DNA of 64,000 bases from Nannocystis bainbridge. Its GTDB lineage: Bacteria; Myxococcota_A; Polyangia; Nannocystales; Nannocystaceae. Shown one piece after another: positions 1 to 64,000 of the stretch. The notes under the pieces were generated by a model that did no database searches, was not told the DNA's origin, and saw nothing but the letters and a program-made list of their open reading frames with translations. The position numbers and the translations under genes are program-made. Every line of letters starts with the position of its first letter. The stretch's first letter is position 1. The stretch lies in assembly GCF_028368995.1 (NCBI RefSeq), contig NZ_JAQNDL010000001.1, positions 3,616,001 through 3,680,000 of the forward strand, in the 5' to 3' direction.

Positions 1-254
1 AGCTCGAGCTCGCGGATCGTCTCGCGGTGCTCGCGGACGGTGAGGTCGAGCTGCCGCGCGAACAGGTTGATCGTCTCCTCGAGCGCGCCGAAGCGGTCCG
101 GATGGACGAGCGGCAGCAGGTCGGTCGCGGGGTCGAATTCGTCGAGAGAGATCGAGGCGAGCAGGTCGTGGATCCGCTCGATCCGCGGGACCACGACCGC
201 GACCGCCTCGGGCGCAGGGTCAAGAGCGTCGTCGGTGATACGTCCTCCTGGCAT
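1..254 (-). CDS. Partial (runs off window) protein, possibly N-terminus of an RsbR-like STAS-domain protein
   Basis: Own translation from ATG at 254: MPGGRITDDALDPAPEAVAVVVPRIERIHDLLASISLDEFDP...FGALEETINLFARQLDLTVREHRETIRELE. High GC3 and a coiled-coil end like those preceding STAS domains in myxobacteria. The STAS call is inference. Confidence 0.5.
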   Translation of the reverse strand, partial: MPGGRITDDALDPAPEAVAVVVPRIERIHDLLASISLDEFDPATDLLPLVHPDRFGALEETINLFARQLDLTVREHRETIRELE

Positions 255-364
255 CGCTGCCGGGCCCGGGAGGATAACCGAGTCGCCGATCCACGAAACA
301 GGCATGCGAATGCAGCGATGGTGGCGGCCGGGCCGCGCGCCGGACGAGACCGCGCGAGACCTGG

Positions 365-1435
365 TCACATGGTGTCGGAGACGGTCTTCACTTCCGCGAG
401 CACCGCCGCCTGCTCGGCCAGCAGCCGCGCCTTGGCCTCGGCCGGCATGAAGCTGTGCTCGACGCTGTTGCGGGCCAGCGCGGCGATCTGCGCCGCGTCC
501 CACCCGAACGCGGCGGCGCAGCGGCGGTACTCCTCGGCGAGCGTGGTCGCGAACAGCGGCGGGTCGTCGCTGGCGAGCGAGACCTCGAGGCCCGCCGCCA
601 GCAGCTGCGGCAGCGGATGGTCGGCGAGCGCGGGGTACAGCCCGATCCCCAGGTTGCTCGTCGGACACACCTCGAGCGGGATCCGTCGCTCGCGCAGGTG
701 CTCCACCAGCGCCGGGTCGGCGAGGCAGCGGACCCCGTGGCCGATGCGTTCGGCGCCCAGCTCGCGCAGGGCGCTCCACACGCTCGAAGGCCCGTCGAGC
801 TCGCCCGCGTGGGGCAGCGAGCGCAGGCCCTCGGCGCGGGCTCTGGCGAACAGCGGCGCATACGGGGCCGTCGGCCATTGCGGCGACTCCGGGCCGGCGA
901 ACCCGAGGCCGATCACCCCGACCTCGCGGCCCTCGAGCGCCAGCGCCAGCGTCGGCGCGCCCTCGGCGAAGCGGTGGCGGACGATGTCGAACACCCACGC
1001 CAGCTCGACCCCGTGCTCGGCCCGGGCGCGCGCGCGGCCCTCGGCGAGCCCGGCCAGCAGCGTATCGCCGGCCACGCCGCGGTTCACGTGGGTCAGCGGC
1101 GTGAACGTGACCTCCGCGTAGCGCACGTTCTCGGCCGCCAGCTTGCGCGCCAGGTCGACGGCGATCGCCGCGAAGTCATCCACATCGGTGAGGCACGCCG
1201 AGATCGCGAGGTACATGCGCACGAACTCGCCGAAGTCCTTGAACACGTAGCTGCGGCGCAGGCCCTCCACCCCCGCATCGTCGCCGGGCAGCGCCTTGCC
1301 GTGCTTGCGCGCGAGCGCGAGCGCCAGCTCCGGCTCGACCGAGCCCTCGAGGTGCAGGTGCAATTCGGCCTTCGGCAAGCGCTCGATGAGTCGGGCGCGC
1401 AGCGGGTCGAGGCCTGGCGGGGACGCGGCGGACAT
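365..1435 (-). CDS. add: Adenosine/adenine deaminase
   Basis: LPKAELHLHLEGS, HAGE, RIGHG, LEVCPTSN and SDDP motifs of the ADA family. Confidence 0.92.
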   Translation of the reverse strand: MSAASPPGLDPLRARLIERLPKAELHLHLEGSVEPELALALARKHGKALPGDDAGVEGLRRSYVFKDFGEFVRMYLAISACLTDVDDFAAIAVDLARKLAAENVRYAEVTFTPLTHVNRGVAGDTLLAGLAEGRARARAEHGVELAWVFDIVRHRFAEGAPTLALALEGREVGVIGLGFAGPESPQWPTAPYAPLFARARAEGLRSLPHAGELDGPSSVWSALRELGAERIGHGVRCLADPALVEHLRERRIPLEVCPTSNLGIGLYPALADHPLPQLLAAGLEVSLASDDPPLFATTLAEEYRRCAAAFGWDAAQIAALARNSVEHSFMPAEAKARLLAEQAAVLAEVKTVSDTM

Positions 1436-1495
1436 CGGCCGACGCTAGCACGCGCTCGACAGCGCTTGCGACATCGCCTATTGCTCAGGCAGACG

Positions 1496-3154
1496 ATGCT
1501 GCGCCTGCGTCCATGGTTGTCGACCTCGCTGACGGCCGCGCTGATTGGCTGCGGCGACGGCGGCGCCGCCGTGACCGACGGCGCGGCGACCACGGGCACC
1601 AGCGGCGGGATCGACCTCACGGCCGCCACCACCGGCGACGGCCCCGCGCCGACCACCGGCGCCCCGACCGGCGACACCGACACCGACACCGACACCGGCG
1701 GCCCGGCGGCCCCGACCTTCTGCGCCCAGATCGACGTCTCGCTGGTGCTCCACCCGAGCGCCAAGATCTACGGCCTCGCCGATCAGGACGCGCTCGTCGA
1801 GCACTTCACAAACCTGGTCGAAGAGACAGGCGCGACCGTCCGCGTCCTGCCCAACGTCGGCACCGAGTTCATGGCCACCACCGACTGCTTGCTCGCCCAG
1901 GGCAACGCCGCGAGCGACCCGATCCTCGTGTTCGGCGCCGGCGGCGAGGTCACCCCCGGGGCCGCCGACGCGCTGCGCTGCACCCTCGATCGCTTCGACG
2001 TCTACGCGAGCGACTTCGACGTCGGCAACTTCATGTTCTCCGGCCTGATGTTCCCGGTGCTGCAGCGGCCCGACTGGCCGGCGCCCGGGGCCACCGGCCT
2101 GGCGATGCTGGTGGCCGCGACCGACGACAAGCAGGCCAACATGTACGCCCTGCCGGGCCAGGCCTCCGAGGCCTACCTGCGGCTGGTCGGCGACGGCGAT
2201 CGCCGGCGGGTCTCGGCCTTCACCTACGGCGACGGCGGGCTCGAGCTGCACATGTTCGCGCTGGCCGTCAGCGACAAGAGCCGCCACTACGAGAAGTCTT
2301 CCATCGCCTACGCCGCGGCGCTGGCCGAGTTCACCCCGCTGGCGGTGCGCACCTGCGAGGACTTCGACTACGAGGAGCCGCTGCCGGAGACCCCGCCGAG
2401 CGGCTGCAAGCGCATCGACGTGCTGTTCGCCATCGACGGCTCGGGCAGCATGGACGAGGAGCAGGACGCCCTGCGCGGCGCCGACGGCATGCCGCCGGTG
2501 CTGGCCGAGTTCACGGACGCGCTGCTGGGCGAGCTCACCGATGTCGAGGACTTCCACGTCGGCGTCGTCTCGAGCGAGCAGGGCTTCACCGCCCTGCACA
2601 CCCACCGCGACTACCCGATGACGCCCGAGGGCCCGGACACCGACTGCGGCCTGCCGCCCGGGCAGCGCTGGCTGGTCGGCCCCTCGCCGAGCTTCGCCGA
2701 CGAGTTCGCCTGCGTCGCCGCCACCCGCAGCGGCACCGAGGAGATGACCTACTACAACCTCGCCGCCGCCCTGCACGACCCGGCCAACGCCGGGTTCCTG
2801 CGCGACGACTCGCTGCTGTTCATCGTCATCCTCACCGACGAGGACACCTACGACTTCGTGCTCGACACCTCGGTCGCCATCCGCCAGCGCATCGTCGACG
2901 CCGTCGGCGGCGACCTCGATCGCCTGGTGGTGCTCGCCATCGCCGGCGGCCAGGGCGTGTTCGAGATGCCCGAGACCGTGTGCGAGGGCGTCTACGGCGG
3001 CGCCGCGCCCGGGCGCCGGATCCTCACGATCACCCGCGCCTTCCGCGAGCGCGGCCTGTTCCAAAACATCTGCCAGGGCGACCTCGCCGCCACCTTCGCC
3101 GGCGTGCTCGACGACGTCGTCTCGGCCTGCGCCCAGTTCAACCCCGTGCCCTGA
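1496..3154 (+). CDS. Lipoprotein with tandem vWA-like domains
   Basis: Start re-set to ATG 1496 (MLRLRPWL...LIGC lipobox). Thr/Gly/Asp linker, DVLFAIDGSGSM MIDAS motif, FLRDDSLLFIVILTDED. Confidence 0.8.
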   Translation: MLRLRPWLSTSLTAALIGCGDGGAAVTDGAATTGTSGGIDLTAATTGDGPAPTTGAPTGDTDTDTDTGGPAAPTFCAQIDVSLVLHPSAKIYGLADQDALVEHFTNLVEETGATVRVLPNVGTEFMATTDCLLAQGNAASDPILVFGAGGEVTPGAADALRCTLDRFDVYASDFDVGNFMFSGLMFPVLQRPDWPAPGATGLAMLVAATDDKQANMYALPGQASEAYLRLVGDGDRRRVSAFTYGDGGLELHMFALAVSDKSRHYEKSSIAYAAALAEFTPLAVRTCEDFDYEEPLPETPPSGCKRIDVLFAIDGSGSMDEEQDALRGADGMPPVLAEFTDALLGELTDVEDFHVGVVSSEQGFTALHTHRDYPMTPEGPDTDCGLPPGQRWLVGPSPSFADEFACVAATRSGTEEMTYYNLAAALHDPANAGFLRDDSLLFIVILTDEDTYDFVLDTSVAIRQRIVDAVGGDLDRLVVLAIAGGQGVFEMPETVCEGVYGGAAPGRRILTITRAFRERGLFQNICQGDLAATFAGVLDDVVSACAQFNPVP

Positions 3155-3220
3155 AAGCTGAAAACCGCAGAGCCGCCGTTCCGGCGACCCCGCGGTCGTG
3201 AATTGAGACCCCGAAGGCGG

Positions 3221-3248
3221 CGCCGGTGCTTCATGCGAAGCGCCGGCG
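3221..3248. terminator. Stem-loop between convergent vWA lipoprotein genes
   Basis: CGCCGGTGCTTC-ATGC-GAAGCGCCGGCG, 12-bp stem with one G-U pair and no U-tract. Confidence 0.45.
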
Positions 3249-3259
3249 GGCCGCGGCGG

Positions 3260-4552
3260 CTAGCCCGAGTTCGGGCAGCGGTACTGGGCGTCGAGCACGC
3301 CGCTCATCTGGAAGCCGGAGCAGGCGGCGCCGCACAGGATGATCTCGTTCATGTCCGGCGTCGTGAACATCCAGCCGTCCTCGCTGCCGTCGCAGGTCGT
3401 GACCTGGGTGTTGCCGTAGGCCGTGCCGTTGACGCTGACCTCGACGTAGTCGGGGTACTTCGGCACCGGGTCGAGGGTGATCGTGCAGCTCAGGATCTGC
3501 ATCGAGATCTCCTCGAGCGCCATCTGCAGCTCGACCTGGTTCTGCGTGTCGTAGAACTTGACGTCGCCATCGCGCGGACGGCCGCCGATGTCGGCCAGCT
3601 CGTTGAGCTTCTGGTAGGCGTTGGTGGCGTCCGGGTTGCCGTCGTTGGCCGTCGGGCTGGTCGTGTCGGCGATGGCGATGCCGACCACGTAGGTCGGGAT
3701 GCTGAGGTTGGTGAACGCGTCACCGACCACCATCGCCAGGTTCTCGTCGTACTGCTCGAACAGCTCCGAGTTGTTGGCCGCGTCCTCGCGACAGTTGGCC
3801 GCGCCGTCGGTGACGAGGATGATGAACTGCGGCTGACCGTCCTGGATGGTGCCGAGCTCGGAGAGCGCCGCCTTGACGCCCTTGGTCGCCGGCGTGCCGC
3901 CCTTGATGGTCGCGTCGGTCTCGTCGGCGCCGGGGATGGCGTTGAGGATCGCCTGGCCGTTCATCGGCGCGATCTCCACCTCGGGCGTCATGTTCACCGG
4001 GCAGGCCGTCGCGTTGTAGGCCGAGGCGGCCATCTTCGACGGGAACAGCACCGCGCCGAGGTTCATCGAGTTCTGGAAGGTCCCGGTGATGAAGTCGACC
4101 ACGCTGTAGAGCGACTTCCAGCGGGTGATCTTCGGGGTCGCCGCCGCCATCATGTTGGGGTCGGCGTCCTGGATGCCGTCGTCGTTGGCGTCGTCGCCGT
4201 CGTGGTCCCAGTAGCCCTTGTCGGGGGTGACCATCGAGCCCGACTTGTCGAGCACGAGCATGACGTTCGGCGTCACGACCGGGATCTCGACCACGGCCTC
4301 GCCGCAGTCGTTGGGGTCGAACGTGGTGTTGGCCGTGTCCGTGTCCGTGGTCGGGCCCAGGGTGCCGGTCGGCACCGTCTCGGTGGTCGACTCGGACGCC
4401 GAGGTCGTCGTGGTCGGCTCGCTGGTGGTGCCCGGCAGCGTCAGGATGCCCGTCATCGAGTTGGTGCTGGCCGTGGTGTCCACTTGCTTGCCATCGTCGC
4501 CGCAGCCGACCAGGCCGACAGCCACGAGGCTGGAAATCAACGCGCGCTTCAT
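3260..4552 (-). CDS. vWA-domain lipoprotein (CglB-like family)
   Basis: Start ATG 4552 (MKRALISSLVAVGLVGC lipobox). Thr-rich linker, LVLDKSGSM MIDAS, GGTPAT, ILVTDGAANC. Confidence 0.82.
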   Translation of the reverse strand: MKRALISSLVAVGLVGCGDDGKQVDTTASTNSMTGILTLPGTTSEPTTTTSASESTTETVPTGTLGPTTDTDTANTTFDPNDCGEAVVEIPVVTPNVMLVLDKSGSMVTPDKGYWDHDGDDANDDGIQDADPNMMAAATPKITRWKSLYSVVDFITGTFQNSMNLGAVLFPSKMAASAYNATACPVNMTPEVEIAPMNGQAILNAIPGADETDATIKGGTPATKGVKAALSELGTIQDGQPQFIILVTDGAANCREDAANNSELFEQYDENLAMVVGDAFTNLSIPTYVVGIAIADTTSPTANDGNPDATNAYQKLNELADIGGRPRDGDVKFYDTQNQVELQMALEEISMQILSCTITLDPVPKYPDYVEVSVNGTAYGNTQVTTCDGSEDGWMFTTPDMNEIILCGAACSGFQMSGVLDAQYRCPNSG

Positions 4553-4852
4553 AAGCGGAAGGTTCCTTCGAGAGTTGGGTGAAGTTGAGAGTCGAGGACG
4601 GGGGCCCGTCGAGTTGGACACCGAAGCACGGGCCGTGTCCGGGCGTCCGCGGCGGTCACTATACCGATCACGCCGGCCCGTCGCAGCTTTCCGGCGAAGA
4701 GCAGATCTGCGCGGCGCGGCCTGCGAACGTCGGCTCCGCCCCGATAGCGACCGCATCCGGTCGCGCGGTCGCTGCCTTACACGCCCGGGCGCGCCTGCGT
4801 CACGGCGCTGCAACGCTCCGGCCGCGCAATCCTTCGCGCAGCGCGAGCGGCC

Positions 4853-5323
4853 TCAAAAGCGGAAGCCGAACGAAAGTCCGCGCACCTCTCGGGACATCAT
4901 CGGCGCGAGCGCCATGCCGTGGTCCCGCAGCCAGCGATGGTGCCGAGCCCGCTGGCTCATGCCCCACGCGAGGAACACCGCGCCGGTGACGGCCATGAGG
5001 CCGCCCATGCCGACGCCGACGAGCCCGTAGATCTGCAGGCCGCGGCAGGTCTGGTCGGTCGCGTTGGCGCCGTAGATGCGGTTGCAGTACTGCGGCGAGG
5101 CCATCGCGAACATCGCCACGCCGAGGCCGGTCCGGAGCAGACCGAGCGGCAGGATGACCGTGCCCGTCACGACCTTCTCGTGGCCGTCGACTGGTTCGCG
5201 CTCGCGATTCTCGCCGAAGGCGTAATAACCGCCGATCGCTTCGGGATCGCTCGGGGGTGGCGGGGGCGCCGCCAGCGCGAGCGCGGTCGCGAGCGCGACG
5301 ATGCCGGACGTCATCGCCATCAT
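4853..5323 (-). CDS. Small membrane/exported hypothetical protein
   Basis: ATG overlaps the upstream stop (ATGA at 5320-5323). Signal-like N-terminus, two hydrophobic segments, C-terminal LSFGFRF. Confidence 0.7.
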   Translation of the reverse strand: MMAMTSGIVALATALALAAPPPPPSDPEAIGGYYAFGENREREPVDGHEKVVTGTVILPLGLLRTGLGVAMFAMASPQYCNRIYGANATDQTCRGLQIYGLVGVGMGGLMAVTGAVFLAWGMSQRARHHRWLRDHGMALAPMMSREVRGLSFGFRF

Positions 5324-6516
5324 GTCCCTCCAGACAGCTCGGTGAAGCGCCGCACCTGGCGCTTGTAAAACGCCGACTCGGGCTCGAGCCGGGCGGCCTC
5401 GCGGATCGCCGCGAGCGCCTCGGCGCCGCGCCCGAGCTGGTGCTGCAGCTCGGCCCGCAAGTAGTGGAGCTCCGCAGCGTCGGGCTGCTTGGCGACCGCG
5501 GCATCGACCGCTTCGAGCGCCGGCGCCTGACCGCAGCGCTCGCGGAAGGCGAACCACCCGAACGCGCTCTTGAGGTCGACGTCGTTCTGGTCGCTCGCCA
5601 CCATCGCTTGCAGGCTGGCGATCGCCTCGTCGTCGCGCCCGAGCTTGTGCAGCTCGCGGCCGATCGCGCGGAAGGCCGGGATGGTCTCCTTGGCCGCGGG
5701 GAACTTCTGCTGCAGCTCCTTGTAGAGCGCGATCGCCCGCTCGGAGTCGCGGTCGAGCTTCGCCACCAAAAAGGCCGCGCGGTCGCGCATCGCCTTGGCC
5801 GCGAGGCCCTTGGCGTTGTCGGGGTCGCCCGCGATCACGCGCTCGAACGCCGCCTCGGCCTCGGCGCGGCGGGCCGCCAGCGCGTACGCGACCCCGAGCT
5901 CGTAGCGCGCCTGCAGGTCGTCCGGCGCGGCCGCGACCTTTTGCTCGAGCTCGGCGAGCACGTTGCCGCCTGCGGCGATCTTGGTGAGCGCGGCGAGCAG
6001 CGCCGGCGGCTCCATCGCGTCGACCAGGCGGCCCTTCTCGACCCCGTCGGCGTCGAGCACCAGCAGCGTCGGGTAGGCCTGCACCTTGTAGCGCGCCACC
6101 AGCTCGGGCCCCTCGCCCTTCTCGGCGTCGACGTGCAGCGCGACGTAGTCGGCCAGCGCCGCGCCGACGTCGGGCCGCGTGAACACCTTCTCGTCGAGCT
6201 CGCGGCAGGGCGGGCACCAGTACGCGCCGACGTCGACGAACACCAGCTTGCCCGCCGCCTTCGCCGCGGCGAGCGCCGCCTCGAGATCGCCCTCGATCCA
6301 CTTCACCGCCGACACGATCTCACCGTCGCTCTGCACCCCCGGCCCCGCGCCCGCTGGCGGGTTCACCGCTTCGGGCGCCGGCGCGGCCTTCGGCGCGACC
6401 TCGGGCGCATCGGCCTTCGGCCCCGGCGCGGTGCAGGAGCTCATGAGCATCGCGCCCACCAACGGAGCCGACAGCGCGGCGAGGAACGGGCGGACGACGG
6501 CACGAGCGCGAACCAT
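5320..6516 (-). CDS. Thioredoxin-fold (WCPPC) plus TPR lipoprotein
   Basis: VFVDVGAYWCPPC, YPTLLVL, followed by TPR-like helices. Possible lipobox MSSC. Start uncertain. Confidence 0.82.
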   Translation of the reverse strand: MVRARAVVRPFLAALSAPLVGAMLMSSCTAPGPKADAPEVAPKAAPAPEAVNPPAGAGPGVQSDGEIVSAVKWIEGDLEAALAAAKAAGKLVFVDVGAYWCPPCRELDEKVFTRPDVGAALADYVALHVDAEKGEGPELVARYKVQAYPTLLVLDADGVEKGRLVDAMEPPALLAALTKIAAGGNVLAELEQKVAAAPDDLQARYELGVAYALAARRAEAEAAFERVIAGDPDNAKGLAAKAMRDRAAFLVAKLDRDSERAIALYKELQQKFPAAKETIPAFRAIGRELHKLGRDDEAIASLQAMVASDQNDVDLKSAFGWFAFRERCGQAPALEAVDAAVAKQPDAAELHYLRAELQHQLGRGAEALAAIREAARLEPESAFYKRQVRRFTELSGGT

Positions 6517-6736
6517 GGCTCGCTTGAAGCTGCCCGGGAACCTCGCCGGCCGCAACTGCCACCCCGCGCGCAAAGCCCAAAAGCTTGCGGCCAGCCATGG
6601 CCTCGCGCAAGTGCGGCCGGCGCGTGAGGTCTCGAGACGCCCGCGCAGTTCGACCACCGCGTTGCCATTTTGACACGCGAGCCCAGGCTAGCGCTGTCCT
6701 TCAAGTCTTTTTGTCGACGCCCGCCCGAGGAACCCC

Positions 6737-9355
<2,619 letters not shown>

Positions 9356-9357
9356 CT

Positions 9358-9385
9358 TGTCCTTGAGGACATGTCCTGAGAGACA
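9358..9385. repeat. TGTC-N6-GACA tandem pair immediately after the clpB stop
   Basis: TGTCCTTGAGGACA followed by TGTCCTGAGAGACA. Confidence 0.9.
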
Positions 9386-9557
9386 TGCTTCGCCCCGGCC
9401 GCGCGCGGCCGGGGCGACGCTCGTCCACCCGGGCCCGCGGGTCACCCTTCGTGCGGCCCGATCTCTTTCGCCCGCGACACGAAGATCGCGCCTTCGATCT
9501 TGACTCACGGCGGCTCGCGCGTCGGTCGCGTGCACCGCGGCCGGCGTCCGCCGTAGA

Positions 9558-10622
9558 GTGCCCGTCGTGGCCCTGCCCACACCGCCGCGGCGTCGCGCCC
9601 TCCTGTGGGCCGTCTCGTGCGTCGGCGCCGTCGTCCTCCTGTGGCTCGCCTCGCGCACGGTCCCGCTGTGGCCGGACGTCCTGCACCTCCCGCGGCCGGG
9701 GCTGCTGGCCCTCGCGGCCGCGCTGCACCTCCCCTACAGCCTGCTCCGCGCCGTGCGCCTGCGCTGGGCCTTGCCGCCTGGCGTCCCTGTCTCCCGGGAC
9801 CTGCTCGTCGGCAGCGGCCTCGTGTCCTTCCTCGTCATCTTGTTGCTGCCGCTGCGGCTCGGCGAGCTGTCGCGCCCGCTGCTGCTCGCCCGCGCCGGCG
9901 TCCCTGGCCTCGGCCTGCCCGAGGCGATCGCCGCCATCGCCAGCGAGCGCCTGCTCGACGGCCTCCTCGTCGTCGGCATGCTGTTCCTCGGCCTCGGCCT
10001 CTCGACCGCCTTCAGCCCCGAGTTCGCCGCCCTCGTCGGCTCGGTCGAGCGGTTCGGCCTCGCCTCCGGCGTCGTCTTCGCCGGCTTGATGCTCGCGCTC
10101 GGCCTCCTCGCCTTCACCCCCCCGCGCCACCACGAGCGCCTCGGCGGCCTCGTGCGGCCCGTCCTCGGCGCCCGCCTCGGCGAGTTCGTGTTCCACCTCG
10201 CCGCCGCCTTGCGGCCGATCTTCACCAGCGCTCGCGGCCTGTTCCTGCTCGCCGCCTCGCTCGTCTACTGGGCGGTCACCCTCCTGCAGTTGTGGCTGGT
10301 GCTCCGGGCCTGCGGCATCGATCTCGGGGCCGGCGAGGCCGCCGTGATCGTCGCCATCGTCGGCCTCAGCATCCAGCTGCCCGGCGGACCGGCCCAGGTC
10401 GGCAGCTTTCAGTTCGGCGCCGCCCTGGCCTTGCAGCTCTTCATCGGCCCGGCCGATTTCGCCGGGCCCGGCGCCAGCTTCGGCGCCCTCATGTACCTGC
10501 TCGGCCTCCTCGGCGCCCTCCTGCTCGCCCTCCCCGGCCTCGCGCTCCTCGGCCGCGACCGGCGCCGGAGGCCGACCGATCCCTCGCCGGGCGGCCCTTC
10601 CGAACCCGGTCCGATCGCCTGA
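9558..10622 (+). CDS. Lysylphosphatidylglycerol synthase TM / flippase-like membrane protein
   Basis: LRAVRLRW, LLPLRLGELSRP, SERLLDG and PGGPAQVG motifs; multiple TM segments. Confidence 0.82.
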   Translation: MPVVALPTPPRRRALLWAVSCVGAVVLLWLASRTVPLWPDVLHLPRPGLLALAAALHLPYSLLRAVRLRWALPPGVPVSRDLLVGSGLVSFLVILLLPLRLGELSRPLLLARAGVPGLGLPEAIAAIASERLLDGLLVVGMLFLGLGLSTAFSPEFAALVGSVERFGLASGVVFAGLMLALGLLAFTPPRHHERLGGLVRPVLGARLGEFVFHLAAALRPIFTSARGLFLLAASLVYWAVTLLQLWLVLRACGIDLGAGEAAVIVAIVGLSIQLPGGPAQVGSFQFGAALALQLFIGPADFAGPGASFGALMYLLGLLGALLLALPGLALLGRDRRRRPTDPSPGGPSEPGPIA

Positions 10623-10774
10623 CCCTCCGGTAATTCTCCCGCGGCCGGCCCCTCCGGGGGCTTTCGTGCCGCGGCGTCGGCTTTGGCCCCCGCGCCTGGC
10701 CGTTGCTGGACGGCCGCTCCCGCGGGTATGCTCCGCCGGCGCGGCGCCGCCCTGTGCGCCGCGCTGGAGAGTTC

Positions 10775-12289
10775 ATGTCGCGCGACCTTCGTACGCTTCG
10801 CCAGTTGTTCCGCCCCGGTCTCTTGGGCCTGTTCGCCCTGACCCTCACCACCGCGGCGTGCGGCAAGAAGGGCGACACCACCGCTCCTGGCGAGAAGGGC
10901 ATGTCGGTCGAAGAGGCCGACCGCAAGCGGGCCGACGCGCAGAAGGCCGCCAAGGCCGACACGCTGGTCGCGCTGGCCAACAAGGACCTCGCCAGCGGTC
11001 GTTGGTCCTCGGCGCGCGAGCGGGCCAAGCGGGCGCTCGAGTCCGAGTCGAAGAACGCCGACGCCTACGCGGTGCTCGGGGCGGCCAGCTGGCGCGCGGG
11101 TGACTACGCCGGCTCGACCAAGGCCTTCAAGGAGGCGCTCGAGCTCGACCGCAAGAACTTCGGCGCCGCCGTCGGCCTCGGCCGCAACTACCAGGCCGTC
11201 GGCGACCACAAGGCCGCGATCGAGCTGCAGGACACGATCCTCGCCGCCGACCAGAACCAGATCGACCCGCTGCTGATCAAGCTGTGGAGCTACTACGCCC
11301 AGCTCGACGCCGTCAACGCGGTCAAGACCCTCGACGCGGTCTTCAAGCTGATCGAGCCCGACAACCCGCTGCTGCCGCTGCTGCAGAGCCACGCCGCCTT
11401 CATGCGCCCGCTCGAGGGCAAGGGAGAGCTGGCCAAGGTCGACGGCGCCAAGGGCAGCTCCGACCTGCAGCTCGACCCGACCCAGGGCCTCAAGCACGCC
11501 GGCGCCACCGTCGGCAGCGAGTACACCCGCGTGCTCCTGCTCGAGCTGCGCGAGGAGGCCCGGATCCACAAGGCCTTCGCCGACCAGCTCAAGCTGAAGG
11601 AGGTCGCCAAGATCAAGACCTTCGGCAGCGACACCGAGACGAGCATCGTCATCATCCCCGAGGTCAAGTTCGGCGACCTCAAGATCACCAACATCCCGGC
11701 GATCGTCGACGACCTCTCGACCTTCGGCCTCGGCGAGACGCCCGGCGTCCTGCTCGGCCGCCAGGTCATGAGCAAGATCGGCGCGATCACCTTCGACTTC
11801 CCCAACGCCTCGCTCGAGCTGCAGAGCGCCGCGCCGACCGCCGCGCCCGCGGGCGCCACCGCGTCGCAGCTGCTCCTGCTCGACCTCCACCTGTTCCTCG
11901 TGCCCACCGTGCCCGTCACGCTCGAGGGCTCCGACGCCCAGTTCTACGCCTGGCTCGGCGGCTCCTACGGCACGGCCCTCACCGTCGCCAAGAAGAACTT
12001 CCTCAAGAGCGGCCACCTGCCGCGCGAGCTCGACCCGCTCGACGACCCCAACTCCGGCCTCAAGATGGTCTACATCGACCAGGCCAAGGTCGGTGAGCTC
12101 GGCGTCAAGGGCGTCGGCGGCCTCGTCCTCGCCAACACCCCGCCCGACGGCGGCCTCGCCCAGGTCGTCGAGCTCGGCGGCTTCGAGCTCGGCGGCTACG
12201 TCAACGTGCCGCTGCTCAAGAGCATGAAGGTCACCTACGCCCTGTCGCAGGGCCAGGTGTTCTTCGCCCCGAAGACCGCCGGCAAGTGA
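10775..12289 (+). CDS. TPR lipoprotein with two retropepsin (aspartyl protease)-like domains, catalytic motifs degenerate
   Basis: ATG 10775 after GGAGA RBS, lipobox TAAC, TPRs, then GVLLGRQVMSKIGAITFDF and GGYVNVPLLKSMKVTY retropepsin-type C-terminal motifs. Confidence 0.7.
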   Translation: MSRDLRTLRQLFRPGLLGLFALTLTTAACGKKGDTTAPGEKGMSVEEADRKRADAQKAAKADTLVALANKDLASGRWSSARERAKRALESESKNADAYAVLGAASWRAGDYAGSTKAFKEALELDRKNFGAAVGLGRNYQAVGDHKAAIELQDTILAADQNQIDPLLIKLWSYYAQLDAVNAVKTLDAVFKLIEPDNPLLPLLQSHAAFMRPLEGKGELAKVDGAKGSSDLQLDPTQGLKHAGATVGSEYTRVLLLELREEARIHKAFADQLKLKEVAKIKTFGSDTETSIVIIPEVKFGDLKITNIPAIVDDLSTFGLGETPGVLLGRQVMSKIGAITFDFPNASLELQSAAPTAAPAGATASQLLLLDLHLFLVPTVPVTLEGSDAQFYAWLGGSYGTALTVAKKNFLKSGHLPRELDPLDDPNSGLKMVYIDQAKVGELGVKGVGGLVLANTPPDGGLAQVVELGGFELGGYVNVPLLKSMKVTYALSQGQVFFAPKTAGK

Positions 12290-12316
12290 CCCGCGGCGAC
12301 GACCGTCGCCCGCACC

Positions 12317-12360
12317 CAGGAACGACTCCGCGGCCCGCCGCGGGGTCGTTCCTGCTTTCT
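12317..12360 (+). terminator. Rho-independent terminator
   Basis: CAGGAACGACTCCGCGG-CCCG-CCGCGGGGTCGTTCCTG followed by CTTTCT, 28 bp after the stop. Confidence 0.7.
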
Positions 12361-12463
12361 CCGTCGCTCGCCGAGCCGTCGCTCGCCGAGCCGTCACTCG
12401 CCGAGGTGTCGCCCGCCGAGCCGTCACTCGCCGAGCCGTCGCTCGCCGAGCCGTCGCTCGCCG
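12361..12463. repeat. 15-bp tandem repeat (CCGTCRCTCGCCGAG) x7
   Basis: Seven units read directly; unit 4 is the variant GTGTCGCCCGCCGAG and unit 7 is truncated. Confidence 0.92.
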
Positions 12464-12492
12464 GCTCGCACCTCGCCGCTTCACTGCCTCGG

Positions 12493-12544
12493 CTCGCGCG
12501 ACCGGCGAAGCAGCCTCGCTCGCGCGACCGGCGAAGCAGCCTCG
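12493..12544. repeat. Perfect 26-bp tandem duplication
   Basis: CTCGCGCGACCGGCGAAGCAGCCTCG x2. Confidence 0.85.
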
Positions 12545-12719
12545 CCTGCAGCGCCCTCCGCAAAGTCACGGCCGCGCCGCCTGGCGCACCCACGACCCGT
12601 GTGCACGGCGAGCCTCGCCCGCCCGCGCCGGCCGCAGCCAGGGGTCCGTGGCCGGCCGCTGGCGGCAGGACGGGCCGCCTCGCGCGCCCCCGCCCGCGCT
12701 TTTGGTCTATCGTGGCTCC

Positions 12720-14354
12720 GTGGCCGGATGGTTGGAGATCCGCCGGGGCCAGGCTCCCGTCACCAACGTCAACCTCGTCGGGCGTCGCGTCATCGTCGGC
12801 CGCTCCCCCGACTGTGACGTCGTCCTCAACACCACCTCGGTCTCGCGCCAGCACGCCGAGCTGATCTGCGACGACGCCGGCTGGCGCGTGCGCGACCTCG
12901 GCAGCCGCAACGGCACCGGCGTCAACGGCACCCGCGTCGCCGGCGAGCGCGGCCTGCAGAACTGCGACGTCCTCCGCATCGACGAGTTCGACCTCGTCTT
13001 CCACACCGGCCCGGCCCCGCTGCGGCCCGCCGCGCGCCCGCGCACCAGCGTCACCGACGGCGCCTTCGGCCCCGCGCGCACCTTGCAGGAGCTGGGCCCG
13101 CCCAAGGTCGACGCCTCGCACCTCTCGCGGCTGCTCGGCTTCAGCGCCGCCTTGCTGGCCGAAGGGGCAGCCGACCAGCGCATGTTCCAGCTGTGCGAGC
13201 TGCTGACCAGCGCGCATTTCCACGGCAACGCCGCAGTGGTCCTGCGGATCCTCCGCTCCGACGCCAGCGCCCCCGAGATTCTGTCCGGCCCGACCGGCCC
13301 CGGCGGCGAGCCGCCGATCAGCCGCTCGGTGATCAAGGCCGTGCTCGCCAGCGACGCCCCCGTGCTCGCCAGCTCCGGCCCCGCCGGCCCGAAGAACAAC
13401 ATGGTCCAGATGTCGGTCGTGTTCGGCGGCCAGGCCACCGCCGCCGTCGCTTGCCCGGTCGGCGGCGACGGCGAGCACCTCGACGTCCTCTACGTCATGC
13501 TGCCCGGCCAGTACGGCACCGCCGAGTGGCTCGCGCTCGCCTCGCTCGCCTCGGCCATGTTCCGCCAGGCCGAGGACGCCTGGACCGCGCGCGAGGCGGC
13601 CCAGCGCCAGGCCCTGCTCGAGGAGGAGCTGCGGCGCGCCGCCGCGATCCAGGCCCGACTTGTCCCTCGGGACATGTCCTCCGGGTCACTTCAGATCGGC
13701 TTCGGCTTCACCCCGTGCAAGGGCGTCGGCGGCGACTACGTCGACGCCCTGCCGACCCGCGACGGCCGCGTCCTCGTCACCGTCATGGACGTCGCCGGCA
13801 AGGGCATCGACGCCGCGCTGATCGCCTCCGGCCTGCACACCACCGTGCACCTGGCGGTCCGCCAGGGCATGTCCCTGCCCGACCTCGTCCACACCTTGAA
13901 CCGCCAGCTGCTCGACACCTGGAGCGGCGAGACCTTCGTGACCCTCGCGGCCGCGCTGATCGACCCGCGCACCGGCGCGCTCGAGGCGGTCGGCTGCGGC
14001 CACCCGGCGCCGATGGTCGTCAGCCCGAACGGCATGATCCGCGAGCTCCGCCTGGCCGAGGGCATGCCGATCGGCCTCATCGACATCGAGCTCGAGCTCA
14101 GCACCGACCGCCTCCGCCCCGGCGAGCTGCTCCTCCTCTACTCCGACGGCCTGTCCGAGTGTTTTAATGAGGACGACAAGATCCTCGGCGTCGACGGCCT
14201 CACCGAGATGGTCGCCGACATCCGCCACGCCGCCGGCCGCAAGCCCGACCTCGAGTGGTTCGAGTCCCAGCTCAAGGACCGGCTGGCCCACCACCGCGGC
14301 CGCGCCCCCGCCTCCGACGACATCAGCTTCGCCCTCGCCCTGTTCGGCGCCTGA
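12720..14354 (+). CDS. FHA-domain SpoIIE/PP2C-family protein phosphatase
   Basis: GTG start. FHA (VGRSPDCD, VSRQHA, DLGSRNGT), GAF-like middle region, PP2C motifs GGDYVD, DVAGKG, YSDG, DDIS. Confidence 0.9.
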   Translation: MAGWLEIRRGQAPVTNVNLVGRRVIVGRSPDCDVVLNTTSVSRQHAELICDDAGWRVRDLGSRNGTGVNGTRVAGERGLQNCDVLRIDEFDLVFHTGPAPLRPAARPRTSVTDGAFGPARTLQELGPPKVDASHLSRLLGFSAALLAEGAADQRMFQLCELLTSAHFHGNAAVVLRILRSDASAPEILSGPTGPGGEPPISRSVIKAVLASDAPVLASSGPAGPKNNMVQMSVVFGGQATAAVACPVGGDGEHLDVLYVMLPGQYGTAEWLALASLASAMFRQAEDAWTAREAAQRQALLEEELRRAAAIQARLVPRDMSSGSLQIGFGFTPCKGVGGDYVDALPTRDGRVLVTVMDVAGKGIDAALIASGLHTTVHLAVRQGMSLPDLVHTLNRQLLDTWSGETFVTLAAALIDPRTGALEAVGCGHPAPMVVSPNGMIRELRLAEGMPIGLIDIELELSTDRLRPGELLLLYSDGLSECFNEDDKILGVDGLTEMVADIRHAAGRKPDLEWFESQLKDRLAHHRGRAPASDDISFALALFGA

Positions 14355-14365
14355 ACCATCGAACA

Positions 14366-14407
14366 TGTCGTTCGCGCCATGCGCGATCGGACATGCTTTC
14401 AAAGACA
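14366..14407. repeat. TGTC-N6-GACA-type array, 3 degenerate units
   Basis: TGTCGTTCGCGCCA, TGCGCGATCGGACA, TGCTTTCAAAGACA at a 14-bp period. Confidence 0.75.
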
Positions 14408-14526
14408 TTCCCTTCGTGGAATATCCGAGCGCGTCCGGGCGCTCTCGCCCATGCCTGCGCGAGATCGCGCGCCCGTCCGCGATGGCGGGGTGACGATCGC
14501 CGCCCCGCCCTCTATCCTCGCGGCCG

Positions 14527-17500
14527 ATGCCGCAAGCGAAGCAGAAGTCGAAGCAGAAGGCCAAGAAGTCCGCCGCCGCCAGGGCGACCGCGAAGGCCGA
14601 CAAGCAGACGAAGAAGCCGAAGAAGAAGGCGAGCGACACCGGGCCCGCGAAGGCCAAGAAGGCCGCCAAGAAGCCCGCCGCCAAGGCCAAGAAGGCCGCC
14701 AAGACCGCTGCTCGCAAGCTCGCCAAGCGAGCCGAGAAGACCGACAAGAAGGCCAAGAAGACGGCCGACAAGGCCACCAAGAAGGCCAAGAAGACCGACG
14801 CCAAGGCCGCCAAGAAGGCGAACGCCAAGGCCGTCAAGAAGGCCGTCAAGAAGGCCACCAAGAAATCCGACGCCAAGGCCACCAAGAAGGCCGCCAAGAA
14901 ATCCGACGTCAAGGCCACCAGGAAGGCCGCCAAGAAGTCCGACGCCAAGGCCACCAAGAAGGCCGCCAAGAAGTCCGCCGACAAGGCCAAGAAGCTCGAC
15001 ACCAAGGCCGCCAGGAAGTCCGACGCCAAGGCCAAGAAGACCGCCGGCAAGCCCGCCAAGCCCGCCAAGCGGCGCGCCGCGCCCGGCCCGGCCACGGACG
15101 CCGTGCTCGCCGCGCAGCGGTTCTACGCCCTCCCGGTCGACGCCGAGGCCTTTGCCGCCAGCGAAGAGGGCCTGACCCTTCAGACAGGTGACGACCTGGT
15201 CGCCGCTCACTTCGAGCGCAACTTCGGCTACTTCGGCGCCATCGACAAGACCCTGTCCGGCTTCTACGTGCTCGACGACGAGGGCGACAACTACTACCTC
15301 GCCGACCTGCGCGACAGCGGTCAGGTGTGGTGGCAGGATCACGAGACCCGCGAAGTCTCGCTCGCCTTCGCCAGCGTCGAGGACTACGCCGGCTACCGCG
15401 AGGCCAGGGCCGCCGCCAGTGACGACGAGGACGCCGACGACGACGAGATCGCCGACCGCTTCCGTCCGCGCAAGCTCAAGTCGACCGGCGAGCGCCGGCC
15501 CAGCACCGCCAAGCTGCTCGAGCGCTACCAGTGGCTCGTGTGGCTGTTCGCGCGCAGCCACGAGCTGCGCGGGCAGATCCTCGAGCAAGACGCGGACCTG
15601 GTGAACCGCGCCTACGGCCACCTGCGCGGCACCTTCGCCACCCGCGCCGCCGAGGCCAAGGCCTTCGCCGCCGAGCGCGGCCGCCTCGCCGACGACCCGC
15701 ACCTCGGCATCTACTGGCTGCTCCACACCAGCGTGCTCGCCGACCACGCCCGCCGCGACGAGGTCGTCGCTGCTCTCGATGGCAGCGAGCACCCGCTCGT
15801 CCACGCCTTTGTCGCCGCCTTCGGCGCTCTCGCCCACGACGGCGACGTGCCCGCCGCTCCCGGTTTCCGCGTCCGTCGCTCGCGGCTGCTCTTCCTCACC
15901 GGCGGCGCCCTCACCAGCGAAGAGGTCGACCGCGAGCGCCTGACCGCCGCTCTGTTCGCCGACCCCGTCAATCACGGCTTCATCAAGGCCGAGCGTCTGG
16001 TCGACGCCGCCGCCGCCGCCGATGAGCTGCAGCAGCTCCACGACCTCGTCGCCGCCGGCCTGCCCGGGCCCGAGCTCGGCTGGCACAGCCTCGCCGCCTT
16101 GCTCGACGTGCGCGCCGGCGTCCAGGCCAGCCGCGCCGCCGATACTGTCCTCAAGGACATGAACGAAAGTACAGACGTCGACCTGCTGGCCGACGTGCTC
16201 GAGCTGCTGGCGCCGGTGGCGACCGACCGCGAGCAGGTGCGCGCGCTGATCGACAGCGTGCTCGCGCGCGACCCGTTCCACTGGGGCGTGCTGGAGGTCG
16301 GCAAGGTCGCCGCCGAGCGCGACCTCGAGGTCGCGCGCGCCGAGCAGTTCATCGCCCGCATCGCCCCGCTCGCCGAGGTGCGGCCGCTCCTGCTCGAGAT
16401 CTTCAGCGAAGACGACGACGAGCGCGGGGCCGCCCTCAAGCGGCTGCGCGAGCTCCCGCCGGCGCAGCAGCACCTGCTCGCCCGCCGCCTGCTCGTCATG
16501 GCCAGCCAGATCGCCGGCGACGCCCTCGCGGTCGCCGTCGATGTCCTGCTCGGCGCCGGCGACCCCGACGCCCTCGCCGAGCTCGCGCGCACCGTCGAGG
16601 GGTTGCAGGACCCGTCGCAGTTCGCCGAGCAGCTCGTCGAATTGCGCGAGGCCGGCATCGTCGACCTCGCCGACCCGCTGCTGCCGATCGTCCAGGGCCT
16701 GCTCCTGCGGCCCGAGAGCGACGGGTTCATGGCCGACCACTGGAAAGAGGCGCTGGTCGAGAAGCTGGCGCCGGTCGCCCACGAGCCGGTCGTGTTCGAC
16801 TGGTTGCTGGCCGCGCTCGAAGAGGACAGCCGGCACAGCCTGCGCGACGACATCCTCTCCAAGCTGTTCATCGCCTACAACGACAACCAGGTCGTCGCTC
16901 GCCTGTCCGAGGCGCAGGCCTCCCGCCTGATCCGCCTGGCCGCGCGCCTCGGCGTCAAGCCGGCCGACGCCGACGCGCACGAAGACGGCGTGTTCCCGGC
17001 GATCCACGTCTACCACGCCGCCGGTCGGGTCCTGTTCTACTTCGACAACCCGGGCGGCTTGCCGGCGATCGCCGAGGTCCTCGCGCAGGCGACCGACGTC
17101 GAGCTGCTGAGCAACCTCTACAGCGCGCTCGCCCACATCAAGACCGAGGACTCGCTGGGGCTCCTGCGCTCGCGCCTGTTCGTCGAGCAGCGGCAGGTCT
17201 GGAACCTCTGCAACGCCGTCGCCGAGACCTTCGACGACGAGGGCCACGCCGAGGTCATGGCCGAGCTCGAGCGGACCCGCAGCGACCACGGGGCCAACAG
17301 CTACGCGGTGGTGTTCATCGACTTCGCCAACGACACCAAGAAGAAGCCGCACACCTACGTCGCCCAGCTCGCGCGGGCCGTGCTCGGCTGGCCGGAGCCG
17401 ACCGATCCGCGGGCCCGCGGCCAGCGCAAGTTCGTGCTGATGCACGCCGTCCGGCTCGGGCTCGAGAGCGCCGACCACGAGCTCGTGCGCCTGGCCCACC

Positions 17501-19131
17501 CCGCCGCGCTGGCGATCGCCGAGCCGCCGTTCTCCAACCTCGCCGAGCTCCACTACGAGAACGCCACCGAGGACCCGTGGGGGTCGCTCAAGGCCAGGGA
17601 TCGCAAGCTGCTGGATCGCGTGCTGGCCGGCGAAGTCGCCGGGCCGCGCAAGCTCGACGAGCCCGTGAAGAAGATCGACGACGACACCCTCGCCGAGCTG
17701 GCCGGCGTGCCCGTCGACCGCCGCTTCCTCACCACCCCGGACGGCGAGGTGTGGTTCTTCGACAAGCAGGACCGCCTGCACGTGTTCGACGGCCAGGAGG
17801 TCCGCGCCCCGAGCTTCACCGTCGTCCGCCCCGAAGATCTCGGGGCCTTCCTCGCCGGCGTCGAGCGCTGCGACGGCCACGTCGTCCAGTGGAACAGCGC
17901 GGCCGGGGAGTTCCGCGACATCGCCCGCTACGGCGATCGCGTGCTGATCTTCGAGGGCGTCAACAACGGCCCCTTCACCGCCACCGGCCTGATCGCCGCG
18001 GGGGCCGGGGCCGCCGACGTGCTGTACCACAAGCTCGTCGATCACCTGGCCAAGGACTGGTTCGTCGCCGACGCCTGGTACGTCCCGGGCCTCGGCGGCG
18101 TCCAGCGCACCTTCTACGCCCCGCTCCCCGGCGGCAAGTACAACGACGAGCGCGACCGCCTGCACGAGCTCGAGGGCACGCCCGCGGCGCTGGCCGACGC
18201 CGAGGCCAGGGCGCTGGCGCTGATGCAGCGCCCCGGCGCCCGCGTGGCCTGCATCGAGTGGATGGACGACCTGCGCCGGCGCTCCGACATGGGCCTGCTC
18301 GAGTACTTCTCGGACCGCGCCCGCGACGACGAGAAGTCGCCGCGCTGGCACCTCGAGGCGTTCGCCGAGTTCGAGCAATTGCTGAACGAGTGGGACTGGG
18401 CGTCAACCGTACCTGGCCTTTCGGTCAGCCACGGCGCGCCGCCCGACGACGACGCGATCGCCCGCTTCGCCGCCGCCGCCGGCGCCGAGGTGCCGGAGAA
18501 GCTGCGCGACGCCTGGGCCCACGGCCCGCTGGCGTGGCAGATCGGCGAGCAGGGCCTGGCCTTGCTCGGGCCCGACGAGGCGCTCGCGCGCGGCCCGGCG
18601 CTCGCCGCCGCCGCCGAGGGCATCGCCGCCCAGCTGCCGCCGGCCGACGCCGAGGCCCTGCGCAAATTCATGGCCGGCGCGCAGGTGGTGATCGAGGACG
18701 CGCAGCAGCGGCCGGTGGTGCTGTTCGTGCCGAAATCGCCGCAGCGCGGCGACGGGCGGGTGTTCGTCGAGTACGACGTCGCCGGCCCGCCCGAGGACCT
18801 GTGGTTCGAGGGCTCGTTCGAGTGGTTCATCGCCGAGTCGCTGGGCCGCCCGTTCGTCAAGGCGCTCGGCGAGGCCTGCCCCGAGCTGCTCGGGCTGCCG
18901 TACGGGGCGCGCCGCCACGAGGGCGTGGTCCGCCGCCGCTACGTGCAGGGCGGCAAGTTCTGGGAGGTGGTGTTCGACCCCGAGGCCGGATTCGTGCTGA
19001 CCCGCTCCGGCAAGGCCGGCGCGGCCGGCAGCCACACGCTGCGCCGCTTCACCAGCCCCGAGCAGGCGCAGGCGAACTTCGAGAAGCAGGTCAAGGGCAG
19101 GACCCGCGACGGCTGGCGCCTCGCGACCTGA
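14527..19131 (+). CDS. Large protein: histone H1-like Lys/Ala tail, SMI1/KNR4 (SUKH)-like segments, helical repeats, C-terminal WGR domain
   Basis: About 185 aa of KATKKAAKKSDA repeats. DDEGDNYYLADLRDSGQVWWQDHE and DDDAIARFAAAAGAEVPEKLRDAW are SUKH-like. KFWEV...TRSGKAGAAG...KTRDGW-type C-terminus is WGR-like. Confidence 0.8.
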   Translation: MPQAKQKSKQKAKKSAAARATAKADKQTKKPKKKASDTGPAKAKKAAKKPAAKAKKAAKTAARKLAKRAEKTDKKAKKTADKATKKAKKTDAKAAKKANAKAVKKAVKKATKKSDAKATKKAAKKSDVKATRKAAKKSDAKATKKAAKKSADKAKKLDTKAARKSDAKAKKTAGKPAKPAKRRAAPGPATDAVLAAQRFYALPVDAEAFAASEEGLTLQTGDDLVAAHFERNFGYFGAIDKTLSGFYVLDDEGDNYYLADLRDSGQVWWQDHETREVSLAFASVEDYAGYREARAAASDDEDADDDEIADRFRPRKLKSTGERRPSTAKLLERYQWLVWLFARSHELRGQILEQDADLVNRAYGHLRGTFATRAAEAKAFAAERGRLADDPHLGIYWLLHTSVLADHARRDEVVAALDGSEHPLVHAFVAAFGALAHDGDVPAAPGFRVRRSRLLFLTGGALTSEEVDRERLTAALFADPVNHGFIKAERLVDAAAAADELQQLHDLVAAGLPGPELGWHSLAALLDVRAGVQASRAADTVLKDMNESTDVDLLADVLELLAPVATDREQVRALIDSVLARDPFHWGVLEVGKVAAERDLEVARAEQFIARIAPLAEVRPLLLEIFSEDDDERGAALKRLRELPPAQQHLLARRLLVMASQIAGDALAVAVDVLLGAGDPDALAELARTVEGLQDPSQFAEQLVELREAGIVDLADPLLPIVQGLLLRPESDGFMADHWKEALVEKLAPVAHEPVVFDWLLAALEEDSRHSLRDDILSKLFIAYNDNQVVARLSEAQASRLIRLAARLGVKPADADAHEDGVFPAIHVYHAAGRVLFYFDNPGGLPAIAEVLAQATDVELLSNLYSALAHIKTEDSLGLLRSRLFVEQRQVWNLCNAVAETFDDEGHAEVMAELERTRSDHGANSYAVVFIDFANDTKKKPHTYVAQLARAVLGWPEPTDPRARGQRKFVLMHAVRLGLESADHELVRLAHPAALAIAEPPFSNLAELHYENATEDPWGSLKARDRKLLDRVLAGEVAGPRKLDEPVKKIDDDTLAELAGVPVDRRFLTTPDGEVWFFDKQDRLHVFDGQEVRAPSFTVVRPEDLGAFLAGVERCDGHVVQWNSAAGEFRDIARYGDRVLIFEGVNNGPFTATGLIAAGAGAADVLYHKLVDHLAKDWFVADAWYVPGLGGVQRTFYAPLPGGKYNDERDRLHELEGTPAALADAEARALALMQRPGARVACIEWMDDLRRRSDMGLLEYFSDRARDDEKSPRWHLEAFAEFEQLLNEWDWASTVPGLSVSHGAPPDDDAIARFAAAAGAEVPEKLRDAWAHGPLAWQIGEQGLALLGPDEALARGPALAAAAEGIAAQLPPADAEALRKFMAGAQVVIEDAQQRPVVLFVPKSPQRGDGRVFVEYDVAGPPEDLWFEGSFEWFIAESLGRPFVKALGEACPELLGLPYGARRHEGVVRRRYVQGGKFWEVVFDPEAGFVLTRSGKAGAAGSHTLRRFTSPEQAQANFEKQVKGRTRDGWRLAT

Positions 19132-19173
19132 AGGCCCGCGCGGGCGCGCCAGCCGGCGCGCCCGCGATCGCCA

Positions 19174-19270
19174 TGCTTTGCAGACATGTCCTTCAGAGCA
19201 TGCTCCAATGAGCATGTCTTATGTGACATGTTATTCAGGACATGATTCCATGAACATGCCCGCCTGGGCA
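19174..19270. repeat. TGTC-N6-GACA-type array, 7 units, between convergent genes
   Basis: CATG junctions at 19172, 19185, 19199, 19213, 19227, 19241, 19255 and CACG at 19269. The period is 14 bp except for one 13-bp unit. Confidence 0.92.
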
Positions 19271-19299
19271 CGTCACTCTCTATAAAAGATAGAGAGCGT

Positions 19300-22140
19300 T
19301 CAGTGCGCGGCTTCCCACGCGTCGAGCTGCCCCAGCCCGCGCAGGCCGGCCGCCCCCGCGCGCTGCAGCGACTCGCGGGCCGCCCTCGCCGCCTCGGCCG
19401 CCTCGGTCGCGGCTCCGGTCGCGCGCAGCGCCTGGGCCCGCGCCAGGTGCATCATCCCCAGGTCGCCGGGATCGGGGGTCGAGGCGGCCACGTTCTTGAG
19501 CGCGCGGTCGACCCGCCGCAGCGCCGCCGCCGGGTCCTTCTCGAGCAGGTCGACCTGCGCCTGGCCCAAAAGACAGAGCCCGAGGTCGGGGTGGTCGGGG
19601 CCGAGAGCGCTCTCGCGGATCTCGCAACCCCGCACGTACGCGACGCGGGCGCCCGGGTAGTCGGCGAGGTCGCGCCTGGTGTCGCCGATGAACGTAAACA
19701 CCCCCGCGAGCGCCACGTGCCCGGGGGGCAATGTCTCCTCGAGGTGCTGCTGCGCGGCCATCAGCTCGACCAGCCCCTCGGCTGGCTTTCCGGACAGCTG
19801 CAGCATCCCGCCGATGTTCTGCCGGATCAGCCCGACGTTCGGGTCCTTCGGGTTGATCGCCTCGAGGATGGCCCGCGACCGCTGCAGCGCCGCGATCGCC
19901 TCCGCGTGGCGGTTCTGCCGCTCGAGCGCCAGCGCCAGGTTGTTCAGCGGGTTGGCCAGGTCGGGGTGCCCCGCGCCGTGGGCCTGCTCGTCGAGCGCGA
20001 CCGCCCGCTCGAACAGCTGCTGCGCCTCGCGGTAATGGCCGCCGCGCAGCTTCGACGCGCCGAGCACGTTGACCAGGTTGACCAGGCGCGGGTGCTCGGG
20101 GCCGTAGACCTTCTCGTACAGCGCAATCGCCTCGCTCACCGGCGCCTCGGCGCCGGCGTTGTCGCCGGCGGCGATCGCGATCATGCCGACTTGATGCAGC
20201 CACTGCGCGCGCTCGCGGTCGGGCTGGCCGCGGCGACGCAGCAGCGCCTCGGCGTGGTCGACCCACGGCTGGGCCTCGGCCTTGCGCCCGAGCTTGTAGC
20301 CGACCACGAACATCTGGCTCAGCAGCCCATCCCACAGCGTCTCGTCGTCGCGGTCGGCCACCGCCTGCCAGATCGCCGCCGCCTCGGTCGTGCGCGCCAG
20401 CTCGTCGTTGCCCGCCTCGCGCTGCGCCCGCGCCAGCGCGTGGCGGGCCGCCGCCGTCAGGCTCGGATCGTCGAGCGCGAGCGCCTCGGTCGCCGTCGCC
20501 TCGAGCTCGGCCAGCGCGTCCTTGCTCTTGCCCGCGTTCACCTTGGCCCGCGCCGCCCGCAGCCGCTCGCGCAGCGCCTCGCTGCGGGCCGGGTCGGCGA
20601 CCGGGCGCGAGGCCAGGGCCCCGCTGCGCAGCGCCTCGGCGTCGGCGCAGCCCTGCAGCCCCGGCAGCCCCGCCACCGCCTCCGCGGCCCGCTTCACCAC
20701 CTGCTTGTCGGCCTGGCCCAGCAACTCGAGCAGCGCGTCGAGGTCGCGCAGCCGGTGCTGCAGGCAGGCCATGCGCAGGTCCATCAGCTCGGCCGACTGC
20801 TCGCCGCGCACCTGCGTCGAAGCACATGTCTCTTCGTACATGTCCTTCCATTCCTGCGCGTAGCGATCGATCTGCGGCGCCGCCCCGGCCCACGCCCCGG
20901 CCGCGTAGGGCAGCCCGGTGGCCGCGAACGCCGCCTCGACCGTCGCCCGCCGCTCCGCGGGCCACACCGCGCCGACGCGCTCGGCCCCGCCGCCGCACAC
21001 GCCCGGCCCGGTCATCGCCAGCGCCGTGCCGCCGGCCACCGCCGCCGCCAGCAGGGTCCCGCCGAGGGCCAGCCAGCGCCGCTGCCGGCGGACCCGCCCG
21101 GCCTGCAACTCGGCCAGCAGCGCGTCCATGCGCGGGTACCTGGCCTCTCGGTCAGGTTGCAGCCCGCGCAGGCAGATCCGGTGGAGCCACCCGGGCACCT
21201 CGCTGCCGCGCGGCGGCGGCTCGCGCTGGCCGCTGCGGGCCCTCGCGGCCAGCTCCTCGATCGTCGAGCCGGCGAACGGGCGCTTGCCGTACAGCGCCTC
21301 GAACAGGGCCACGCAGAAGCTGAACTGGTCGGTGCGCGCGTCGACGGCCACGCCGGCGTGCTGCTCGGGCGACATGTACGCCGGCGTGCCGACGATCGCC
21401 CCGTAGCGGGTGATCTGGGTGTCGAGCGCGCTCGCGCCGGCGGCCTCGATCGCGTCCGCCGGCGCCTCGGGATCCTCGTCGCGGCGGGCCAGCCCGAAGT
21501 CGGCCACCTGCGCCCGCAGCCGACCGGTCGCGGCGTCGGTGCTGAGCAGCACGTTGTCGGGCTTGAAGTCGCGGTGGATCAGCCCGACCGCGTGCGCCGC
21601 CGCCAGCCCGGCGCCGGCCTGCGCGAACAGATCGACGACCTCCGGCCACGGCCGGCGCGTGGCGATCCACGCCCGCAGGTCGGTGCCCTCGACCAGGTCC
21701 ATGGCGATGAAGACCTGGTCGTCGCGGTGCGCCCCGACGTCGAACACCGGCACCACGTTGGGGTGCGACAGCTTGGCCATCGCCTGCGCCTCGCGGATCA
21801 TCCGCGTGCGCGCCTCGCCGACGGCCGTGCCGTGCAGCAGCTTGATCGCCACGGTGCGGTCGAGGTCGGGGTCGTGGGCCTTGAAGACCGTGCCCATCCC
21901 GCCGGACCCGAGCTGCCCGAGGATGACGTAGCGGCCCAGCGTGGACGCGGGCGCCTGCGCCTCGCCGCCCGCGGGCAGGCTCGCGGTGGTGCGCTCGACG
22001 TCGACCGCGGTGCGCCCCCGCTCGAGGCTGTCGGGGCGCACCACCGTCTCCTCGACAGAGAACCGTCGGCCCGACGCGGGCGCGGTGGTCTGCTCGAGCG
22101 CGTCCGTCGCCTGACTCTCGGGCCATGTCTTCTTGGACAT
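19300..22140 (-). CDS. Membrane Ser/Thr protein kinase with C-terminal TPR repeats
   Basis: LGSGGMG, VAIK, HRDFKPDN, DFGL, GTPAYMSPE; one TM segment; TPRs with HPD motifs. Confidence 0.95.
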   Translation of the reverse strand: MSKKTWPESQATDALEQTTAPASGRRFSVEETVVRPDSLERGRTAVDVERTTASLPAGGEAQAPASTLGRYVILGQLGSGGMGTVFKAHDPDLDRTVAIKLLHGTAVGEARTRMIREAQAMAKLSHPNVVPVFDVGAHRDDQVFIAMDLVEGTDLRAWIATRRPWPEVVDLFAQAGAGLAAAHAVGLIHRDFKPDNVLLSTDAATGRLRAQVADFGLARRDEDPEAPADAIEAAGASALDTQITRYGAIVGTPAYMSPEQHAGVAVDARTDQFSFCVALFEALYGKRPFAGSTIEELAARARSGQREPPPRGSEVPGWLHRICLRGLQPDREARYPRMDALLAELQAGRVRRQRRWLALGGTLLAAAVAGGTALAMTGPGVCGGGAERVGAVWPAERRATVEAAFAATGLPYAAGAWAGAAPQIDRYAQEWKDMYEETCASTQVRGEQSAELMDLRMACLQHRLRDLDALLELLGQADKQVVKRAAEAVAGLPGLQGCADAEALRSGALASRPVADPARSEALRERLRAARAKVNAGKSKDALAELEATATEALALDDPSLTAAARHALARAQREAGNDELARTTEAAAIWQAVADRDDETLWDGLLSQMFVVGYKLGRKAEAQPWVDHAEALLRRRGQPDRERAQWLHQVGMIAIAAGDNAGAEAPVSEAIALYEKVYGPEHPRLVNLVNVLGASKLRGGHYREAQQLFERAVALDEQAHGAGHPDLANPLNNLALALERQNRHAEAIAALQRSRAILEAINPKDPNVGLIRQNIGGMLQLSGKPAEGLVELMAAQQHLEETLPPGHVALAGVFTFIGDTRRDLADYPGARVAYVRGCEIRESALGPDHPDLGLCLLGQAQVDLLEKDPAAALRRVDRALKNVAASTPDPGDLGMMHLARAQALRATGAATEAAEAARAARESLQRAGAAGLRGLGQLDAWEAAH

Positions 22141-22458
22141 CTTCTTTTAAAAGGGGGGGCGCCCGCCCACCGCCTCTCTCGGCCCATCATCGGTCATGCC
22201 GGCCGCCCGGCCAACCTCGGCCGCGCCCCGGCGCCACCGGCGCGCGCGGCTCGCTTCCGCGCCCGCACGCGATCGCCTCCGCGCACGCACGCACCGCGAG
22301 CGCCGCTCTCTCGGGGAGTCGCGCCCGCAAGGCCCATCACCGCCAGCTCGCGGATCGTCGACAACTCGCGCGCCGGCGCCTCGCGGGCCCGTCGCTCCCG
22401 AAACGCGGGTGCTCCGGCGGCCTCCCATGCCCCGGCGAGACAGGCCGATAGGCTCGAC

Positions 22459-22818
22459 TCACGGTTCAGCTTGCTGGGCGATCGTCAGCTCGGTCTGTGC
22501 CTCGAGCTCGCCGAAGGTCCGGTGGTGGACGATGCGGCAGCGCTGGACCACGCCGACGAGCTGGTACTTTGGCTTCGCCCGGGCATCGATCCCTGGACCG
22601 ACCGCGAGCGGCTTGCCCGCCTGCTTCTCGCCGGAGGTGCCGGTGAGCTTGTCGGAGACGTACTCGACCCCGGTGACGAGGTCGATGATCTGGGGCTCGT
22701 GCTCGAGGACCGCCATCTTCCCGCCGAAGATTCCGCCCTGCATGCACTCGTACCAGACGACCTGGACGCGATGGCCCACGGGCACCGGCGCGTGAAACAG
22801 GACAGCGATCTTCTGCAT
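22459..22818 (-). CDS. Hypothetical protein (119 aa)
   Basis: ATG 22818 (MQKIAVLFHAPVPVGHRVQVVWYEC...), high GC3, ordered beta-rich composition. Confidence 0.7.
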   Translation of the reverse strand: MQKIAVLFHAPVPVGHRVQVVWYECMQGGIFGGKMAVLEHEPQIIDLVTGVEYVSDKLTGTSGEKQAGKPLAVGPGIDARAKPKYQLVGVVQRCRIVHHRTFGELEAQTELTIAQQAEP

Positions 22819-23210
22819 TCGCCGAGGATAGCCGCGACGTGACCGGCCGCCCAGCGGGCTCCGCTGCAGTCGCCGCGCGGGGAGTTCACCGCGACGTGCG
22901 AGGATGCGCGGCGACGAGGGCTTGCAATCGCATGCCTCCCGCCAGCTGGACATCGCTCGCGTATGCCGCCTGGACGCACGGAATCGGCCCGATGCTCGGC
23001 GCGTCCGGTCATCCGTGCGCTCCGCTTGCGCGGTCGTCGAAATACCTGTCCTTTCGGACATCTGACTCCGCGCGCCGGGGTCATGTTTGCGATCGTCGGT
23101 GTTCGCCTCGGGGCCGGGAGCAGCGAGCCTCCGAGCTCATGCCGCACGAAGCCTGCCGCTCGGGGACTTCACGCTGGCCGGGCCTGCGCCCTGGCGTACA
23201 ATGCCCGCGC

Positions 23211-24098
23211 ATGCAGCCGGTCGTCGGAGGGTTCACCAGCGAGGCCGGGCGCGCCGCCTTCATGCGCGCCCACGACGAGGCCATGCGGTGCCTGCCCGCG
23301 CCCGAGGCCAGCTTCGAGGTCGCCACCAGCTTCGGCACCGTGCGCGCCTGGCGGTTCGCCGGGCCGGGCGACACCCCGCTCGTGCTGCTGCCGGGCAAGG
23401 CCTCGAGCACCCCGCTGTGGGCCGGCAACCTGCCGGGCCTGCAGGCGCTCGCCCCGGTCGTCGCCCTCGACCTGCTCGGCGAGCCGGGCCGTTCGGTGCA
23501 GACGCGACCGATCACCACCGCCTCCGAGCAGGCCCAGTGGCTCGACGAGGCGCTGGCCGGCCTCGGCATCGCCCGCGCGCACGTGCTCGGGGTCTCGTTC
23601 GGCGGCTGGTCGGCGGTCAACCTGGCGATCCACCGCCCGCAGCGGGTCGCCTCGGTGATCGCCCTCGACCCCGCGCTCACGTTCGGGCCGATCGGCGCCA
23701 AGGTGGTGCTGTTCTCGGTGCTGGCCCTGCCGTTCATGCCCCGGCGCGTGCGGAGCTTCGCGCTGTCGTGGATCGCCGGCGGCGCGCGGACGGCCGAAGA
23801 CAGCGCCGAGGGCCGCCTCATCGAGGTCGGCATGCGCGTTTACAAGTCGCGCCTGCCGATGCCCACCTATCCGACCGACGCCTCGCTGCGATCGGTGACC
23901 GTGCCCGCGCTGGTCGTGATCGCCGGACGCAGCATCATTCACGATCCGCCGCGCGCCGCCGCCCGCGCCCGTCTGCTCCCGCGGGCGCAGGTCGAGCTGT
24001 GGCCCGACGCCTCGCACGCGCTCACCGGCGAGTATCCTGAACGCATCGCCCTGGCCGTCGCTGGCTTTCTCGCCCGACAGTCGGCCGGCGCGCCGTGA
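23211..24098 (+). CDS. Alpha/beta hydrolase (carboxylesterase-like)
   Basis: LVLLPG, DLLGEPGRS, nucleophile GVSFGG, C-terminal DASH. Confidence 0.9.
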   Translation: MQPVVGGFTSEAGRAAFMRAHDEAMRCLPAPEASFEVATSFGTVRAWRFAGPGDTPLVLLPGKASSTPLWAGNLPGLQALAPVVALDLLGEPGRSVQTRPITTASEQAQWLDEALAGLGIARAHVLGVSFGGWSAVNLAIHRPQRVASVIALDPALTFGPIGAKVVLFSVLALPFMPRRVRSFALSWIAGGARTAEDSAEGRLIEVGMRVYKSRLPMPTYPTDASLRSVTVPALVVIAGRSIIHDPPRAAARARLLPRAQVELWPDASHALTGEYPERIALAVAGFLARQSAGAP

Positions 24099-24267
24099 CG
24101 AACACGGCCAATTCGCCGGCGTACGGCGGCGGCGAGGCCGGCGAATGTCACGAGGCGCGAATACGACGAGCGCCGCGACGCCGACGTCCTCGGCCGCGAG
24201 CATCCACGATAGTGAATCACGGCACCGCGTTGTCGTGGCTGGCGGCGCTTGATACGGTGATGGTGCT

Positions 24268-24813
24268 TTGGACTGGACCGCCTCTGTTCTCGTGTTCGCG
24301 CTCGCGGGCGCCGCCCCGACGGTGAAGGACAGCGGCCAGACGGCGCCGGGGACGGAGGTCGTGCGGGTCAAGCGGGACTTCGGCAAGCCGCACTTCGACC
24401 TGGCGATCGACGCGTGGGTGTCGGCCGACGCGACGCGGCTCGACGAGGCCCGGCTGTGGTGGGTCAACACGGCCGAGCAGGACCGGCGCAAGCCGCTCGG
24501 GCCGATGGTCGAGCGCATGGTCAAGCTGCGCTACCACCGGGCCTCGAGCCGCTCGCTGACGGTCACGGTCACCGGCGACGACAAGGAGTTCGCGTTCGTG
24601 CTCGAGCTGGCCGAGTCGGGCCAGCTGCACGCGTTCGTCGCCATCGACACCGAGCAGGGCCGCCACGTCCCGCGCTGCCGCCTCAGCACGGCCCACCTGA
24701 TCGCCCACCGCGTGCTCGGCATGCCGGTCGGCCTCGCCCGCGTCAACGTCACCTGCAGCGACGCCGGCGGCGCGGTCCACAAGGGCACCGTCCGCCACCG
24801 CGAAGTCAGCTGA
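24268..24813 (+). CDS. Exported hypothetical protein (DUF4833-like)
   Basis: TTG start and signal-like N-terminus. The WWVNTAEQDRRKPLGPMVERMV pattern is reminiscent of DUF4833 (inference). Confidence 0.6.
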   Translation: MDWTASVLVFALAGAAPTVKDSGQTAPGTEVVRVKRDFGKPHFDLAIDAWVSADATRLDEARLWWVNTAEQDRRKPLGPMVERMVKLRYHRASSRSLTVTVTGDDKEFAFVLELAESGQLHAFVAIDTEQGRHVPRCRLSTAHLIAHRVLGMPVGLARVNVTCSDAGGAVHKGTVRHREVS

Positions 24814-24844
24814 CGGCGAAGTTTCTTTGGCAGGATGAACGACA

Positions 24845-24900
24845 TGCCCGTTCGGGCATGTCGTTTGGAGCATGCTCTTCGGAGCATGCTCATAAGGACG
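24845..24900. repeat. TGTC-N6-GACA-type array, 4 units
   Basis: TGCCCGTTCGGGCA, TGTCGTTTGGAGCA, TGCTCTTCGGAGCA, TGCTCATAAGGACG. Confidence 0.85.
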
Positions 24901-24971
24901 TGCGAATCATAGGCCGCGCTCGGCCATGTCGCTACGGGTTCACCGGCTCGCGTCGCGTGACGCAGAACCAC

Positions 24972-25108
24972 GACTGCCGCGCTCTAACCTGTCCTTTCGA
25001 ACATGCCGGCGAATCGGCCCGGCTGCGCTCGGACCTGTGCTTTCGAGCATGCCCGCGACCTGGCCCGGCCGCGCTCGGACCTGTGCTTTCGGGCATTCGC
25101 GCGACGAC
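24972..25108. repeat. About 46-bp tandem repeat x3, each carrying one degenerate TGTC-N6-GACA unit
   Basis: Core GCGCTC(TA/GG)ACCTGT(C/G)CTTTCGRRCAT, with CCTG at 24988, 25034 and 25080 (46-bp period). Confidence 0.8.
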
Positions 25109-25192
25109 GAGCGACCGGCCTCGTGCGCGGTCGTGCTCGCCGCGAGCCCTTTGACACCCTTCTGCGCCCGCTGCGGCGCCGGCCCCGGGGAA

Positions 25193-25233
25193 TCTAAGTC
25201 ATGCGTTTGACTTAATCAGTCGCACGACTTAGA
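25193..25233. promoter_or_regulatory. Probable TetR operator (long AT-rich inverted repeat) upstream of the P450 operon
   Basis: TCTAAGTCATGCGTTTGACTTAATCAGTCGCACGACTTAGA is near-palindromic, with nested TAAGTC..GACTTA. TTGACA at about 25151. Confidence 0.7.
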
Positions 25234-25254
25234 CCTGCCGATGCAGAGGTTTTC

Positions 25255-26472
25255 ATGAGCATCGACAGCAGCAGCAGCAGCAACGAGCCGGTCTTGGACT
25301 ATCCCCTCCCTTTGCCCAGCGCCCTCGAGCCGCCCGCGGAGTGGGCCAAGTTGCGGGCGGGCTGCCCGATCGCCCACGTGCGGCTGCCCAGCGGTGACAG
25401 CGCGGTGCTGCTGACCCGCTACCAGGACGTGCGCCAGGTGCTGGCCGACCCGCGGTTCACGCGCCAGCTCGGCAAGGAGGGCGCTGCGCGGATCTCCGAG
25501 GAGCCGGGCGGCGTGTTCGAGAGCCAGGAGGCGGCCTCGCTGACCGAGGGGCACGAGCGCTGGCGGCGGCTGCTGGCCAAGTCGTTCACCGCCAAGCGGG
25601 TGTCGGCGATGCAGCCGCGGATCGAGGCGATGGCCGATCAGCTGATCGACGAGATGGTGCAGCAGGGCGCGCCCGCCGACCTGATGGCGGCGCTGGCGTT
25701 CCCGTTGCCGGTGTGGGTGATCTGCGAGCTGCTGGGGATCCCCAGCATCGACCGCGACAAGCTGGCCCACTGGTCCAACGCGATGCTCAACCTGTCGCAG
25801 TTCACGCGCCAGGAGATGGAGGCGGCCCAGGCCGAGTTCTCGGCGTACATGTCGATGCACATCGCCGCCAAGCGGGCCGCGCCGGGCGAGGACCTGCTGA
25901 GCGAGCTGGTCGCGGCGGTCGACGAGGGCCACCCGCTGACCGAGCTCGAGCTGATGATGATCGGCCAGGGCATCCTGGTCGCCGGCCACGAGACGACCTC
26001 GAACACGATCGCCAAGATGATGGGGATGCTGCTCGGCGACCGCGAGCGCTGGGAGCTGCTGGTCGCCGACCCGTCGCTGGTCCGCACGACGGTCGAGGAG
26101 GCGCTGCGCTTCGACGCCAACGCCGGCTTCGGGCTGCCCCGCTTCATCACCGAGGAGCTCGAGGTGGCGGGCCAGACGCTGCCGCCCGGGACGACGGTGA
26201 TCTGCAGCATGGCGGCGGCCAACCGCGACGAGCAGGCGTTCGAGCGCGCCGACACGATGGACCTGCGCCGCTCGCCCAACGCCCACCTCACGTTCGGCGC
26301 CGGGCCGTACTCGTGCGTCGGCCAGGCGCTGGCGCGGACCGAGCTGCAGACGGTGCTGAACGCGCTGCTGCGCCGTCTGCCGACGCTGGCGCTGGCGGTC
26401 CCGGCCAGCGACCTGGCCCGCCGCGAGGGCCTGCTGATCGGCGGACTCGAGCGGGTTCCAGTACGCTGGTGA
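25255..26472 (+). CDS. Cytochrome P450
   Basis: I-helix AGHETT, EEALR (ExxR), heme motif FGAGPYSCVG. Confidence 0.96.
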   Translation: MSIDSSSSSNEPVLDYPLPLPSALEPPAEWAKLRAGCPIAHVRLPSGDSAVLLTRYQDVRQVLADPRFTRQLGKEGAARISEEPGGVFESQEAASLTEGHERWRRLLAKSFTAKRVSAMQPRIEAMADQLIDEMVQQGAPADLMAALAFPLPVWVICELLGIPSIDRDKLAHWSNAMLNLSQFTRQEMEAAQAEFSAYMSMHIAAKRAAPGEDLLSELVAAVDEGHPLTELELMMIGQGILVAGHETTSNTIAKMMGMLLGDRERWELLVADPSLVRTTVEEALRFDANAGFGLPRFITEELEVAGQTLPPGTTVICSMAAANRDEQAFERADTMDLRRSPNAHLTFGAGPYSCVGQALARTELQTVLNALLRRLPTLALAVPASDLARREGLLIGGLERVPVRW

Positions 26473-26475
26473 CCC

Positions 26476-27126
26476 ATGGCCGGACCACGCACGAGGCAAG
26501 CCCACGCCACCGAGACCCGCGAGCTCATCCTTTCGACGGCGGAGCGCCTGTTCGCCGAACAAGGCGTGGCCGCGGTCTCGAACCGACAGATCAGCGAAGC
26601 GGCCGGCCAGGCCAACAACTTCGCCGTGGGCTACCACTTCGGCACCAAGACCGACCTCGTGCTGGCGATCGTCCGCCGCGATTCACCGTCGATCGAGCGG
26701 CGACGCATGGAGATGCTGGCCGGCCTCCGCGGCTCGCAGACGCTGCGCGACTGGCTGGCCTGCCTGGTCCTGCCGCTCACCGAACACATCGCGTCGCTCG
26801 GCTCGCCGAGCTGGTACGCGCGCTTCATCGCCCAGGCGACGACGGACCCGGCGCTGCGCCAGCTGGTGATCGCGGAGACGGCGGTGTCGCCGTCGATGCG
26901 CGCGGTCACGGAGGGGCTGGAGCGGCTGCTGCCAGTGCTGCCGGCGGACGTGGCAGCAGAGCGCGGCGACATGAGCCGCCACCTGATCGTGCACGTGTGC
27001 GCGGAGCGCGAGCGAGCGCTCCAAGAAGGGGCGACGACGCCGCGCGCGACGTGGGAAGGCGCAGCCGCGGGCCTCATCGATGCGCTGGCAGGGCTGTGGC
27101 AAGCGCCGTTCACACCGACCGATTGA
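26476..27126 (+). CDS. TetR-family transcriptional regulator
   Basis: ILSTAERLFAEQGVAAVSNRQISEAAG...YHFGTK HTH. Confidence 0.93.
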   Translation: MAGPRTRQAHATETRELILSTAERLFAEQGVAAVSNRQISEAAGQANNFAVGYHFGTKTDLVLAIVRRDSPSIERRRMEMLAGLRGSQTLRDWLACLVLPLTEHIASLGSPSWYARFIAQATTDPALRQLVIAETAVSPSMRAVTEGLERLLPVLPADVAAERGDMSRHLIVHVCAERERALQEGATTPRATWEGAAAGLIDALAGLWQAPFTPTD

Positions 27127-27169
27127 AACTGCTTCACCCGAATTTCAAAGAATCGAAGGAGAGCCGACC

Positions 27170-27361
27170 ATGCGCGTGATTGTCGATCTTGAAAAATGCT
27201 GCGGGGCGGGCCAGTGCTGCTTGCTGGCGCCGCGAGTGTTCGATCAACAGGACGACGGGATGGTGATCTTGCTGGACCCGTCGCCGCCGGCAGAGCTGCA
27301 CGCGGCGGTGCGCGAGGCGGCTTGCGTGTGCCCGGGAGCGGCGATCGCCGTCGAGGGGTGA
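27170..27361 (+). CDS. Ferredoxin (P450-associated, 3Fe-4S type)
   Basis: AAGGAG RBS; MRVIVDLEKCCGAGQC...CP. Confidence 0.92.
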   Translation: MRVIVDLEKCCGAGQCCLLAPRVFDQQDDGMVILLDPSPPAELHAAVREAACVCPGAAIAVEG

Positions 27362-27445
27362 GCCATTAATTAAAATCGGTGCACCGCGAGAGCCGGGGCT
27401 CTGCTTCGCGGTGGCTGGGGGCTCTGCTCGCACGTCGGGGCGATT

Positions 27446-27530
27446 CGCTCACGGAAGCATGGGGAGCGTCTGGCGGGCGGCTCGGGTTCACGGGGTGTTT
27501 GTGACATCCCAGCGATCGCGGCCCCACTTC
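27446..27530 (-). pseudogene. 3' fragment paralogous to the 29059-29646 gene, with a nonsense codon
   Basis: Translates KWGRDRWDVTNTP*TRAARQTLPMLP* versus KWGRYRWDATNTPWTWASRQRLPMLP* at 29059-29140. Confidence 0.8.
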
Positions 27531-27564
27531 GCGGCGGCTTGCGTCTGCCCGGGGGCGGCGATCC
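27531..27564 (+). pseudogene. Duplicated 3' fragment of the ferredoxin gene
   Basis: GCGGCGGCTTGCGTCTGCCCGGGGGCGGCGATC (AAACVCPGAAI) versus GAGGCGGCTTGCGTGTGCCCGGGAGCGGCGATC at about 27314. Confidence 0.7.
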
Positions 27565-27652
27565 GCGGCCCATCGGGTAGCTGTCGCTATTTCGGTGTGA
27601 CTTCCATGAAGCGACCGCGTCGAGCAGGAGTGAGCCTGCGCGGCGCGCCGGA

Positions 27653-28645
27653 TCAGGTCTCGAGCAGCCGCTCGCTCAGCTCCCAGAGTCGCCGCGCCGA
27701 CTCTGGATCGATCGCGTGCGACGCGGCCTCGGCGGGGATGCTCTCCGGGGTGAGCGGCCTCGATTCGTCATCGAGGCGCGAGATGTCGTTGTCCTTGAGG
27801 TAGACGCCGCCGATGTCCGCGAGGAGAGGGCTCGTCGCGGCGAACACGATGGTGCTCGCGCCCTGCTGGGCCGTCTTTTTGCCGCGCTCCGGATCGATGA
27901 TGGGGTGGCCCGAGTCGTCGATGAGCCCCATCGCGCGCAGCCCGTCCGCGCCGGCCGCGCTGTTCAGCGTCGTGCCGACGACGACGCCGGGATGCACCGC
28001 GTAGCCGCGGATCCCTTCACCGGCGAAGCGCCGGTCCAGCTCGACGGCGAACAGCACGTTGGCCAATTTCGCCTGCGCGTACGCGGCGAGCGGGTCGTAC
28101 CCCGTCGAGAAGTTCGGGTCGTCCCACCGGATCCGGCCCATCCGTTGCGCTCCTGACGAGACCACCACGACCCTCGCGCCCTTCGCCGCCCGCAGGGCCC
28201 GCAAGAGCCCCAGGGTGAGCTGGAAATGGCCGAGGTGGCTCGTCGAGAGCTGCACTTCGAAGCCACGTGAATCGCGGGTGATCGTCCCGGGAGCCGGCAG
28301 GGCGGCGCTGTTCACGAGGACGTGGAGCGGACGGCGCGATTCGAGCCAGCGGCTGGTGAAGGCGTCGATGGACCGCGGATCGACGAGGTCGAGCTGGCCG
28401 ACCTCGACCCGCTCGATGCCCGCCAGCGCCAGCGCAGCGCGGGCCGGATCGCGCGCGCCCACGGTGACGGACGCGCCGGCCCTGGCCAGCGCCCGCGTCG
28501 TCTCGAGGCCGATCCCGGCGTGGCCCCCCGTGACGATGATGTGCTTGCCGCCGAGCTCGACGCCGGCGAGGACGTCGTCCGCCGTCGCCGCAGCGCCGAA
28601 CCCGCTGCCGATGGGATGCTGCTTGTGATGCATGCGGACCTTCAT
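27653..28645 (-). CDS. SDR-family oxidoreductase (retinol dehydrogenase/WWOX-like)
   Basis: AGGAGG RBS; TGGHAGIG, HLGHF, VSSG, YAQAK (YxxxK), HPG. Confidence 0.92.
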   Translation of the reverse strand: MKVRMHHKQHPIGSGFGAAATADDVLAGVELGGKHIIVTGGHAGIGLETTRALARAGASVTVGARDPARAALALAGIERVEVGQLDLVDPRSIDAFTSRWLESRRPLHVLVNSAALPAPGTITRDSRGFEVQLSTSHLGHFQLTLGLLRALRAAKGARVVVVSSGAQRMGRIRWDDPNFSTGYDPLAAYAQAKLANVLFAVELDRRFAGEGIRGYAVHPGVVVGTTLNSAAGADGLRAMGLIDDSGHPIIDPERGKKTAQQGASTIVFAATSPLLADIGGVYLKDNDISRLDDESRPLTPESIPAEAASHAIDPESARRLWELSERLLET

Positions 28646-29058
28646 GCCCCTCCTGGCGGCGCCAGGATTGGAAGGACCGGACAAATCCGCGGCTCGCTGG
28701 CACAGCGTCGACCTGATGCGAACCCCGTCACGGCGCGAGATGTCCTTGAGGACAGCCTGGGCGCGCGCTTGCCCAGAGAGGGGCTTCGGGTCAGCCTGCA
28801 ATCGGCGCCGGAGACAGCCCGACGGCCCGGCCTCACGCAGGACGGCGAGTCCCGCGAGCGGCGCGCCCCGCCGGTGAGCCCGCGCCAGAATGGCGAGGCA
28901 CCCCGATCGACGCCATGGCTGGCCGCCGAACAGCCGCCTTCTCGCTTCAATCATGCAGGCCTCTCCGGCCTCATCTCGCATGATTCGGTGCGGCGCGCTG
29001 AGTCGTGTGATTCGAATCGTCAAGACGAGTGACGAGACGTCATTCGTCGTACGAGCGC

Positions 29059-29646
29059 TCACGGGAGCATGGGCAGCCTCTGGCGGGAGGCCCAGGTCCA
29101 CGGGGTATTCGTGGCATCCCATCGATAGCGGCCCCATTTTTTAAAATACGGGTTCTCCTCGCGCCAGGCCGCGTACTCCGGGGCGCGGCCGAAGGTGACG
29201 CCTTCGAACGACCAGGCGTGCGCGAACAATTCGGCGCCGTCGGTGCAGCGCAGGAACACGGCGGCGATCCTGACCTCGCGCAGGGCCTCGTCGTGCTCGG
29301 CGACCAGCTCGAGCGTGGAGATCGCGGCGGGTTCACGCGCGGGATCGAGGAGGAAGCCGTCGGCGTCGAGGATGCACAGGTCTTCGAGGCTGTCGCTATC
29401 GATCGATGCGGGCGGCTCGGGGCGCACGGCTGGGGTCGCGGTCAGGATGCCCTGATGATTGTCGAACCAGACGACGCCTTCGCTGAGCTCGAGCCAGAAC
29501 CCTGCGAGCAGAAACGGCCGGTAGAAGGGCAGCGGGTGGTCGTTGTCGGAGTGACGGAGGCCGAGCACGAGCACGCTGCCGAGCCCCGCGGGCGCGAGCA
29601 CGGCGAGGGTGCGGTCGAGCGGCGCTTCGGCGGACACTTCGTGCAT
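29059..29646 (-). CDS. Hypothetical protein
   Basis: ORF MHEVSAEAPLDRTL... with ordered composition. The conserved paralogous fragment at 27446 supports coding. Confidence 0.6.
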   Translation of the reverse strand: MHEVSAEAPLDRTLAVLAPAGLGSVLVLGLRHSDNDHPLPFYRPFLLAGFWLELSEGVVWFDNHQGILTATPAVRPEPPASIDSDSLEDLCILDADGFLLDPAREPAAISTLELVAEHDEALREVRIAAVFLRCTDGAELFAHAWSFEGVTFGRAPEYAAWREENPYFKKWGRYRWDATNTPWTWASRQRLPMLP

Positions 29647-29790
29647 CGTAACAGTTCGCCGCGACACGGCGCTCCCGCGGCCTGTTGCGGCCTGCACGAC
29701 GCCGCGCGATCCGTCGCTCGCACCCCGCCATGCCGGTTCGATGTGCGCACCTCGCCGCCTCGATCGCCGCCGGCTCGCGCTTCTCCGTCA

Positions 29791-29876
29791 CCTCGCCGAA
29801 CTCGGCGTGCACCACCCAATCATGCGAGCGCCTCGCCGAGCTCGGCGTGCACCGCCCAGTCACGCGAGCGCCTCGC
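29791..29876. repeat. 40-bp tandem repeat x2 plus a partial copy
   Basis: CCTCGCCGARCTCGGCGTGCACCRCCCARTCAYGCGAGCG x2. Confidence 0.8.
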
Positions 29877-29912
29877 TACGATTGTAAAATTCACCGGTGA
29901 CGACGACGCTCG

Positions 29913-30758
29913 TCACGCGACGCGTTCGACGTCGACGGGCGCGAAGGCGGCGGCCTGGGCGGCGCAGCGGGCCGCGTATTCGCTGGGGGCGCTGCCGATG
30001 AAGGCCTTGAAGTCGCGGATGAAGTGGGCCTGGTCGAAGTAACCGAGCTCGGCGGCCAGGGTCGCGCCGTCGAGGACGCGGCCGGCGGCGAGGCGCTCGG
30101 CGGCTTCGTGGAGGCGGAAGCAGCGGATGACCCACTTGGGGCCGACGCCGACGTAGCGGCGGAACAGCCGCTGCAATGTTCGGGCGGGGATCTGCGCCAG
30201 CTCGGCGAGCTGTTCGACGCGGGCGATCGCCGGGCGGTCGAGGGCGAGCTGGACCACTTCGACCACGCGTTCGACGCTGGGGTCGGGGGCGGGAGCCCGC
30301 GCGCGCAGGAAGGCCTCGACGAGGTCGACCTGGGCGGCGTCGTCGTCGCAGGCGAGCACGGCGGCAGCGAGCTCGTCGGCGACCGGGCCGAACACGTCGC
30401 GCATGGGGACGCTGCGACCTGTGAGCTGGGCCAGCGGGCGCTGCAGGAACGGGAAGAAGGCGCCAGGGCGGAACTTGGTGCCGAACACGCGGCCCTCGCC
30501 GCGCAGCTCGACGCCGGCCCGCCGCGGGGCGCAGCCGTGCAGGGCGGCGCCGTGGGCGGTGATCGCCAGGTTGACGCACGGGTGCGGCAGCGTCTCCTGC
30601 ACGTGCGGCGGGCGGCCGCGCAGGTCCCAGCGCACGGTCCAGTGGCGCTCGACCCACGGCGACAGGTCGTCGGCCGGCAGGTGCCGCGTCAGCGCGAACT
30701 GCCCGCGCGCGGCCTGCGGATGGAGGACCCCTCCCGAGCGCGTGCTGGCGCGGTGCAT
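29913..30758 (-). CDS. AraC-family transcriptional regulator
   Basis: RTLQRLFRRYVGVGPKWVIR and LAAELGYFDQAHFIRDFK. Confidence 0.93.
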   Translation of the reverse strand: MHRASTRSGGVLHPQAARGQFALTRHLPADDLSPWVERHWTVRWDLRGRPPHVQETLPHPCVNLAITAHGAALHGCAPRRAGVELRGEGRVFGTKFRPGAFFPFLQRPLAQLTGRSVPMRDVFGPVADELAAAVLACDDDAAQVDLVEAFLRARAPAPDPSVERVVEVVQLALDRPAIARVEQLAELAQIPARTLQRLFRRYVGVGPKWVIRCFRLHEAAERLAAGRVLDGATLAAELGYFDQAHFIRDFKAFIGSAPSEYAARCAAQAAAFAPVDVERVA

Positions 30759-30812
30759 CGGCGTGTCGCATTTCTACAATACGCGGCCCGGCCGTGTCAT
30801 GAGGATCGGCGC

Positions 30813-31175
30813 ATGACTCAAGCCACCAAGCACTCCGGCGGATGCCACTGCGGTAAGGTCCGCTACGAAGTCGGCGTCGACCTCGGCCAGCCCATCCTGT
30901 CCTGCAACTGCAGCATCTGCGGCAAGACCGGCAGCCTGCTGGCGTTCGTGCCGAAGAGCGAGTTCCGCCTGACCGCCGGCGACGACCGCCTCACCGACTA
31001 CCAGTTCGCCAGCAAGACCATCCACCACAAGTTCTGCGACACCTGCGGGATCCGCTCGTTCGCCAACGGCGTCGGCCCCGACGGCACCGAGATGATCGCC
31101 GTCAACATCCGCTGCCTCGACGACGTCGACCTCGACGCGCTCACCATCAACAAGTACGACGGCAAGAGCAGCTGA
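30813..31175 (+). CDS. GFA/CENP-V family protein
   Basis: GGCHCG, CNCSIC, FCDTCG zinc motifs. Confidence 0.93.
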   Translation: MTQATKHSGGCHCGKVRYEVGVDLGQPILSCNCSICGKTGSLLAFVPKSEFRLTAGDDRLTDYQFASKTIHHKFCDTCGIRSFANGVGPDGTEMIAVNIRCLDDVDLDALTINKYDGKSS

Positions 31176-31188
31176 GCCCGATCCTACA

Positions 31189-31258
31189 TGTCCTTGTGGG
31201 CATGTTTCTTAAAACATGTCCGAATGGACATTACTCGAAGGGCATGTCTTGAAAGACA
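31189..31258. repeat. TGTC-N6-GACA-type array, 5 units, between convergent genes
   Basis: TGTCCTTGTGGGCA, TGTTTCTTAAAACA, TGTCCGAATGGACA, TTACTCGAAGGGCA, TGTCTTGAAAGACA. Confidence 0.92.
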
Positions 31259-31467
31259 TGCTCATTGGCCCTGGGACGCTCCGTCCCCCTCGCCATCGCC
31301 GCCGAGTCCCTGAGCGCCGATCCGCTCGCCCGGGCGCGCAGGACGCTGTCTTCCGGAGCTGACGCGTTCGGACGCTCTTGCTCGTCCGTCGCGAGGGTCC
31401 GCACCGAATCCGGACCCTCGCGGCGCGGATGCCGACGGCGAAGGTGCTCTCGCTGCGCGCGCGCCGG

Positions 31468-34400
31468 TCACCGCGGGCGCTCCGCCGCCTCGAGCGTCAC
31501 CGTCTCGCGCCCGCCGGCGCGGGCCAGCTCGAGCGTCACGCTCTGGCCGCGTCGGACGCTCGCGGGCGCCAGCATGCGGGCCGCGTTCTCCGAGTTGGTG
31601 GCGGACACCGACAGCCCGTCGACGCCGACGATCTCGTCGCCGGGCAGCACCCCGGCCTTGTCGGCCGGGCCGTCGATCGTGACCGCCTCGATCCACAGGC
31701 GCTTCGGCGCCTTGGGGTCCTCCTTCTCGGTCAGCGGCGGCGGCTGCTCGCCGAGCGGGCGCGGCCTCGCGGCCTCGGTCGCCCGGCGCGTGCGCAGGCC
31801 GAGCTCACCGCGATCGGCGGCGGCGACCTTGCCGGAGGCGACGCCGTAGATCGTGCCGAGGTCGGCCTCGACGCCGGCGGCCACCGAGAAGTCGGCGCGG
31901 GCGACCGTGCCGCCGTCGGAGAGGTCGCCGTCGAGGAAGTGCAGCTCGCCGGCGCCGGGGCTGACGCTGGCCAGCGCGAAGCGGCCGGTGGCGTCGGTGC
32001 GCGGGCCCTTGCCGAACAAGCTGCCGAGCAGATCGCCGGTCCGCTCACCCTTGCCGAAGGTCATCACCGACATGCCCGCCAGCGGCTGGCCGGTGCGCGA
32101 GTCGAGCAGGACGCCGCGCAGCCCGGCCCACGGCTGCAGGTCGAGGACGAGCGCGGCGCGCTCGCCCGGCTTCAGCGCGAGCTCGTGCTCGACGCGGCCG
32201 CTGTCGGCGACGGCGATCAGGCTGTACTCGCCGGGGTCGAGGTGGTCGATGCGGTGGCTGCCGGTCGCGCTGTCGACGTTCTCGCGCTCGCTGCGGGTGC
32301 CCCCGCCCGGCTTGTGGGAGGTGACGTGCAGCTCCCAGCGCGGCACCGGCTGGCCCCCGGCGCGCGCGGTGACCGTCAGCTCGGCGAGCGAGACCGTCTG
32401 CAGGCGCACGTCTGTCCCCGGGGACAGGCCGGTGACCTCGACGCGCGCGCTGCCGCGGAGGGCCTCGGCGCGCAGGGTGTAGGTCCGGCGGGCCAGGCCG
32501 GTGAACTCGAAGCGGCCGTCCTCGCCCGACAGCGCCGGCTCGCCGCGCCCCTCGAACCCCGGGAACGCCTGCGACTCGGGCTCCTTCGGCGGCTCGGGCA
32601 CGAGCCCGACCTTCTCCCCCGACCGGGCGGCCTCGGGCCGGTGGAATTGGGACTCGCCCGGGTCGCGCTGCTCCGGCGCGGCGGTGACCCATGCGTCGGC
32701 CGTCGGCGCGCCGTCGGGCCCGAGCACCACCCCGCGCAGCACCCCGTCGCGCAGCTCGACCACCAGGTCGACGCCGTGCGTGACGACCGCGGCCGAGATG
32801 GTCTTTCGAACAGGTTCGTACGACCTGTCCGCAGGGACATCCCAGCGGATCACGTTGCCCCCGCGGTCGAGCACCCGCAGCTCGTACTCGCCGCCCTCGA
32901 GGCCGCGCGCGGCGTAGGTGCCGTCCTCGGCGATCGGGTGGCGGTCGCGGCGTTCGCCGTCGAACACCATCGACATGTTGCCCCGCTTCGACGTCACCGG
33001 CATCAGCTGCACGCTGCCGCCCTTGACCGGCGCGCCGCGGGCGTCGACCACCCGGCCGGTGACCGTCGCGCGCGGCTCGAGCGTCACCACCGCCCCGCGC
33101 AGCCCTTCGACGCCGACTTCGACGTCGAGCTGGCCACGGCTGCCATCAGGCGCCTCGGCGATCACCCGCAGCTTGCCCGGCTTGACCGGCCGCAGCGTGA
33201 ACTCCCCGCCGGCGTCGGCGCGGCTGCGGACCAGCACGTTGCCGAGGTTGGCGAGCACGGTCATGAAGCCCGGTTCGTCGTCGGCGAGGGTCAGCGAGAT
33301 CGCGGCCAGCGCCGGCGGCTCGACGCGCCCGCGCAGCTCGACCCCGCGGTCGAGCTCGACCAGCACGCCGGCGATGTCGGCGTCGACCACGGTGACCGTC
33401 GGCCCGCCGAGGATCTCCGGCAGCGCCTGCTCGGCCACCGAGCCGAGCATGTACGTGCCAGGCCGCACTCCGAGCACCTCGAAGTAGCCGTCGACGGCGC
33501 TCGGGCCGGTGGCCGGCCGCAGCGCGAACGGGTCCAGCGCCAGCGCGCCGACCATGACGCCGTCGAGCGCCTTGCGCGGGTCGTCCTTCGGGGCGACAAA
33601 GCCGGAGATCTTGAACGCCCGCTCGACGCGGACCTCGACCCCCGTGAGCGCCTCGCCGATGCCCAGCTCCACCTCCGCCGGCTCGCGCGAGGCGTGCCCG
33701 GACGCCACGGCCGACAGCTTGTGCGCGCCCGAGGCCAGCCCGCCGAGGCGGAACCGGCCGCGCGCGTCGCTGACCGCCGAGCCGCCGCCGAACCCGCCGA
33801 ACTCGCCGACGCTGACGAGCGCGCCCTCGACCGGGGCGTCGCCCGGGTCGGCGCGCACCGTGCCCTCGACCGACGCGGCCGGCACCAGCCGCAGGTCGAC
33901 CGAGCGCGGGCCGCCGGCGACGTCGACGCTCTCGCTGTCGCCGGTGTAGTCGGCGTGCCAGGCGGTGACCTGGTACACGCCATCGTCGACCTGCACCACG
34001 AACCGCCCCTCGCCGTCGCTGACCGCCGGGAACGAGGCGCGGCTGAACTGGATGACGTTGCCCTCGCCCCGGCGATCGACGCTGACGATCGCGCCCTCGA
34101 CCGGGCCGCCGCCGATGTCGCTCACCGTGCCGCGCAGGGCGTGCCCGCCAGCGACCAGCGCGGCGTCGAGGCCGGCGTGGGCGGTACCTGCCTGAAACGA
34201 CAGGTCCTTGCGGACATACGGCAGGTAGCCGTCGGCCGAGGCGCTGAGGATGTAGTGACCGGGCCGCACCAGCGGCACCGACCAATCACCCGAGGCGTCG
34301 GTGCGCGCGGTGATCGGCGCACCGGTATCACCGGACTCGACCGGCGCACCGAGACCTTTCGGCCGCAGCATCACCACCGCGCCGGCGAGGCCCCGCTTGC

Positions 34401-34626
34401 TGCGGGCGTCGATCACCCGCCCCGCGGCGGAGCAGGGCGAGACGTCGATCTCACCGCGAGCCCGCGCCGCGGTCCGCTCCTGGGTGATGGCAGCCGCCCG
34501 CGCGGCCCGGTCCACCTTCTCCTCGGGCTTCGCCGGCCCCGCCTCCGGGCGTCCGAGCGCCGCCCACACCGCGATCGCCAGCAACACCAGCGCGACCGCG
34601 ACGCCTCCCAAAAATTTGCGCGACAC
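31468..34626 (-). CDS. Membrane-anchored carboxypeptidase-regulatory-like repeat protein with C-terminal PDZ
   Basis: N-terminal TM segment; many GxVxD..G.PV.GA.V / TD..G.F repeats; GPADKAGVLPGDEIVGVDG PDZ. Start is GTG 34626 or ATG 34671. Confidence 0.88.
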   Translation of the reverse strand: MSRKFLGGVAVALVLLAIAVWAALGRPEAGPAKPEEKVDRAARAAAITQERTAARARGEIDVSPCSAAGRVIDARSKRGLAGAVVMLRPKGLGAPVESGDTGAPITARTDASGDWSVPLVRPGHYILSASADGYLPYVRKDLSFQAGTAHAGLDAALVAGGHALRGTVSDIGGGPVEGAIVSVDRRGEGNVIQFSRASFPAVSDGEGRFVVQVDDGVYQVTAWHADYTGDSESVDVAGGPRSVDLRLVPAASVEGTVRADPGDAPVEGALVSVGEFGGFGGGSAVSDARGRFRLGGLASGAHKLSAVASGHASREPAEVELGIGEALTGVEVRVERAFKISGFVAPKDDPRKALDGVMVGALALDPFALRPATGPSAVDGYFEVLGVRPGTYMLGSVAEQALPEILGGPTVTVVDADIAGVLVELDRGVELRGRVEPPALAAISLTLADDEPGFMTVLANLGNVLVRSRADAGGEFTLRPVKPGKLRVIAEAPDGSRGQLDVEVGVEGLRGAVVTLEPRATVTGRVVDARGAPVKGGSVQLMPVTSKRGNMSMVFDGERRDRHPIAEDGTYAARGLEGGEYELRVLDRGGNVIRWDVPADRSYEPVRKTISAAVVTHGVDLVVELRDGVLRGVVLGPDGAPTADAWVTAAPEQRDPGESQFHRPEAARSGEKVGLVPEPPKEPESQAFPGFEGRGEPALSGEDGRFEFTGLARRTYTLRAEALRGSARVEVTGLSPGTDVRLQTVSLAELTVTARAGGQPVPRWELHVTSHKPGGGTRSERENVDSATGSHRIDHLDPGEYSLIAVADSGRVEHELALKPGERAALVLDLQPWAGLRGVLLDSRTGQPLAGMSVMTFGKGERTGDLLGSLFGKGPRTDATGRFALASVSPGAGELHFLDGDLSDGGTVARADFSVAAGVEADLGTIYGVASGKVAAADRGELGLRTRRATEAARPRPLGEQPPPLTEKEDPKAPKRLWIEAVTIDGPADKAGVLPGDEIVGVDGLSVSATNSENAARMLAPASVRRGQSVTLELARAGGRETVTLEAAERPR

Positions 34627-34670
34627 CGGCCCAGTCTCGACCAGCCGACGCGCGAGCGCAAGCCTCAGCA

Positions 34671-34698
34671 TGTCCCTCAGGACATGCTCTTCGGGACA
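34671..34698. repeat. TGTC-N6-GACA tandem pair
   Basis: TGTCCCTCAGGACA followed by TGCTCTTCGGGACA. Confidence 0.8.
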
Positions 34699-34803
34699 CC
34701 CTCAGGATTCACCGCGGTGACGATCACGGACCCGACGCCGCTGGCAACTCGACTTCGCCATCGCGCGTCTGGCACGACGCTGCGCGACTGCCGGCACGCG
34801 CTC

Positions 34804-35652
34804 TCAGCTCGCGCGCCGGACCGGCGGGCGGTCCGGCGGGTGCGCCAGCAGCAGCTCGCGCAGGCGGGCCGCGGCGGGTGGCAGGCGGTCGATGCCGCGG
34901 TGGACCAGGTGGAGCGGGCGGGCGATCGGGGTCCGCGGGTCGGGCACCTCGACGAGGCGGCCCTGCGCCAGGTCGTTGCGGGCGGCGGCGCGGCTGATGA
35001 GCGCGACGCCGATGCCCGCGCGCACGTTGCCCTTGACCGAGGCGATGCTGCCGAGCTCCATCACGACGTCGGCCGCGGGGAAGTGGCGCTCGAGCAGCTC
35101 GCGCGAGGTGGTGCCGCGGGCGAAGGTCACGAACGGCGCGTGGGTCGGATCGGGCAGCTCGGGCGCAGCGACCACGATCATCTCGTCGACGCACCACGGC
35201 TCACCGCGATCGGTGGTGACCACGCCGAGGTCGAGGTCACCGCGGTGCAGGGCGTCGAGCACCTCGTCGGTGTTGGCCTCGCGCAGCAAGAAGCGCACGC
35301 CCGGGTGCTCGGCGCGGAAGGCCGCCAGCGTCGGCGGCAGCAGGTACGTGCACGCCGTCGCCCCCGCGCCGACCCGCACCTCGCCCGCGTGAAGGCCCTC
35401 GATCTCCGCCACCGCGCGGCGGGCGTCGTCGAGCGCCGCCAGCACCGCCCGCGCTCGGGTCACCAGCGCCGCGCCCGCGGCCGTCGGCGTCGCCCCGCCC
35501 GGTCCGCGGTCGAGCAGCCGGGCCGCGAAGGCGCCCTCGAGCCGGTGGATCGAGGCAGTGAGCGCCGGCTGCGACAGATGCGCTCGGCGCGCGGCCTCGG
35601 TGAAGGTGCCGAGCTCGACGATGTGCAGGAAATGGCGCAGCTCGTCGATCAT
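34804..35652 (-). CDS. LysR-family transcriptional regulator
   Basis: GTFTEAARRAHLSQPALTASIHRLE HTH plus substrate-binding domain. Confidence 0.94.
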   Translation of the reverse strand: MIDELRHFLHIVELGTFTEAARRAHLSQPALTASIHRLEGAFAARLLDRGPGGATPTAAGAALVTRARAVLAALDDARRAVAEIEGLHAGEVRVGAGATACTYLLPPTLAAFRAEHPGVRFLLREANTDEVLDALHRGDLDLGVVTTDRGEPWCVDEMIVVAAPELPDPTHAPFVTFARGTTSRELLERHFPAADVVMELGSIASVKGNVRAGIGVALISRAAARNDLAQGRLVEVPDPRTPIARPLHLVHRGIDRLPPAAARLRELLLAHPPDRPPVRRAS

Positions 35653-35735
35653 CAGGAGTTTTTATAGCAGCCTTCCGAAGAATCGATTGGGCGAATGGTG
35701 GTCCCGACACTACACCAGGCCCAGGAGGTCGCTGC

Positions 35736-36452
35736 TTGGAGATTGGACTGCTGCTGGTGCTGGGAGGGGTCGCGGGCTGGCTGACGACCGTGGCCGGGCT
35801 CGGCGGCGGGGTGTTCCTCATCCTGGCCCTGTCGCTGCGCATGAGCCCAGCCGAGGCGCTGGCGCTGTCGTCGCCGGCGCTGCTGGTCGGCAACCTGCAC
35901 CGCTGGGCCGTCGGCCGCGACGATGTCGACCGCCGGATCGCCGTCCCGTTCGCGCTCGGCGCCCTGCCTGGCAGCGCGCTCGGCGGGCTGGTGGTGGTCG
36001 CCATGCCGACGGCCGTGCTGCAGCTGCTGCTGGTGCTGACCAGCGCGCTGGCGCTGGCGCGGGCGGTCGGGTGGTGGCTGCCGCGGCCCCCGCCCGCGGC
36101 GGCGCTGGTGCCCGCGGGCGCGGCGATCGGGGCGATGGCGGCGACGACGGGCAGCGCGGGCCTGGCCCTCGGGGCGATCTTGCAGTCGGCCGGGCTGACG
36201 GGCGCGACCTACGTGGCGACCGCGGCGGCGACGGCGACGGCGATGCACGTCGGCCGCCTCGCGGCTTACGGCTTCGGCGGCCTGGTGACCGGCGAGACGC
36301 TCGTGCGCGCGGCCGTGCTGGCGCTGGCGATCCTGGCCGGCAACCTGGCCGGCAGCCGCTTCCGCCGCGGCCTGTCGGCCCGCACCGGCGCCCGCATCGA
36401 GCTCGGGGTGCTGTTCGCCTGCGTGGTCCTGGCGCTGGTCGGCATGGCGTGA
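35736..36452 (+). CDS. TauE/SafE (TSUP) family membrane protein
   Basis: TTG start; AGLGGG and GALPGSALG motifs; about 8 TM segments; divergent from the LysR gene. Confidence 0.8.
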   Translation: MEIGLLLVLGGVAGWLTTVAGLGGGVFLILALSLRMSPAEALALSSPALLVGNLHRWAVGRDDVDRRIAVPFALGALPGSALGGLVVVAMPTAVLQLLLVLTSALALARAVGWWLPRPPPAAALVPAGAAIGAMAATTGSAGLALGAILQSAGLTGATYVATAAATATAMHVGRLAAYGFGGLVTGETLVRAAVLALAILAGNLAGSRFRRGLSARTGARIELGVLFACVVLALVGMA

Positions 36453-36465
36453 GACCTGTTCATGA

Positions 36466-36521
36466 TGCCCCTTCGGACATGCCCCTTGTGACATGTCTTT
36501 TAAAACATGCCTGAAAGGGCA
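36466..36521. repeat. TGTC-N6-GACA-type array, 4 units, between convergent genes
   Basis: TGCCCCTTCGGACA, TGCCCCTTGTGACA, TGTCTTTTAAAACA, TGCCTGAAAGGGCA. Confidence 0.9.
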
Positions 36522-36527
36522 TATTTT

Positions 36528-37445
36528 TTAGGGATATCGCAGCGGCCCGTCGCCGCGCTCGCGCGCGCGCAGGAACAGGCGGGCCAGCTCGGGGTGGCGC
36601 TGAAATTCGTCGCTGGCCGTGCGGCCGCGGTGGGCGCCGTGAAAGCCGCGGGTCTGCGTCTCGATCCGGAACGCCGGGCGAGCCGGGCGCAGCACCTGGC
36701 CGCTGTCGACCCCGAGGCTGACGATCGCCCGCGGCCGCCCGACAGTCAGCACCTCGGCCAGCACGCGCTGAAAGTTGGCAGCGGTGGTGTCGGTGTCGAA
36801 GTAACGGCCGGTCAGCGCCTCGGCGGCGGTGGCCGCCAGCGGCAGCACCGCGCTCGCCAGCGTCAGGCGGCGGCCGTTTCCGGCGTAGCGGTGCAGCGTG
36901 ACGGCGCCGAGCGACTCGCGCTCGCCCGGCACCAGGCCCGCGCTCGCCAGCCGGACCGTGACGTCGAGGCAGTCGGCCCCGTCGACGAACGCCGCCGTGG
37001 GGTTGTCGGCGACCCCGGCGAACGGGCCGAAGCCGGTGAGCACGAGCATCGCATCGCCTGTCCCTGAGGACAGCTCGCGCACCGCGGTGGCGATCACCCG
37101 CGCGCACTGCTGCAGGTTGTCGGCCCGCGGCAGCAGATGCCCCGCGGCGGCCGCCGAGGCGCCGGTGCAGCGGTCGGGCGGGACGTGGATGAAGCCGGTG
37201 AGCACGCCGGCGAGCCGCGAGTCGCCGGCCAGCGCGATCAGGTTGGCGAGCTGATCGGCGCAATAAAAGCTGCCGGGGTCGACACCGAGCTGCACGTCGG
37301 CCTCGGCGCCGGCGTCGGCGACGGCGATCGCCCGCAGCAGGTCGCGCTGGCCGACGTAGCGGTCGCCGCTGCGGATCGCGTGGTCGGCGACGCCCGCGGC
37401 CGCCTGCGGGGCGTAGTCACGGCCGTAGGCCTCGAGCGCGTCCAT
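36528..37445 (-). CDS. Circularly permuted pyroglutamyl-peptidase I (C15)-like protein
   Basis: DPGSFYC and GFIHVP precede LVLTGFGPFAGVADNPT and PRAIVSLGV...FRIE. Confidence 0.75.
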   Translation of the reverse strand: MDALEAYGRDYAPQAAAGVADHAIRSGDRYVGQRDLLRAIAVADAGAEADVQLGVDPGSFYCADQLANLIALAGDSRLAGVLTGFIHVPPDRCTGASAAAAGHLLPRADNLQQCARVIATAVRELSSGTGDAMLVLTGFGPFAGVADNPTAAFVDGADCLDVTVRLASAGLVPGERESLGAVTLHRYAGNGRRLTLASAVLPLAATAAEALTGRYFDTDTTAANFQRVLAEVLTVGRPRAIVSLGVDSGQVLRPARPAFRIETQTRGFHGAHRGRTASDEFQRHPELARLFLRARERGDGPLRYP

Positions 37446-37475
37446 GCCGACGCCGAGGCTAGCACGCGCGCCGCT

Positions 37476-38162
37476 TCAGCGGGTCTGGAAGTAGAAGCGG
37501 TAGTTGGCGTTGTCGTGCAGCATCGCGCAGCTGTCGGTGTCGCTGTTGCTCGGGGTGCCGACGAGGGTCAGCTCGCGGATCGAGTTGAAGCCGAACTGGT
37601 AGCTGTTGTTGGCCCGGTTGAAGGCGCCCTGGTAGAGCTGGGTGTTGCTGCCGAGCTTGAAGGCGTAGAAGCGGTAATCGACGCCGTCGTGAAGCATGGA
37701 CCAGCGCGACCAGTCGGTGTCGCCGGGGAACTCGATCACGGGCAGCTGCGGCGTCGAGTTGTGACCGAAGCGGTAGACGTTGGTGCCGCGGACCCACGCG
37801 CCCTGGTAGAGCGTCTGCGAGTGGCCGAGCCGCCGCATGTAGAGCCGGTAGTCGGCGCCGTCGAACAGCATCGAGAAGCTGCTGGCGTCGACGTCGGCCG
37901 GGAAGCCTTCGAGCCGCAGCTCGGGGATCGAGTTGTGGCCGAAGGCGTAGCTGGCCCCGTTGAAGCTGAACTGGTAGATCGCGTCGCGGCTGCTGCCCTT
38001 GAAGCAGTAGAGGCGGAAGGCCGCGTCGTCGTGGAGCATCGACCAGCGGGCCAGGTTGGCGTCGGCCGGCGCGCCGGTGATCGGGATGTTGGGGATCGAG
38101 TTGTGACCGAATCGATAATGGTCAGTGCCCGCGACGTACGCAAATTGGTTGAGGGACGGCAT
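37476..38162 (-). CDS. Four-repeat aromatic-rich protein (possible beta-propeller/lectin)
   Basis: AAGGA RBS and ATG 38162. Four repeats of about 57 aa: YxFGHNS..P...(W/F)SML(H/F)D..(D/N)YR(L/F)Y...YQ. Confidence 0.8.
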   Translation of the reverse strand: MPSLNQFAYVAGTDHYRFGHNSIPNIPITGAPADANLARWSMLHDDAAFRLYCFKGSSRDAIYQFSFNGASYAFGHNSIPELRLEGFPADVDASSFSMLFDGADYRLYMRRLGHSQTLYQGAWVRGTNVYRFGHNSTPQLPVIEFPGDTDWSRWSMLHDGVDYRFYAFKLGSNTQLYQGAFNRANNSYQFGFNSIRELTLVGTPSNSDTDSCAMLHDNANYRFYFQTR

Positions 38163-38505
38163 CGAATGGTTCCTTTCACGCCGCGCCAATGCGGCGACCC
38201 GGATGCTTTCAAACGCCGCCGCGTGGTTCAACGGGAGTTATCGCCCGCGGCGCCGCGACACGCCATTGATGCGGACTACTAGCATTGTCGAGGAGACGCG
38301 GTACGAACGGCGAATGCGACGACCGTGCGCGCCGCCGAAACGGCGTGACCCGGGACCGCGCGCCTGGGGTCGCGGCGTGAGCGAGCGACGTTCACCCGCG
38401 ACCGCCGGCAAGCCGTGCGCTGCGGCCAGCATGCCCCGCATCCCCTTTCGCGCGGGCTCGCCAGGGGCTCGCGCGCGACGGGCCGGAGCGCTACCATCGC
38501 CGGCC

Positions 38506-39525
38506 GTGAGCCTCGACCGCGCCGACGCGTACATGGACAACGTCGCCCACGTGACGACCTGGGAGGAGGCCGCGGCGCACATGGCGTTGTTCCTGCTGTG
38601 GGCGTCCGACCAGGGGCTCGCGCGCGCGCCGGTCGCCGCGGACCTGCGACGGCTGCCCTTCGCGGAGTTCCTGGCCGCGTTCGTGGCGACGCACCCGCTC
38701 AAGTTCACCGACGATCTCGTCAGCGAGGGCCAGCGCTTCGCCGCCGAACACTATGAGGCGTTCGCTTCGGAGTTCGCGCCGCCGAACCGGGCGCACAGCG
38801 TCCTGCACGCCGGCGAGGCCGGGTGGACCGCGGCGCACACGTGGCTGGACGAGGCCCTGGCGGTGTTCCGGCGCGCGCGCGGCGAGCCGCCCGGGCCGCC
38901 GCAGCACGACCTCGCCCACGCGGTGGGCGAGCTGCTGGCGCGCTGCGGCGAGCCGCACGACGAGGCGACGCTGACGCCGGTGATCGCCAGGCTCTCGCCC
39001 GCGGTGCGAGCCGCGCTCGAGGCCCCGCTCGCGCGCGAGTGGCTGCGCTTCACGGTGGCCCGCGACAAACCGGCGCAAGCGGGCCCCGGGGTGATGCTGG
39101 TGCGACCGACGCCGTCGGTCGAATACACGAACTACGGCGCGCCCCGCCTGGCGATCCGCGACGGCCGGGCGTTCGCCGGCGAGGCCGACGTGACCGCGGC
39201 GCTCGACATCCACGATCGCCTCGAGCTGTTCGGCGACGAGGCCTGCGTCGAGTGGCTGCTGGCGCACGTCGACACCGGGCCCGACGGCCTGCCGCGCAGC
39301 GCGTGGCGTTCGCTCGCGCGAGCGTGCCTGTTCGTCCGCCTGCGCGAGGCCGAACTCGAGAGCCCGCATCCGATCGGCAGCGTGCTGACGCGCGAAGATT
39401 TCCAGGCCCGGGTGGCGGCGCGCCTCGGCAGCGGCGAGCGCCCGCCGGTCGGTCAGTTCGCCTACGTCCCGCCGCGCCTGGCCGGCGCCTACCTGCGCCC
39501 GTGGGCCGAGCGAGTCGCCGGCTGA
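38506..39525 (+). CDS. Hypothetical protein
   Basis: GTG 38506 (VSLDRADAYMDNV...EEAAAHMALFLLW), high GC3. Confidence 0.65.
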   Translation: MSLDRADAYMDNVAHVTTWEEAAAHMALFLLWASDQGLARAPVAADLRRLPFAEFLAAFVATHPLKFTDDLVSEGQRFAAEHYEAFASEFAPPNRAHSVLHAGEAGWTAAHTWLDEALAVFRRARGEPPGPPQHDLAHAVGELLARCGEPHDEATLTPVIARLSPAVRAALEAPLAREWLRFTVARDKPAQAGPGVMLVRPTPSVEYTNYGAPRLAIRDGRAFAGEADVTAALDIHDRLELFGDEACVEWLLAHVDTGPDGLPRSAWRSLARACLFVRLREAELESPHPIGSVLTREDFQARVAARLGSGERPPVGQFAYVPPRLAGAYLRPWAERVAG

Positions 39526-39595
39526 GGCCGCGCGGTCGCTGACGTCGAGCGAGACACCGCCCACAAATGGGCCGCGTCGATCCGCGATCCTCGCA

Positions 39596-40953
<1,358 letters not shown>

Positions 40954-40957
<4 letters not shown>

Positions 40958-41880
40958 GCGGCCTCCGGCAGGCGCACGCAGAAGCAGGCGCCGCGCCCGT
41001 CGGGGCCGAGGCCGCCGCCGGGGACCAGCTCGAGCGCGCCGCCGTGGGCCTCGGCGATGCGCGCGGCGGTGGCGAGGCCGAGGCCGGTGCCGGTCTTCTT
41101 GGTGGTGAAGAACGGCTCGAACAGCCGCGCCGCGTGCTCGGGCGCGACGCCGGGGCCGTCGTCGCGCACCAGCAGCTCGACCGTCGGCCCGCGCCGGCGC
41201 ACCCGCAGCTCGATGCGCCCGTCGTCGCCGATCGCCTGGGCGGCGTTCAGCGCCAGGCCGTAGACCAACTGCGCCAGCAGGTCGGGGTCGCCGCGCAGCG
41301 CCGGCCCGTCGCCCTCGGCGGCGTCGAGCCGGCCGCGCTTCGGCCGCAAGGCGTCGCGCACCAGCGGCTCGACCGCGGTCACCAGCCCCGCGAGCTCGAC
41401 CTCCTCGCGCCGCGGCGCCAGCGGCCGCGCGTAGTCGAGCAGCGCGGTGACGACGGCGTTGAGACGATCGACCTCCTCGACGATGAAGCGCGCGGCCTGA
41501 TGATTATCTGTCCCCGGGGACATGTCCTCGAGGACAAGCGAGGCCGACGAGCGGATCACCCCGAGCGGGTTGCGGACCTCGTGGGCGACGCCGGCGGCGA
41601 GGCGACCGATCGCCGCCAGCTTCTCGCTGTGGGCCGCGCGCCGGTGGCTGGCCGCGAGCGCGGCGGCGCTGGCCCGCAGCCGGTCACGGGCGTCGAGCAG
41701 CAGGCCGATCGCGTAGCCGAAGCCGGCGAAGGTGAGGGCGAAGAAGCCGACCACCACCGGCGAGACTTCGACGCCGGCGAGCCCCAGCAGCAGGAAATCG
41801 AACAGGCCGGCCGCGAACCCGAGGGCGGCGCCGAACCAGGCGCGGCGCGTGGAAGGTGGCGAGGGCGGCGCTGGGGTCAC
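40954..41880 (-). CDS. Membrane sensor histidine kinase
   Basis: Two TM segments; AHEVRNPL H-box, NAAQA, DDGPG, FFTTK, GTGLGL. ATGA overlap with the RR gene. Confidence 0.92.
41509..41536. repeat. Two perfect TGTC-N6-GACA palindromes in tandem inside the HK CDS
   Basis: TGTCCCCGGGGACA followed by TGTCCTCGAGGACA; both are fully palindromic 14-mers. Confidence 0.9.
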
Positions 41881-42156
41881 GGGGTCGTCTCCGGCCGGGG
41901 CGAGCGCGAGGGCGCGGAGACGACTATAGGCGAGGCGTGGTCGCGGGGTCACGCGCCTCGCAGAGCACGCGCCGTGCCAGCGGCGCAGACGCGCAGCGCC
42001 TGATGGGCTCGATCCTCGCCAGCGGACCGCCCGCAGACCCGCATCACCTCGCGGGCGATGTCCCCGGCCTCGCCGACGCCGCTGCCTCGCAGGCGCTCGC
42101 GGCCCGGAATCGTCGCCGCGTCGAACCTCGCGCCGCGCCGCCGAGGATGCACCGCC

Positions 42157-42190
42157 GCAACGCGTGTTGCAGGCCCGCAACATCGATCGC
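42157..42190. promoter_or_regulatory. Putative enhancer (UAS) for the sigma54 activator
   Basis: GCAAC-GCGT-GTTGC and a degenerate second copy, GCAACATCGATCGC, 20 bp downstream. Both lie upstream of a -24/-12 promoter. Confidence 0.5.
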
Positions 42191-42233
42191 GCCACGCCGG
42201 CCCCGAAGCCCCGCCGCGGCCCCGATCGGCCGC

Positions 42234-42249
42234 TGGCACGCGAGTTGCT
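42234..42249 (+). promoter_or_regulatory. Sigma-54 (-24/-12) promoter
   Basis: TGGCACG-CGAG-TTGCT matches the TGGCACG-N4-TTGCW consensus, 30 bp before the ATG at 42279. Confidence 0.85.
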
Positions 42250-42278
42250 CAAGCACGGGCAGCAAAGGAAATCATCGC

Positions 42279-42578
42279 ATGAATACCCGCCAGATCGTCC
42301 TCGCCCTCGTCGCCCTCGACTTCCTCGCCATGACCGTCTACGTGGTCGCCAACCACGGCTATGTCGGCATGTTCGCCGACCTGCTTTCGACCTGGCCCGG
42401 CATCCTCACCGCCTTCGACCTGACCATCGCCCTGGTCATGATCGCCGGCTGGATGCTCGTCGACGCCCGCAAGCACGGCCTCACGGTCGCGCCCTACCTC
42501 GTCGCCACGCTGGCGTTCGGCTCGCTCGGCCCCCTGGCCTACCTGCTCCGCCGCGAGTCGGCGCTCAAGACCCACTGA
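42279..42578 (+). CDS. Small membrane protein (DUF2834-like)
   Basis: AAGGA RBS; three TM segments; DLTIAL...WMLVDARKHG...FGSLGPLAYLLRRE. Confidence 0.8.
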   Translation: MNTRQIVLALVALDFLAMTVYVVANHGYVGMFADLLSTWPGILTAFDLTIALVMIAGWMLVDARKHGLTVAPYLVATLAFGSLGPLAYLLRRESALKTH

Positions 42579-42601
42579 AGCGCCAGGTGGAGCGGAAAAC
42601 A

Positions 42602-42790
42602 TGTCCCGCGGGACAGGCCCGCGGGAGCCGCGAACTCCGCGCAGATCGCGGCTCGCCTAACATGTCCCCCGGGACAGCTAGGGCGAGCCGCGACCTCCCG
42701 GCATCGACCTGTTCTTCGCTACATCTCATCCGTCAGCCGCCAGAATCTATGGTCTTTCGAACATGTCTGTTAAGACATGCACGAAAATCA
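42602..42790. repeat. Cluster of TGTC-N6-GACA units between convergent genes
   Basis: Perfect units at 42602, 42663 and 42764; degenerate units at 42710, 42750 and 42778. Confidence 0.85.
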
Positions 42791-43741
42791 TGCTGCACGT
42801 GGCCGGCGGTAGCGCTCGGCGGCCACCGCGTCGACGAACTCGCCGAGCAGGTCGAGCGCCGAGCCGACCGGGAACAGCGCGGCGATCTCGGCGTGGACCG
42901 TGCGCCGCGCCGCCTCCATCGCCCCGACGCTGGCGCGCACCGCCGGGCCGGCCAGCAGCAGCTTGCGGATCGCCCCGAGGCTGGCCGGCAGCTCGGCGCG
43001 CAGCCGGGTCAGCTCGGCGCGCTCGGCCACGCTGGCGCGCGCGGTGAAGCAGACCAGCGGGAAGCTGAGCGTGCCGCGCTCGAGGTCGCGGCTGCGCGGC
43101 GCGGCCAGGAGATCGTGGAGGTCCTCGGCGATCCGGCCCACCTCGGCGGTGGCCTCGCCGATCCGGCAATAGGCCGCGACGCGCTCGGGCTCACAGCCGG
43201 CGGCGATCGCCGCCAGCTCGGCCGACAGCGCCGACACCGAGGCCCTGTCGGCGTGGTGCTGGCGCGCTCCGGCCTCGTCATGGGCGATCGTGCCGCCGAG
43301 ATCGCGGTGCCGGGCCGCGACCGCGCGCAGCGAGTGGCGCTGCAGCGACCGCCGCGCGGCCTCGGCCCGACCCGCAGGGACCGCCCCGGCGATCATGTCG
43401 ACGGCCACCATGTGCAGCGCCAGGCCGGCGTTGTCGACCAGCGCCGCGCGCCGGCGATCGCTGGCGGCCGCCGGGCCGGAGCCGTCGTCGAACAGCTGCA
43501 GCGCCATGTCATAAAGGGTGCAGCCGGCCGCGAGGTCGACGTTGGCCTTGCCGCACTCGGACAGCCCGACCAGCAGCGGCAGCGCCGCGGGGTCGGCCAT
43601 CAGGCTGGACTTCTTTGCTCGCATGCGGGCGAAGAACGCCAACAACAGCTCGCTCTGGGCCGAATCGAGCAACGGGTCGCGGACGACGTCGTCGCACTCG
43701 TGGTGGGCGGCGGTGACGGCGATGGCGAGCGTTTCATGCAT
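42788..43741 (-). CDS. Polyprenyl synthase / isoprenoid-synthase-fold protein (divergent)
   Basis: ATG 43741. LYDMALQLFDD (FARM-like) and IGEATAEVGRIAEDLHD...SRDLERGTLSFPL (SARM-like). Confidence 0.55.
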   Translation of the reverse strand: MHETLAIAVTAAHHECDDVVRDPLLDSAQSELLLAFFARMRAKKSSLMADPAALPLLVGLSECGKANVDLAAGCTLYDMALQLFDDGSGPAAASDRRRAALVDNAGLALHMVAVDMIAGAVPAGRAEAARRSLQRHSLRAVAARHRDLGGTIAHDEAGARQHHADRASVSALSAELAAIAAGCEPERVAAYCRIGEATAEVGRIAEDLHDLLAAPRSRDLERGTLSFPLVCFTARASVAERAELTRLRAELPASLGAIRKLLLAGPAVRASVGAMEAARRTVHAEIAALFPVGSALDLLGEFVDAVAAERYRRPRAA

Positions 43742-44916
43742 GACGAAGATCTCAATGGTTAGAGTGCGAACGAACAAGGGAATGGCGAGCGCTTCGCCCC
43801 GACCGAGACCATCACAATGACCATGGCGCGGCGAGGCAGCGACTTTATTTCGGAATAGCAGAGTTCGTGTCGAAGCCAAGAGGCCGCCGATCCGCCGGCG
43901 GGGCGCGTGATGGGCTTCGGGGGCGGCAAGATGGCTGCCTCGGGCCCGGCGCTCGGGTCGCCGATTGCGGCCCGTAGATCGCGGGGAGGCTGTCTGCGGT
44001 AACGTCGCACCCGGGCATGGTCTCCCCTTCGTGTCGAAGGACGAGCTCCCGTCCTCGATGCCCGGGTAGCGTCGCCGACCGGCCTTAACGATCAACCCTT
44101 TCGCTGCGAGATGTCGCCGGCGTCGCCAGGCGCCACGTCGCCGAGGAGGCGCGAGAGGGCGATCACAAGTCGTCTCGCGCGCTGCGCCCGGCCCGCGAGC
44201 ACGTGCCTTCGCGCTCGAGGCATTCGTTGCGCCGTTGAAACTATGCACAGTGGGACCGCGCGGCGGAGGTTTCACGCGAGCGTCGACGCGCCCGCGAGAA
44301 AGCGCAAAAAAGCGGGCCAGGACGCGGGGGAGGGTGCGTCCTGGCCCGGGGGTGGGGAAGGCAACGTGTGACGGTGGAGCGGGTGCAGCGGCCCGGCCGC
44401 CGGGCATGTCCTTTCGCAGGGAGCTCTCGCCGGTGACCGCCGCGCCTCGGTGCATCCCGGGCCGCGTCGTCCCTCGGCTCTCCGGTAGTGTCGCCACCTC
44501 GCCTTTCGGGTTAATCGCGTCGATGCATATTGCGAGGATGCAGACGGTGAGACAGCAGCAGATACGCGAATCACCGGAGAACCCGACGCGCCGAGCGCCA
44601 CGGACATGTACGTCCGCGGCGCTCGCGGTGCCACGATTCGCGGGTGACGCAGGGGCGCAGCCGACTAAGGGATGCATCGCGGGTGCTCCTCAGCCAGGTG
44701 ACCGAAGGGCGCCGAACAATTTCTCGCAGCGCCGAATTCTCGATCACCCGCCGGTGCGCCGCCTCCGCGCGCGGCCGGCCGCGGAGGCCCCATCGTCACC
44801 GTCCACGAGGTCGGCCAGGACGACGGCCAGGTGCCCGTGGCGACGGCGCTCGTCCGCGGCGCCGCCCTCGACGCGTGGGCCCGTGACGGCCGTGGCGCGA
44901 GGTCGCCCGCCCTCGG

Positions 44917-45222
44917 CTAATCATCGAGGCGTTCGCCGAAGCAGGAATCCGCGAGGTCGTAGCCGTACTTGTGGCAGTACTTCATGGCCTTCTTCTCGCA
45001 CCATTCCCTGGAGTAGTCTTCTGGATCGATGGCCCCGCTCACGCGATTGTAGGCATCCCTGCCCTCGCATTTGGCCAGGCAATACGTCGCCAACTCCTCC
45101 TCCTCCTCTTCCTCCTCGCCGTGGCCGCTGGCGCCGCACTCGTAGTCGCGGGGGACCGTGTCGTTTTGGGGGGAGGCGAGGAAGAGCACAGTCATGAGCA
45201 ACATCTGGGACTGGATCAGCAT
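44917..45222 (-). CDS. Small exported Cys-rich protein with poly-Glu tract
   Basis: GAGG RBS and ATG 45222. Hydrophobic N-terminus, E7 run, 6 Cys; locally lower GC. Confidence 0.65.
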   Translation of the reverse strand: MLIQSQMLLMTVLFLASPQNDTVPRDYECGASGHGEEEEEEEELATYCLAKCEGRDAYNRVSGAIDPEDYSREWCEKKAMKYCHKYGYDLADSCFGERLDD

Positions 45223-45399
45223 TTTTTCCTCTTTTCCGATCGGCGTATCGATATACGCCGACGTGACGAAAACATAATCGCGTTCCTCGTGATTTCCAGC
45301 GGGCAACAGGAGCATTTTCTACCCGTCGGCCTGGCCGAAGAGGAGGTCGCGTCCGCTTGCGACAGCCCTACGCGGATCCGAGATGTCGTGCCATCGATC

Positions 45400-45580
45400 G
45401 CGCGTCCGCCGGGCTGATGCCGCCGAGGTCGTCGGTATCGATGGCGAAGGCAGCCTCATGGACCTGGGCAAGCACGGCTGTCATGCCCTCCGCCGTGGCT
45501 GGCGCCGCGGGCAGGAAGCGCACGTCGACGCCGCATTCCGCGAATGCGCTGTCGGTGACCGGGTGGAGCTCGACACCTCC
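45400..45580 (-). pseudogene. Possible remnant of an IS91-like (Y2) transposase
   Basis: ELHPVTDSAFAECGVDVRFLPAAPATAEGMTAVLAQVHEA recalls the segment after the HUH motif in myxobacterial Y2 transposases. From memory, not searched. Confidence 0.3.
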
Positions 45581-45646
45581 TCGCAGTCGCGGTCCCTGTC
45601 GGCCCCGCGATTGCGCTGGCACATAGCGAGGTCGCGGCGCTCGGTC

Positions 45647-46669
45647 TCACGCCACCGCGAGCAGGGCCTGCAAGATCGCCTGCGAGCGGCGCTGGCCGTA
45701 GCCGCGCCCGTAGGCGCGGCTCGTGATGGCGACCACCACGTCCAGCGCCGGCACCACGTAGATCTTGTTGCCGCCGTTGCCCGAGGCGAAGAGCACGCGC
45801 ACCGGCCCGCCGCGCGCTGCGTGCGTGGCGTGGTACCAGTAGAGACCGTAGTGCGAGGCGAAGGGATCGGTGTCGCCGATGGCGAAGGCCGGTCGCTGCG
45901 TGCCCTCGATCCACTCGCGGCCCAGCACGCGCGTTTCGCCGTGTCGGCCGCCGTCCGCCAGCAGACGGCCGATGCGGAGCAAGTCGTGCACTGCGAGCGA
46001 GAGGTTGCCCTGGCCCTTCACGTTGCCGGCCGCGTCGCGGGCCCAATGCCAGCGCGTGATGCCGAGCGGCGCGAACAGGGCGTCGCGGGCGAAGGCTTCG
46101 AGGTCCTGACCGCAGGCCTGCTGCACGACGAGGCCGGCGACGTAGGCGGCCAGCGAGTTGTAGCGGTAGTGCAGGCCCGGCGCCGTGGCTCGCGGCACCG
46201 ACCAGGCGAAGGCCACCGGATCGGGCGCGGCGTCCATGAGATCCTCGCGGCCGGGCGAGGCGGGATCCTCGTCGTCGGCGTCGACGCCGCTGCGCATGTC
46301 GAGCAGGTCGCGCAGCGGCACGTCGGCGAAGGCGCTGCCGCGCGCGGCCGGGAGGTAGCGCTGCACGGGATCGGCGAGATCGCGCAACATGCCGCGATCG
46401 AAGGCCGCGCCGGCCAGCAGCGAGGTGATGCTCTTGCCGGCGGAGCGCACGTCGTGCAGCTCGTCGGCGCGCGCGCCGTTGTAGGTGCGCGACGCGACCC
46501 GTCGCCCGCCGCGGTCCACGCTGACGGCGCGCAGGTCGGCGTGTTCGTCGTGGTCGAAGCCGGCGAGCACGTCGTCGAACCCGTCCGCGGCGCGCGGCGG
46601 ATTCGAGAGCGCCGGGGTGCAGGCGACCAGCGGCAGGGCGCGGAGCAGGTCACGGCGGCGCATGGGCAT
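45647..46669 (-). CDS. Serine hydrolase (beta-lactamase/class C-like) lipoprotein
   Basis: RRRDLL..LVAC signal; SAGK (SxxK), YRYNS, ASGNGG. Confidence 0.9.
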   Translation of the reverse strand: MPMRRRDLLRALPLVACTPALSNPPRAADGFDDVLAGFDHDEHADLRAVSVDRGGRRVASRTYNGARADELHDVRSAGKSITSLLAGAAFDRGMLRDLADPVQRYLPAARGSAFADVPLRDLLDMRSGVDADDEDPASPGREDLMDAAPDPVAFAWSVPRATAPGLHYRYNSLAAYVAGLVVQQACGQDLEAFARDALFAPLGITRWHWARDAAGNVKGQGNLSLAVHDLLRIGRLLADGGRHGETRVLGREWIEGTQRPAFAIGDTDPFASHYGLYWYHATHAARGGPVRVLFASGNGGNKIYVVPALDVVVAITSRAYGRGYGQRRSQAILQALLAVA

Positions 46670-46685
46670 CGGCGTCGAGGGGTCG

Positions 46686-47954
46686 TCAGTAGACGAACGG
46701 CACGATGCGGTACGGCACCTTCTCGCAGTAGCGGTCCCAGTCGGCCCCGTACTTGCGCTGGCACATCGCGTGGTCGCGGCGCTCACGGTTGAGCAGCAGC
46801 GGCGCGAAGTAGAAGAAGTAGAAGTACGGCACGAGGCTGCCGCTGCCGCACGCCATGCACCACGCCAGCGCCATCATGAGGTCGCCCATGTAGTTGGCGT
46901 GGCGCGCGAGGCCCCACCAGCCCGACAGCAGCAGCTTGCTGCCGCGCGCGGTCTCCATGGCGACCGGGACCTCGCCCCAGATCGGTCGCCGGGGGTCGCG
47001 GCGGAACCGCAGCTTCTGCAGGTTCGAGTCGCGGAACACGTAGTAACCGGCGAAGTTGAAGATGATGATCGCGGCCGCGGCGACCACCGACAGCTCGGGC
47101 CGCGCCTCGAGCACGTACTGCTGCTGCAGCGTGAAGTTGAACGGCATCCACGCGAGGAACGCGAACCACAGCATGAAGCCGAGGTTCTCCTCGATGATGT
47201 CGAGCGTCGCCAGCAGGTTCGACTCGAACACGAAGAACTCGAAGATGTAGAACAGCTGGCACAGGCTGACGACCAGCATCGCCGTCGAGAGCGACCCGTG
47301 CGCCTGCAGCTCGGCCGCCGGCATGAGGATGGCGAACAGCCCCCACGTGCCCATGCCGATGCGCGACTCGAAGAAGAACTTGACGTCGTGACGACCGACC
47401 CGCGGGTTGAGCATCGCGCCCATGTAGAAGTCGTAGATCCCCACCCCGGAGCTGCGCTCGAGGTGCGCCCGCCGCCGGCCCGCCGCGTAGGTGAGCGCCG
47501 CGCCGGCGAACGCAAACACGACCGAGATCGTCAGCAGCGGCCCGAGCTGCGCCAGCACGGCCGCCGGCGAGACGATGTCGGCGGCGATGCCCGCGACCAG
47601 CAGCGCCATCGTCAGGCCGAACGCGACCAGCCCGTTGAGGCGGTACTCGGCCTGCTCGCCGTGCGCGGTCCGCCGCCCCTGCACCACGCGGCCCGGCACC
47701 ACCACGTAGAGCAGCGCCTGCAGCCCGAGCCAGCCGGTGAACATCGCCGCGGCCTCCCAGGTCGGCGCCGGGATCATCGCCAGCAGCTCGGCGAGCGAGC
47801 CCGGCAACCACAGCGAGCCGCCGTGCTGGGCCACCGCCGACCACAGATAAAACGTGATCGTCGGCATCAGGATCGTCAGCGCGAGCGCGCCCCCCGGGCC
47901 GCCGAATTGGTCGGGGCGGGTCCTGTTGTTGGTCGTCTCCGCGTCGCCGGTCAT
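46686..47954 (-). CDS. ERG4/ERG24-family sterol reductase (delta14-reductase/DHCR7-like)
   Basis: QFGG, YRLNG, LNPR, LLLSGWWGLARHANYMGD, RERRDHAMCQRKYGADWDRYCEKVPYRIVP. Confidence 0.92.
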   Translation of the reverse strand: MTGDAETTNNRTRPDQFGGPGGALALTILMPTITFYLWSAVAQHGGSLWLPGSLAELLAMIPAPTWEAAAMFTGWLGLQALLYVVVPGRVVQGRRTAHGEQAEYRLNGLVAFGLTMALLVAGIAADIVSPAAVLAQLGPLLTISVVFAFAGAALTYAAGRRRAHLERSSGVGIYDFYMGAMLNPRVGRHDVKFFFESRIGMGTWGLFAILMPAAELQAHGSLSTAMLVVSLCQLFYIFEFFVFESNLLATLDIIEENLGFMLWFAFLAWMPFNFTLQQQYVLEARPELSVVAAAAIIIFNFAGYYVFRDSNLQKLRFRRDPRRPIWGEVPVAMETARGSKLLLSGWWGLARHANYMGDLMMALAWCMACGSGSLVPYFYFFYFAPLLLNRERRDHAMCQRKYGADWDRYCEKVPYRIVPFVY

Positions 47955-48316
47955 CGGCCGCGACGATAGAGGCGCCGCTCGCCGATCTCCAGCCCGGCCG
48001 CAGCCCCACGCGCGCCCGCGCCGTGACGCTCGCGCGGTCCAACGCCCGCGCAAGGCCTCCTGGCGCCCCTCCCCGGCCTCGTTGCAGCGAACGCGTCGTG
48101 ATCCCGAGCACGACACCCGCGGATACAGATCTCCCCGCGCCGTGCCGCGTCACCCGCGATGCGCGCGACCTGGCCCCGCGTCTTCGGTGCCGCTCCGAGG
48201 CTCGACGCCTCCGCCCCGTGCATCACGCCAGAACGCACCCCGCCGGGCGCCTTCGGTGCCGCCCCGAGACCCGAGCCTCCGAGCGACCTCACCCCGCGCC
48301 GCAGCACTTTCAGACA

Positions 48317-48372
48317 TGTCCTTTACAACATGCCCTGATCGCCATGTCCTTATCGACATGTCTGATCCGGCA
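48317..48372. repeat. TGTC-N6-GACA-type array, 4 units, downstream of nudC
   Basis: TGTCCTTTACAACA, TGCCCTGATCGCCA, TGTCCTTATCGACA, TGTCTGATCCGGCA. Confidence 0.9.
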
Positions 48373-48387
48373 TACGCACCCGCCGCT

Positions 48388-49338
48388 TCAGCCGCGGGCC
48401 AGCGTCGTCAGCTCGAGCCCGGCCGTCTCGCGCAGCCAGTGCTCGATCAGCCGGAACGACACCGACAGCGGCGGCGGCAGCACCAGCGAGCCGTCGGCCA
48501 GCGAGCCCACGATCTCGTCGGCCGTGAACCACCGGGCCGCCTCGAGCTCCGGGCCCACCTGCAGCTCCGGGCCCTGCGCCTCCGCGGTGAAGCCCAGCAT
48601 CAGCGACGCCGGGAACGGCCACGGCTGCGACGAGTGGTAATCGCACTCGGCCACCGTCACCCCGCTCTCCTCGAACACCTCGCGGCGGACCGCGTCCTCG
48701 AGCGTCTCGCCTGGCTCGACGAACCCTGCCAGCGTCGAGAAGCGGCCTGGCGGCCAGCTGGCCTGGCGGCCGAGCAGGCACGCGTCGCCCCAGCCGACGA
48801 TGACGATGATCGCCGGGTCGGTGCGCGGGAAGTGTTCGATGCGGCAGGCCGGATTGGTGCAGCGGGCCCGGTGCCCCGCCGACACGAAGATCGTCGGCGA
48901 ACCGCACGCGCCGCAGAAGCGGGCTCGCGTCTGCCAGTGGAGCAGCCCGCGGGCGTACGCGAACAGCCCGGCGTCGAAGGCCGGCAGCGCCAGCCCGGCC
49001 GCGCGCAGGTCCATCCATTGCCCGCCGAGCTCGCGCGCCAGCGGCTCCTCGTCGTCGCCGGCGTGGGCCACCGCGAAGTGGGCCACCTGCTCCGCCTCGC
49101 CCAGATAGAACAGCGGCGCCGTCGCCAGCCACGCCGCCCGCTCCGCCTCGGCCAGCAGGCGCAGCCCGCGGCGCGTCGCGTCGACCAGCGCCTTGCCGTC
49201 CGGGCGCACCACCGCGTATCGCGTCGTCTCGGCCGTCCTGCGCGTCTCGATCCACCCCGCGTCGTCGCGGCGCTCGCTCGCGCGGTCGAGCGCCAGCGCG
49301 GCGAACACATTGTTGCGGCTGCGGGTGCTGGTCGCCAT
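48388..49338 (-). CDS. nudC: NAD(+) diphosphatase NudC
   Basis: FCGACG zinc ribbon, FPRTDPAII, Nudix box GFVEPGETLEDAVRREVFEESG, SQPWPFPASLM. Confidence 0.93.
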   Translation of the reverse strand: MATSTRSRNNVFAALALDRASERRDDAGWIETRRTAETTRYAVVRPDGKALVDATRRGLRLLAEAERAAWLATAPLFYLGEAEQVAHFAVAHAGDDEEPLARELGGQWMDLRAAGLALPAFDAGLFAYARGLLHWQTRARFCGACGSPTIFVSAGHRARCTNPACRIEHFPRTDPAIIVIVGWGDACLLGRQASWPPGRFSTLAGFVEPGETLEDAVRREVFEESGVTVAECDYHSSQPWPFPASLMLGFTAEAQGPELQVGPELEAARWFTADEIVGSLADGSLVLPPPLSVSFRLIEHWLRETAGLELTTLARG

Positions 49339-49708
49339 CGTCAGAGTTCCTCCTGCGCCCGTCGGCGTGGGCGAGCGCGGCCGGGGCCTGGGCGGGGACG
49401 CGGGAGCATCGGCGGCGGGCAGCATGCCGCGTCCGTCCGCCCCGCGCCAGCGGCCCTGGCGACCGCCGCCACGCCAGGCCATGCACGCCACCGATCGGCC
49501 GCCCGCCTCGCCCCGCGGTGACCCCGCGAGCGTCCGCGCATTCACATCACATGTCTCTCGGGACATCTACCCAATCGCCGCCGCGAATCACGGTTGCGTC
49601 CCCGGATTAGGGGTTCCTCGCCCGCAGAGGTGTCGGCGAACGACCCCTGAACAAAAGACTAGCTGTGGCGCGCGGTATCGCGTACAAGGAGCGCGGAGAC
49701 ACCCCCTC

Positions 49709-50344
49709 ATGTCCATCACGTTTTACTACAACCCCATGTCCTCGGCCTCTCGCGTCCAGCTCACCCTCGCGGAGCTCGACATCCCCCACGAGAAGGTCTT
49801 CGTCGACCTGCAGGCGAAGGACCAGCGCAAGCCCGAGTTCCTCAAGCTCAACCCCAACGGCAAGATCCCCACGATCGTCGTCGACGGCCAGCCGATGTTC
49901 GAGTCGATCGCCATCCAGATCTACCTGGGCGAGCGCTACGGCGTCGAGCGCGGCCTGTGGCCGGCCGTCGGCTCACGCGAGCACATGCAAGCCCTGACCT
50001 GGCTGTGCTGGGCCCAGGTCTCGCTCGGCACCCCGCTCTTCACGTACATGCACAACGCCAGCGAGCAGGTCCCTGCCGAGGCGCGCAACGCCGTGCAGGC
50101 CGAGCGGGCGCTGGCCGAGCTGCACGAGGCCCTGGCGATCCTCGACGCCCGCCTCGGCGAGACCGGCAACATCGTCCACGACAAGTGGACCCTCGTCGAC
50201 GCCGACGTGTCGAGCGTGCTCGGATGGGGCCTCTACATGATCAAGCTCGACGCCTCCAAGTACACCCATCTCACTGCCTGGCTGGAGCGCGCGGACAGCC
50301 GCCCCGCCGCCCGCGCCCTGAGGGAAGCCCACCAGCAGGCCTGA
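49709..50344 (+). CDS. Glutathione S-transferase family protein
   Basis: FLKLNPNGKIP, FESIAIQIYL, WTLVD. Confidence 0.93.
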   Translation: MSITFYYNPMSSASRVQLTLAELDIPHEKVFVDLQAKDQRKPEFLKLNPNGKIPTIVVDGQPMFESIAIQIYLGERYGVERGLWPAVGSREHMQALTWLCWAQVSLGTPLFTYMHNASEQVPAEARNAVQAERALAELHEALAILDARLGETGNIVHDKWTLVDADVSSVLGWGLYMIKLDASKYTHLTAWLERADSRPAARALREAHQQA

Positions 50345-50507
50345 TCGCGCCCCGCGGGCGTGATTCGCGGTGGCACGATTGTCGCCACCGCACGGCCGCC
50401 CTGGTCTCGGCCGAGTCTGCGAATGGCGAGACGACCCGAGGCTTCGCGCGTCAATCGCGACACCACCCCGCGGACAGCGGGGTGGCGCGAAGCTCTTCGC
50501 GCTCGGC

Positions 50508-51362
50508 TCAAGCCTGCCGACGCCGCCAGGCCAGCAAGCCCAGCCCCATCAGCGCCAGCCCGCCCGCGGGCGAGCCCCCGTTGGCGTTGCACTCGCAGCC
50601 GACCTCGCCCTCCGCGTGGCAGGTGTTGCCCTTGCACTCGGCGCTGCCCTCCGCGTACACCTCGATGTCGAGCAACGCCTTGAGCGCGTCGACGCAGGCG
50701 TCGAGCTGCCCGCCGACGTCGACGAACTGCCCGTCGCAGAACAGCGCGCCCTCGGGCCGCTGGCAGTGCAGCTTGCAGCCGCCCTCGAGGTCGGCCCGGC
50801 AGTTGACGTAGCCGCTGGCCTGGCAATCGATCTGGCAGTCGATGTTGGCCTGCGCGTCGCACGAGCCGGTGCACGACGCCTGGCACTTGGCCTCGCAGTC
50901 GACCTCCGGCGGGGTGACCTTGCACTGGCCGTCGCAGCCGGCCGAGCAGGTCGCCTCGCACGAGGCCTTGCACTCGCCCCCGTTCGCCGACGCCGAGCAT
51001 TTGCCGTCGCAGTTGGCGCTGCAGTCGGCCTGGCACTCGAGCTGGCAGTTGAACTCGCCCGGGTCCACGTCGCAATCGGCCCGGCACTCGCCCTCGCAGC
51101 TGCCGACACAATCGACGCTGGCCTCGGCGTTGCAATCACCCGCGCACTCGGCCCGCAGGTCCGCGGCGCAGGCGGCGGTCAAGCTGACCGGCTTGCACAT
51201 GCCCTCGCACACCGGGCCGACGTACACCGTACATTCGGCGCCGCCCTGCACGAAGATCTCGCCGCAGGGCGCCAGGCTGGAATCGGCCCGGACCTCGGCC
51301 GCGAGCAGCAGCGGGATCGCAAAGGCCAATGTATGGAGGAGGCTGGAGAAGGTGCGTCGCAT
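50508..51362 (-). CDS. Cys-rich repeat surface protein with MYXO-CTERM-like sorting signal
   Basis: Signal peptide; dense CxxxC repeats; C-terminal GCECNA..GG..LALMGLGLLAWRRR. Confidence 0.85.
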   Translation of the reverse strand: MRRTFSSLLHTLAFAIPLLLAAEVRADSSLAPCGEIFVQGGAECTVYVGPVCEGMCKPVSLTAACAADLRAECAGDCNAEASVDCVGSCEGECRADCDVDPGEFNCQLECQADCSANCDGKCSASANGGECKASCEATCSAGCDGQCKVTPPEVDCEAKCQASCTGSCDAQANIDCQIDCQASGYVNCRADLEGGCKLHCQRPEGALFCDGQFVDVGGQLDACVDALKALLDIEVYAEGSAECKGNTCHAEGEVGCECNANGGSPAGGLALMGLGLLAWRRRQA

Positions 51363-51926
51363 GTCGAGACCTCTGGGGGGCGACGTTGCCATTACACGCG
51401 ATCGCCGACGCGGCCAGCCCCGACGAGCACGCCGACGCCCCGGAGAGCGAGCCCAGCCGCGATGAAGCCAGCCAGGCGACGCTCGCGCTCGCCGCCCGGT
51501 CGATTCACCTCTGCGCATCGAAGGCCTCCGGCGAGCGGCCGAGCCCGGTCGCAGTGCCCGGATAGATGTCCGGCGCAATTCGCGTCTCACCGCCGAGGCA
51601 GCTCACGAATCGACCGCTCGCTGCAATTGCAACGAACATCCCCACCGACGCTACCCGGCATCACGACACCATCAGCCTCGCGCCCATCCTCTCCGTGCAG
51701 CGAAAGTTTTCGCGCCGGGCGCTCGCGCTCGTGCACCCTCCTGCGAACCCCGACCTCCGTCACCCGCTGCCGCGTGGCACCGCCCGATCTGCGCCCGCCT
51801 GCGCTCTCGCCATTCTATTCATTCCGGTCGCGCGCCACCGCGGAACTCGCCCTCACCGCGCCCATTCCCTGCCCTTTGCCCCCGGTTTGCGACGCCCGGA
51901 GCGGCGTGCCACGCTCCCCCTCCGTG

Positions 51927-53075
51927 ATGATTCGCCTCCTCCCCGCGGCGCTGCTGGTCGGCAGCGCTGCTTGCATCTTCCCGCTCTCGCCCGACCCCAC
52001 CGGCTCCGACCCGGACACCGATGCCTCCGGGAGCACCACCGGCGCCGTCGACCCCGTCACCGGCGAGCCCGACCCCACCGGCGGCCCCGGCACCACCGCC
52101 GCGCCCACCACCAGCGGCGCCACCACCAGCGACGGCAGCGGCGAGCCCTCCACGGGCGGGCCCGACATCACCGGCGACGACCCCTCGCCGGCCCCGATCG
52201 TCACCGAGGTGTGGGAGTTCGACGCCATGGACCTCGGTGACGTCGACGGCGACGGCCGCCTCGACCTCGTCACCTCCGGCACCGGCGCTCCCCCGCGCAT
52301 CACCGTCTACCCCGGCCGCGGCGACGGCAGCTTCGACCGCGACGCCGCCGTCGACAGCCCGCTGTTCGGCTTCTCGCAGTTCGTCGTCGCCGACGTCACC
52401 GGAGACGGGCGCGCCGACGTCCTGGCCCATGGGACAGGTAGCCCGCCGCGGATCACCGTCTACGCCGGCGGCGACGACCTCACCGTCTCCGAGCTGGCCA
52501 CCACCCAGCTCTTCACCTTCAAGCACATGCACGCGGGCGACCTGACCGGCGACGGCCACGCCGACCTCCTGATCGGCGACGGCGACAGCTTCATGCCGTG
52601 GGTCCAGGTGTGGCCGGGCACCGAGAGCGGCATCGCCGACGCGCCGCTCTCCGCCGTCAATCCATGGGCCTACGCCCTGCTACGCAGCGGCGACGTCACC
52701 GGCGACGGCCACCTCGACCTCGTCACCGCCAGCACCGGCTCCCCGCCGCAGTTGTACGTCCACCCCGGCGACGGCGCCGGCAACCTCGGCGAGCCGCAGA
52801 TCGCGGAGATCTTCAACCTCTCATGGTTCGACCTCGGCGACTTCGACGGCGACGGCCTCGCCGACGCGGCGACCGACATCCCCGGCAACGCCTGGCGCTT
52901 TCAAGTCTACCTCGCCACCCAGGGCGGCTGGACCGACCCGGTCGCCCACGACGGCTTCAACTTCGTGCGCTTCGAGCTCGGCGACCTCGACGGCGACGGC
53001 CGCGCCGATCTCGTCGCCCAGGCCGCCGGTTATCCGCCCCGCGTCGAGGTCTACCTCGGCGCCGCGCTGCCCTGA
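51927..53075 (+). CDS. FG-GAP/VCBS repeat lipoprotein
   Basis: Lipobox SAAC; Thr/Gly/Asp linker; six GDxxGDGxxD repeats. Confidence 0.88.
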   Translation: MIRLLPAALLVGSAACIFPLSPDPTGSDPDTDASGSTTGAVDPVTGEPDPTGGPGTTAAPTTSGATTSDGSGEPSTGGPDITGDDPSPAPIVTEVWEFDAMDLGDVDGDGRLDLVTSGTGAPPRITVYPGRGDGSFDRDAAVDSPLFGFSQFVVADVTGDGRADVLAHGTGSPPRITVYAGGDDLTVSELATTQLFTFKHMHAGDLTGDGHADLLIGDGDSFMPWVQVWPGTESGIADAPLSAVNPWAYALLRSGDVTGDGHLDLVTASTGSPPQLYVHPGDGAGNLGEPQIAEIFNLSWFDLGDFDGDGLADAATDIPGNAWRFQVYLATQGGWTDPVAHDGFNFVRFELGDLDGDGRADLVAQAAGYPPRVEVYLGAALP

Positions 53076-53109
53076 TGCGACCTGTCCCGCGAGACAGGTC
53101 ACGCATCCT

Positions 53110-53901
53110 TCAGCCCAGCGCCGCCAGCATCGTCGGGTTGTCGATGAAGTAGTGGACGCGACGCACCAGCCCGTCGCGGACCTGCCACACGTGGGCGATC
53201 GGCACGTCGTAGCGGCGGCCGTGGGCCCTTTCGGTCCCGCGGGTGCGGCCGAGCGCCACCACGTGCTCCCCGGCGTCGATGAAGCGCTCGAGCGCCAGCG
53301 TCGAGTCGAGCGCCTGCATCAGCCGCGCGAAGCACTGCTGCAGCCCCGTCTGGCCCTCGTAGTGCCCGCCCCACGGCACCTCCGTGGATTGATCGATCTG
53401 CACCTCGGGCGCGAACAGGGCCAGCGCCGCCGCCAGGTCGCGGCGAGTGAACGCCGCGTACACCTGCTTCACCACCTCCACGTTCGCGCGCCCCTCCGTC
53501 GCCCCCGGGAACCACTCCACCTGCTGCTCGCCGCGGCGGCCGTGGTACACGACCCGCTTGCCGTCGATCCACACGTCGTAGCCGACGCAGCCGGCCGCGC
53601 GCGTGCGCCGGACGAACTCGGGGTACTTCACCGCGCCCTCCTGGGCCCCGCGGACCGCCGCTTGCACGGCGATGCCGTCGAACTCGCGGGCGATGGCCGG
53701 TTCGGCCAGGGACAGCTCGAACGTGCACACCTGGCCGTCGGCCGTGTAATAGGTGCTCCGCCCCGCGCGATAATCGACGTGGTACGACTCGACCCCCGCC
53801 GCCGCCAGGCGCGTGACCACGGTCCCGAAGTCGATCGTGCCTGCGTGGGACTGCCGCGCGCAGTCCTCGATCGTCGCCATATTCACATTCGGATTCGTCA
53901 T
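53110..53901 (-). CDS. DUF1398 plus SnoaL-like (NTF2) fusion protein
   Basis: N-half AGVESYHVDY...AGCVGYDVWIDGKRVVYHGRRG (DUF1398). C-half NVEVVKQVYAAF...PWGGHYEG...AHVWQVRDG (SnoaL). Confidence 0.8.
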   Translation of the reverse strand: MTNPNVNMATIEDCARQSHAGTIDFGTVVTRLAAAGVESYHVDYRAGRSTYYTADGQVCTFELSLAEPAIAREFDGIAVQAAVRGAQEGAVKYPEFVRRTRAAGCVGYDVWIDGKRVVYHGRRGEQQVEWFPGATEGRANVEVVKQVYAAFTRRDLAAALALFAPEVQIDQSTEVPWGGHYEGQTGLQQCFARLMQALDSTLALERFIDAGEHVVALGRTRGTERAHGRRYDVPIAHVWQVRDGLVRRVHYFIDNPTMLAALG

Positions 53902-53920
53902 ATACCCTTCGCTTGCGCCC

Positions 53921-54388
53921 CTAATCGACGGGGGCACTCGTGATGTGGTGGGTGCGGGCGATCTCCTGCAGCACGCGCATCAGCTCGTCGCGGGCTTGTC
54001 TGGGCAATCGACCGAAGAATTCCTGGTCGTTCGCGTCGGCCAGGGCGGCCAGTCGGGGCACCAGGGCCCGCCCTTCCGCCGTCAAGGCCACCGCCTGCTG
54101 CCGGCGATCGACCTGCGACGGCGAGCGCGTCGCCAGCCCCTTGCTCTCGAGGCGGTCGATCAGCTTCGACACGGCCCCCTTCGTCATCCCCAACGACTGC
54201 ACCAGCGCCCCCGGCGAGCCGCTGTCGGGGCCGTAGAGCTCGCGCAGTACCACCCACTCCGACACGCTCACCCCCGACGCCTCGACCTTGAGGCGAAACG
54301 CGTGGGACACCTGGTTGGACACCAGCCGCAGCCAGTAGCCCAGGTGCGCCGCGAGCCCGCTGACCTCCTCTTGCGCCCCAGCCGTCAT
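53921..54388 (-). CDS. MarR-family transcriptional regulator
   Basis: HLGYWLR, MTKGAVSKLIDRLESKGL, DRR, LTAEG. Confidence 0.93.
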   Translation of the reverse strand: MTAGAQEEVSGLAAHLGYWLRLVSNQVSHAFRLKVEASGVSVSEWVVLRELYGPDSGSPGALVQSLGMTKGAVSKLIDRLESKGLATRSPSQVDRRQQAVALTAEGRALVPRLAALADANDQEFFGRLPRQARDELMRVLQEIARTHHITSAPVD

Positions 54389-54397
54389 TGCCCGGTC

Positions 54398-54426
54398 GTT
54401 GTAGTTTCCGTGGAAACTATTGTCAA
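54398..54426 (-). promoter_or_regulatory. Sigma70-type promoter overlapped by a palindromic MarR operator
   Basis: Minus strand TTGACA-17 bp-TACAAC; inverted repeat TAGTTTCC-GT-GGAAACTA at 54402-54419. Confidence 0.75.
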
Positions 54427-54627
54427 CTTTTTCCCGCGGCGCGCGCCTCGCCGGCGGTTTGGGCGCGGCTGCGAGCACGGCGCCCCGTAATGTCGAGCTC
54501 GGCGAAGCGACCGCTGCCGATGCCGACGGGTAGAGCGCCCAATTATTTCTGTGGGGAAACAAACACTGTTACTATTGGCTTCTTTGTCTCTGCTCGGGAA
54601 TAATGGCTGGGGAGAATCCCAGAGATA

Positions 54628-55527
54628 ATGGATCAGCTACTGGCGATGCGGGTCTTCGCGCGAGTCGTCGAAGCCGGCAGTTTTACGCGCGCCGCGGCCT
54701 CTTTACAGATGCCGAAGGCCACAGTGACCAAACTGGTGCAGGGCCTGGAGGCGCGTCTGCGCGTCCAGCTGCTCGAACGGACCACGCGGCGCGTCACCGT
54801 GACCGCCGACGGCGCCTCCTATTACGAGCATACGGGCCGCCTGCTCGGCGAATTGAGCGACATCGAGGCCACCCTCAGCCACGCGCAGAAGAGCCCGCGC
54901 GGCCGCCTGCGCGTCGACCTGGCCACCGCCACCGCCTGCATGCTCATCATCCCCGCGCTGCCGCGGTTTCAGGCGCTGCACCCCGACATCGAGCTCGATC
55001 TCGAGATCAGCGACCGGCTCTCCGGCCCCATCGGCGAAAATGTCGATTGCGTCATCCGCGGCGCCGCGTATGACCTCGCCCACGTCTCGCGCCGGCTCGG
55101 CGCCGTTCGCTGGGTCACGTGCGCCACGCCCGGCTACCTCGAGCGCCACGGCGCGCCGCAGCACCCGCGCGACCTGGAGGACAGCGAACAGAACCTCGTG
55201 GCCTACGTGCCGCCTGCGACGGCCCGGCCGATGGTGCTGCATTTCGAGCGAGACGGCGAGACCCTCGCCATCAAGGGCCGCTGCCGCCTCTCGATCAACG
55301 ACAGCCAGGCCCACCTCGTCGCCGCCCTCGCCGGCCTCGGCGTGGTCCAGGTCCTCGAGTGCATGGCGCGTCCTCACCTCGAGCGCGGCGAGCTCGTGCC
55401 CGTGCTCACCGACTGGCAGCGCCCGCCCCACCCGATCTACATCATGTATCCGCAAAATCGCCACCTCAGCGCCAAGCTGCAGGTGTTCGTCGATTGGGTC
55501 GCCGACCTGTTCGCCCCACACAGTTGA
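54628..55527 (+). CDS. LysR-family regulator (CrgA-like)
   Basis: MDQLLAMRVFARVVEAGSFTRAA..., RTTRRV, GRLRVD. Confidence 0.95.
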   Translation: MDQLLAMRVFARVVEAGSFTRAAASLQMPKATVTKLVQGLEARLRVQLLERTTRRVTVTADGASYYEHTGRLLGELSDIEATLSHAQKSPRGRLRVDLATATACMLIIPALPRFQALHPDIELDLEISDRLSGPIGENVDCVIRGAAYDLAHVSRRLGAVRWVTCATPGYLERHGAPQHPRDLEDSEQNLVAYVPPATARPMVLHFERDGETLAIKGRCRLSINDSQAHLVAALAGLGVVQVLECMARPHLERGELVPVLTDWQRPPHPIYIMYPQNRHLSAKLQVFVDWVADLFAPHS

Positions 55528-55786
55528 CTACCGCGCCGGCCGGTTCGCACGTGTGAATCCCCGATCGCACGGATGGGCGGCTCGCCCTGCTCGCCCGAAT
55601 CATGACACCCGCCCACCTCGACGCCCGTCGCATCGGCGAAACCTCGGCGTGTGGGCGGGGTTTCAGCGGCCATTGTGAGCCCCGCCCATGACACCGCGGC
55701 CGGACGTGTCACGACATTCGGGTCGTGAGCCTCCCGCCCGGCGCGCCGCGATCCTTCGCCACGGCGCCGGCAGCTACCCCGGCATC

Positions 55787-56089
55787 ATGGCGAACATGCA
55801 TTGGCTTGTCCCCTTCATGCTCCTGCTCGGCGCTTGCAACCACGATGGCAGCACCGAGACCGGGTCCTGCTATTACAGCCCGCGCGTCGAGGTGCCGCGC
55901 GATGAATACGACGCCGCCGAGGAGGACGGCGAGCTGCCGCAGGAGGCCTGCGAGGCGCTTTGCAACAAGTACCTCGAAGTCGAGGACTCTGGCGGCCCCG
56001 AGCAGGTGGAGGCGCCCGAGTGCATCGTCGAGGTCCGGGGGGCCGAGCTCGTGACCATGGATTGCCAGGTCCCGACCGGCTGCGCCTGA
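55787..56089 (+). CDS. Small acidic Cys-containing lipoprotein
   Basis: Lipobox LLLGAC; about 100 aa; several Cys. Confidence 0.65.
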   Translation: MANMHWLVPFMLLLGACNHDGSTETGSCYYSPRVEVPRDEYDAAEEDGELPQEACEALCNKYLEVEDSGGPEQVEAPECIVEVRGAELVTMDCQVPTGCA

Positions 56090-56099
56090 GCGGCGACGG

Positions 56100-56471
56100 T
56101 CAGTCGTTGCTCGTCACCCGCTGGATCGCGTCGAGCAGGTCCTTCGCCTGGAACGGCTTGGTCAGGAACGCCAGCGCTCCCGCGCGGAGGCACTGCTTGC
56201 GCACGTCGTCGTCGCCGTGCGCCGTCAGCACCACCACGGGCAGCCGCGAATCGCGGCGCCCCAGCTCGACCAGCAGATCGACCCCGCTCATGCCCGGCAT
56301 CCGCACGTCGAGCACCAGCGCGTTGATCGCCGCCACCTTGCCCGTCTCGAGGAACGCCTCGGCCGACGGGAACGTCTCGACCAGGAAGCCCGTCGAGCCC
56401 AGCAGGTTGCCGAGCGAGCGGCGCAGCGAGGCATCGTCGTCGACGATCGCAATCATCCGTTCCTCCGTCAT
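56100..56471 (-). CDS. Single-domain response regulator
   Basis: IAIVDDD, LDVRMPG, LTAHGD, KPF; ATGA coupling to the upstream gene. Confidence 0.92.
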   Translation of the reverse strand: MTEERMIAIVDDDASLRRSLGNLLGSTGFLVETFPSAEAFLETGKVAAINALVLDVRMPGMSGVDLLVELGRRDSRLPVVVLTAHGDDDVRKQCLRAGALAFLTKPFQAKDLLDAIQRVTSND

Positions 56472-57127
56472 CTCGCGCGCGCTTCCTCGCCCGGGCCGAG
56501 CTGCCCGAGTCGGACCGCGAAGCGCACCAGCTCGGCCACCGAGCCCGCGCGCATCTTCTCCATCACCTTCGCCCGCTGCTCCTTGACCGTCGCCTCGCGG
56601 GTCCCGAACTCGGCCGCGATCTGCTTGTTCAGCTGGCCGGCCACCACCCCGCGCATCACCTCGCGCTCGCGGAGCGTCAGCGACTCGTAGCGGCTCGTCA
56701 GCGCCGCCAGGTCGTCGCGGCCCTGGCGGGCCACCCGGTCGCGCTCGATCGCCTCGCGGATCGCCGCGATCAGGCCCGCCGGCTCGAACGGCTTGGTCAT
56801 GAACTCGACCGCGCCCGCCTTCATCGCCCGCACCGACATCGGGATGTCGCCTTGCCCGGTGAGGAAGATGATCGGCAGGGTCACCTGCGCGTCGGACAGC
56901 CGCCGCTGCAGCTCGAGGCCGTCGAGCAGCGGCAGCTTCACGTCGAGCACCGCGCAGCCGCGGGCCTCCGAGTGGTCGGCCGACAGGAAGCTCTCCGCGC
57001 TGGGGAAGGTCTCGACGGCCAGGTCGACCGACGACAGCAGTCGGCTCAGGCTCGTGCGCACGGCCGGGTCGTCGTCGACCACGAAGACCTTCGGTGCAGA
57101 TCGGGGGGAGGTGGAGGTCGCGCTCAT
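56468..57127 (-). CDS. FixJ/NodW-type response regulator (receiver plus LuxR HTH)
   Basis: VVDDD, LDVKLP, LTGQGDIPMSVRAMKAGA, LTLREREV...NKQIA. Confidence 0.94.
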   Translation of the reverse strand: MSATSTSPRSAPKVFVVDDDPAVRTSLSRLLSSVDLAVETFPSAESFLSADHSEARGCAVLDVKLPLLDGLELQRRLSDAQVTLPIIFLTGQGDIPMSVRAMKAGAVEFMTKPFEPAGLIAAIREAIERDRVARQGRDDLAALTSRYESLTLREREVMRGVVAGQLNKQIAAEFGTREATVKEQRAKVMEKMRAGSVAELVRFAVRLGQLGPGEEARAR

Positions 57128-60100
57128 CAAGAGCTCCGCGGCGTCGTCCGGGGCAGGGCCGTGAGGGAGAACCCGAATGTAGCACCGACGCCGGACGCGT
57201 TGGAATCGGCCCACAGGCGACCTCCATGTCGCTCGATGATCGACCGGCTGATCGCCAGCCCCATCCCGAGCCCGTTCGCCTTGGTCGTGAAGAACGGCTC
57301 GAACAGGTGCGCCGGGGCCAGCGAGCCGATGCCCACCCCCCAGTCCTCGACCTCCACCACCACGGATGGGTCCGCTTCGCCCCATTCGACGAACGTGCGC
57401 ACTGTGATGCGCCGTCGCCCCGGCTCGACGTCGCGCGACGCGTCGCTGGCGTTGAGGATCAGGTTCAGCACCACCTGTTGCAGCTGGACCGGGTCACCGA
57501 TCACCGGCGGCAGGTTCGGCTGCAGCGAAGTCTCGAGCACCACCTCCGCCTGCAGCAGCTGGCGGCGCACCACCGGCAGCGCCGCGTACACCACCGCCGT
57601 CAGATCGCACGGATTGGTCTCGATCGACGAGCGCGACAGCAGCGCCCGGATCCGCCGCAAGATCTCCCCCGCGCGGTTGCTCTCGCTGGCGATCGCCCCC
57701 AGCGACTCGCGCACGTTGTCGAGCTTTGGTTGCGGCGCCGACAGCCAGTTGGTGCAGGCCGCCGCCTCGGCGATGATCGCCGTCAGTGGTTGATTGATCT
57801 CGTGGGCGATCGACGCCGCCAGCTCGCCGAGCGTGGTGATGCGGGTGACGTGGGCGAGGTCGGTCTGGGCCCGGTGCAGCGCCGACTCGCTGCGCTCGAG
57901 GTCCAGCTCGGCGCGGCGGCGGGCCAGCGCGTTGGCGAACACCTCGCCGAAGATCCGCAGGCGCTGGCGGACCGGGTCGGTCCATTGCATATGGCGCGAC
58001 GTGCAAGCCAGGTTGAGCGACGCGATCGTCGCCCCGCCGACGATCAGCGGCAGCCCGATCACCGACTTGATCCCCATCGCCGTCAGCGCCAGCCGCTCCT
58101 CGGCTTTGTGGTCCGGCATGCGCTGGACGTCGTGGACCGGCACGTCCTCGCCGCGGCGCATCTCCTCCACGCTGTCGGGGAACATCGTCACCGTGTTCGG
58201 CGGCAGCCCCACCCCCGACTTGGCCCACGTGTGCGTCGTGACCGCGTCGTGGCCGGTGACCGGGAACCAGAAGATGAAGATGCTGTCGACCTCGAAGAAC
58301 GCGCCGAGCTGGGCCAGCATCGCGTCGATCTCGGCGTCGAGGCGGTCGGTCGGCGACGCGGCCAGGCGGCTCGAGACGAGCGAGCGCAGCGTCCAGAACC
58401 TGACCCGCGAGTCGAGCTCCTCCTCGGCCTGCTTGCGATCCTCGATGTCGGTGCTCGTGCCGTACCACTCGACGATCCCCTGCTCGTCGTAGAGCGGCTG
58501 GACCCGCGTCAAGAACCACCGGTACGCCCCGTCGGCGCGGCGCAGCCGGGCCTCGAACGAGCCCGGCTCGCCCGACTGCACCAGCCGCTGCCAGTGCGAC
58601 CTGGCCGCCTCCGTATCGTCGGGGTGGGTCGCGCTCGGGTGGCGCTGCGCCTGCGCCTCGGCCAGCGACAGCCCGGTGTAATCGAGCCACTGGCGGTTGA
58701 AGAACATCGCCGCGCCGTCGGGCCGGGCCGACCACGCCAGCGTCGGGATCGTGTCGATGATGCGCGTCAGTCGGTCCTCCGAGCGACCGGCCTCCGCGTA
58801 GAGGCGCGCGTTCTCCAGCGAGATCGCCGCCTGCGACGCCAGCAGCGTCAGCACCGCGATCCGCTCCGACGTGAAAGCGTGCGGCGTCAGCGTGTTCTCG
58901 AGCAGCAGCACCGCGACCAGCTGCGACGGCTTGGCCAGCGGCAGGCACAGCAGCGAGCGACAGCCGTGCCTGGTGACGTATGGGTCGTCCGCGAACGGGT
59001 GCGCCTGCCGGGCGTCCTCGAGCAGCACGCTCTGGCGGGTGCGCGCCACGTACTGGATCACCGTCTCCGGCAGCGCCTCGGCCGGCGCCGACGGCCCGCG
59101 CAGCTGCACCGTCACCCCGTCCTTGCCGGTCGTCGCCACCGCCGCGACCTCGACCTCGCCGCGGGCCAGCGTCACCAGCACCCCGCGCGTCGCCCCTGCG
59201 CTCTCGACCGTCGTGCGCATCAACGCCTCGATCAACCGGTCGAGCACGATCTCGCTCGACAGCGCCTGCGAGGCCCGGATCACCGCCGCCGCGTCGAGCC
59301 GCTCGAGCAGCGTCTCGCTCGACGGCATCACCGCCGGGCGACCGGCCCGCAGCCGCCGCGCCAGCAGCTCCACCTTGCCGCGCGCCCCCCAGCGGTCGTA
59401 GAGCGCCTGCGCCTCGCGGGTGTACGCCGCCGCGATCGTGGCGAACCCGCGGCGCTCGTGGAAGCGCGCCGCCAGGTCGTTGGCGATCGCCTCGAACTGT
59501 ACGAAGCCGGCCTCGCGCGCCAGCCCGATCGCCCGCTCGTACAGCCGCTCCGCCGCCAGCTCGTGACCCTGCAGGCGGGCCAGCTCCGCCTCGACCAGCG
59601 CCGCCTGGCAGCCGAACGTCGGCGGCGAGTCCACGGCCCAGGTGACCAGCTGGGTGTGATGCGCCGCCACCAGCGCGACGTGATCGCGCCCGGGCGCGCC
59701 GTCGCTGACCGCCGCGTGGGCCAGCGCCGAGTACAGGTGGAACTCGGCCTCCTCGTAGAACAGCGCCGCCAGCTCGATACTCTCGTGGGCCCGTGCGGCG
59801 ATGGCTTGGGCCTCGGCGAAGCGCTCGAGGTGGAAGCAGGCCTGGAGCTCGCGGATCCAGCGAAACACCGCGAGCAGGGCGCCGGGGATCGATCGGTCGT
59901 CGACGAGCCGGGCTTCGGCGGTCGCGGCCGAGGGATCGTCGAGCGGCGCGCGCAGGGTCCGGATCAGCGCGAGCTGGGCCCCGATCAGGTCGACGGCGAA
60001 GGCGTAGCCGGCCCGGCGCGCCACGCCGAGAGCGGCCTCTGCCTCGCGCAGCACCTCGGCCAGCGGGGCCCCCGCGGCCAGGCGGAACGTGATCGCAAAC

Positions 60101-63100
60101 CCGGCGCAGTACGACGCGTAGGTGAGGTCGCCGCTCTCGAGCGCGGTCTCGCCGGCGCGCCACGTGATCGCATGGCTGGCGCGCAGGTGGCTGGTCCACG
60201 GGATCACGTTGGTGGCGAACACCATCTGCACGCGCGCGGCGTAGCGGTCGAGCCCGCGCCGCTCGACCAGGTCGGCGCTCAGCCGGCCGAACCGGTGGCC
60301 GTCGCGATAAGCGGCGAAACGCGGACCGATCACCGTGCCGAGCAGCGAGAAGGCCAGCGCCGAGCCGTCGGTGATGCCGTGCTCGAGGCTGAGCAGGACG
60401 ATGTGGACGATCAGCAGCGCGTAAAGGTTCTTGTCGGCGAAGTACGCCGGCGTGGTGAACAGCGACAGCACGTCGACCGTGGCGCGCCGCCCCGGGTCGG
60501 TCATCGGCGGCAGGTCGAACAGCGACTCGATCGTGCGCTCGCCCATGCGCGCGCGCATGCCCTGGTACTGCGCCCGCACCTCCGCGTCGGTCGGCGCCGG
60601 CGGCAGCGCGATGCCGACGCTGCGCAAGTAATCGAGGCAGATCGGCACCACCCGATCGAACCTGTCGGAGGTCGTGTACAGGTGGACCTGCATGCACACG
60701 ATCGCCGCCCGCTCGATCGGGTCGCTCACGTGCGAGGCCAGCCGCGACAGCCGCGCCTCGGCCGAATCATTGGCCCCGTCGAGCCGCTCGCACTCCGCCA
60801 GCGCCAGCTCGATCGGGAACGTCAGCGCCGGGCAGCGCTGCCAGCGGTCGGCCGGCAGCAGCGCGTTCGCCTGCGTCAAGTAGCGGTGCGCCTGCGCGTA
60901 CGCGCTCGAGGCCCGCGCCCGGCCGCCCGCCAGCAGGTTGAGCTCCGCCAGCAGCAGCCGCTCGTCCTCCGCCGCCACCAGCGACGAGCCGGCGTTGTAC
61001 TGATTGACGACGTCGAACACCGCCTCCTCGCGCCGCTCGCTCGGCGTGCTCGCCAGCAGTCGCTGCGCGATCCGCCGGTGCGCCGCCGGCCGCTCCGACT
61101 CGGCCAGCAGCGCATACGAGGCCTCGCGCACGCGGTCGTGGAGGAACGAGTAGGCGCCGTCGAGCTGGTACACCAGGCCCGAGCGGATCGCCTCGGCCAG
61201 CGCCGCGTGGATGTGCTCGCCGTGCACGACCTCGAGGATCCGCGCCGGCGCGGTGTGACCGAGGCAAGCCAGATCCTTCAGCGCCTCGCGGGTCGCCGCC
61301 GGCAGGCCGCCGAAGCGCGTCATCATCAGCTCGACGACGTTGTCGGTGAAGTTCTGGGCCTGGATCCGCGCGACGTCCCACGTCCAGCTGCCGCTCACCG
61401 GGTCGAAGCCGATCAGCGCGTCGTCGTAGAGCGCGCCGACGAACTGGATGGCGAAGAACGGGTTGCCGCTGGTCTTCTCGAACACCAGCCGCGCCAATGG
61501 GCGCACGTGCTCGCGGCTGCAGCCCAGCGCCCCGCCGAGCATCTTCTCGAAGTCCTGCACCTGCAGCGGCGGCACCGCGATCTCCCGCAGCGTCGCCCCG
61601 GCCGCGGTCATCCGCGCGATCGCCCGCGCCAGCGCGTGGTCGCCATCCACCTGTTGGTCGCGATAGGCGCCGACCAAAAACAAATGCGTGACCTCGTCCT
61701 GCCCGACCAGGTGCTCGAGCAGCGCCACCGTCGCCTCGTCGGCCCACTGCAGGTCGTCGAGGAACAGCACCAGCGGGTGCTCGGCCGTCGCCAGGACCCC
61801 GAGGAACCGCCGGAACACCGCATAGAAGCGGCTGTTGGCCTCCTCCGGCGCCAGCTCGGCGATCGCCGCCTGCTCGCCGATGACCAGCGCCAGCTCGGGC
61901 ACCAGGTCGACGATCAGCTTGCCGCTCGGCCCGAGCGCGCGCTGCAGCGACTCGCGCCAGCGCCCGACCTCTTCCTCGCTCTGGGCCAGGATCCCCCGCA
62001 CCACGGTGCGCAGGCCGCCGGCGAACGGCGCGTACGGGACCTCGCGCGTCGACTCGTCGGCCTTGCCGCTGGCGAACAGCGCCCGCGCCGGCAGCAGCAC
62101 GCGCCGCAGCTCGCCGACCAGCGACGACTTGCCGGCGCCCGGATAGCCGGTGACCAGCACCAGCTCGCGCGCGCCACCCGATATCGCGCGGGCGAAGGCC
62201 GCCAGCAGCTCGTCGCTCTCGCGCTCGCGCCCATACAGCTTGTCCGGCACGCGGAGCCGCCGCGCCACGTCCTGGGCGCCGAGGCGGAACGGCTCGACGC
62301 GGCCGAACGACTCCCACTCGGCGAGGCAGCGCCGCAGGTCGGTGAGCACCCCGCGCGCCGACTGGTAGCGGTCCTCCGGCGTCTTCGCCAGCAGCTTGAG
62401 CACGATCGCCGACAGCGGCCGCGGCGCATCCGGCACCAGCTCGTGCGGCGGCCTCGGCTCGCGCGCCAAATGCCCGTGCAGCAGCTCCGCCGGGTCGTCG
62501 GCCGCGAACGGCAACACCCCGGTCAGCAGCTGGTAGAGCGTCACGCCGAGCGAGTAGAGGTCGCTGCGCGCGTCGGTCGACCGGTTCATGCGCCCGGTCT
62601 GCTCCGGGGCCACGTACGCCAGCGTGCCCGCCGGCACCGGCCCGCCGACGCTCTGGTGCTCGCGCCGCGACAGCGAGGCGATGCCGAACCCGGTGAGCCA
62701 CACCGCACCGGCGCGCGCGTCGACCAGGATGTTGGCCGGCCGCAGATCCTTGTGGGTGATGCCGCGGTCGTGGGCGCGGTCGAGCGCGATCGCCAGGCCG
62801 ATCGCCGCCCGCAAGAAGGCCGTCGTCTCCCACGCGCGCCCGACCAGCTCGGCCAGGCTGTCGCCGCCCGGATCGCGCAGCAACAACACGAGCCGCCCAC
62901 CGTCGCGCGCGAGCCCCAGCGGCTGCGCGCCCCACGACGGCTCGATGACGTGGCGCAGCGCCAGCTCGTGCTCGAGGCGCGCGACCGGCCCGCGCACGAC
63001 CAGCACCGCCGCCCCATCGCTGCGGCGAGCCGCCCGCGCGAGCCCGACGTCGCCCTCCTGCCACAGCGGCGAGCCGCCCATCAATTCGACGGGGAGGGGC

Positions 63101-63147
63101 TCGCCGGCGCCACCAGAGATCTCGCGCATCGGTAAAACCATGGTCAT
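57127..63147 (-). CDS. Multidomain Ser/Thr-kinase-like/AAA ATPase/GAF/PAS/GAF sensor histidine kinase
   Basis: HKDLRPAN, GTLAYVAPEQTGR, Walker A GYPGAGKS, LDDLQWAD, GAF, PAS (HPDD..RRADGAYRW), AHEINQPL, GLGMGL. Start lies at 63129-63147. Confidence 0.93.
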   Translation of the reverse strand: MTMVLPMREISGGAGEPLPVELMGGSPLWQEGDVGLARAARRSDGAAVLVVRGPVARLEHELALRHVIEPSWGAQPLGLARDGGRLVLLLRDPGGDSLAELVGRAWETTAFLRAAIGLAIALDRAHDRGITHKDLRPANILVDARAGAVWLTGFGIASLSRREHQSVGGPVPAGTLAYVAPEQTGRMNRSTDARSDLYSLGVTLYQLLTGVLPFAADDPAELLHGHLAREPRPPHELVPDAPRPLSAIVLKLLAKTPEDRYQSARGVLTDLRRCLAEWESFGRVEPFRLGAQDVARRLRVPDKLYGRERESDELLAAFARAISGGARELVLVTGYPGAGKSSLVGELRRVLLPARALFASGKADESTREVPYAPFAGGLRTVVRGILAQSEEEVGRWRESLQRALGPSGKLIVDLVPELALVIGEQAAIAELAPEEANSRFYAVFRRFLGVLATAEHPLVLFLDDLQWADEATVALLEHLVGQDEVTHLFLVGAYRDQQVDGDHALARAIARMTAAGATLREIAVPPLQVQDFEKMLGGALGCSREHVRPLARLVFEKTSGNPFFAIQFVGALYDDALIGFDPVSGSWTWDVARIQAQNFTDNVVELMMTRFGGLPAATREALKDLACLGHTAPARILEVVHGEHIHAALAEAIRSGLVYQLDGAYSFLHDRVREASYALLAESERPAAHRRIAQRLLASTPSERREEAVFDVVNQYNAGSSLVAAEDERLLLAELNLLAGGRARASSAYAQAHRYLTQANALLPADRWQRCPALTFPIELALAECERLDGANDSAEARLSRLASHVSDPIERAAIVCMQVHLYTTSDRFDRVVPICLDYLRSVGIALPPAPTDAEVRAQYQGMRARMGERTIESLFDLPPMTDPGRRATVDVLSLFTTPAYFADKNLYALLIVHIVLLSLEHGITDGSALAFSLLGTVIGPRFAAYRDGHRFGRLSADLVERRGLDRYAARVQMVFATNVIPWTSHLRASHAITWRAGETALESGDLTYASYCAGFAITFRLAAGAPLAEVLREAEAALGVARRAGYAFAVDLIGAQLALIRTLRAPLDDPSAATAEARLVDDRSIPGALLAVFRWIRELQACFHLERFAEAQAIAARAHESIELAALFYEEAEFHLYSALAHAAVSDGAPGRDHVALVAAHHTQLVTWAVDSPPTFGCQAALVEAELARLQGHELAAERLYERAIGLAREAGFVQFEAIANDLAARFHERRGFATIAAAYTREAQALYDRWGARGKVELLARRLRAGRPAVMPSSETLLERLDAAAVIRASQALSSEIVLDRLIEALMRTTVESAGATRGVLVTLARGEVEVAAVATTGKDGVTVQLRGPSAPAEALPETVIQYVARTRQSVLLEDARQAHPFADDPYVTRHGCRSLLCLPLAKPSQLVAVLLLENTLTPHAFTSERIAVLTLLASQAAISLENARLYAEAGRSEDRLTRIIDTIPTLAWSARPDGAAMFFNRQWLDYTGLSLAEAQAQRHPSATHPDDTEAARSHWQRLVQSGEPGSFEARLRRADGAYRWFLTRVQPLYDEQGIVEWYGTSTDIEDRKQAEEELDSRVRFWTLRSLVSSRLAASPTDRLDAEIDAMLAQLGAFFEVDSIFIFWFPVTGHDAVTTHTWAKSGVGLPPNTVTMFPDSVEEMRRGEDVPVHDVQRMPDHKAEERLALTAMGIKSVIGLPLIVGGATIASLNLACTSRHMQWTDPVRQRLRIFGEVFANALARRRAELDLERSESALHRAQTDLAHVTRITTLGELAASIAHEINQPLTAIIAEAAACTNWLSAPQPKLDNVRESLGAIASESNRAGEILRRIRALLSRSSIETNPCDLTAVVYAALPVVRRQLLQAEVVLETSLQPNLPPVIGDPVQLQQVVLNLILNASDASRDVEPGRRRITVRTFVEWGEADPSVVVEVEDWGVGIGSLAPAHLFEPFFTTKANGLGMGLAISRSIIERHGGRLWADSNASGVGATFGFSLTALPRTTPRSS

Positions 63148-63295
63148 CGACCGCAGGGCCGCAGGACCGCCCGAGTCTACGCCCTGAGCCGCGAGGGCCG
63201 GCGCCGGGCGACACCCGACCTTGGTCGGGTAGCGCGATCCCCCTGCGCCGATGCGGGCTCGTCCGCCCCCGAGGGCCGCGCTATCGTCGACCGCA

Positions 63296-64000
63296 GTGGC
63301 GCGCGGAGTCGGCGAGATCGCGGGAACCCCGGCGCTGGCCTGCGTCGCCGCCACCGCGCTCGCGCTGCTCGTCACCGCCGCGGTGTTCTACCTGCTGGCG
63401 CGGCGGCTGCGGGATCAGGCCCGGCTCGAGCAAACCTCGCTGACCACGCCGCCGCCGCTGACGAACGGCCCGGTCGCGCTCGCCGGCACCGTCGAGACCA
63501 GCGACGGCGCCGCGGCGATCGAGGTCACGCTCGAGGAGGAGCGCGAAGACGGCGACTGGCGCGAGGTCAGCCGCACCACCGCCGCCCGGCCGTTCGTCCT
63601 GCGCCTCGAAGGCGGCGCCGCGGTGCGGGTCGTGCCGGGCGACGCTCCGCTGCTGCTCGACGCCCTCGGCCCCGCCGAGACCCTCGCGCCCGCTCACCAG
63701 CGACGGCGCGCGAGCCTCGACAACGGCGAGCGCGTGTTCGTGCGCGGCCTCTTGCGCCGCAGCGGCGAGCCCGGCGGCGCCTCCCCGTACCGCGCTGGCG
63801 ACCCGCCGTTCGAGCTCGCGGCCCCGCGACGCGGCCCGATGGTGCTGTCAACCGAGGCTTTGAGCGGCGCGCTCGAGCGGCGCGCCGGCGACCACCTCGG
63901 CCGCAGCCACCTGCTCCTGGCCAGCCTCGCCGTCGTCGTCCTGCTCTCGCTGCACGTGTTGTTCGCCGCGCTGTGGTGGATCGTCGTCGACGCTCCCCCG
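63296..64000 (+). CDS. Partial membrane protein with GIDE-like domain (runs off window)
   Basis: Own translation: VARGVGEIAG...TM...GPVALAGTVET...WREV..ARPFVLRL...LDNGERVFVRG...SPYR...TM. Confidence 0.6.
   Translation, partial: MARGVGEIAGTPALACVAATALALLVTAAVFYLLARRLRDQARLEQTSLTTPPPLTNGPVALAGTVETSDGAAAIEVTLEEEREDGDWREVSRTTAARPFVLRLEGGAAVRVVPGDAPLLLDALGPAETLAPAHQRRRASLDNGERVFVRGLLRRSGEPGGASPYRAGDPPFELAAPRRGPMVLSTEALSGALERRAGDHLGRSHLLLASLAVVVLLSLHVLFAALWWIVVDAPP

Follow-up and report, generated by a model that had tools for sequence, protein, structure and literature searches.

The known uptake sequences are asymmetric 9–12-mers that are read in one orientation, and two of them, the DUS of Neisseria and the USS of Pasteurellaceae, are the most over-represented words of their genomes, occur in coding and non-coding DNA, are frequent at gene ends and have a family-level distribution. 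HIP1 of cyanobacteria is a contiguous 8-bp palindrome, without a spacer, arrays or a stop-codon bias. In the NIME arrays of Neisseria, dRS3 (ATTCCC-N8-GGGAAT) is present in hundreds of intergenic copies, which border longer repeat units and are used as targets for integration. The sites of Noc (NBS), SlmA (SBS) and MatP (matS), as well as parS, number tens to hundreds and are often regionally restricted. REPs are reported from gaps between unidirectional and convergent open reading frames (ORFs), on the 3′ side of coding regions and at times inside genes (PMC3733652). Myxococcus xanthus CdbA binds in genes and between them, at a motif described in the text as a GC-rich direct repeat, 4 bp apart (PMC7156744). 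Bacillus subtilis PadR reads C-n-T-G-n-A-N6, and in the crystal its dimers occupy operators 14 bp apart (PMC5728393).

Here we report the motif, phasing, placement, conservation and clade limits of a family of spaced palindromes, TGTC-N6-GACA, in the genome of Nannocystis bainbridge, and describe its units in a stretch of 64,000 nucleotides (hereafter referred to as the window). The sequence patterns suggest that a protein may read the motif, and that this protein may have a role at the ends of transcription units. We found no description of this repeat in print.

An exact count returned 24 perfect sites in the window, at the same 24 coordinates as the count made by eye in the first-pass annotation, which had expected under one copy per 64 kb by chance. 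Dinucleotide-preserving shuffles of the window (n = 100) gave a mean of 0.44 sites (s.d. 0.73, maximum 3), and none of the 100 reached 24; the GC content, taken to be about 74% in the earlier estimate, is slightly lower, at 0.70–0.75 per 4-kb block. The many near matches seen by eye are also real: 60 window sites lie within two mismatches of TGTCC-N4-GGACA, compared with 23.6 ± 4.8 in the shuffles. Across the whole 11.05-Mb genome, TGTC-Nk-GACA occurs 3663 times at k = 6 and 29–175 times at k = 0–5 and 7–19. The excess specific to k = 6 persists under a codon-aware null based on 6374 crude gene calls, with 1452 sites inside called genes compared with 108–118 in five synonymous-codon shuffles (a 13-fold excess), whereas the control spacings k = 3 and k = 9 gave 40 and 23 sites, compared with 40–55 in the shuffles. 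A de novo dyad scan ranked TGTC-N6-GACA first in the window and in 200 kb of the related genome G007, and genome word counts identified ACATGT as the most over-represented hexamer and TGTCCCGA as the most over-represented octamer. Units matching at least 8 of the 10 arm bases number 13775, compared with 3316 for the reversed control, and these approximately 10,000 units over background are the most conspicuous sequence signal of the 11-Mb genome. The perfect sites have a mean density of 33 per 100 kb (range 4–60 in 109 bins), are depleted in lower-GC bins and are chromosome-wide, as originally proposed, occurring on all five contigs and in regions of both GC-skew signs.

The extended consensus of the unit is C-n-TG-n-CC-N4-GG-n-CA-n-G, with a 14-bp dyad-symmetric core. 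Among the 3663 sites, the profile of the left flank reads (A/G)C(A/C) and that of the right flank is its mirror. The spacer varies, as noted earlier: its inner four bases take 255 of the 256 possible tetramers and reach 7.0 of 8 bits, and are thus nearly random. The half-sites vary independently of each other, and complementarity at symmetric spacer positions (0.591, 0.330 and 0.269) is close to that under independence (0.571, 0.334 and 0.264, respectively). When all other arm bases were kept constant, 1987 units had G/C at position 2/13, against about 50 single variants altogether; position 3/12, with 1889 single variants, is nearly free. Variants at 3/12 are more often of the U-C type (451) than of the wobble type (314), and because roughly half of the units that are perfect elsewhere have a mismatch at this middle arm pair, a 5-bp stem would often fail to form. 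No excess of compensatory or of complementary/wobble variants was seen in the arms; relative to gene direction, G-U variants were hardly favoured over C-A variants, and spacer orientation showed no bias. Independent half-sites, together with a nearly free position beside an invariant neighbour, argue for double-stranded DNA read by a dimer and not for a hairpin, and the information pattern is what a symmetric dimer on duplex DNA would read, in agreement with the dimer-type recognition suggested in the first-pass annotation. A mild excess of symmetric T/A double variants at positions 4/11 (38, compared with about 11 expected) counts against this reading. The most frequent variants at positions 4 and 5 are of the C-to-T type.

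The units also stand head to tail in strict 14-bp phase, in chains of up to 11 units; the first-pass annotation overlooked these tandem arrays, as it did the bias towards post-stop positions and convergent gaps. An N6 partner accompanies 88% of the GACATGTC junctions, so the unit and not the junction is primary. The best-kept core within arrays is CATG (0.86–0.91 per base), and array phase is locked to the stop codon. Identical spacers are found in 3.3% of adjacent pairs and in 5.9% of units 42 bp apart, with 1.3% expected by chance; since so few neighbouring pairs have a common spacer, the arms persist while the spacers randomize.

Convergent gaps have 1.55 sites per kb, co-directional gaps 0.755 and divergent gaps 0.385, values that carry the error of a crude GC3 gene finder in coding fractions and in gaps classed as divergent. 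At least one unit is held by 47–65% of convergent gaps and by 2–11% of divergent gaps shorter than 300 bp. The sites concentrate within about 50 nt downstream of stop codons, with 83–110 sites per 10 nt in the first 20 nt past the stop and 6 at 200–300 nt. Sites adjoin unrelated genes and fall inside coding sequences, both as first described: hundreds of units, in each of the three frames, lie in real coding sequence, some of them entailing amino-acid changes (Table 1). The stop-codon and convergent-gap bias indicates an association with transcription-unit ends or REP-like behaviour, rather than ori/ter architecture. T-tract terminators in the window score near noise (14 compared with 6.2 expected, and 6 compared with 4.7).

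Table 1. Units in the window, their gene context and their counterparts in relatives of the same genus.
Coordinates	Feature	Context	Relatives
5323–5336	Single perfect unit	Minus-strand gene junction, over last codons of upstream gene; flank CATGA, in which (from translation of the junction) the upstream TGA stop overlaps the next ATG	Perfect in 5/5
9358–9385	Two abutting units	Start 3 nt past stop of plus-strand gene 6737–9355; G+C-rich inverted repeat follows	Second unit recognizable in 5/5, spacers differing
13661–13688	Perfect and near-perfect unit	Real coding sequence, between FHA and SpoIIE (PP2C) domains	Perfect unit perfect in 5/5
16146–16159	Single perfect unit	Within 1534-aa coding sequence	Right arm imperfect in 4/4 alignable; differences alter amino acids
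19187–19270	Degenerate 14-bp-phased array (units start at 19187, 19215, 19229, 19257)	Fills convergent gap, genes 14527–19131 (+) and 19300–22140 (−)	Counterpart array at same place in only 1/5
22126–22139	Single unit	Overlaps called start codon of minus-strand gene 19300–22140; flanking CATG gives ATG	Perfect in 5/5
23047–23060	Single perfect unit	Upstream of hydrolase domain, ORF 22839–24098; coding status doubtful	No orthologous stretch in 5
28741–28754	Single perfect unit	N-terminal extension of ORF 27653–29137, before dehydrogenase domain; probably 5′ untranslated or intergenic	
31189–31258	Five-unit 14-bp-phased array	Starts 14 nt past stop of gene 30024–31175	
32413–32426	Single perfect unit	Coding sequence of 1067-aa CarboxypepD_reg/PDZ protein	
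32826–32839	Single perfect unit	Coding sequence of same 1067-aa protein	
34671–34698	Perfect and near-perfect unit	5′ edge of minus-strand gene 31468–34671	
36466–36522	Three near-perfect units (36466, 36480, 36508); 36508 is a TGCC...GGCA variant, then a T run	Fill convergent gap, genes 35736–36452 (+) and 36528–37445 (−)	
37059–37072	Single perfect unit	In ORF 36528–37445, without Pfam family	
40732–40745	Single unit	Receiver domain coding sequence, sigma-54 response regulator	
41509–41536	Two abutting perfect units	HisKA domain coding sequence, histidine kinase	
42602–42777	Three separate perfect units (42602, 42663, 42764)	Intergenic, genes 40954–42252 (−) and 42788–44677 (−)	
48317–48358	Perfect unit at 48345 and weaker unit 28 bp upstream	Intergenic	
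49552–49565	Single unit	Ahead of GST domains, ORF 49193–50344; probably upstream of its true start	
53083–53096	Single unit	14 nt beyond 3′ end of minus-strand gene 53110–53937	

In a survey of related genomes, the motif did not extend beyond Nannocystis and two sister genera. Relative to G007, perfect units are kept at 27 of 38 orthologous places in coding sequence (14.0 expected) and at 18 of 53 intergenic ones (6.0 expected). The arms at coding sites diverge less than the flanks (0.062 compared with 0.142), whereas the mean over the 53 intergenic places shows arms no better conserved than flanks (0.276 compared with 0.278); the intergenic signal is bimodal, places being either kept or lost. 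In genus g2, the genome G011 has 623 four-base-arm sites and only 87 five-base-arm sites, a hint of a motif dialect. Similar arrays of TGTCA-N4-TGACA between convergent genes of Sulfitobacter and Roseovarius hint that the same kind of system may recur in other phyla.

PadR is the sole family known to read this pattern. The unit is a dyad with a 6-bp spacer and a specific C-n-T-G in each half, and its informative pattern, C-n-T-G-n-C, equals the C-n-T-G-n-A-N6 read by B. subtilis PadR. PadR operators, exemplified by the padC operator of B. subtilis (PMC5728393), likewise have half-sites 6 bp apart, with an equal alternation of specific and free positions (C-n-T-G-n-x), on which dimers can sit 14 bp apart. 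The earlier statement that no known system has this consensus thus holds only in part, as PadR operators share its geometry and specific bases. In actinomycetes, tandem TGTC-N6-GACA pairs abut PadR genes at promoters at five loci, and 19 of the 105 array loci of a collection scan carry that PadR subfamily. However, PF03551 (PadR) has no match above cut-off in the present genome (G000), where our own PadR profile at full sensitivity gave a best E-value of 0.05, with ArsR, HxlR, GntR and MarR proteins as the top matches. No PadR was found in G001; it is lacking in two of six large genomes of the genus and in all five genomes of the motif-rich genus g4, and is present in 16 of 59 genomes of the whole family. 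Since motif-rich genomes are mostly without PadR, we do not attribute the sites to it despite the operator match. With PadR lacking in the genome, the motif does not coincide with the site of a characterized regulator in this lineage, and our search there found no reader protein.

We consider protein-bound arrays that mark transcription-unit ends to be the best reading, at slightly less than an even chance, with a function that we infer from position alone. The element would be a clade-specific, genome-wide family of 14-bp dyad recognition units, single and arrayed, each read as a duplex by the symmetric dimer of a candidate protein with the operator geometry of PadR-type winged-helix proteins. 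Adjacent dimers would have the CATG junction in common and bind cooperatively over the length of the array. Arrays directly past stops and in convergent gaps would then mark or insulate transcription-unit ends, acting as a bidirectional protein roadblock, a supercoil barrier or anchor, or both, and single in-gene units would be weaker, tolerated or nucleoid-wide sites. Post-stop positions are, however, where any harmless repeat accumulates. The nucleoid-organizing function proposed in the first-pass annotation is only one of several that fit. A bolder version, which we offer tentatively and regard as rather unlikely, is that Nannocystis and its two sister genera evolved a chromatin mark for gene ends, in which an abundant non-PadR dimer would polymerize on phased arrays past stops and between convergent genes, as a bidirectional terminator/insulator or supercoil barrier where T-tract terminators look scarce.

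Alternatively, the units may be REP/BIME-like repeats, selfish or neutral palindromic units spread or expanded locally where least harmful, any activity residing at the RNA level in 3′ hairpins that stabilize or end transcripts. The placement in co-directional and convergent gaps and downstream of genes equals that given for REPs (PMC3733652), and the arrays, the clade-limited abundance in thousands of copies, the local duplication visible in the excess of identical spacers and the near-noise T-tract scores also agree with such an origin. We nevertheless consider it unlikely, because the 14-bp unit is below the 20–40 bp of REPs and lacks stem-loop behaviour, its arm pair 3/12 being often mismatched, wobble not favoured and compensation not seen. 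PF01797 (Y1/RAYT transposase) has no match in the genome (90% complete), no GTAG or CGTC tag appears in the profile of the sequences flanking the 3663 sites, and no gene family is flanked by units (the largest homology cluster among 140 doubly flanked genes has six members), leaving no RAYT or REPtron-like arrangement. The nearly random spacers mean that no master element was copied to produce the units, and 14-bp insertion could not yield hundreds of frame-neutral in-gene units in all three frames.

It is improbable that the motif is a DUS/USS-like signal spread by molecular drive and not by per-site benefit, whereby the DNA-uptake machinery, or another form of self-recognition, prefers the motif and recombination enriches it where tolerated. 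Such drive would fit the genome-wide spread of the motif, its presence in all three frames of coding sequence and with amino-acid changes, its enrichment at gene ends, its first rank among over-represented words, its clade specificity, the dialect hinted at in genus g2 and the depletion in lower-GC bins. ComEC and DprA were found in the genome, which says little, because both occur in most bacteria; to our knowledge, neither transformation nor an uptake bias has been described for this genus. By contrast, drive does not predict phase-locked arrays of 3–11 units, and, in place of an asymmetric contiguous core of 9–12 bases, the motif has two symmetric arms around a free centre. Very improbable is a HIP1-like by-product, in which a methyltransferase and short-patch repair push near-cognates toward the palindrome: the over-representation both in and between genes, the CATG array core, a typical methylase word, and the prevalence of C-to-T-type variants at positions 4 and 5 would agree with it, but, of 19 motif-rich genomes, just 1 had Vsr, and repair bias would not give a variable 4–6 bp spacer, 14-bp phasing or post-stop concentration. 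An ordinary regulon, controlled by a transcription factor of the PadR family or a similar one, matches in geometry and specific bases, but we reject it as scarcely credible, because the family is lacking here and in most motif-rich genomes, promoter-only regions are avoided, as the low occupancy of short divergent gaps shows, and 3663 perfect sites far exceed any regulon.

If arrays read by a protein do mark transcription-unit ends, these units, which occupy about half of all convergent gaps, would be an instance, in bacteria, of such ends being marked by a defined sequence, and would bear on how transcription ends in high-GC bacteria with few canonical terminators and on the handling of supercoils trapped between converging polymerases. 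If spread by drive, they would constitute a dispersed palindrome family without transposase or hairpin behaviour, bearing on the unsolved problem of how REP-, DUS- and HIP1-type sequences arose. Under either reading, the array is a concrete pull-down bait, and the units matter to anyone annotating or engineering the natural-product gene clusters of Nannocystis.

A comparison with known systems places these units beside several families. Like the REP/BIME sequences of enterobacteria, Pseudomonas and Stenotrophomonas (PMC3733652), they are short palindromes in hundreds to thousands of copies, arrayed and lineage-specific, with occasional in-gene copies; they differ in the fixed 14-bp head-to-tail period, the non-stem arms and the nearly random spacers. 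They resemble DUS and USS as a top over-represented word in coding and non-coding DNA, with gene-end occurrence and family-level distribution, but their dyad is spaced, its centre is free and their arrays are phased. HIP1 is similarly iterated genome-wide as a palindrome in and between genes, but is contiguous where the present motif is spaced, and dRS3 shares the spaced palindrome, the free spacer and the intergenic arrays, whereas the units here abut directly. Unlike the tens of regional sites of Noc, SlmA, MatP and ParB, the 3663 sites extend over all contigs and both skew signs. CdbA sites also lie in and between genes, but are described in the text as direct repeats (PMC7156744), whereas the repeat here is inverted. 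Finally, PadR operators occur as a handful of sites at promoters, whereas the units of Nannocystis stand in their thousands at gene ends.

All 24 perfect copies of TGTC-N6-GACA that the first-pass annotation placed in the window were recovered at exactly the same coordinates, and its estimate of fewer than one chance copy per 64 kb agrees with dinucleotide-preserving shuffles (0.44 ± 0.73 copies; largest value, 3). The near matches that it mentioned are also real, with 60 sites at most two mismatches from TGTCC-N4-GGACA, against 23.6 ± 4.8. Across the 11.05-Mb genome (five contigs, 71.5% GC), in which the window is C1:3616001–3680000, TGTC-Nk-GACA occurs 3,663 times at k = 6 and 29–175 times at each of the other spacings in the range k = 0–19. 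In a codon-aware null, in which 6,374 crude gene calls were shuffled with each protein and its codon usage preserved, the k = 6 dyad occurs 1,452 times in called genes against 108–118 in five synonymous-codon shuffles, and the dyads at k = 3 and k = 9 inside called genes resemble the shuffles. The excess is specific to k = 6 under both tests, and thus the comparison with other spacings, which the annotation had named as its own refutation test, does not refute it. Under a maximal-order Markov model, the most over-represented hexamer is ACATGT and the most over-represented octamer is TGTCCCGA, and a de novo scan of 4-mer dyads at spacings of 0–14 ranked TGTC-N6-GACA first in both the window and 200 kb of a related genome (G007). 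The observation is real, and its extent exceeds what was seen in the first pass.

The profile over the 3,663 sites is (A/G)-C-(A/C)-TGTC-C-(C/T)-n-n-(G/A)-G-GACA-(T/G)-G-(T/C), and the signal around the units decays with a 14-bp period. GACA-N0-TGTC, GACA-N14-TGTC and TGTC-N20-GACA occur 2,237, 1,305 and 984 times in the genome, respectively; therefore, the units are arranged head to tail. With up to two arm mismatches allowed, there are 13,775 units, against 3,316 in a reversed control. Chains of one, two and three units number 8,568, 1,260 and 543, those of four and five 263 and 225, and those of six, seven, eight, nine and eleven 101, 20, 9, 1 and 1; the steep fall, the plateau at four to five units and the drop beyond hint that arrays of about 70–85 bp are preferred. 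A typical array contains one or two good units amid degenerate ones; abutting perfect units with five-base arms occur in the genome as 16 pairs and no triples, and scanning the genome collection for such a triple likewise gave no match. An N6 partner (at least three of four matches) accompanies 88% of GACATGTC junctions, against a background of 8.8%, and 32% of units have no good unit abutting them. Therefore, the N6 unit, as originally defined, is the primary element. Conservation in unconditioned neighbour units decreases from the junction C-A-T-G (0.86–0.91) through C4/G11 and C5/G10 (about 0.7) to T3/A12 (about 0.55).

The spacer is variable, as first described, with 255 of the 256 tetramers present and 7.0 of 8 bits. 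Identical spacers occur in 3.3% of adjacent pairs (n = 2,784), at the same rate 28 bp apart and more commonly, at 5.9% (n = 977), 42 bp apart, against 1.3% by chance. Local duplication happens to some extent, mostly in three-unit blocks, and most neighbouring units have kept their arms and have unrelated spacers. Arrays contain three-unit higher-order repeats (42 bp, corresponding to four helical turns or 14 codons), for example at C1:638643 and C1:855888 on the contig that carries the window, and some have a 56-bp period.

An RNA hairpin is ruled out by the absence of a complementarity excess, the absence of a wobble preference and the near lack of strand bias. Symmetric spacer positions are complementary at the rate predicted from independent frequencies. 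When the rest of the arm is kept at consensus, single variants number about 50 at G2/C13, for 1,987 consensus units, and 1,889 at T3/A12, of which the commonest (T/C, 451) is not a wobble; because the middle pair of the five-pair stem is broken in half of the copies, no hairpin is selected. Double complementary variants show no excess beyond chance, except for T/A at 4/11 (38 against about 11 expected). On the sense strand 3′ of genes, G-U-type variants occur in nearly the same numbers as C-A-type ones (328/263, 215/187, 316/298, 72/82 and 29/26), and the spacers have no orientation, with 30 copies of CTTCGG against 34 of CCGAAG and UUCG-type loops no commoner on the sense strand. An Rfam search of the window returned no matches. 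The half-sites are base-specific and vary independently, which fits a symmetric dimer on duplex DNA. This reading of the motif, which the substitution patterns suggest, is better supported than any specific function.

Intergenic DNA, which makes up 23% of the genome, holds 2,159 of the 3,663 sites. In gap classes that are approximate because the genes were called with our own crude GC3-based ORF finder (coding fraction 0.77), site density is highest in convergent gaps (1.55 per kb), lower in co-directional ones (0.755) and lowest in divergent ones (0.385). Units matching at nine or more of ten positions are present in 47–65% of convergent gaps, in 13–56% of co-directional gaps and, among the divergent ones, in 2% of those shorter than 100 bp and 11% of those of 100–300 bp; the corresponding control values are 0–3%. 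In co-directional gaps, 745 of the 1,071 sites are closer to the upstream stop than to the downstream start, and the number of sites per 10 nt declines from 83–110 within 20 nt of the stop to 6 at 200–300 nt. Mapped base by base, arrays keep a fixed phase relative to the stop codon, in either of two registers (−3, 11, 25, 39 and 53, and 2, 16 and 30), in both of which TGA is part of the unit. Unit positions also peak at −13 and +1 relative to called start codons, perhaps an artefact of calling genes from the first ATG. Arrays of at least three units number 740 in intergenic regions and 144 deep inside called genes.

We tentatively prefer the reading that these are protein-read dyad arrays, which would mark the ends of transcription units. 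A REP-like repeat is an unlikely explanation; searches of this genome found neither a RAYT transposase nor a REPtron-like gene family. That the motif is a by-product of methylation or repair is very improbable, and Vsr, considered for a Vsr-type repair origin, is present in 1 of 19 motif-rich genomes.

Within window positions 1–40000, T-tract stem-loop terminators are close to the shuffle level, with 14 against 6.2 and 6 against 4.7, and are mostly intragenic; no sigma-70-like promoter was matched in 40 kb of the window. Downstream of two units that follow the stop of gene 6737–9355 lies a G+C-rich inverted repeat (window 9392–9417) that lacks a T run and is kept across five relatives with compensating changes. 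Two relatives carry a several-hundred-bp insertion of internal repeats downstream of it.

The claim that sites also lie inside CDSs was borne out by window examples in Pfam-domain genes (see table) and by a genome-wide codon-periodicity test. Of 935 sites at least 200 nt within a called gene, 479 are flanked on each side by strong codon periodicity, in a test passed by 76% of random genic positions. Intragenic units use all three reading frames and encode many different peptides.

Units within genes of the window, and related arrays in loci (L numbers) matched in a scan of the genome collection
Feature	Sequence	Position	Context	Support
Unit	Window	13661	Between FHA and SpoIIE domains	
Units	Window	32413, 32826	CarboxypepD_reg/PDZ protein	
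Unit	Window	40732	Receiver domain	
Unit pair	Window	41509/41523	HisKA domain of kinase	
Array	L080	6061–6116	Between convergent genes	Pfam-supported
Array	L120	7189–7216	Between convergent genes	Pfam-supported
Array	L098	4152–4179	Between convergent genes	Pfam-supported
Array	L072	818–859	Between convergent genes	Pfam-supported
Array	L119	485–526	Probably between convergent genes	Upstream ORF without Pfam family
Array	L075	7111–7138	In CobN gene (remaining locus of six)	

Sites occur on all five contigs and at both GC-skew signs, with a mean of 33 per 100 kb (range 4–60); the counts per 100 kb are overdispersed, and lower-GC bins are poorer. An uptake-type drive behind this genome-wide spread is quite doubtful. 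Mapping of the sites relative to ori and ter by GC skew in this genome revealed no clear polarity. Three stretches (C1 500–600 kb, C1 1.1–1.3 Mb and C5 400–500 kb) have a GC skew close to zero and a density of only 4–8 sites per 100 kb; they may represent recent acquisitions or giant gene clusters.

All ten Nannocystis genomes are rich in the motif (240–3,957 four-base-arm sites, against 6–48 for controls), which does not exceed background in 12 further families of the class. Among 59 genomes from 14 genera of the family, five-base-arm sites number 333–2,090 in Nannocystis, 87–169 and 67–295 in two sister genera (g2 and g4), and 0–20, against 0–7 for controls, in the remaining 11 genera. No comparable alternative dyad was detected in 200 kb of a genome from a motif-poor genus, and the samples scanned from g2 and g4 were small (100 kb and 41 kb). 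The literature covered holds no description of the motif for Nannocystis, Sorangium or myxobacteria, a mention being possible in supplementary files, which lay outside that coverage.

Alignments to five relatives were made for seven of the window sites. Sites 5323, 13661 and 22126 are perfect in all five, and unit 9372 is recognizable in all five with differing spacers. Site 16146 is perfect in this genome only, with amino-acid differences at the arm in the relatives; site 19215 corresponds to an array in one of the five, and site 23047 has no orthologue among them. In a 330-kb block syntenic with G007, 103 of 184 sites have a candidate orthologous stretch; the comparison leaves out the 81 that lack a collinear match within 1.5 kb, 9 whose flank identity is below 0.6 and 3 that straddle a called gene edge. 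With the eighth power of each site's own flank identity as the expectation, perfect units are retained at 18 of 53 intergenic sites (6.0 expected) and 27 of 38 coding sites (14.0 expected). Arm and flank differences are 0.062 and 0.142 at coding sites, and 0.276 and 0.278 at intergenic sites. At the 18 retained intergenic sites, unconditioned arm-adjacent positions differ at 0.06–0.22 and the inner spacer at 0.49. Thus, units are either kept with intact motif positions or lost outright.

Sulfitobacter and Roseovarius genomes contain 103–215 sites, against 22–54 for controls. They carry arrays of TGTCA-N4-TGACA with AT-rich spacers, among which TGTCATATATGACA is recurrent; six such loci are the arrays listed in the table. 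The scan pattern required 14-bp phasing, so these loci demonstrate recurrence of this kind of element, not a common reader.

Several candidate proteins that might recognize the unit were rejected. CdbA is ruled out because it binds a direct repeat, as described in PMC7156744, and HTH_34, which one PadR protein also hits weakly, is absent from all ten Nannocystis genomes searched. In a search for autoregulation, 56 divergent gaps of at most 400 bp contain a unit, and inspection by eye of their 29 small flanking genes revealed no obvious common DNA-binding protein. Separately, a bacterial-histone preprint lists homologues of the Bdellovibrio histone HBb in Nannocystis exedens, Plesiocystis and Enhygromyxa; chromatin in Nannocystaceae may be unusual. 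In a Proteobacteria MAG locus (L063), three TGTCC-N4-AGACA units (2536–2604) are located upstream, by about 80–150 bp, of an XRE-family (HTH_3) gene of 120 aa that is read divergently, suggesting XRE as a second candidate reader family for the dyad; this protein was dropped as the reader here because this genome encodes only a weak relative (E = 6e-6, HTH only).

The other family is PadR. In five actinomycete loci (L050, L103, L109, L101 and L110), a tandem TGTC-N6-GACA pair adjoins the start of a PadR + Vir_act_alpha_C gene, and the same arrangement was recognized by eye in L052, L054, L102 and L104. Two to four units in 14-bp phase stand at these gene starts, in Actinomycetospora, Pseudonocardia, Dactylosporangium and Nocardia, and 19 of the 105 array loci from the collection scan contain a homologue of the subfamily. 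These tandem units probably serve one PadR subfamily as autoregulatory operators. As the reader in Nannocystis, PadR is ruled out by its absence from this genome, another Nannocystis and g4. PF03551 gave nothing above the cut-off in this genome, where our own PadR profile at full sensitivity reached a best E-value of 0.05, with ArsR, HxlR, GntR and MarR proteins at the top; PadR is also absent from one complete genome of the genus and from all five of the motif-rich g4. Its presence in 16 of the 59 family genomes, many of 8–15 Mb, is unusually sparse for such sizes.

According to PMC5728393, the Bacillus subtilis PadR dimer reads C-n-T-G-n-A-N6-T-n-C-A-n-G, and in its crystal further dimers occupy a 'bridge operator' half a duplex (14 bp) away. 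The Nannocystis unit shares with this operator both the 6-bp spacer and the pattern in which specific bases alternate with free ones. The PadR-type pattern is shared, yet PadR is missing; by this analogy, the unit would work like a PadR operator, but it does not belong to a PadR regulon.
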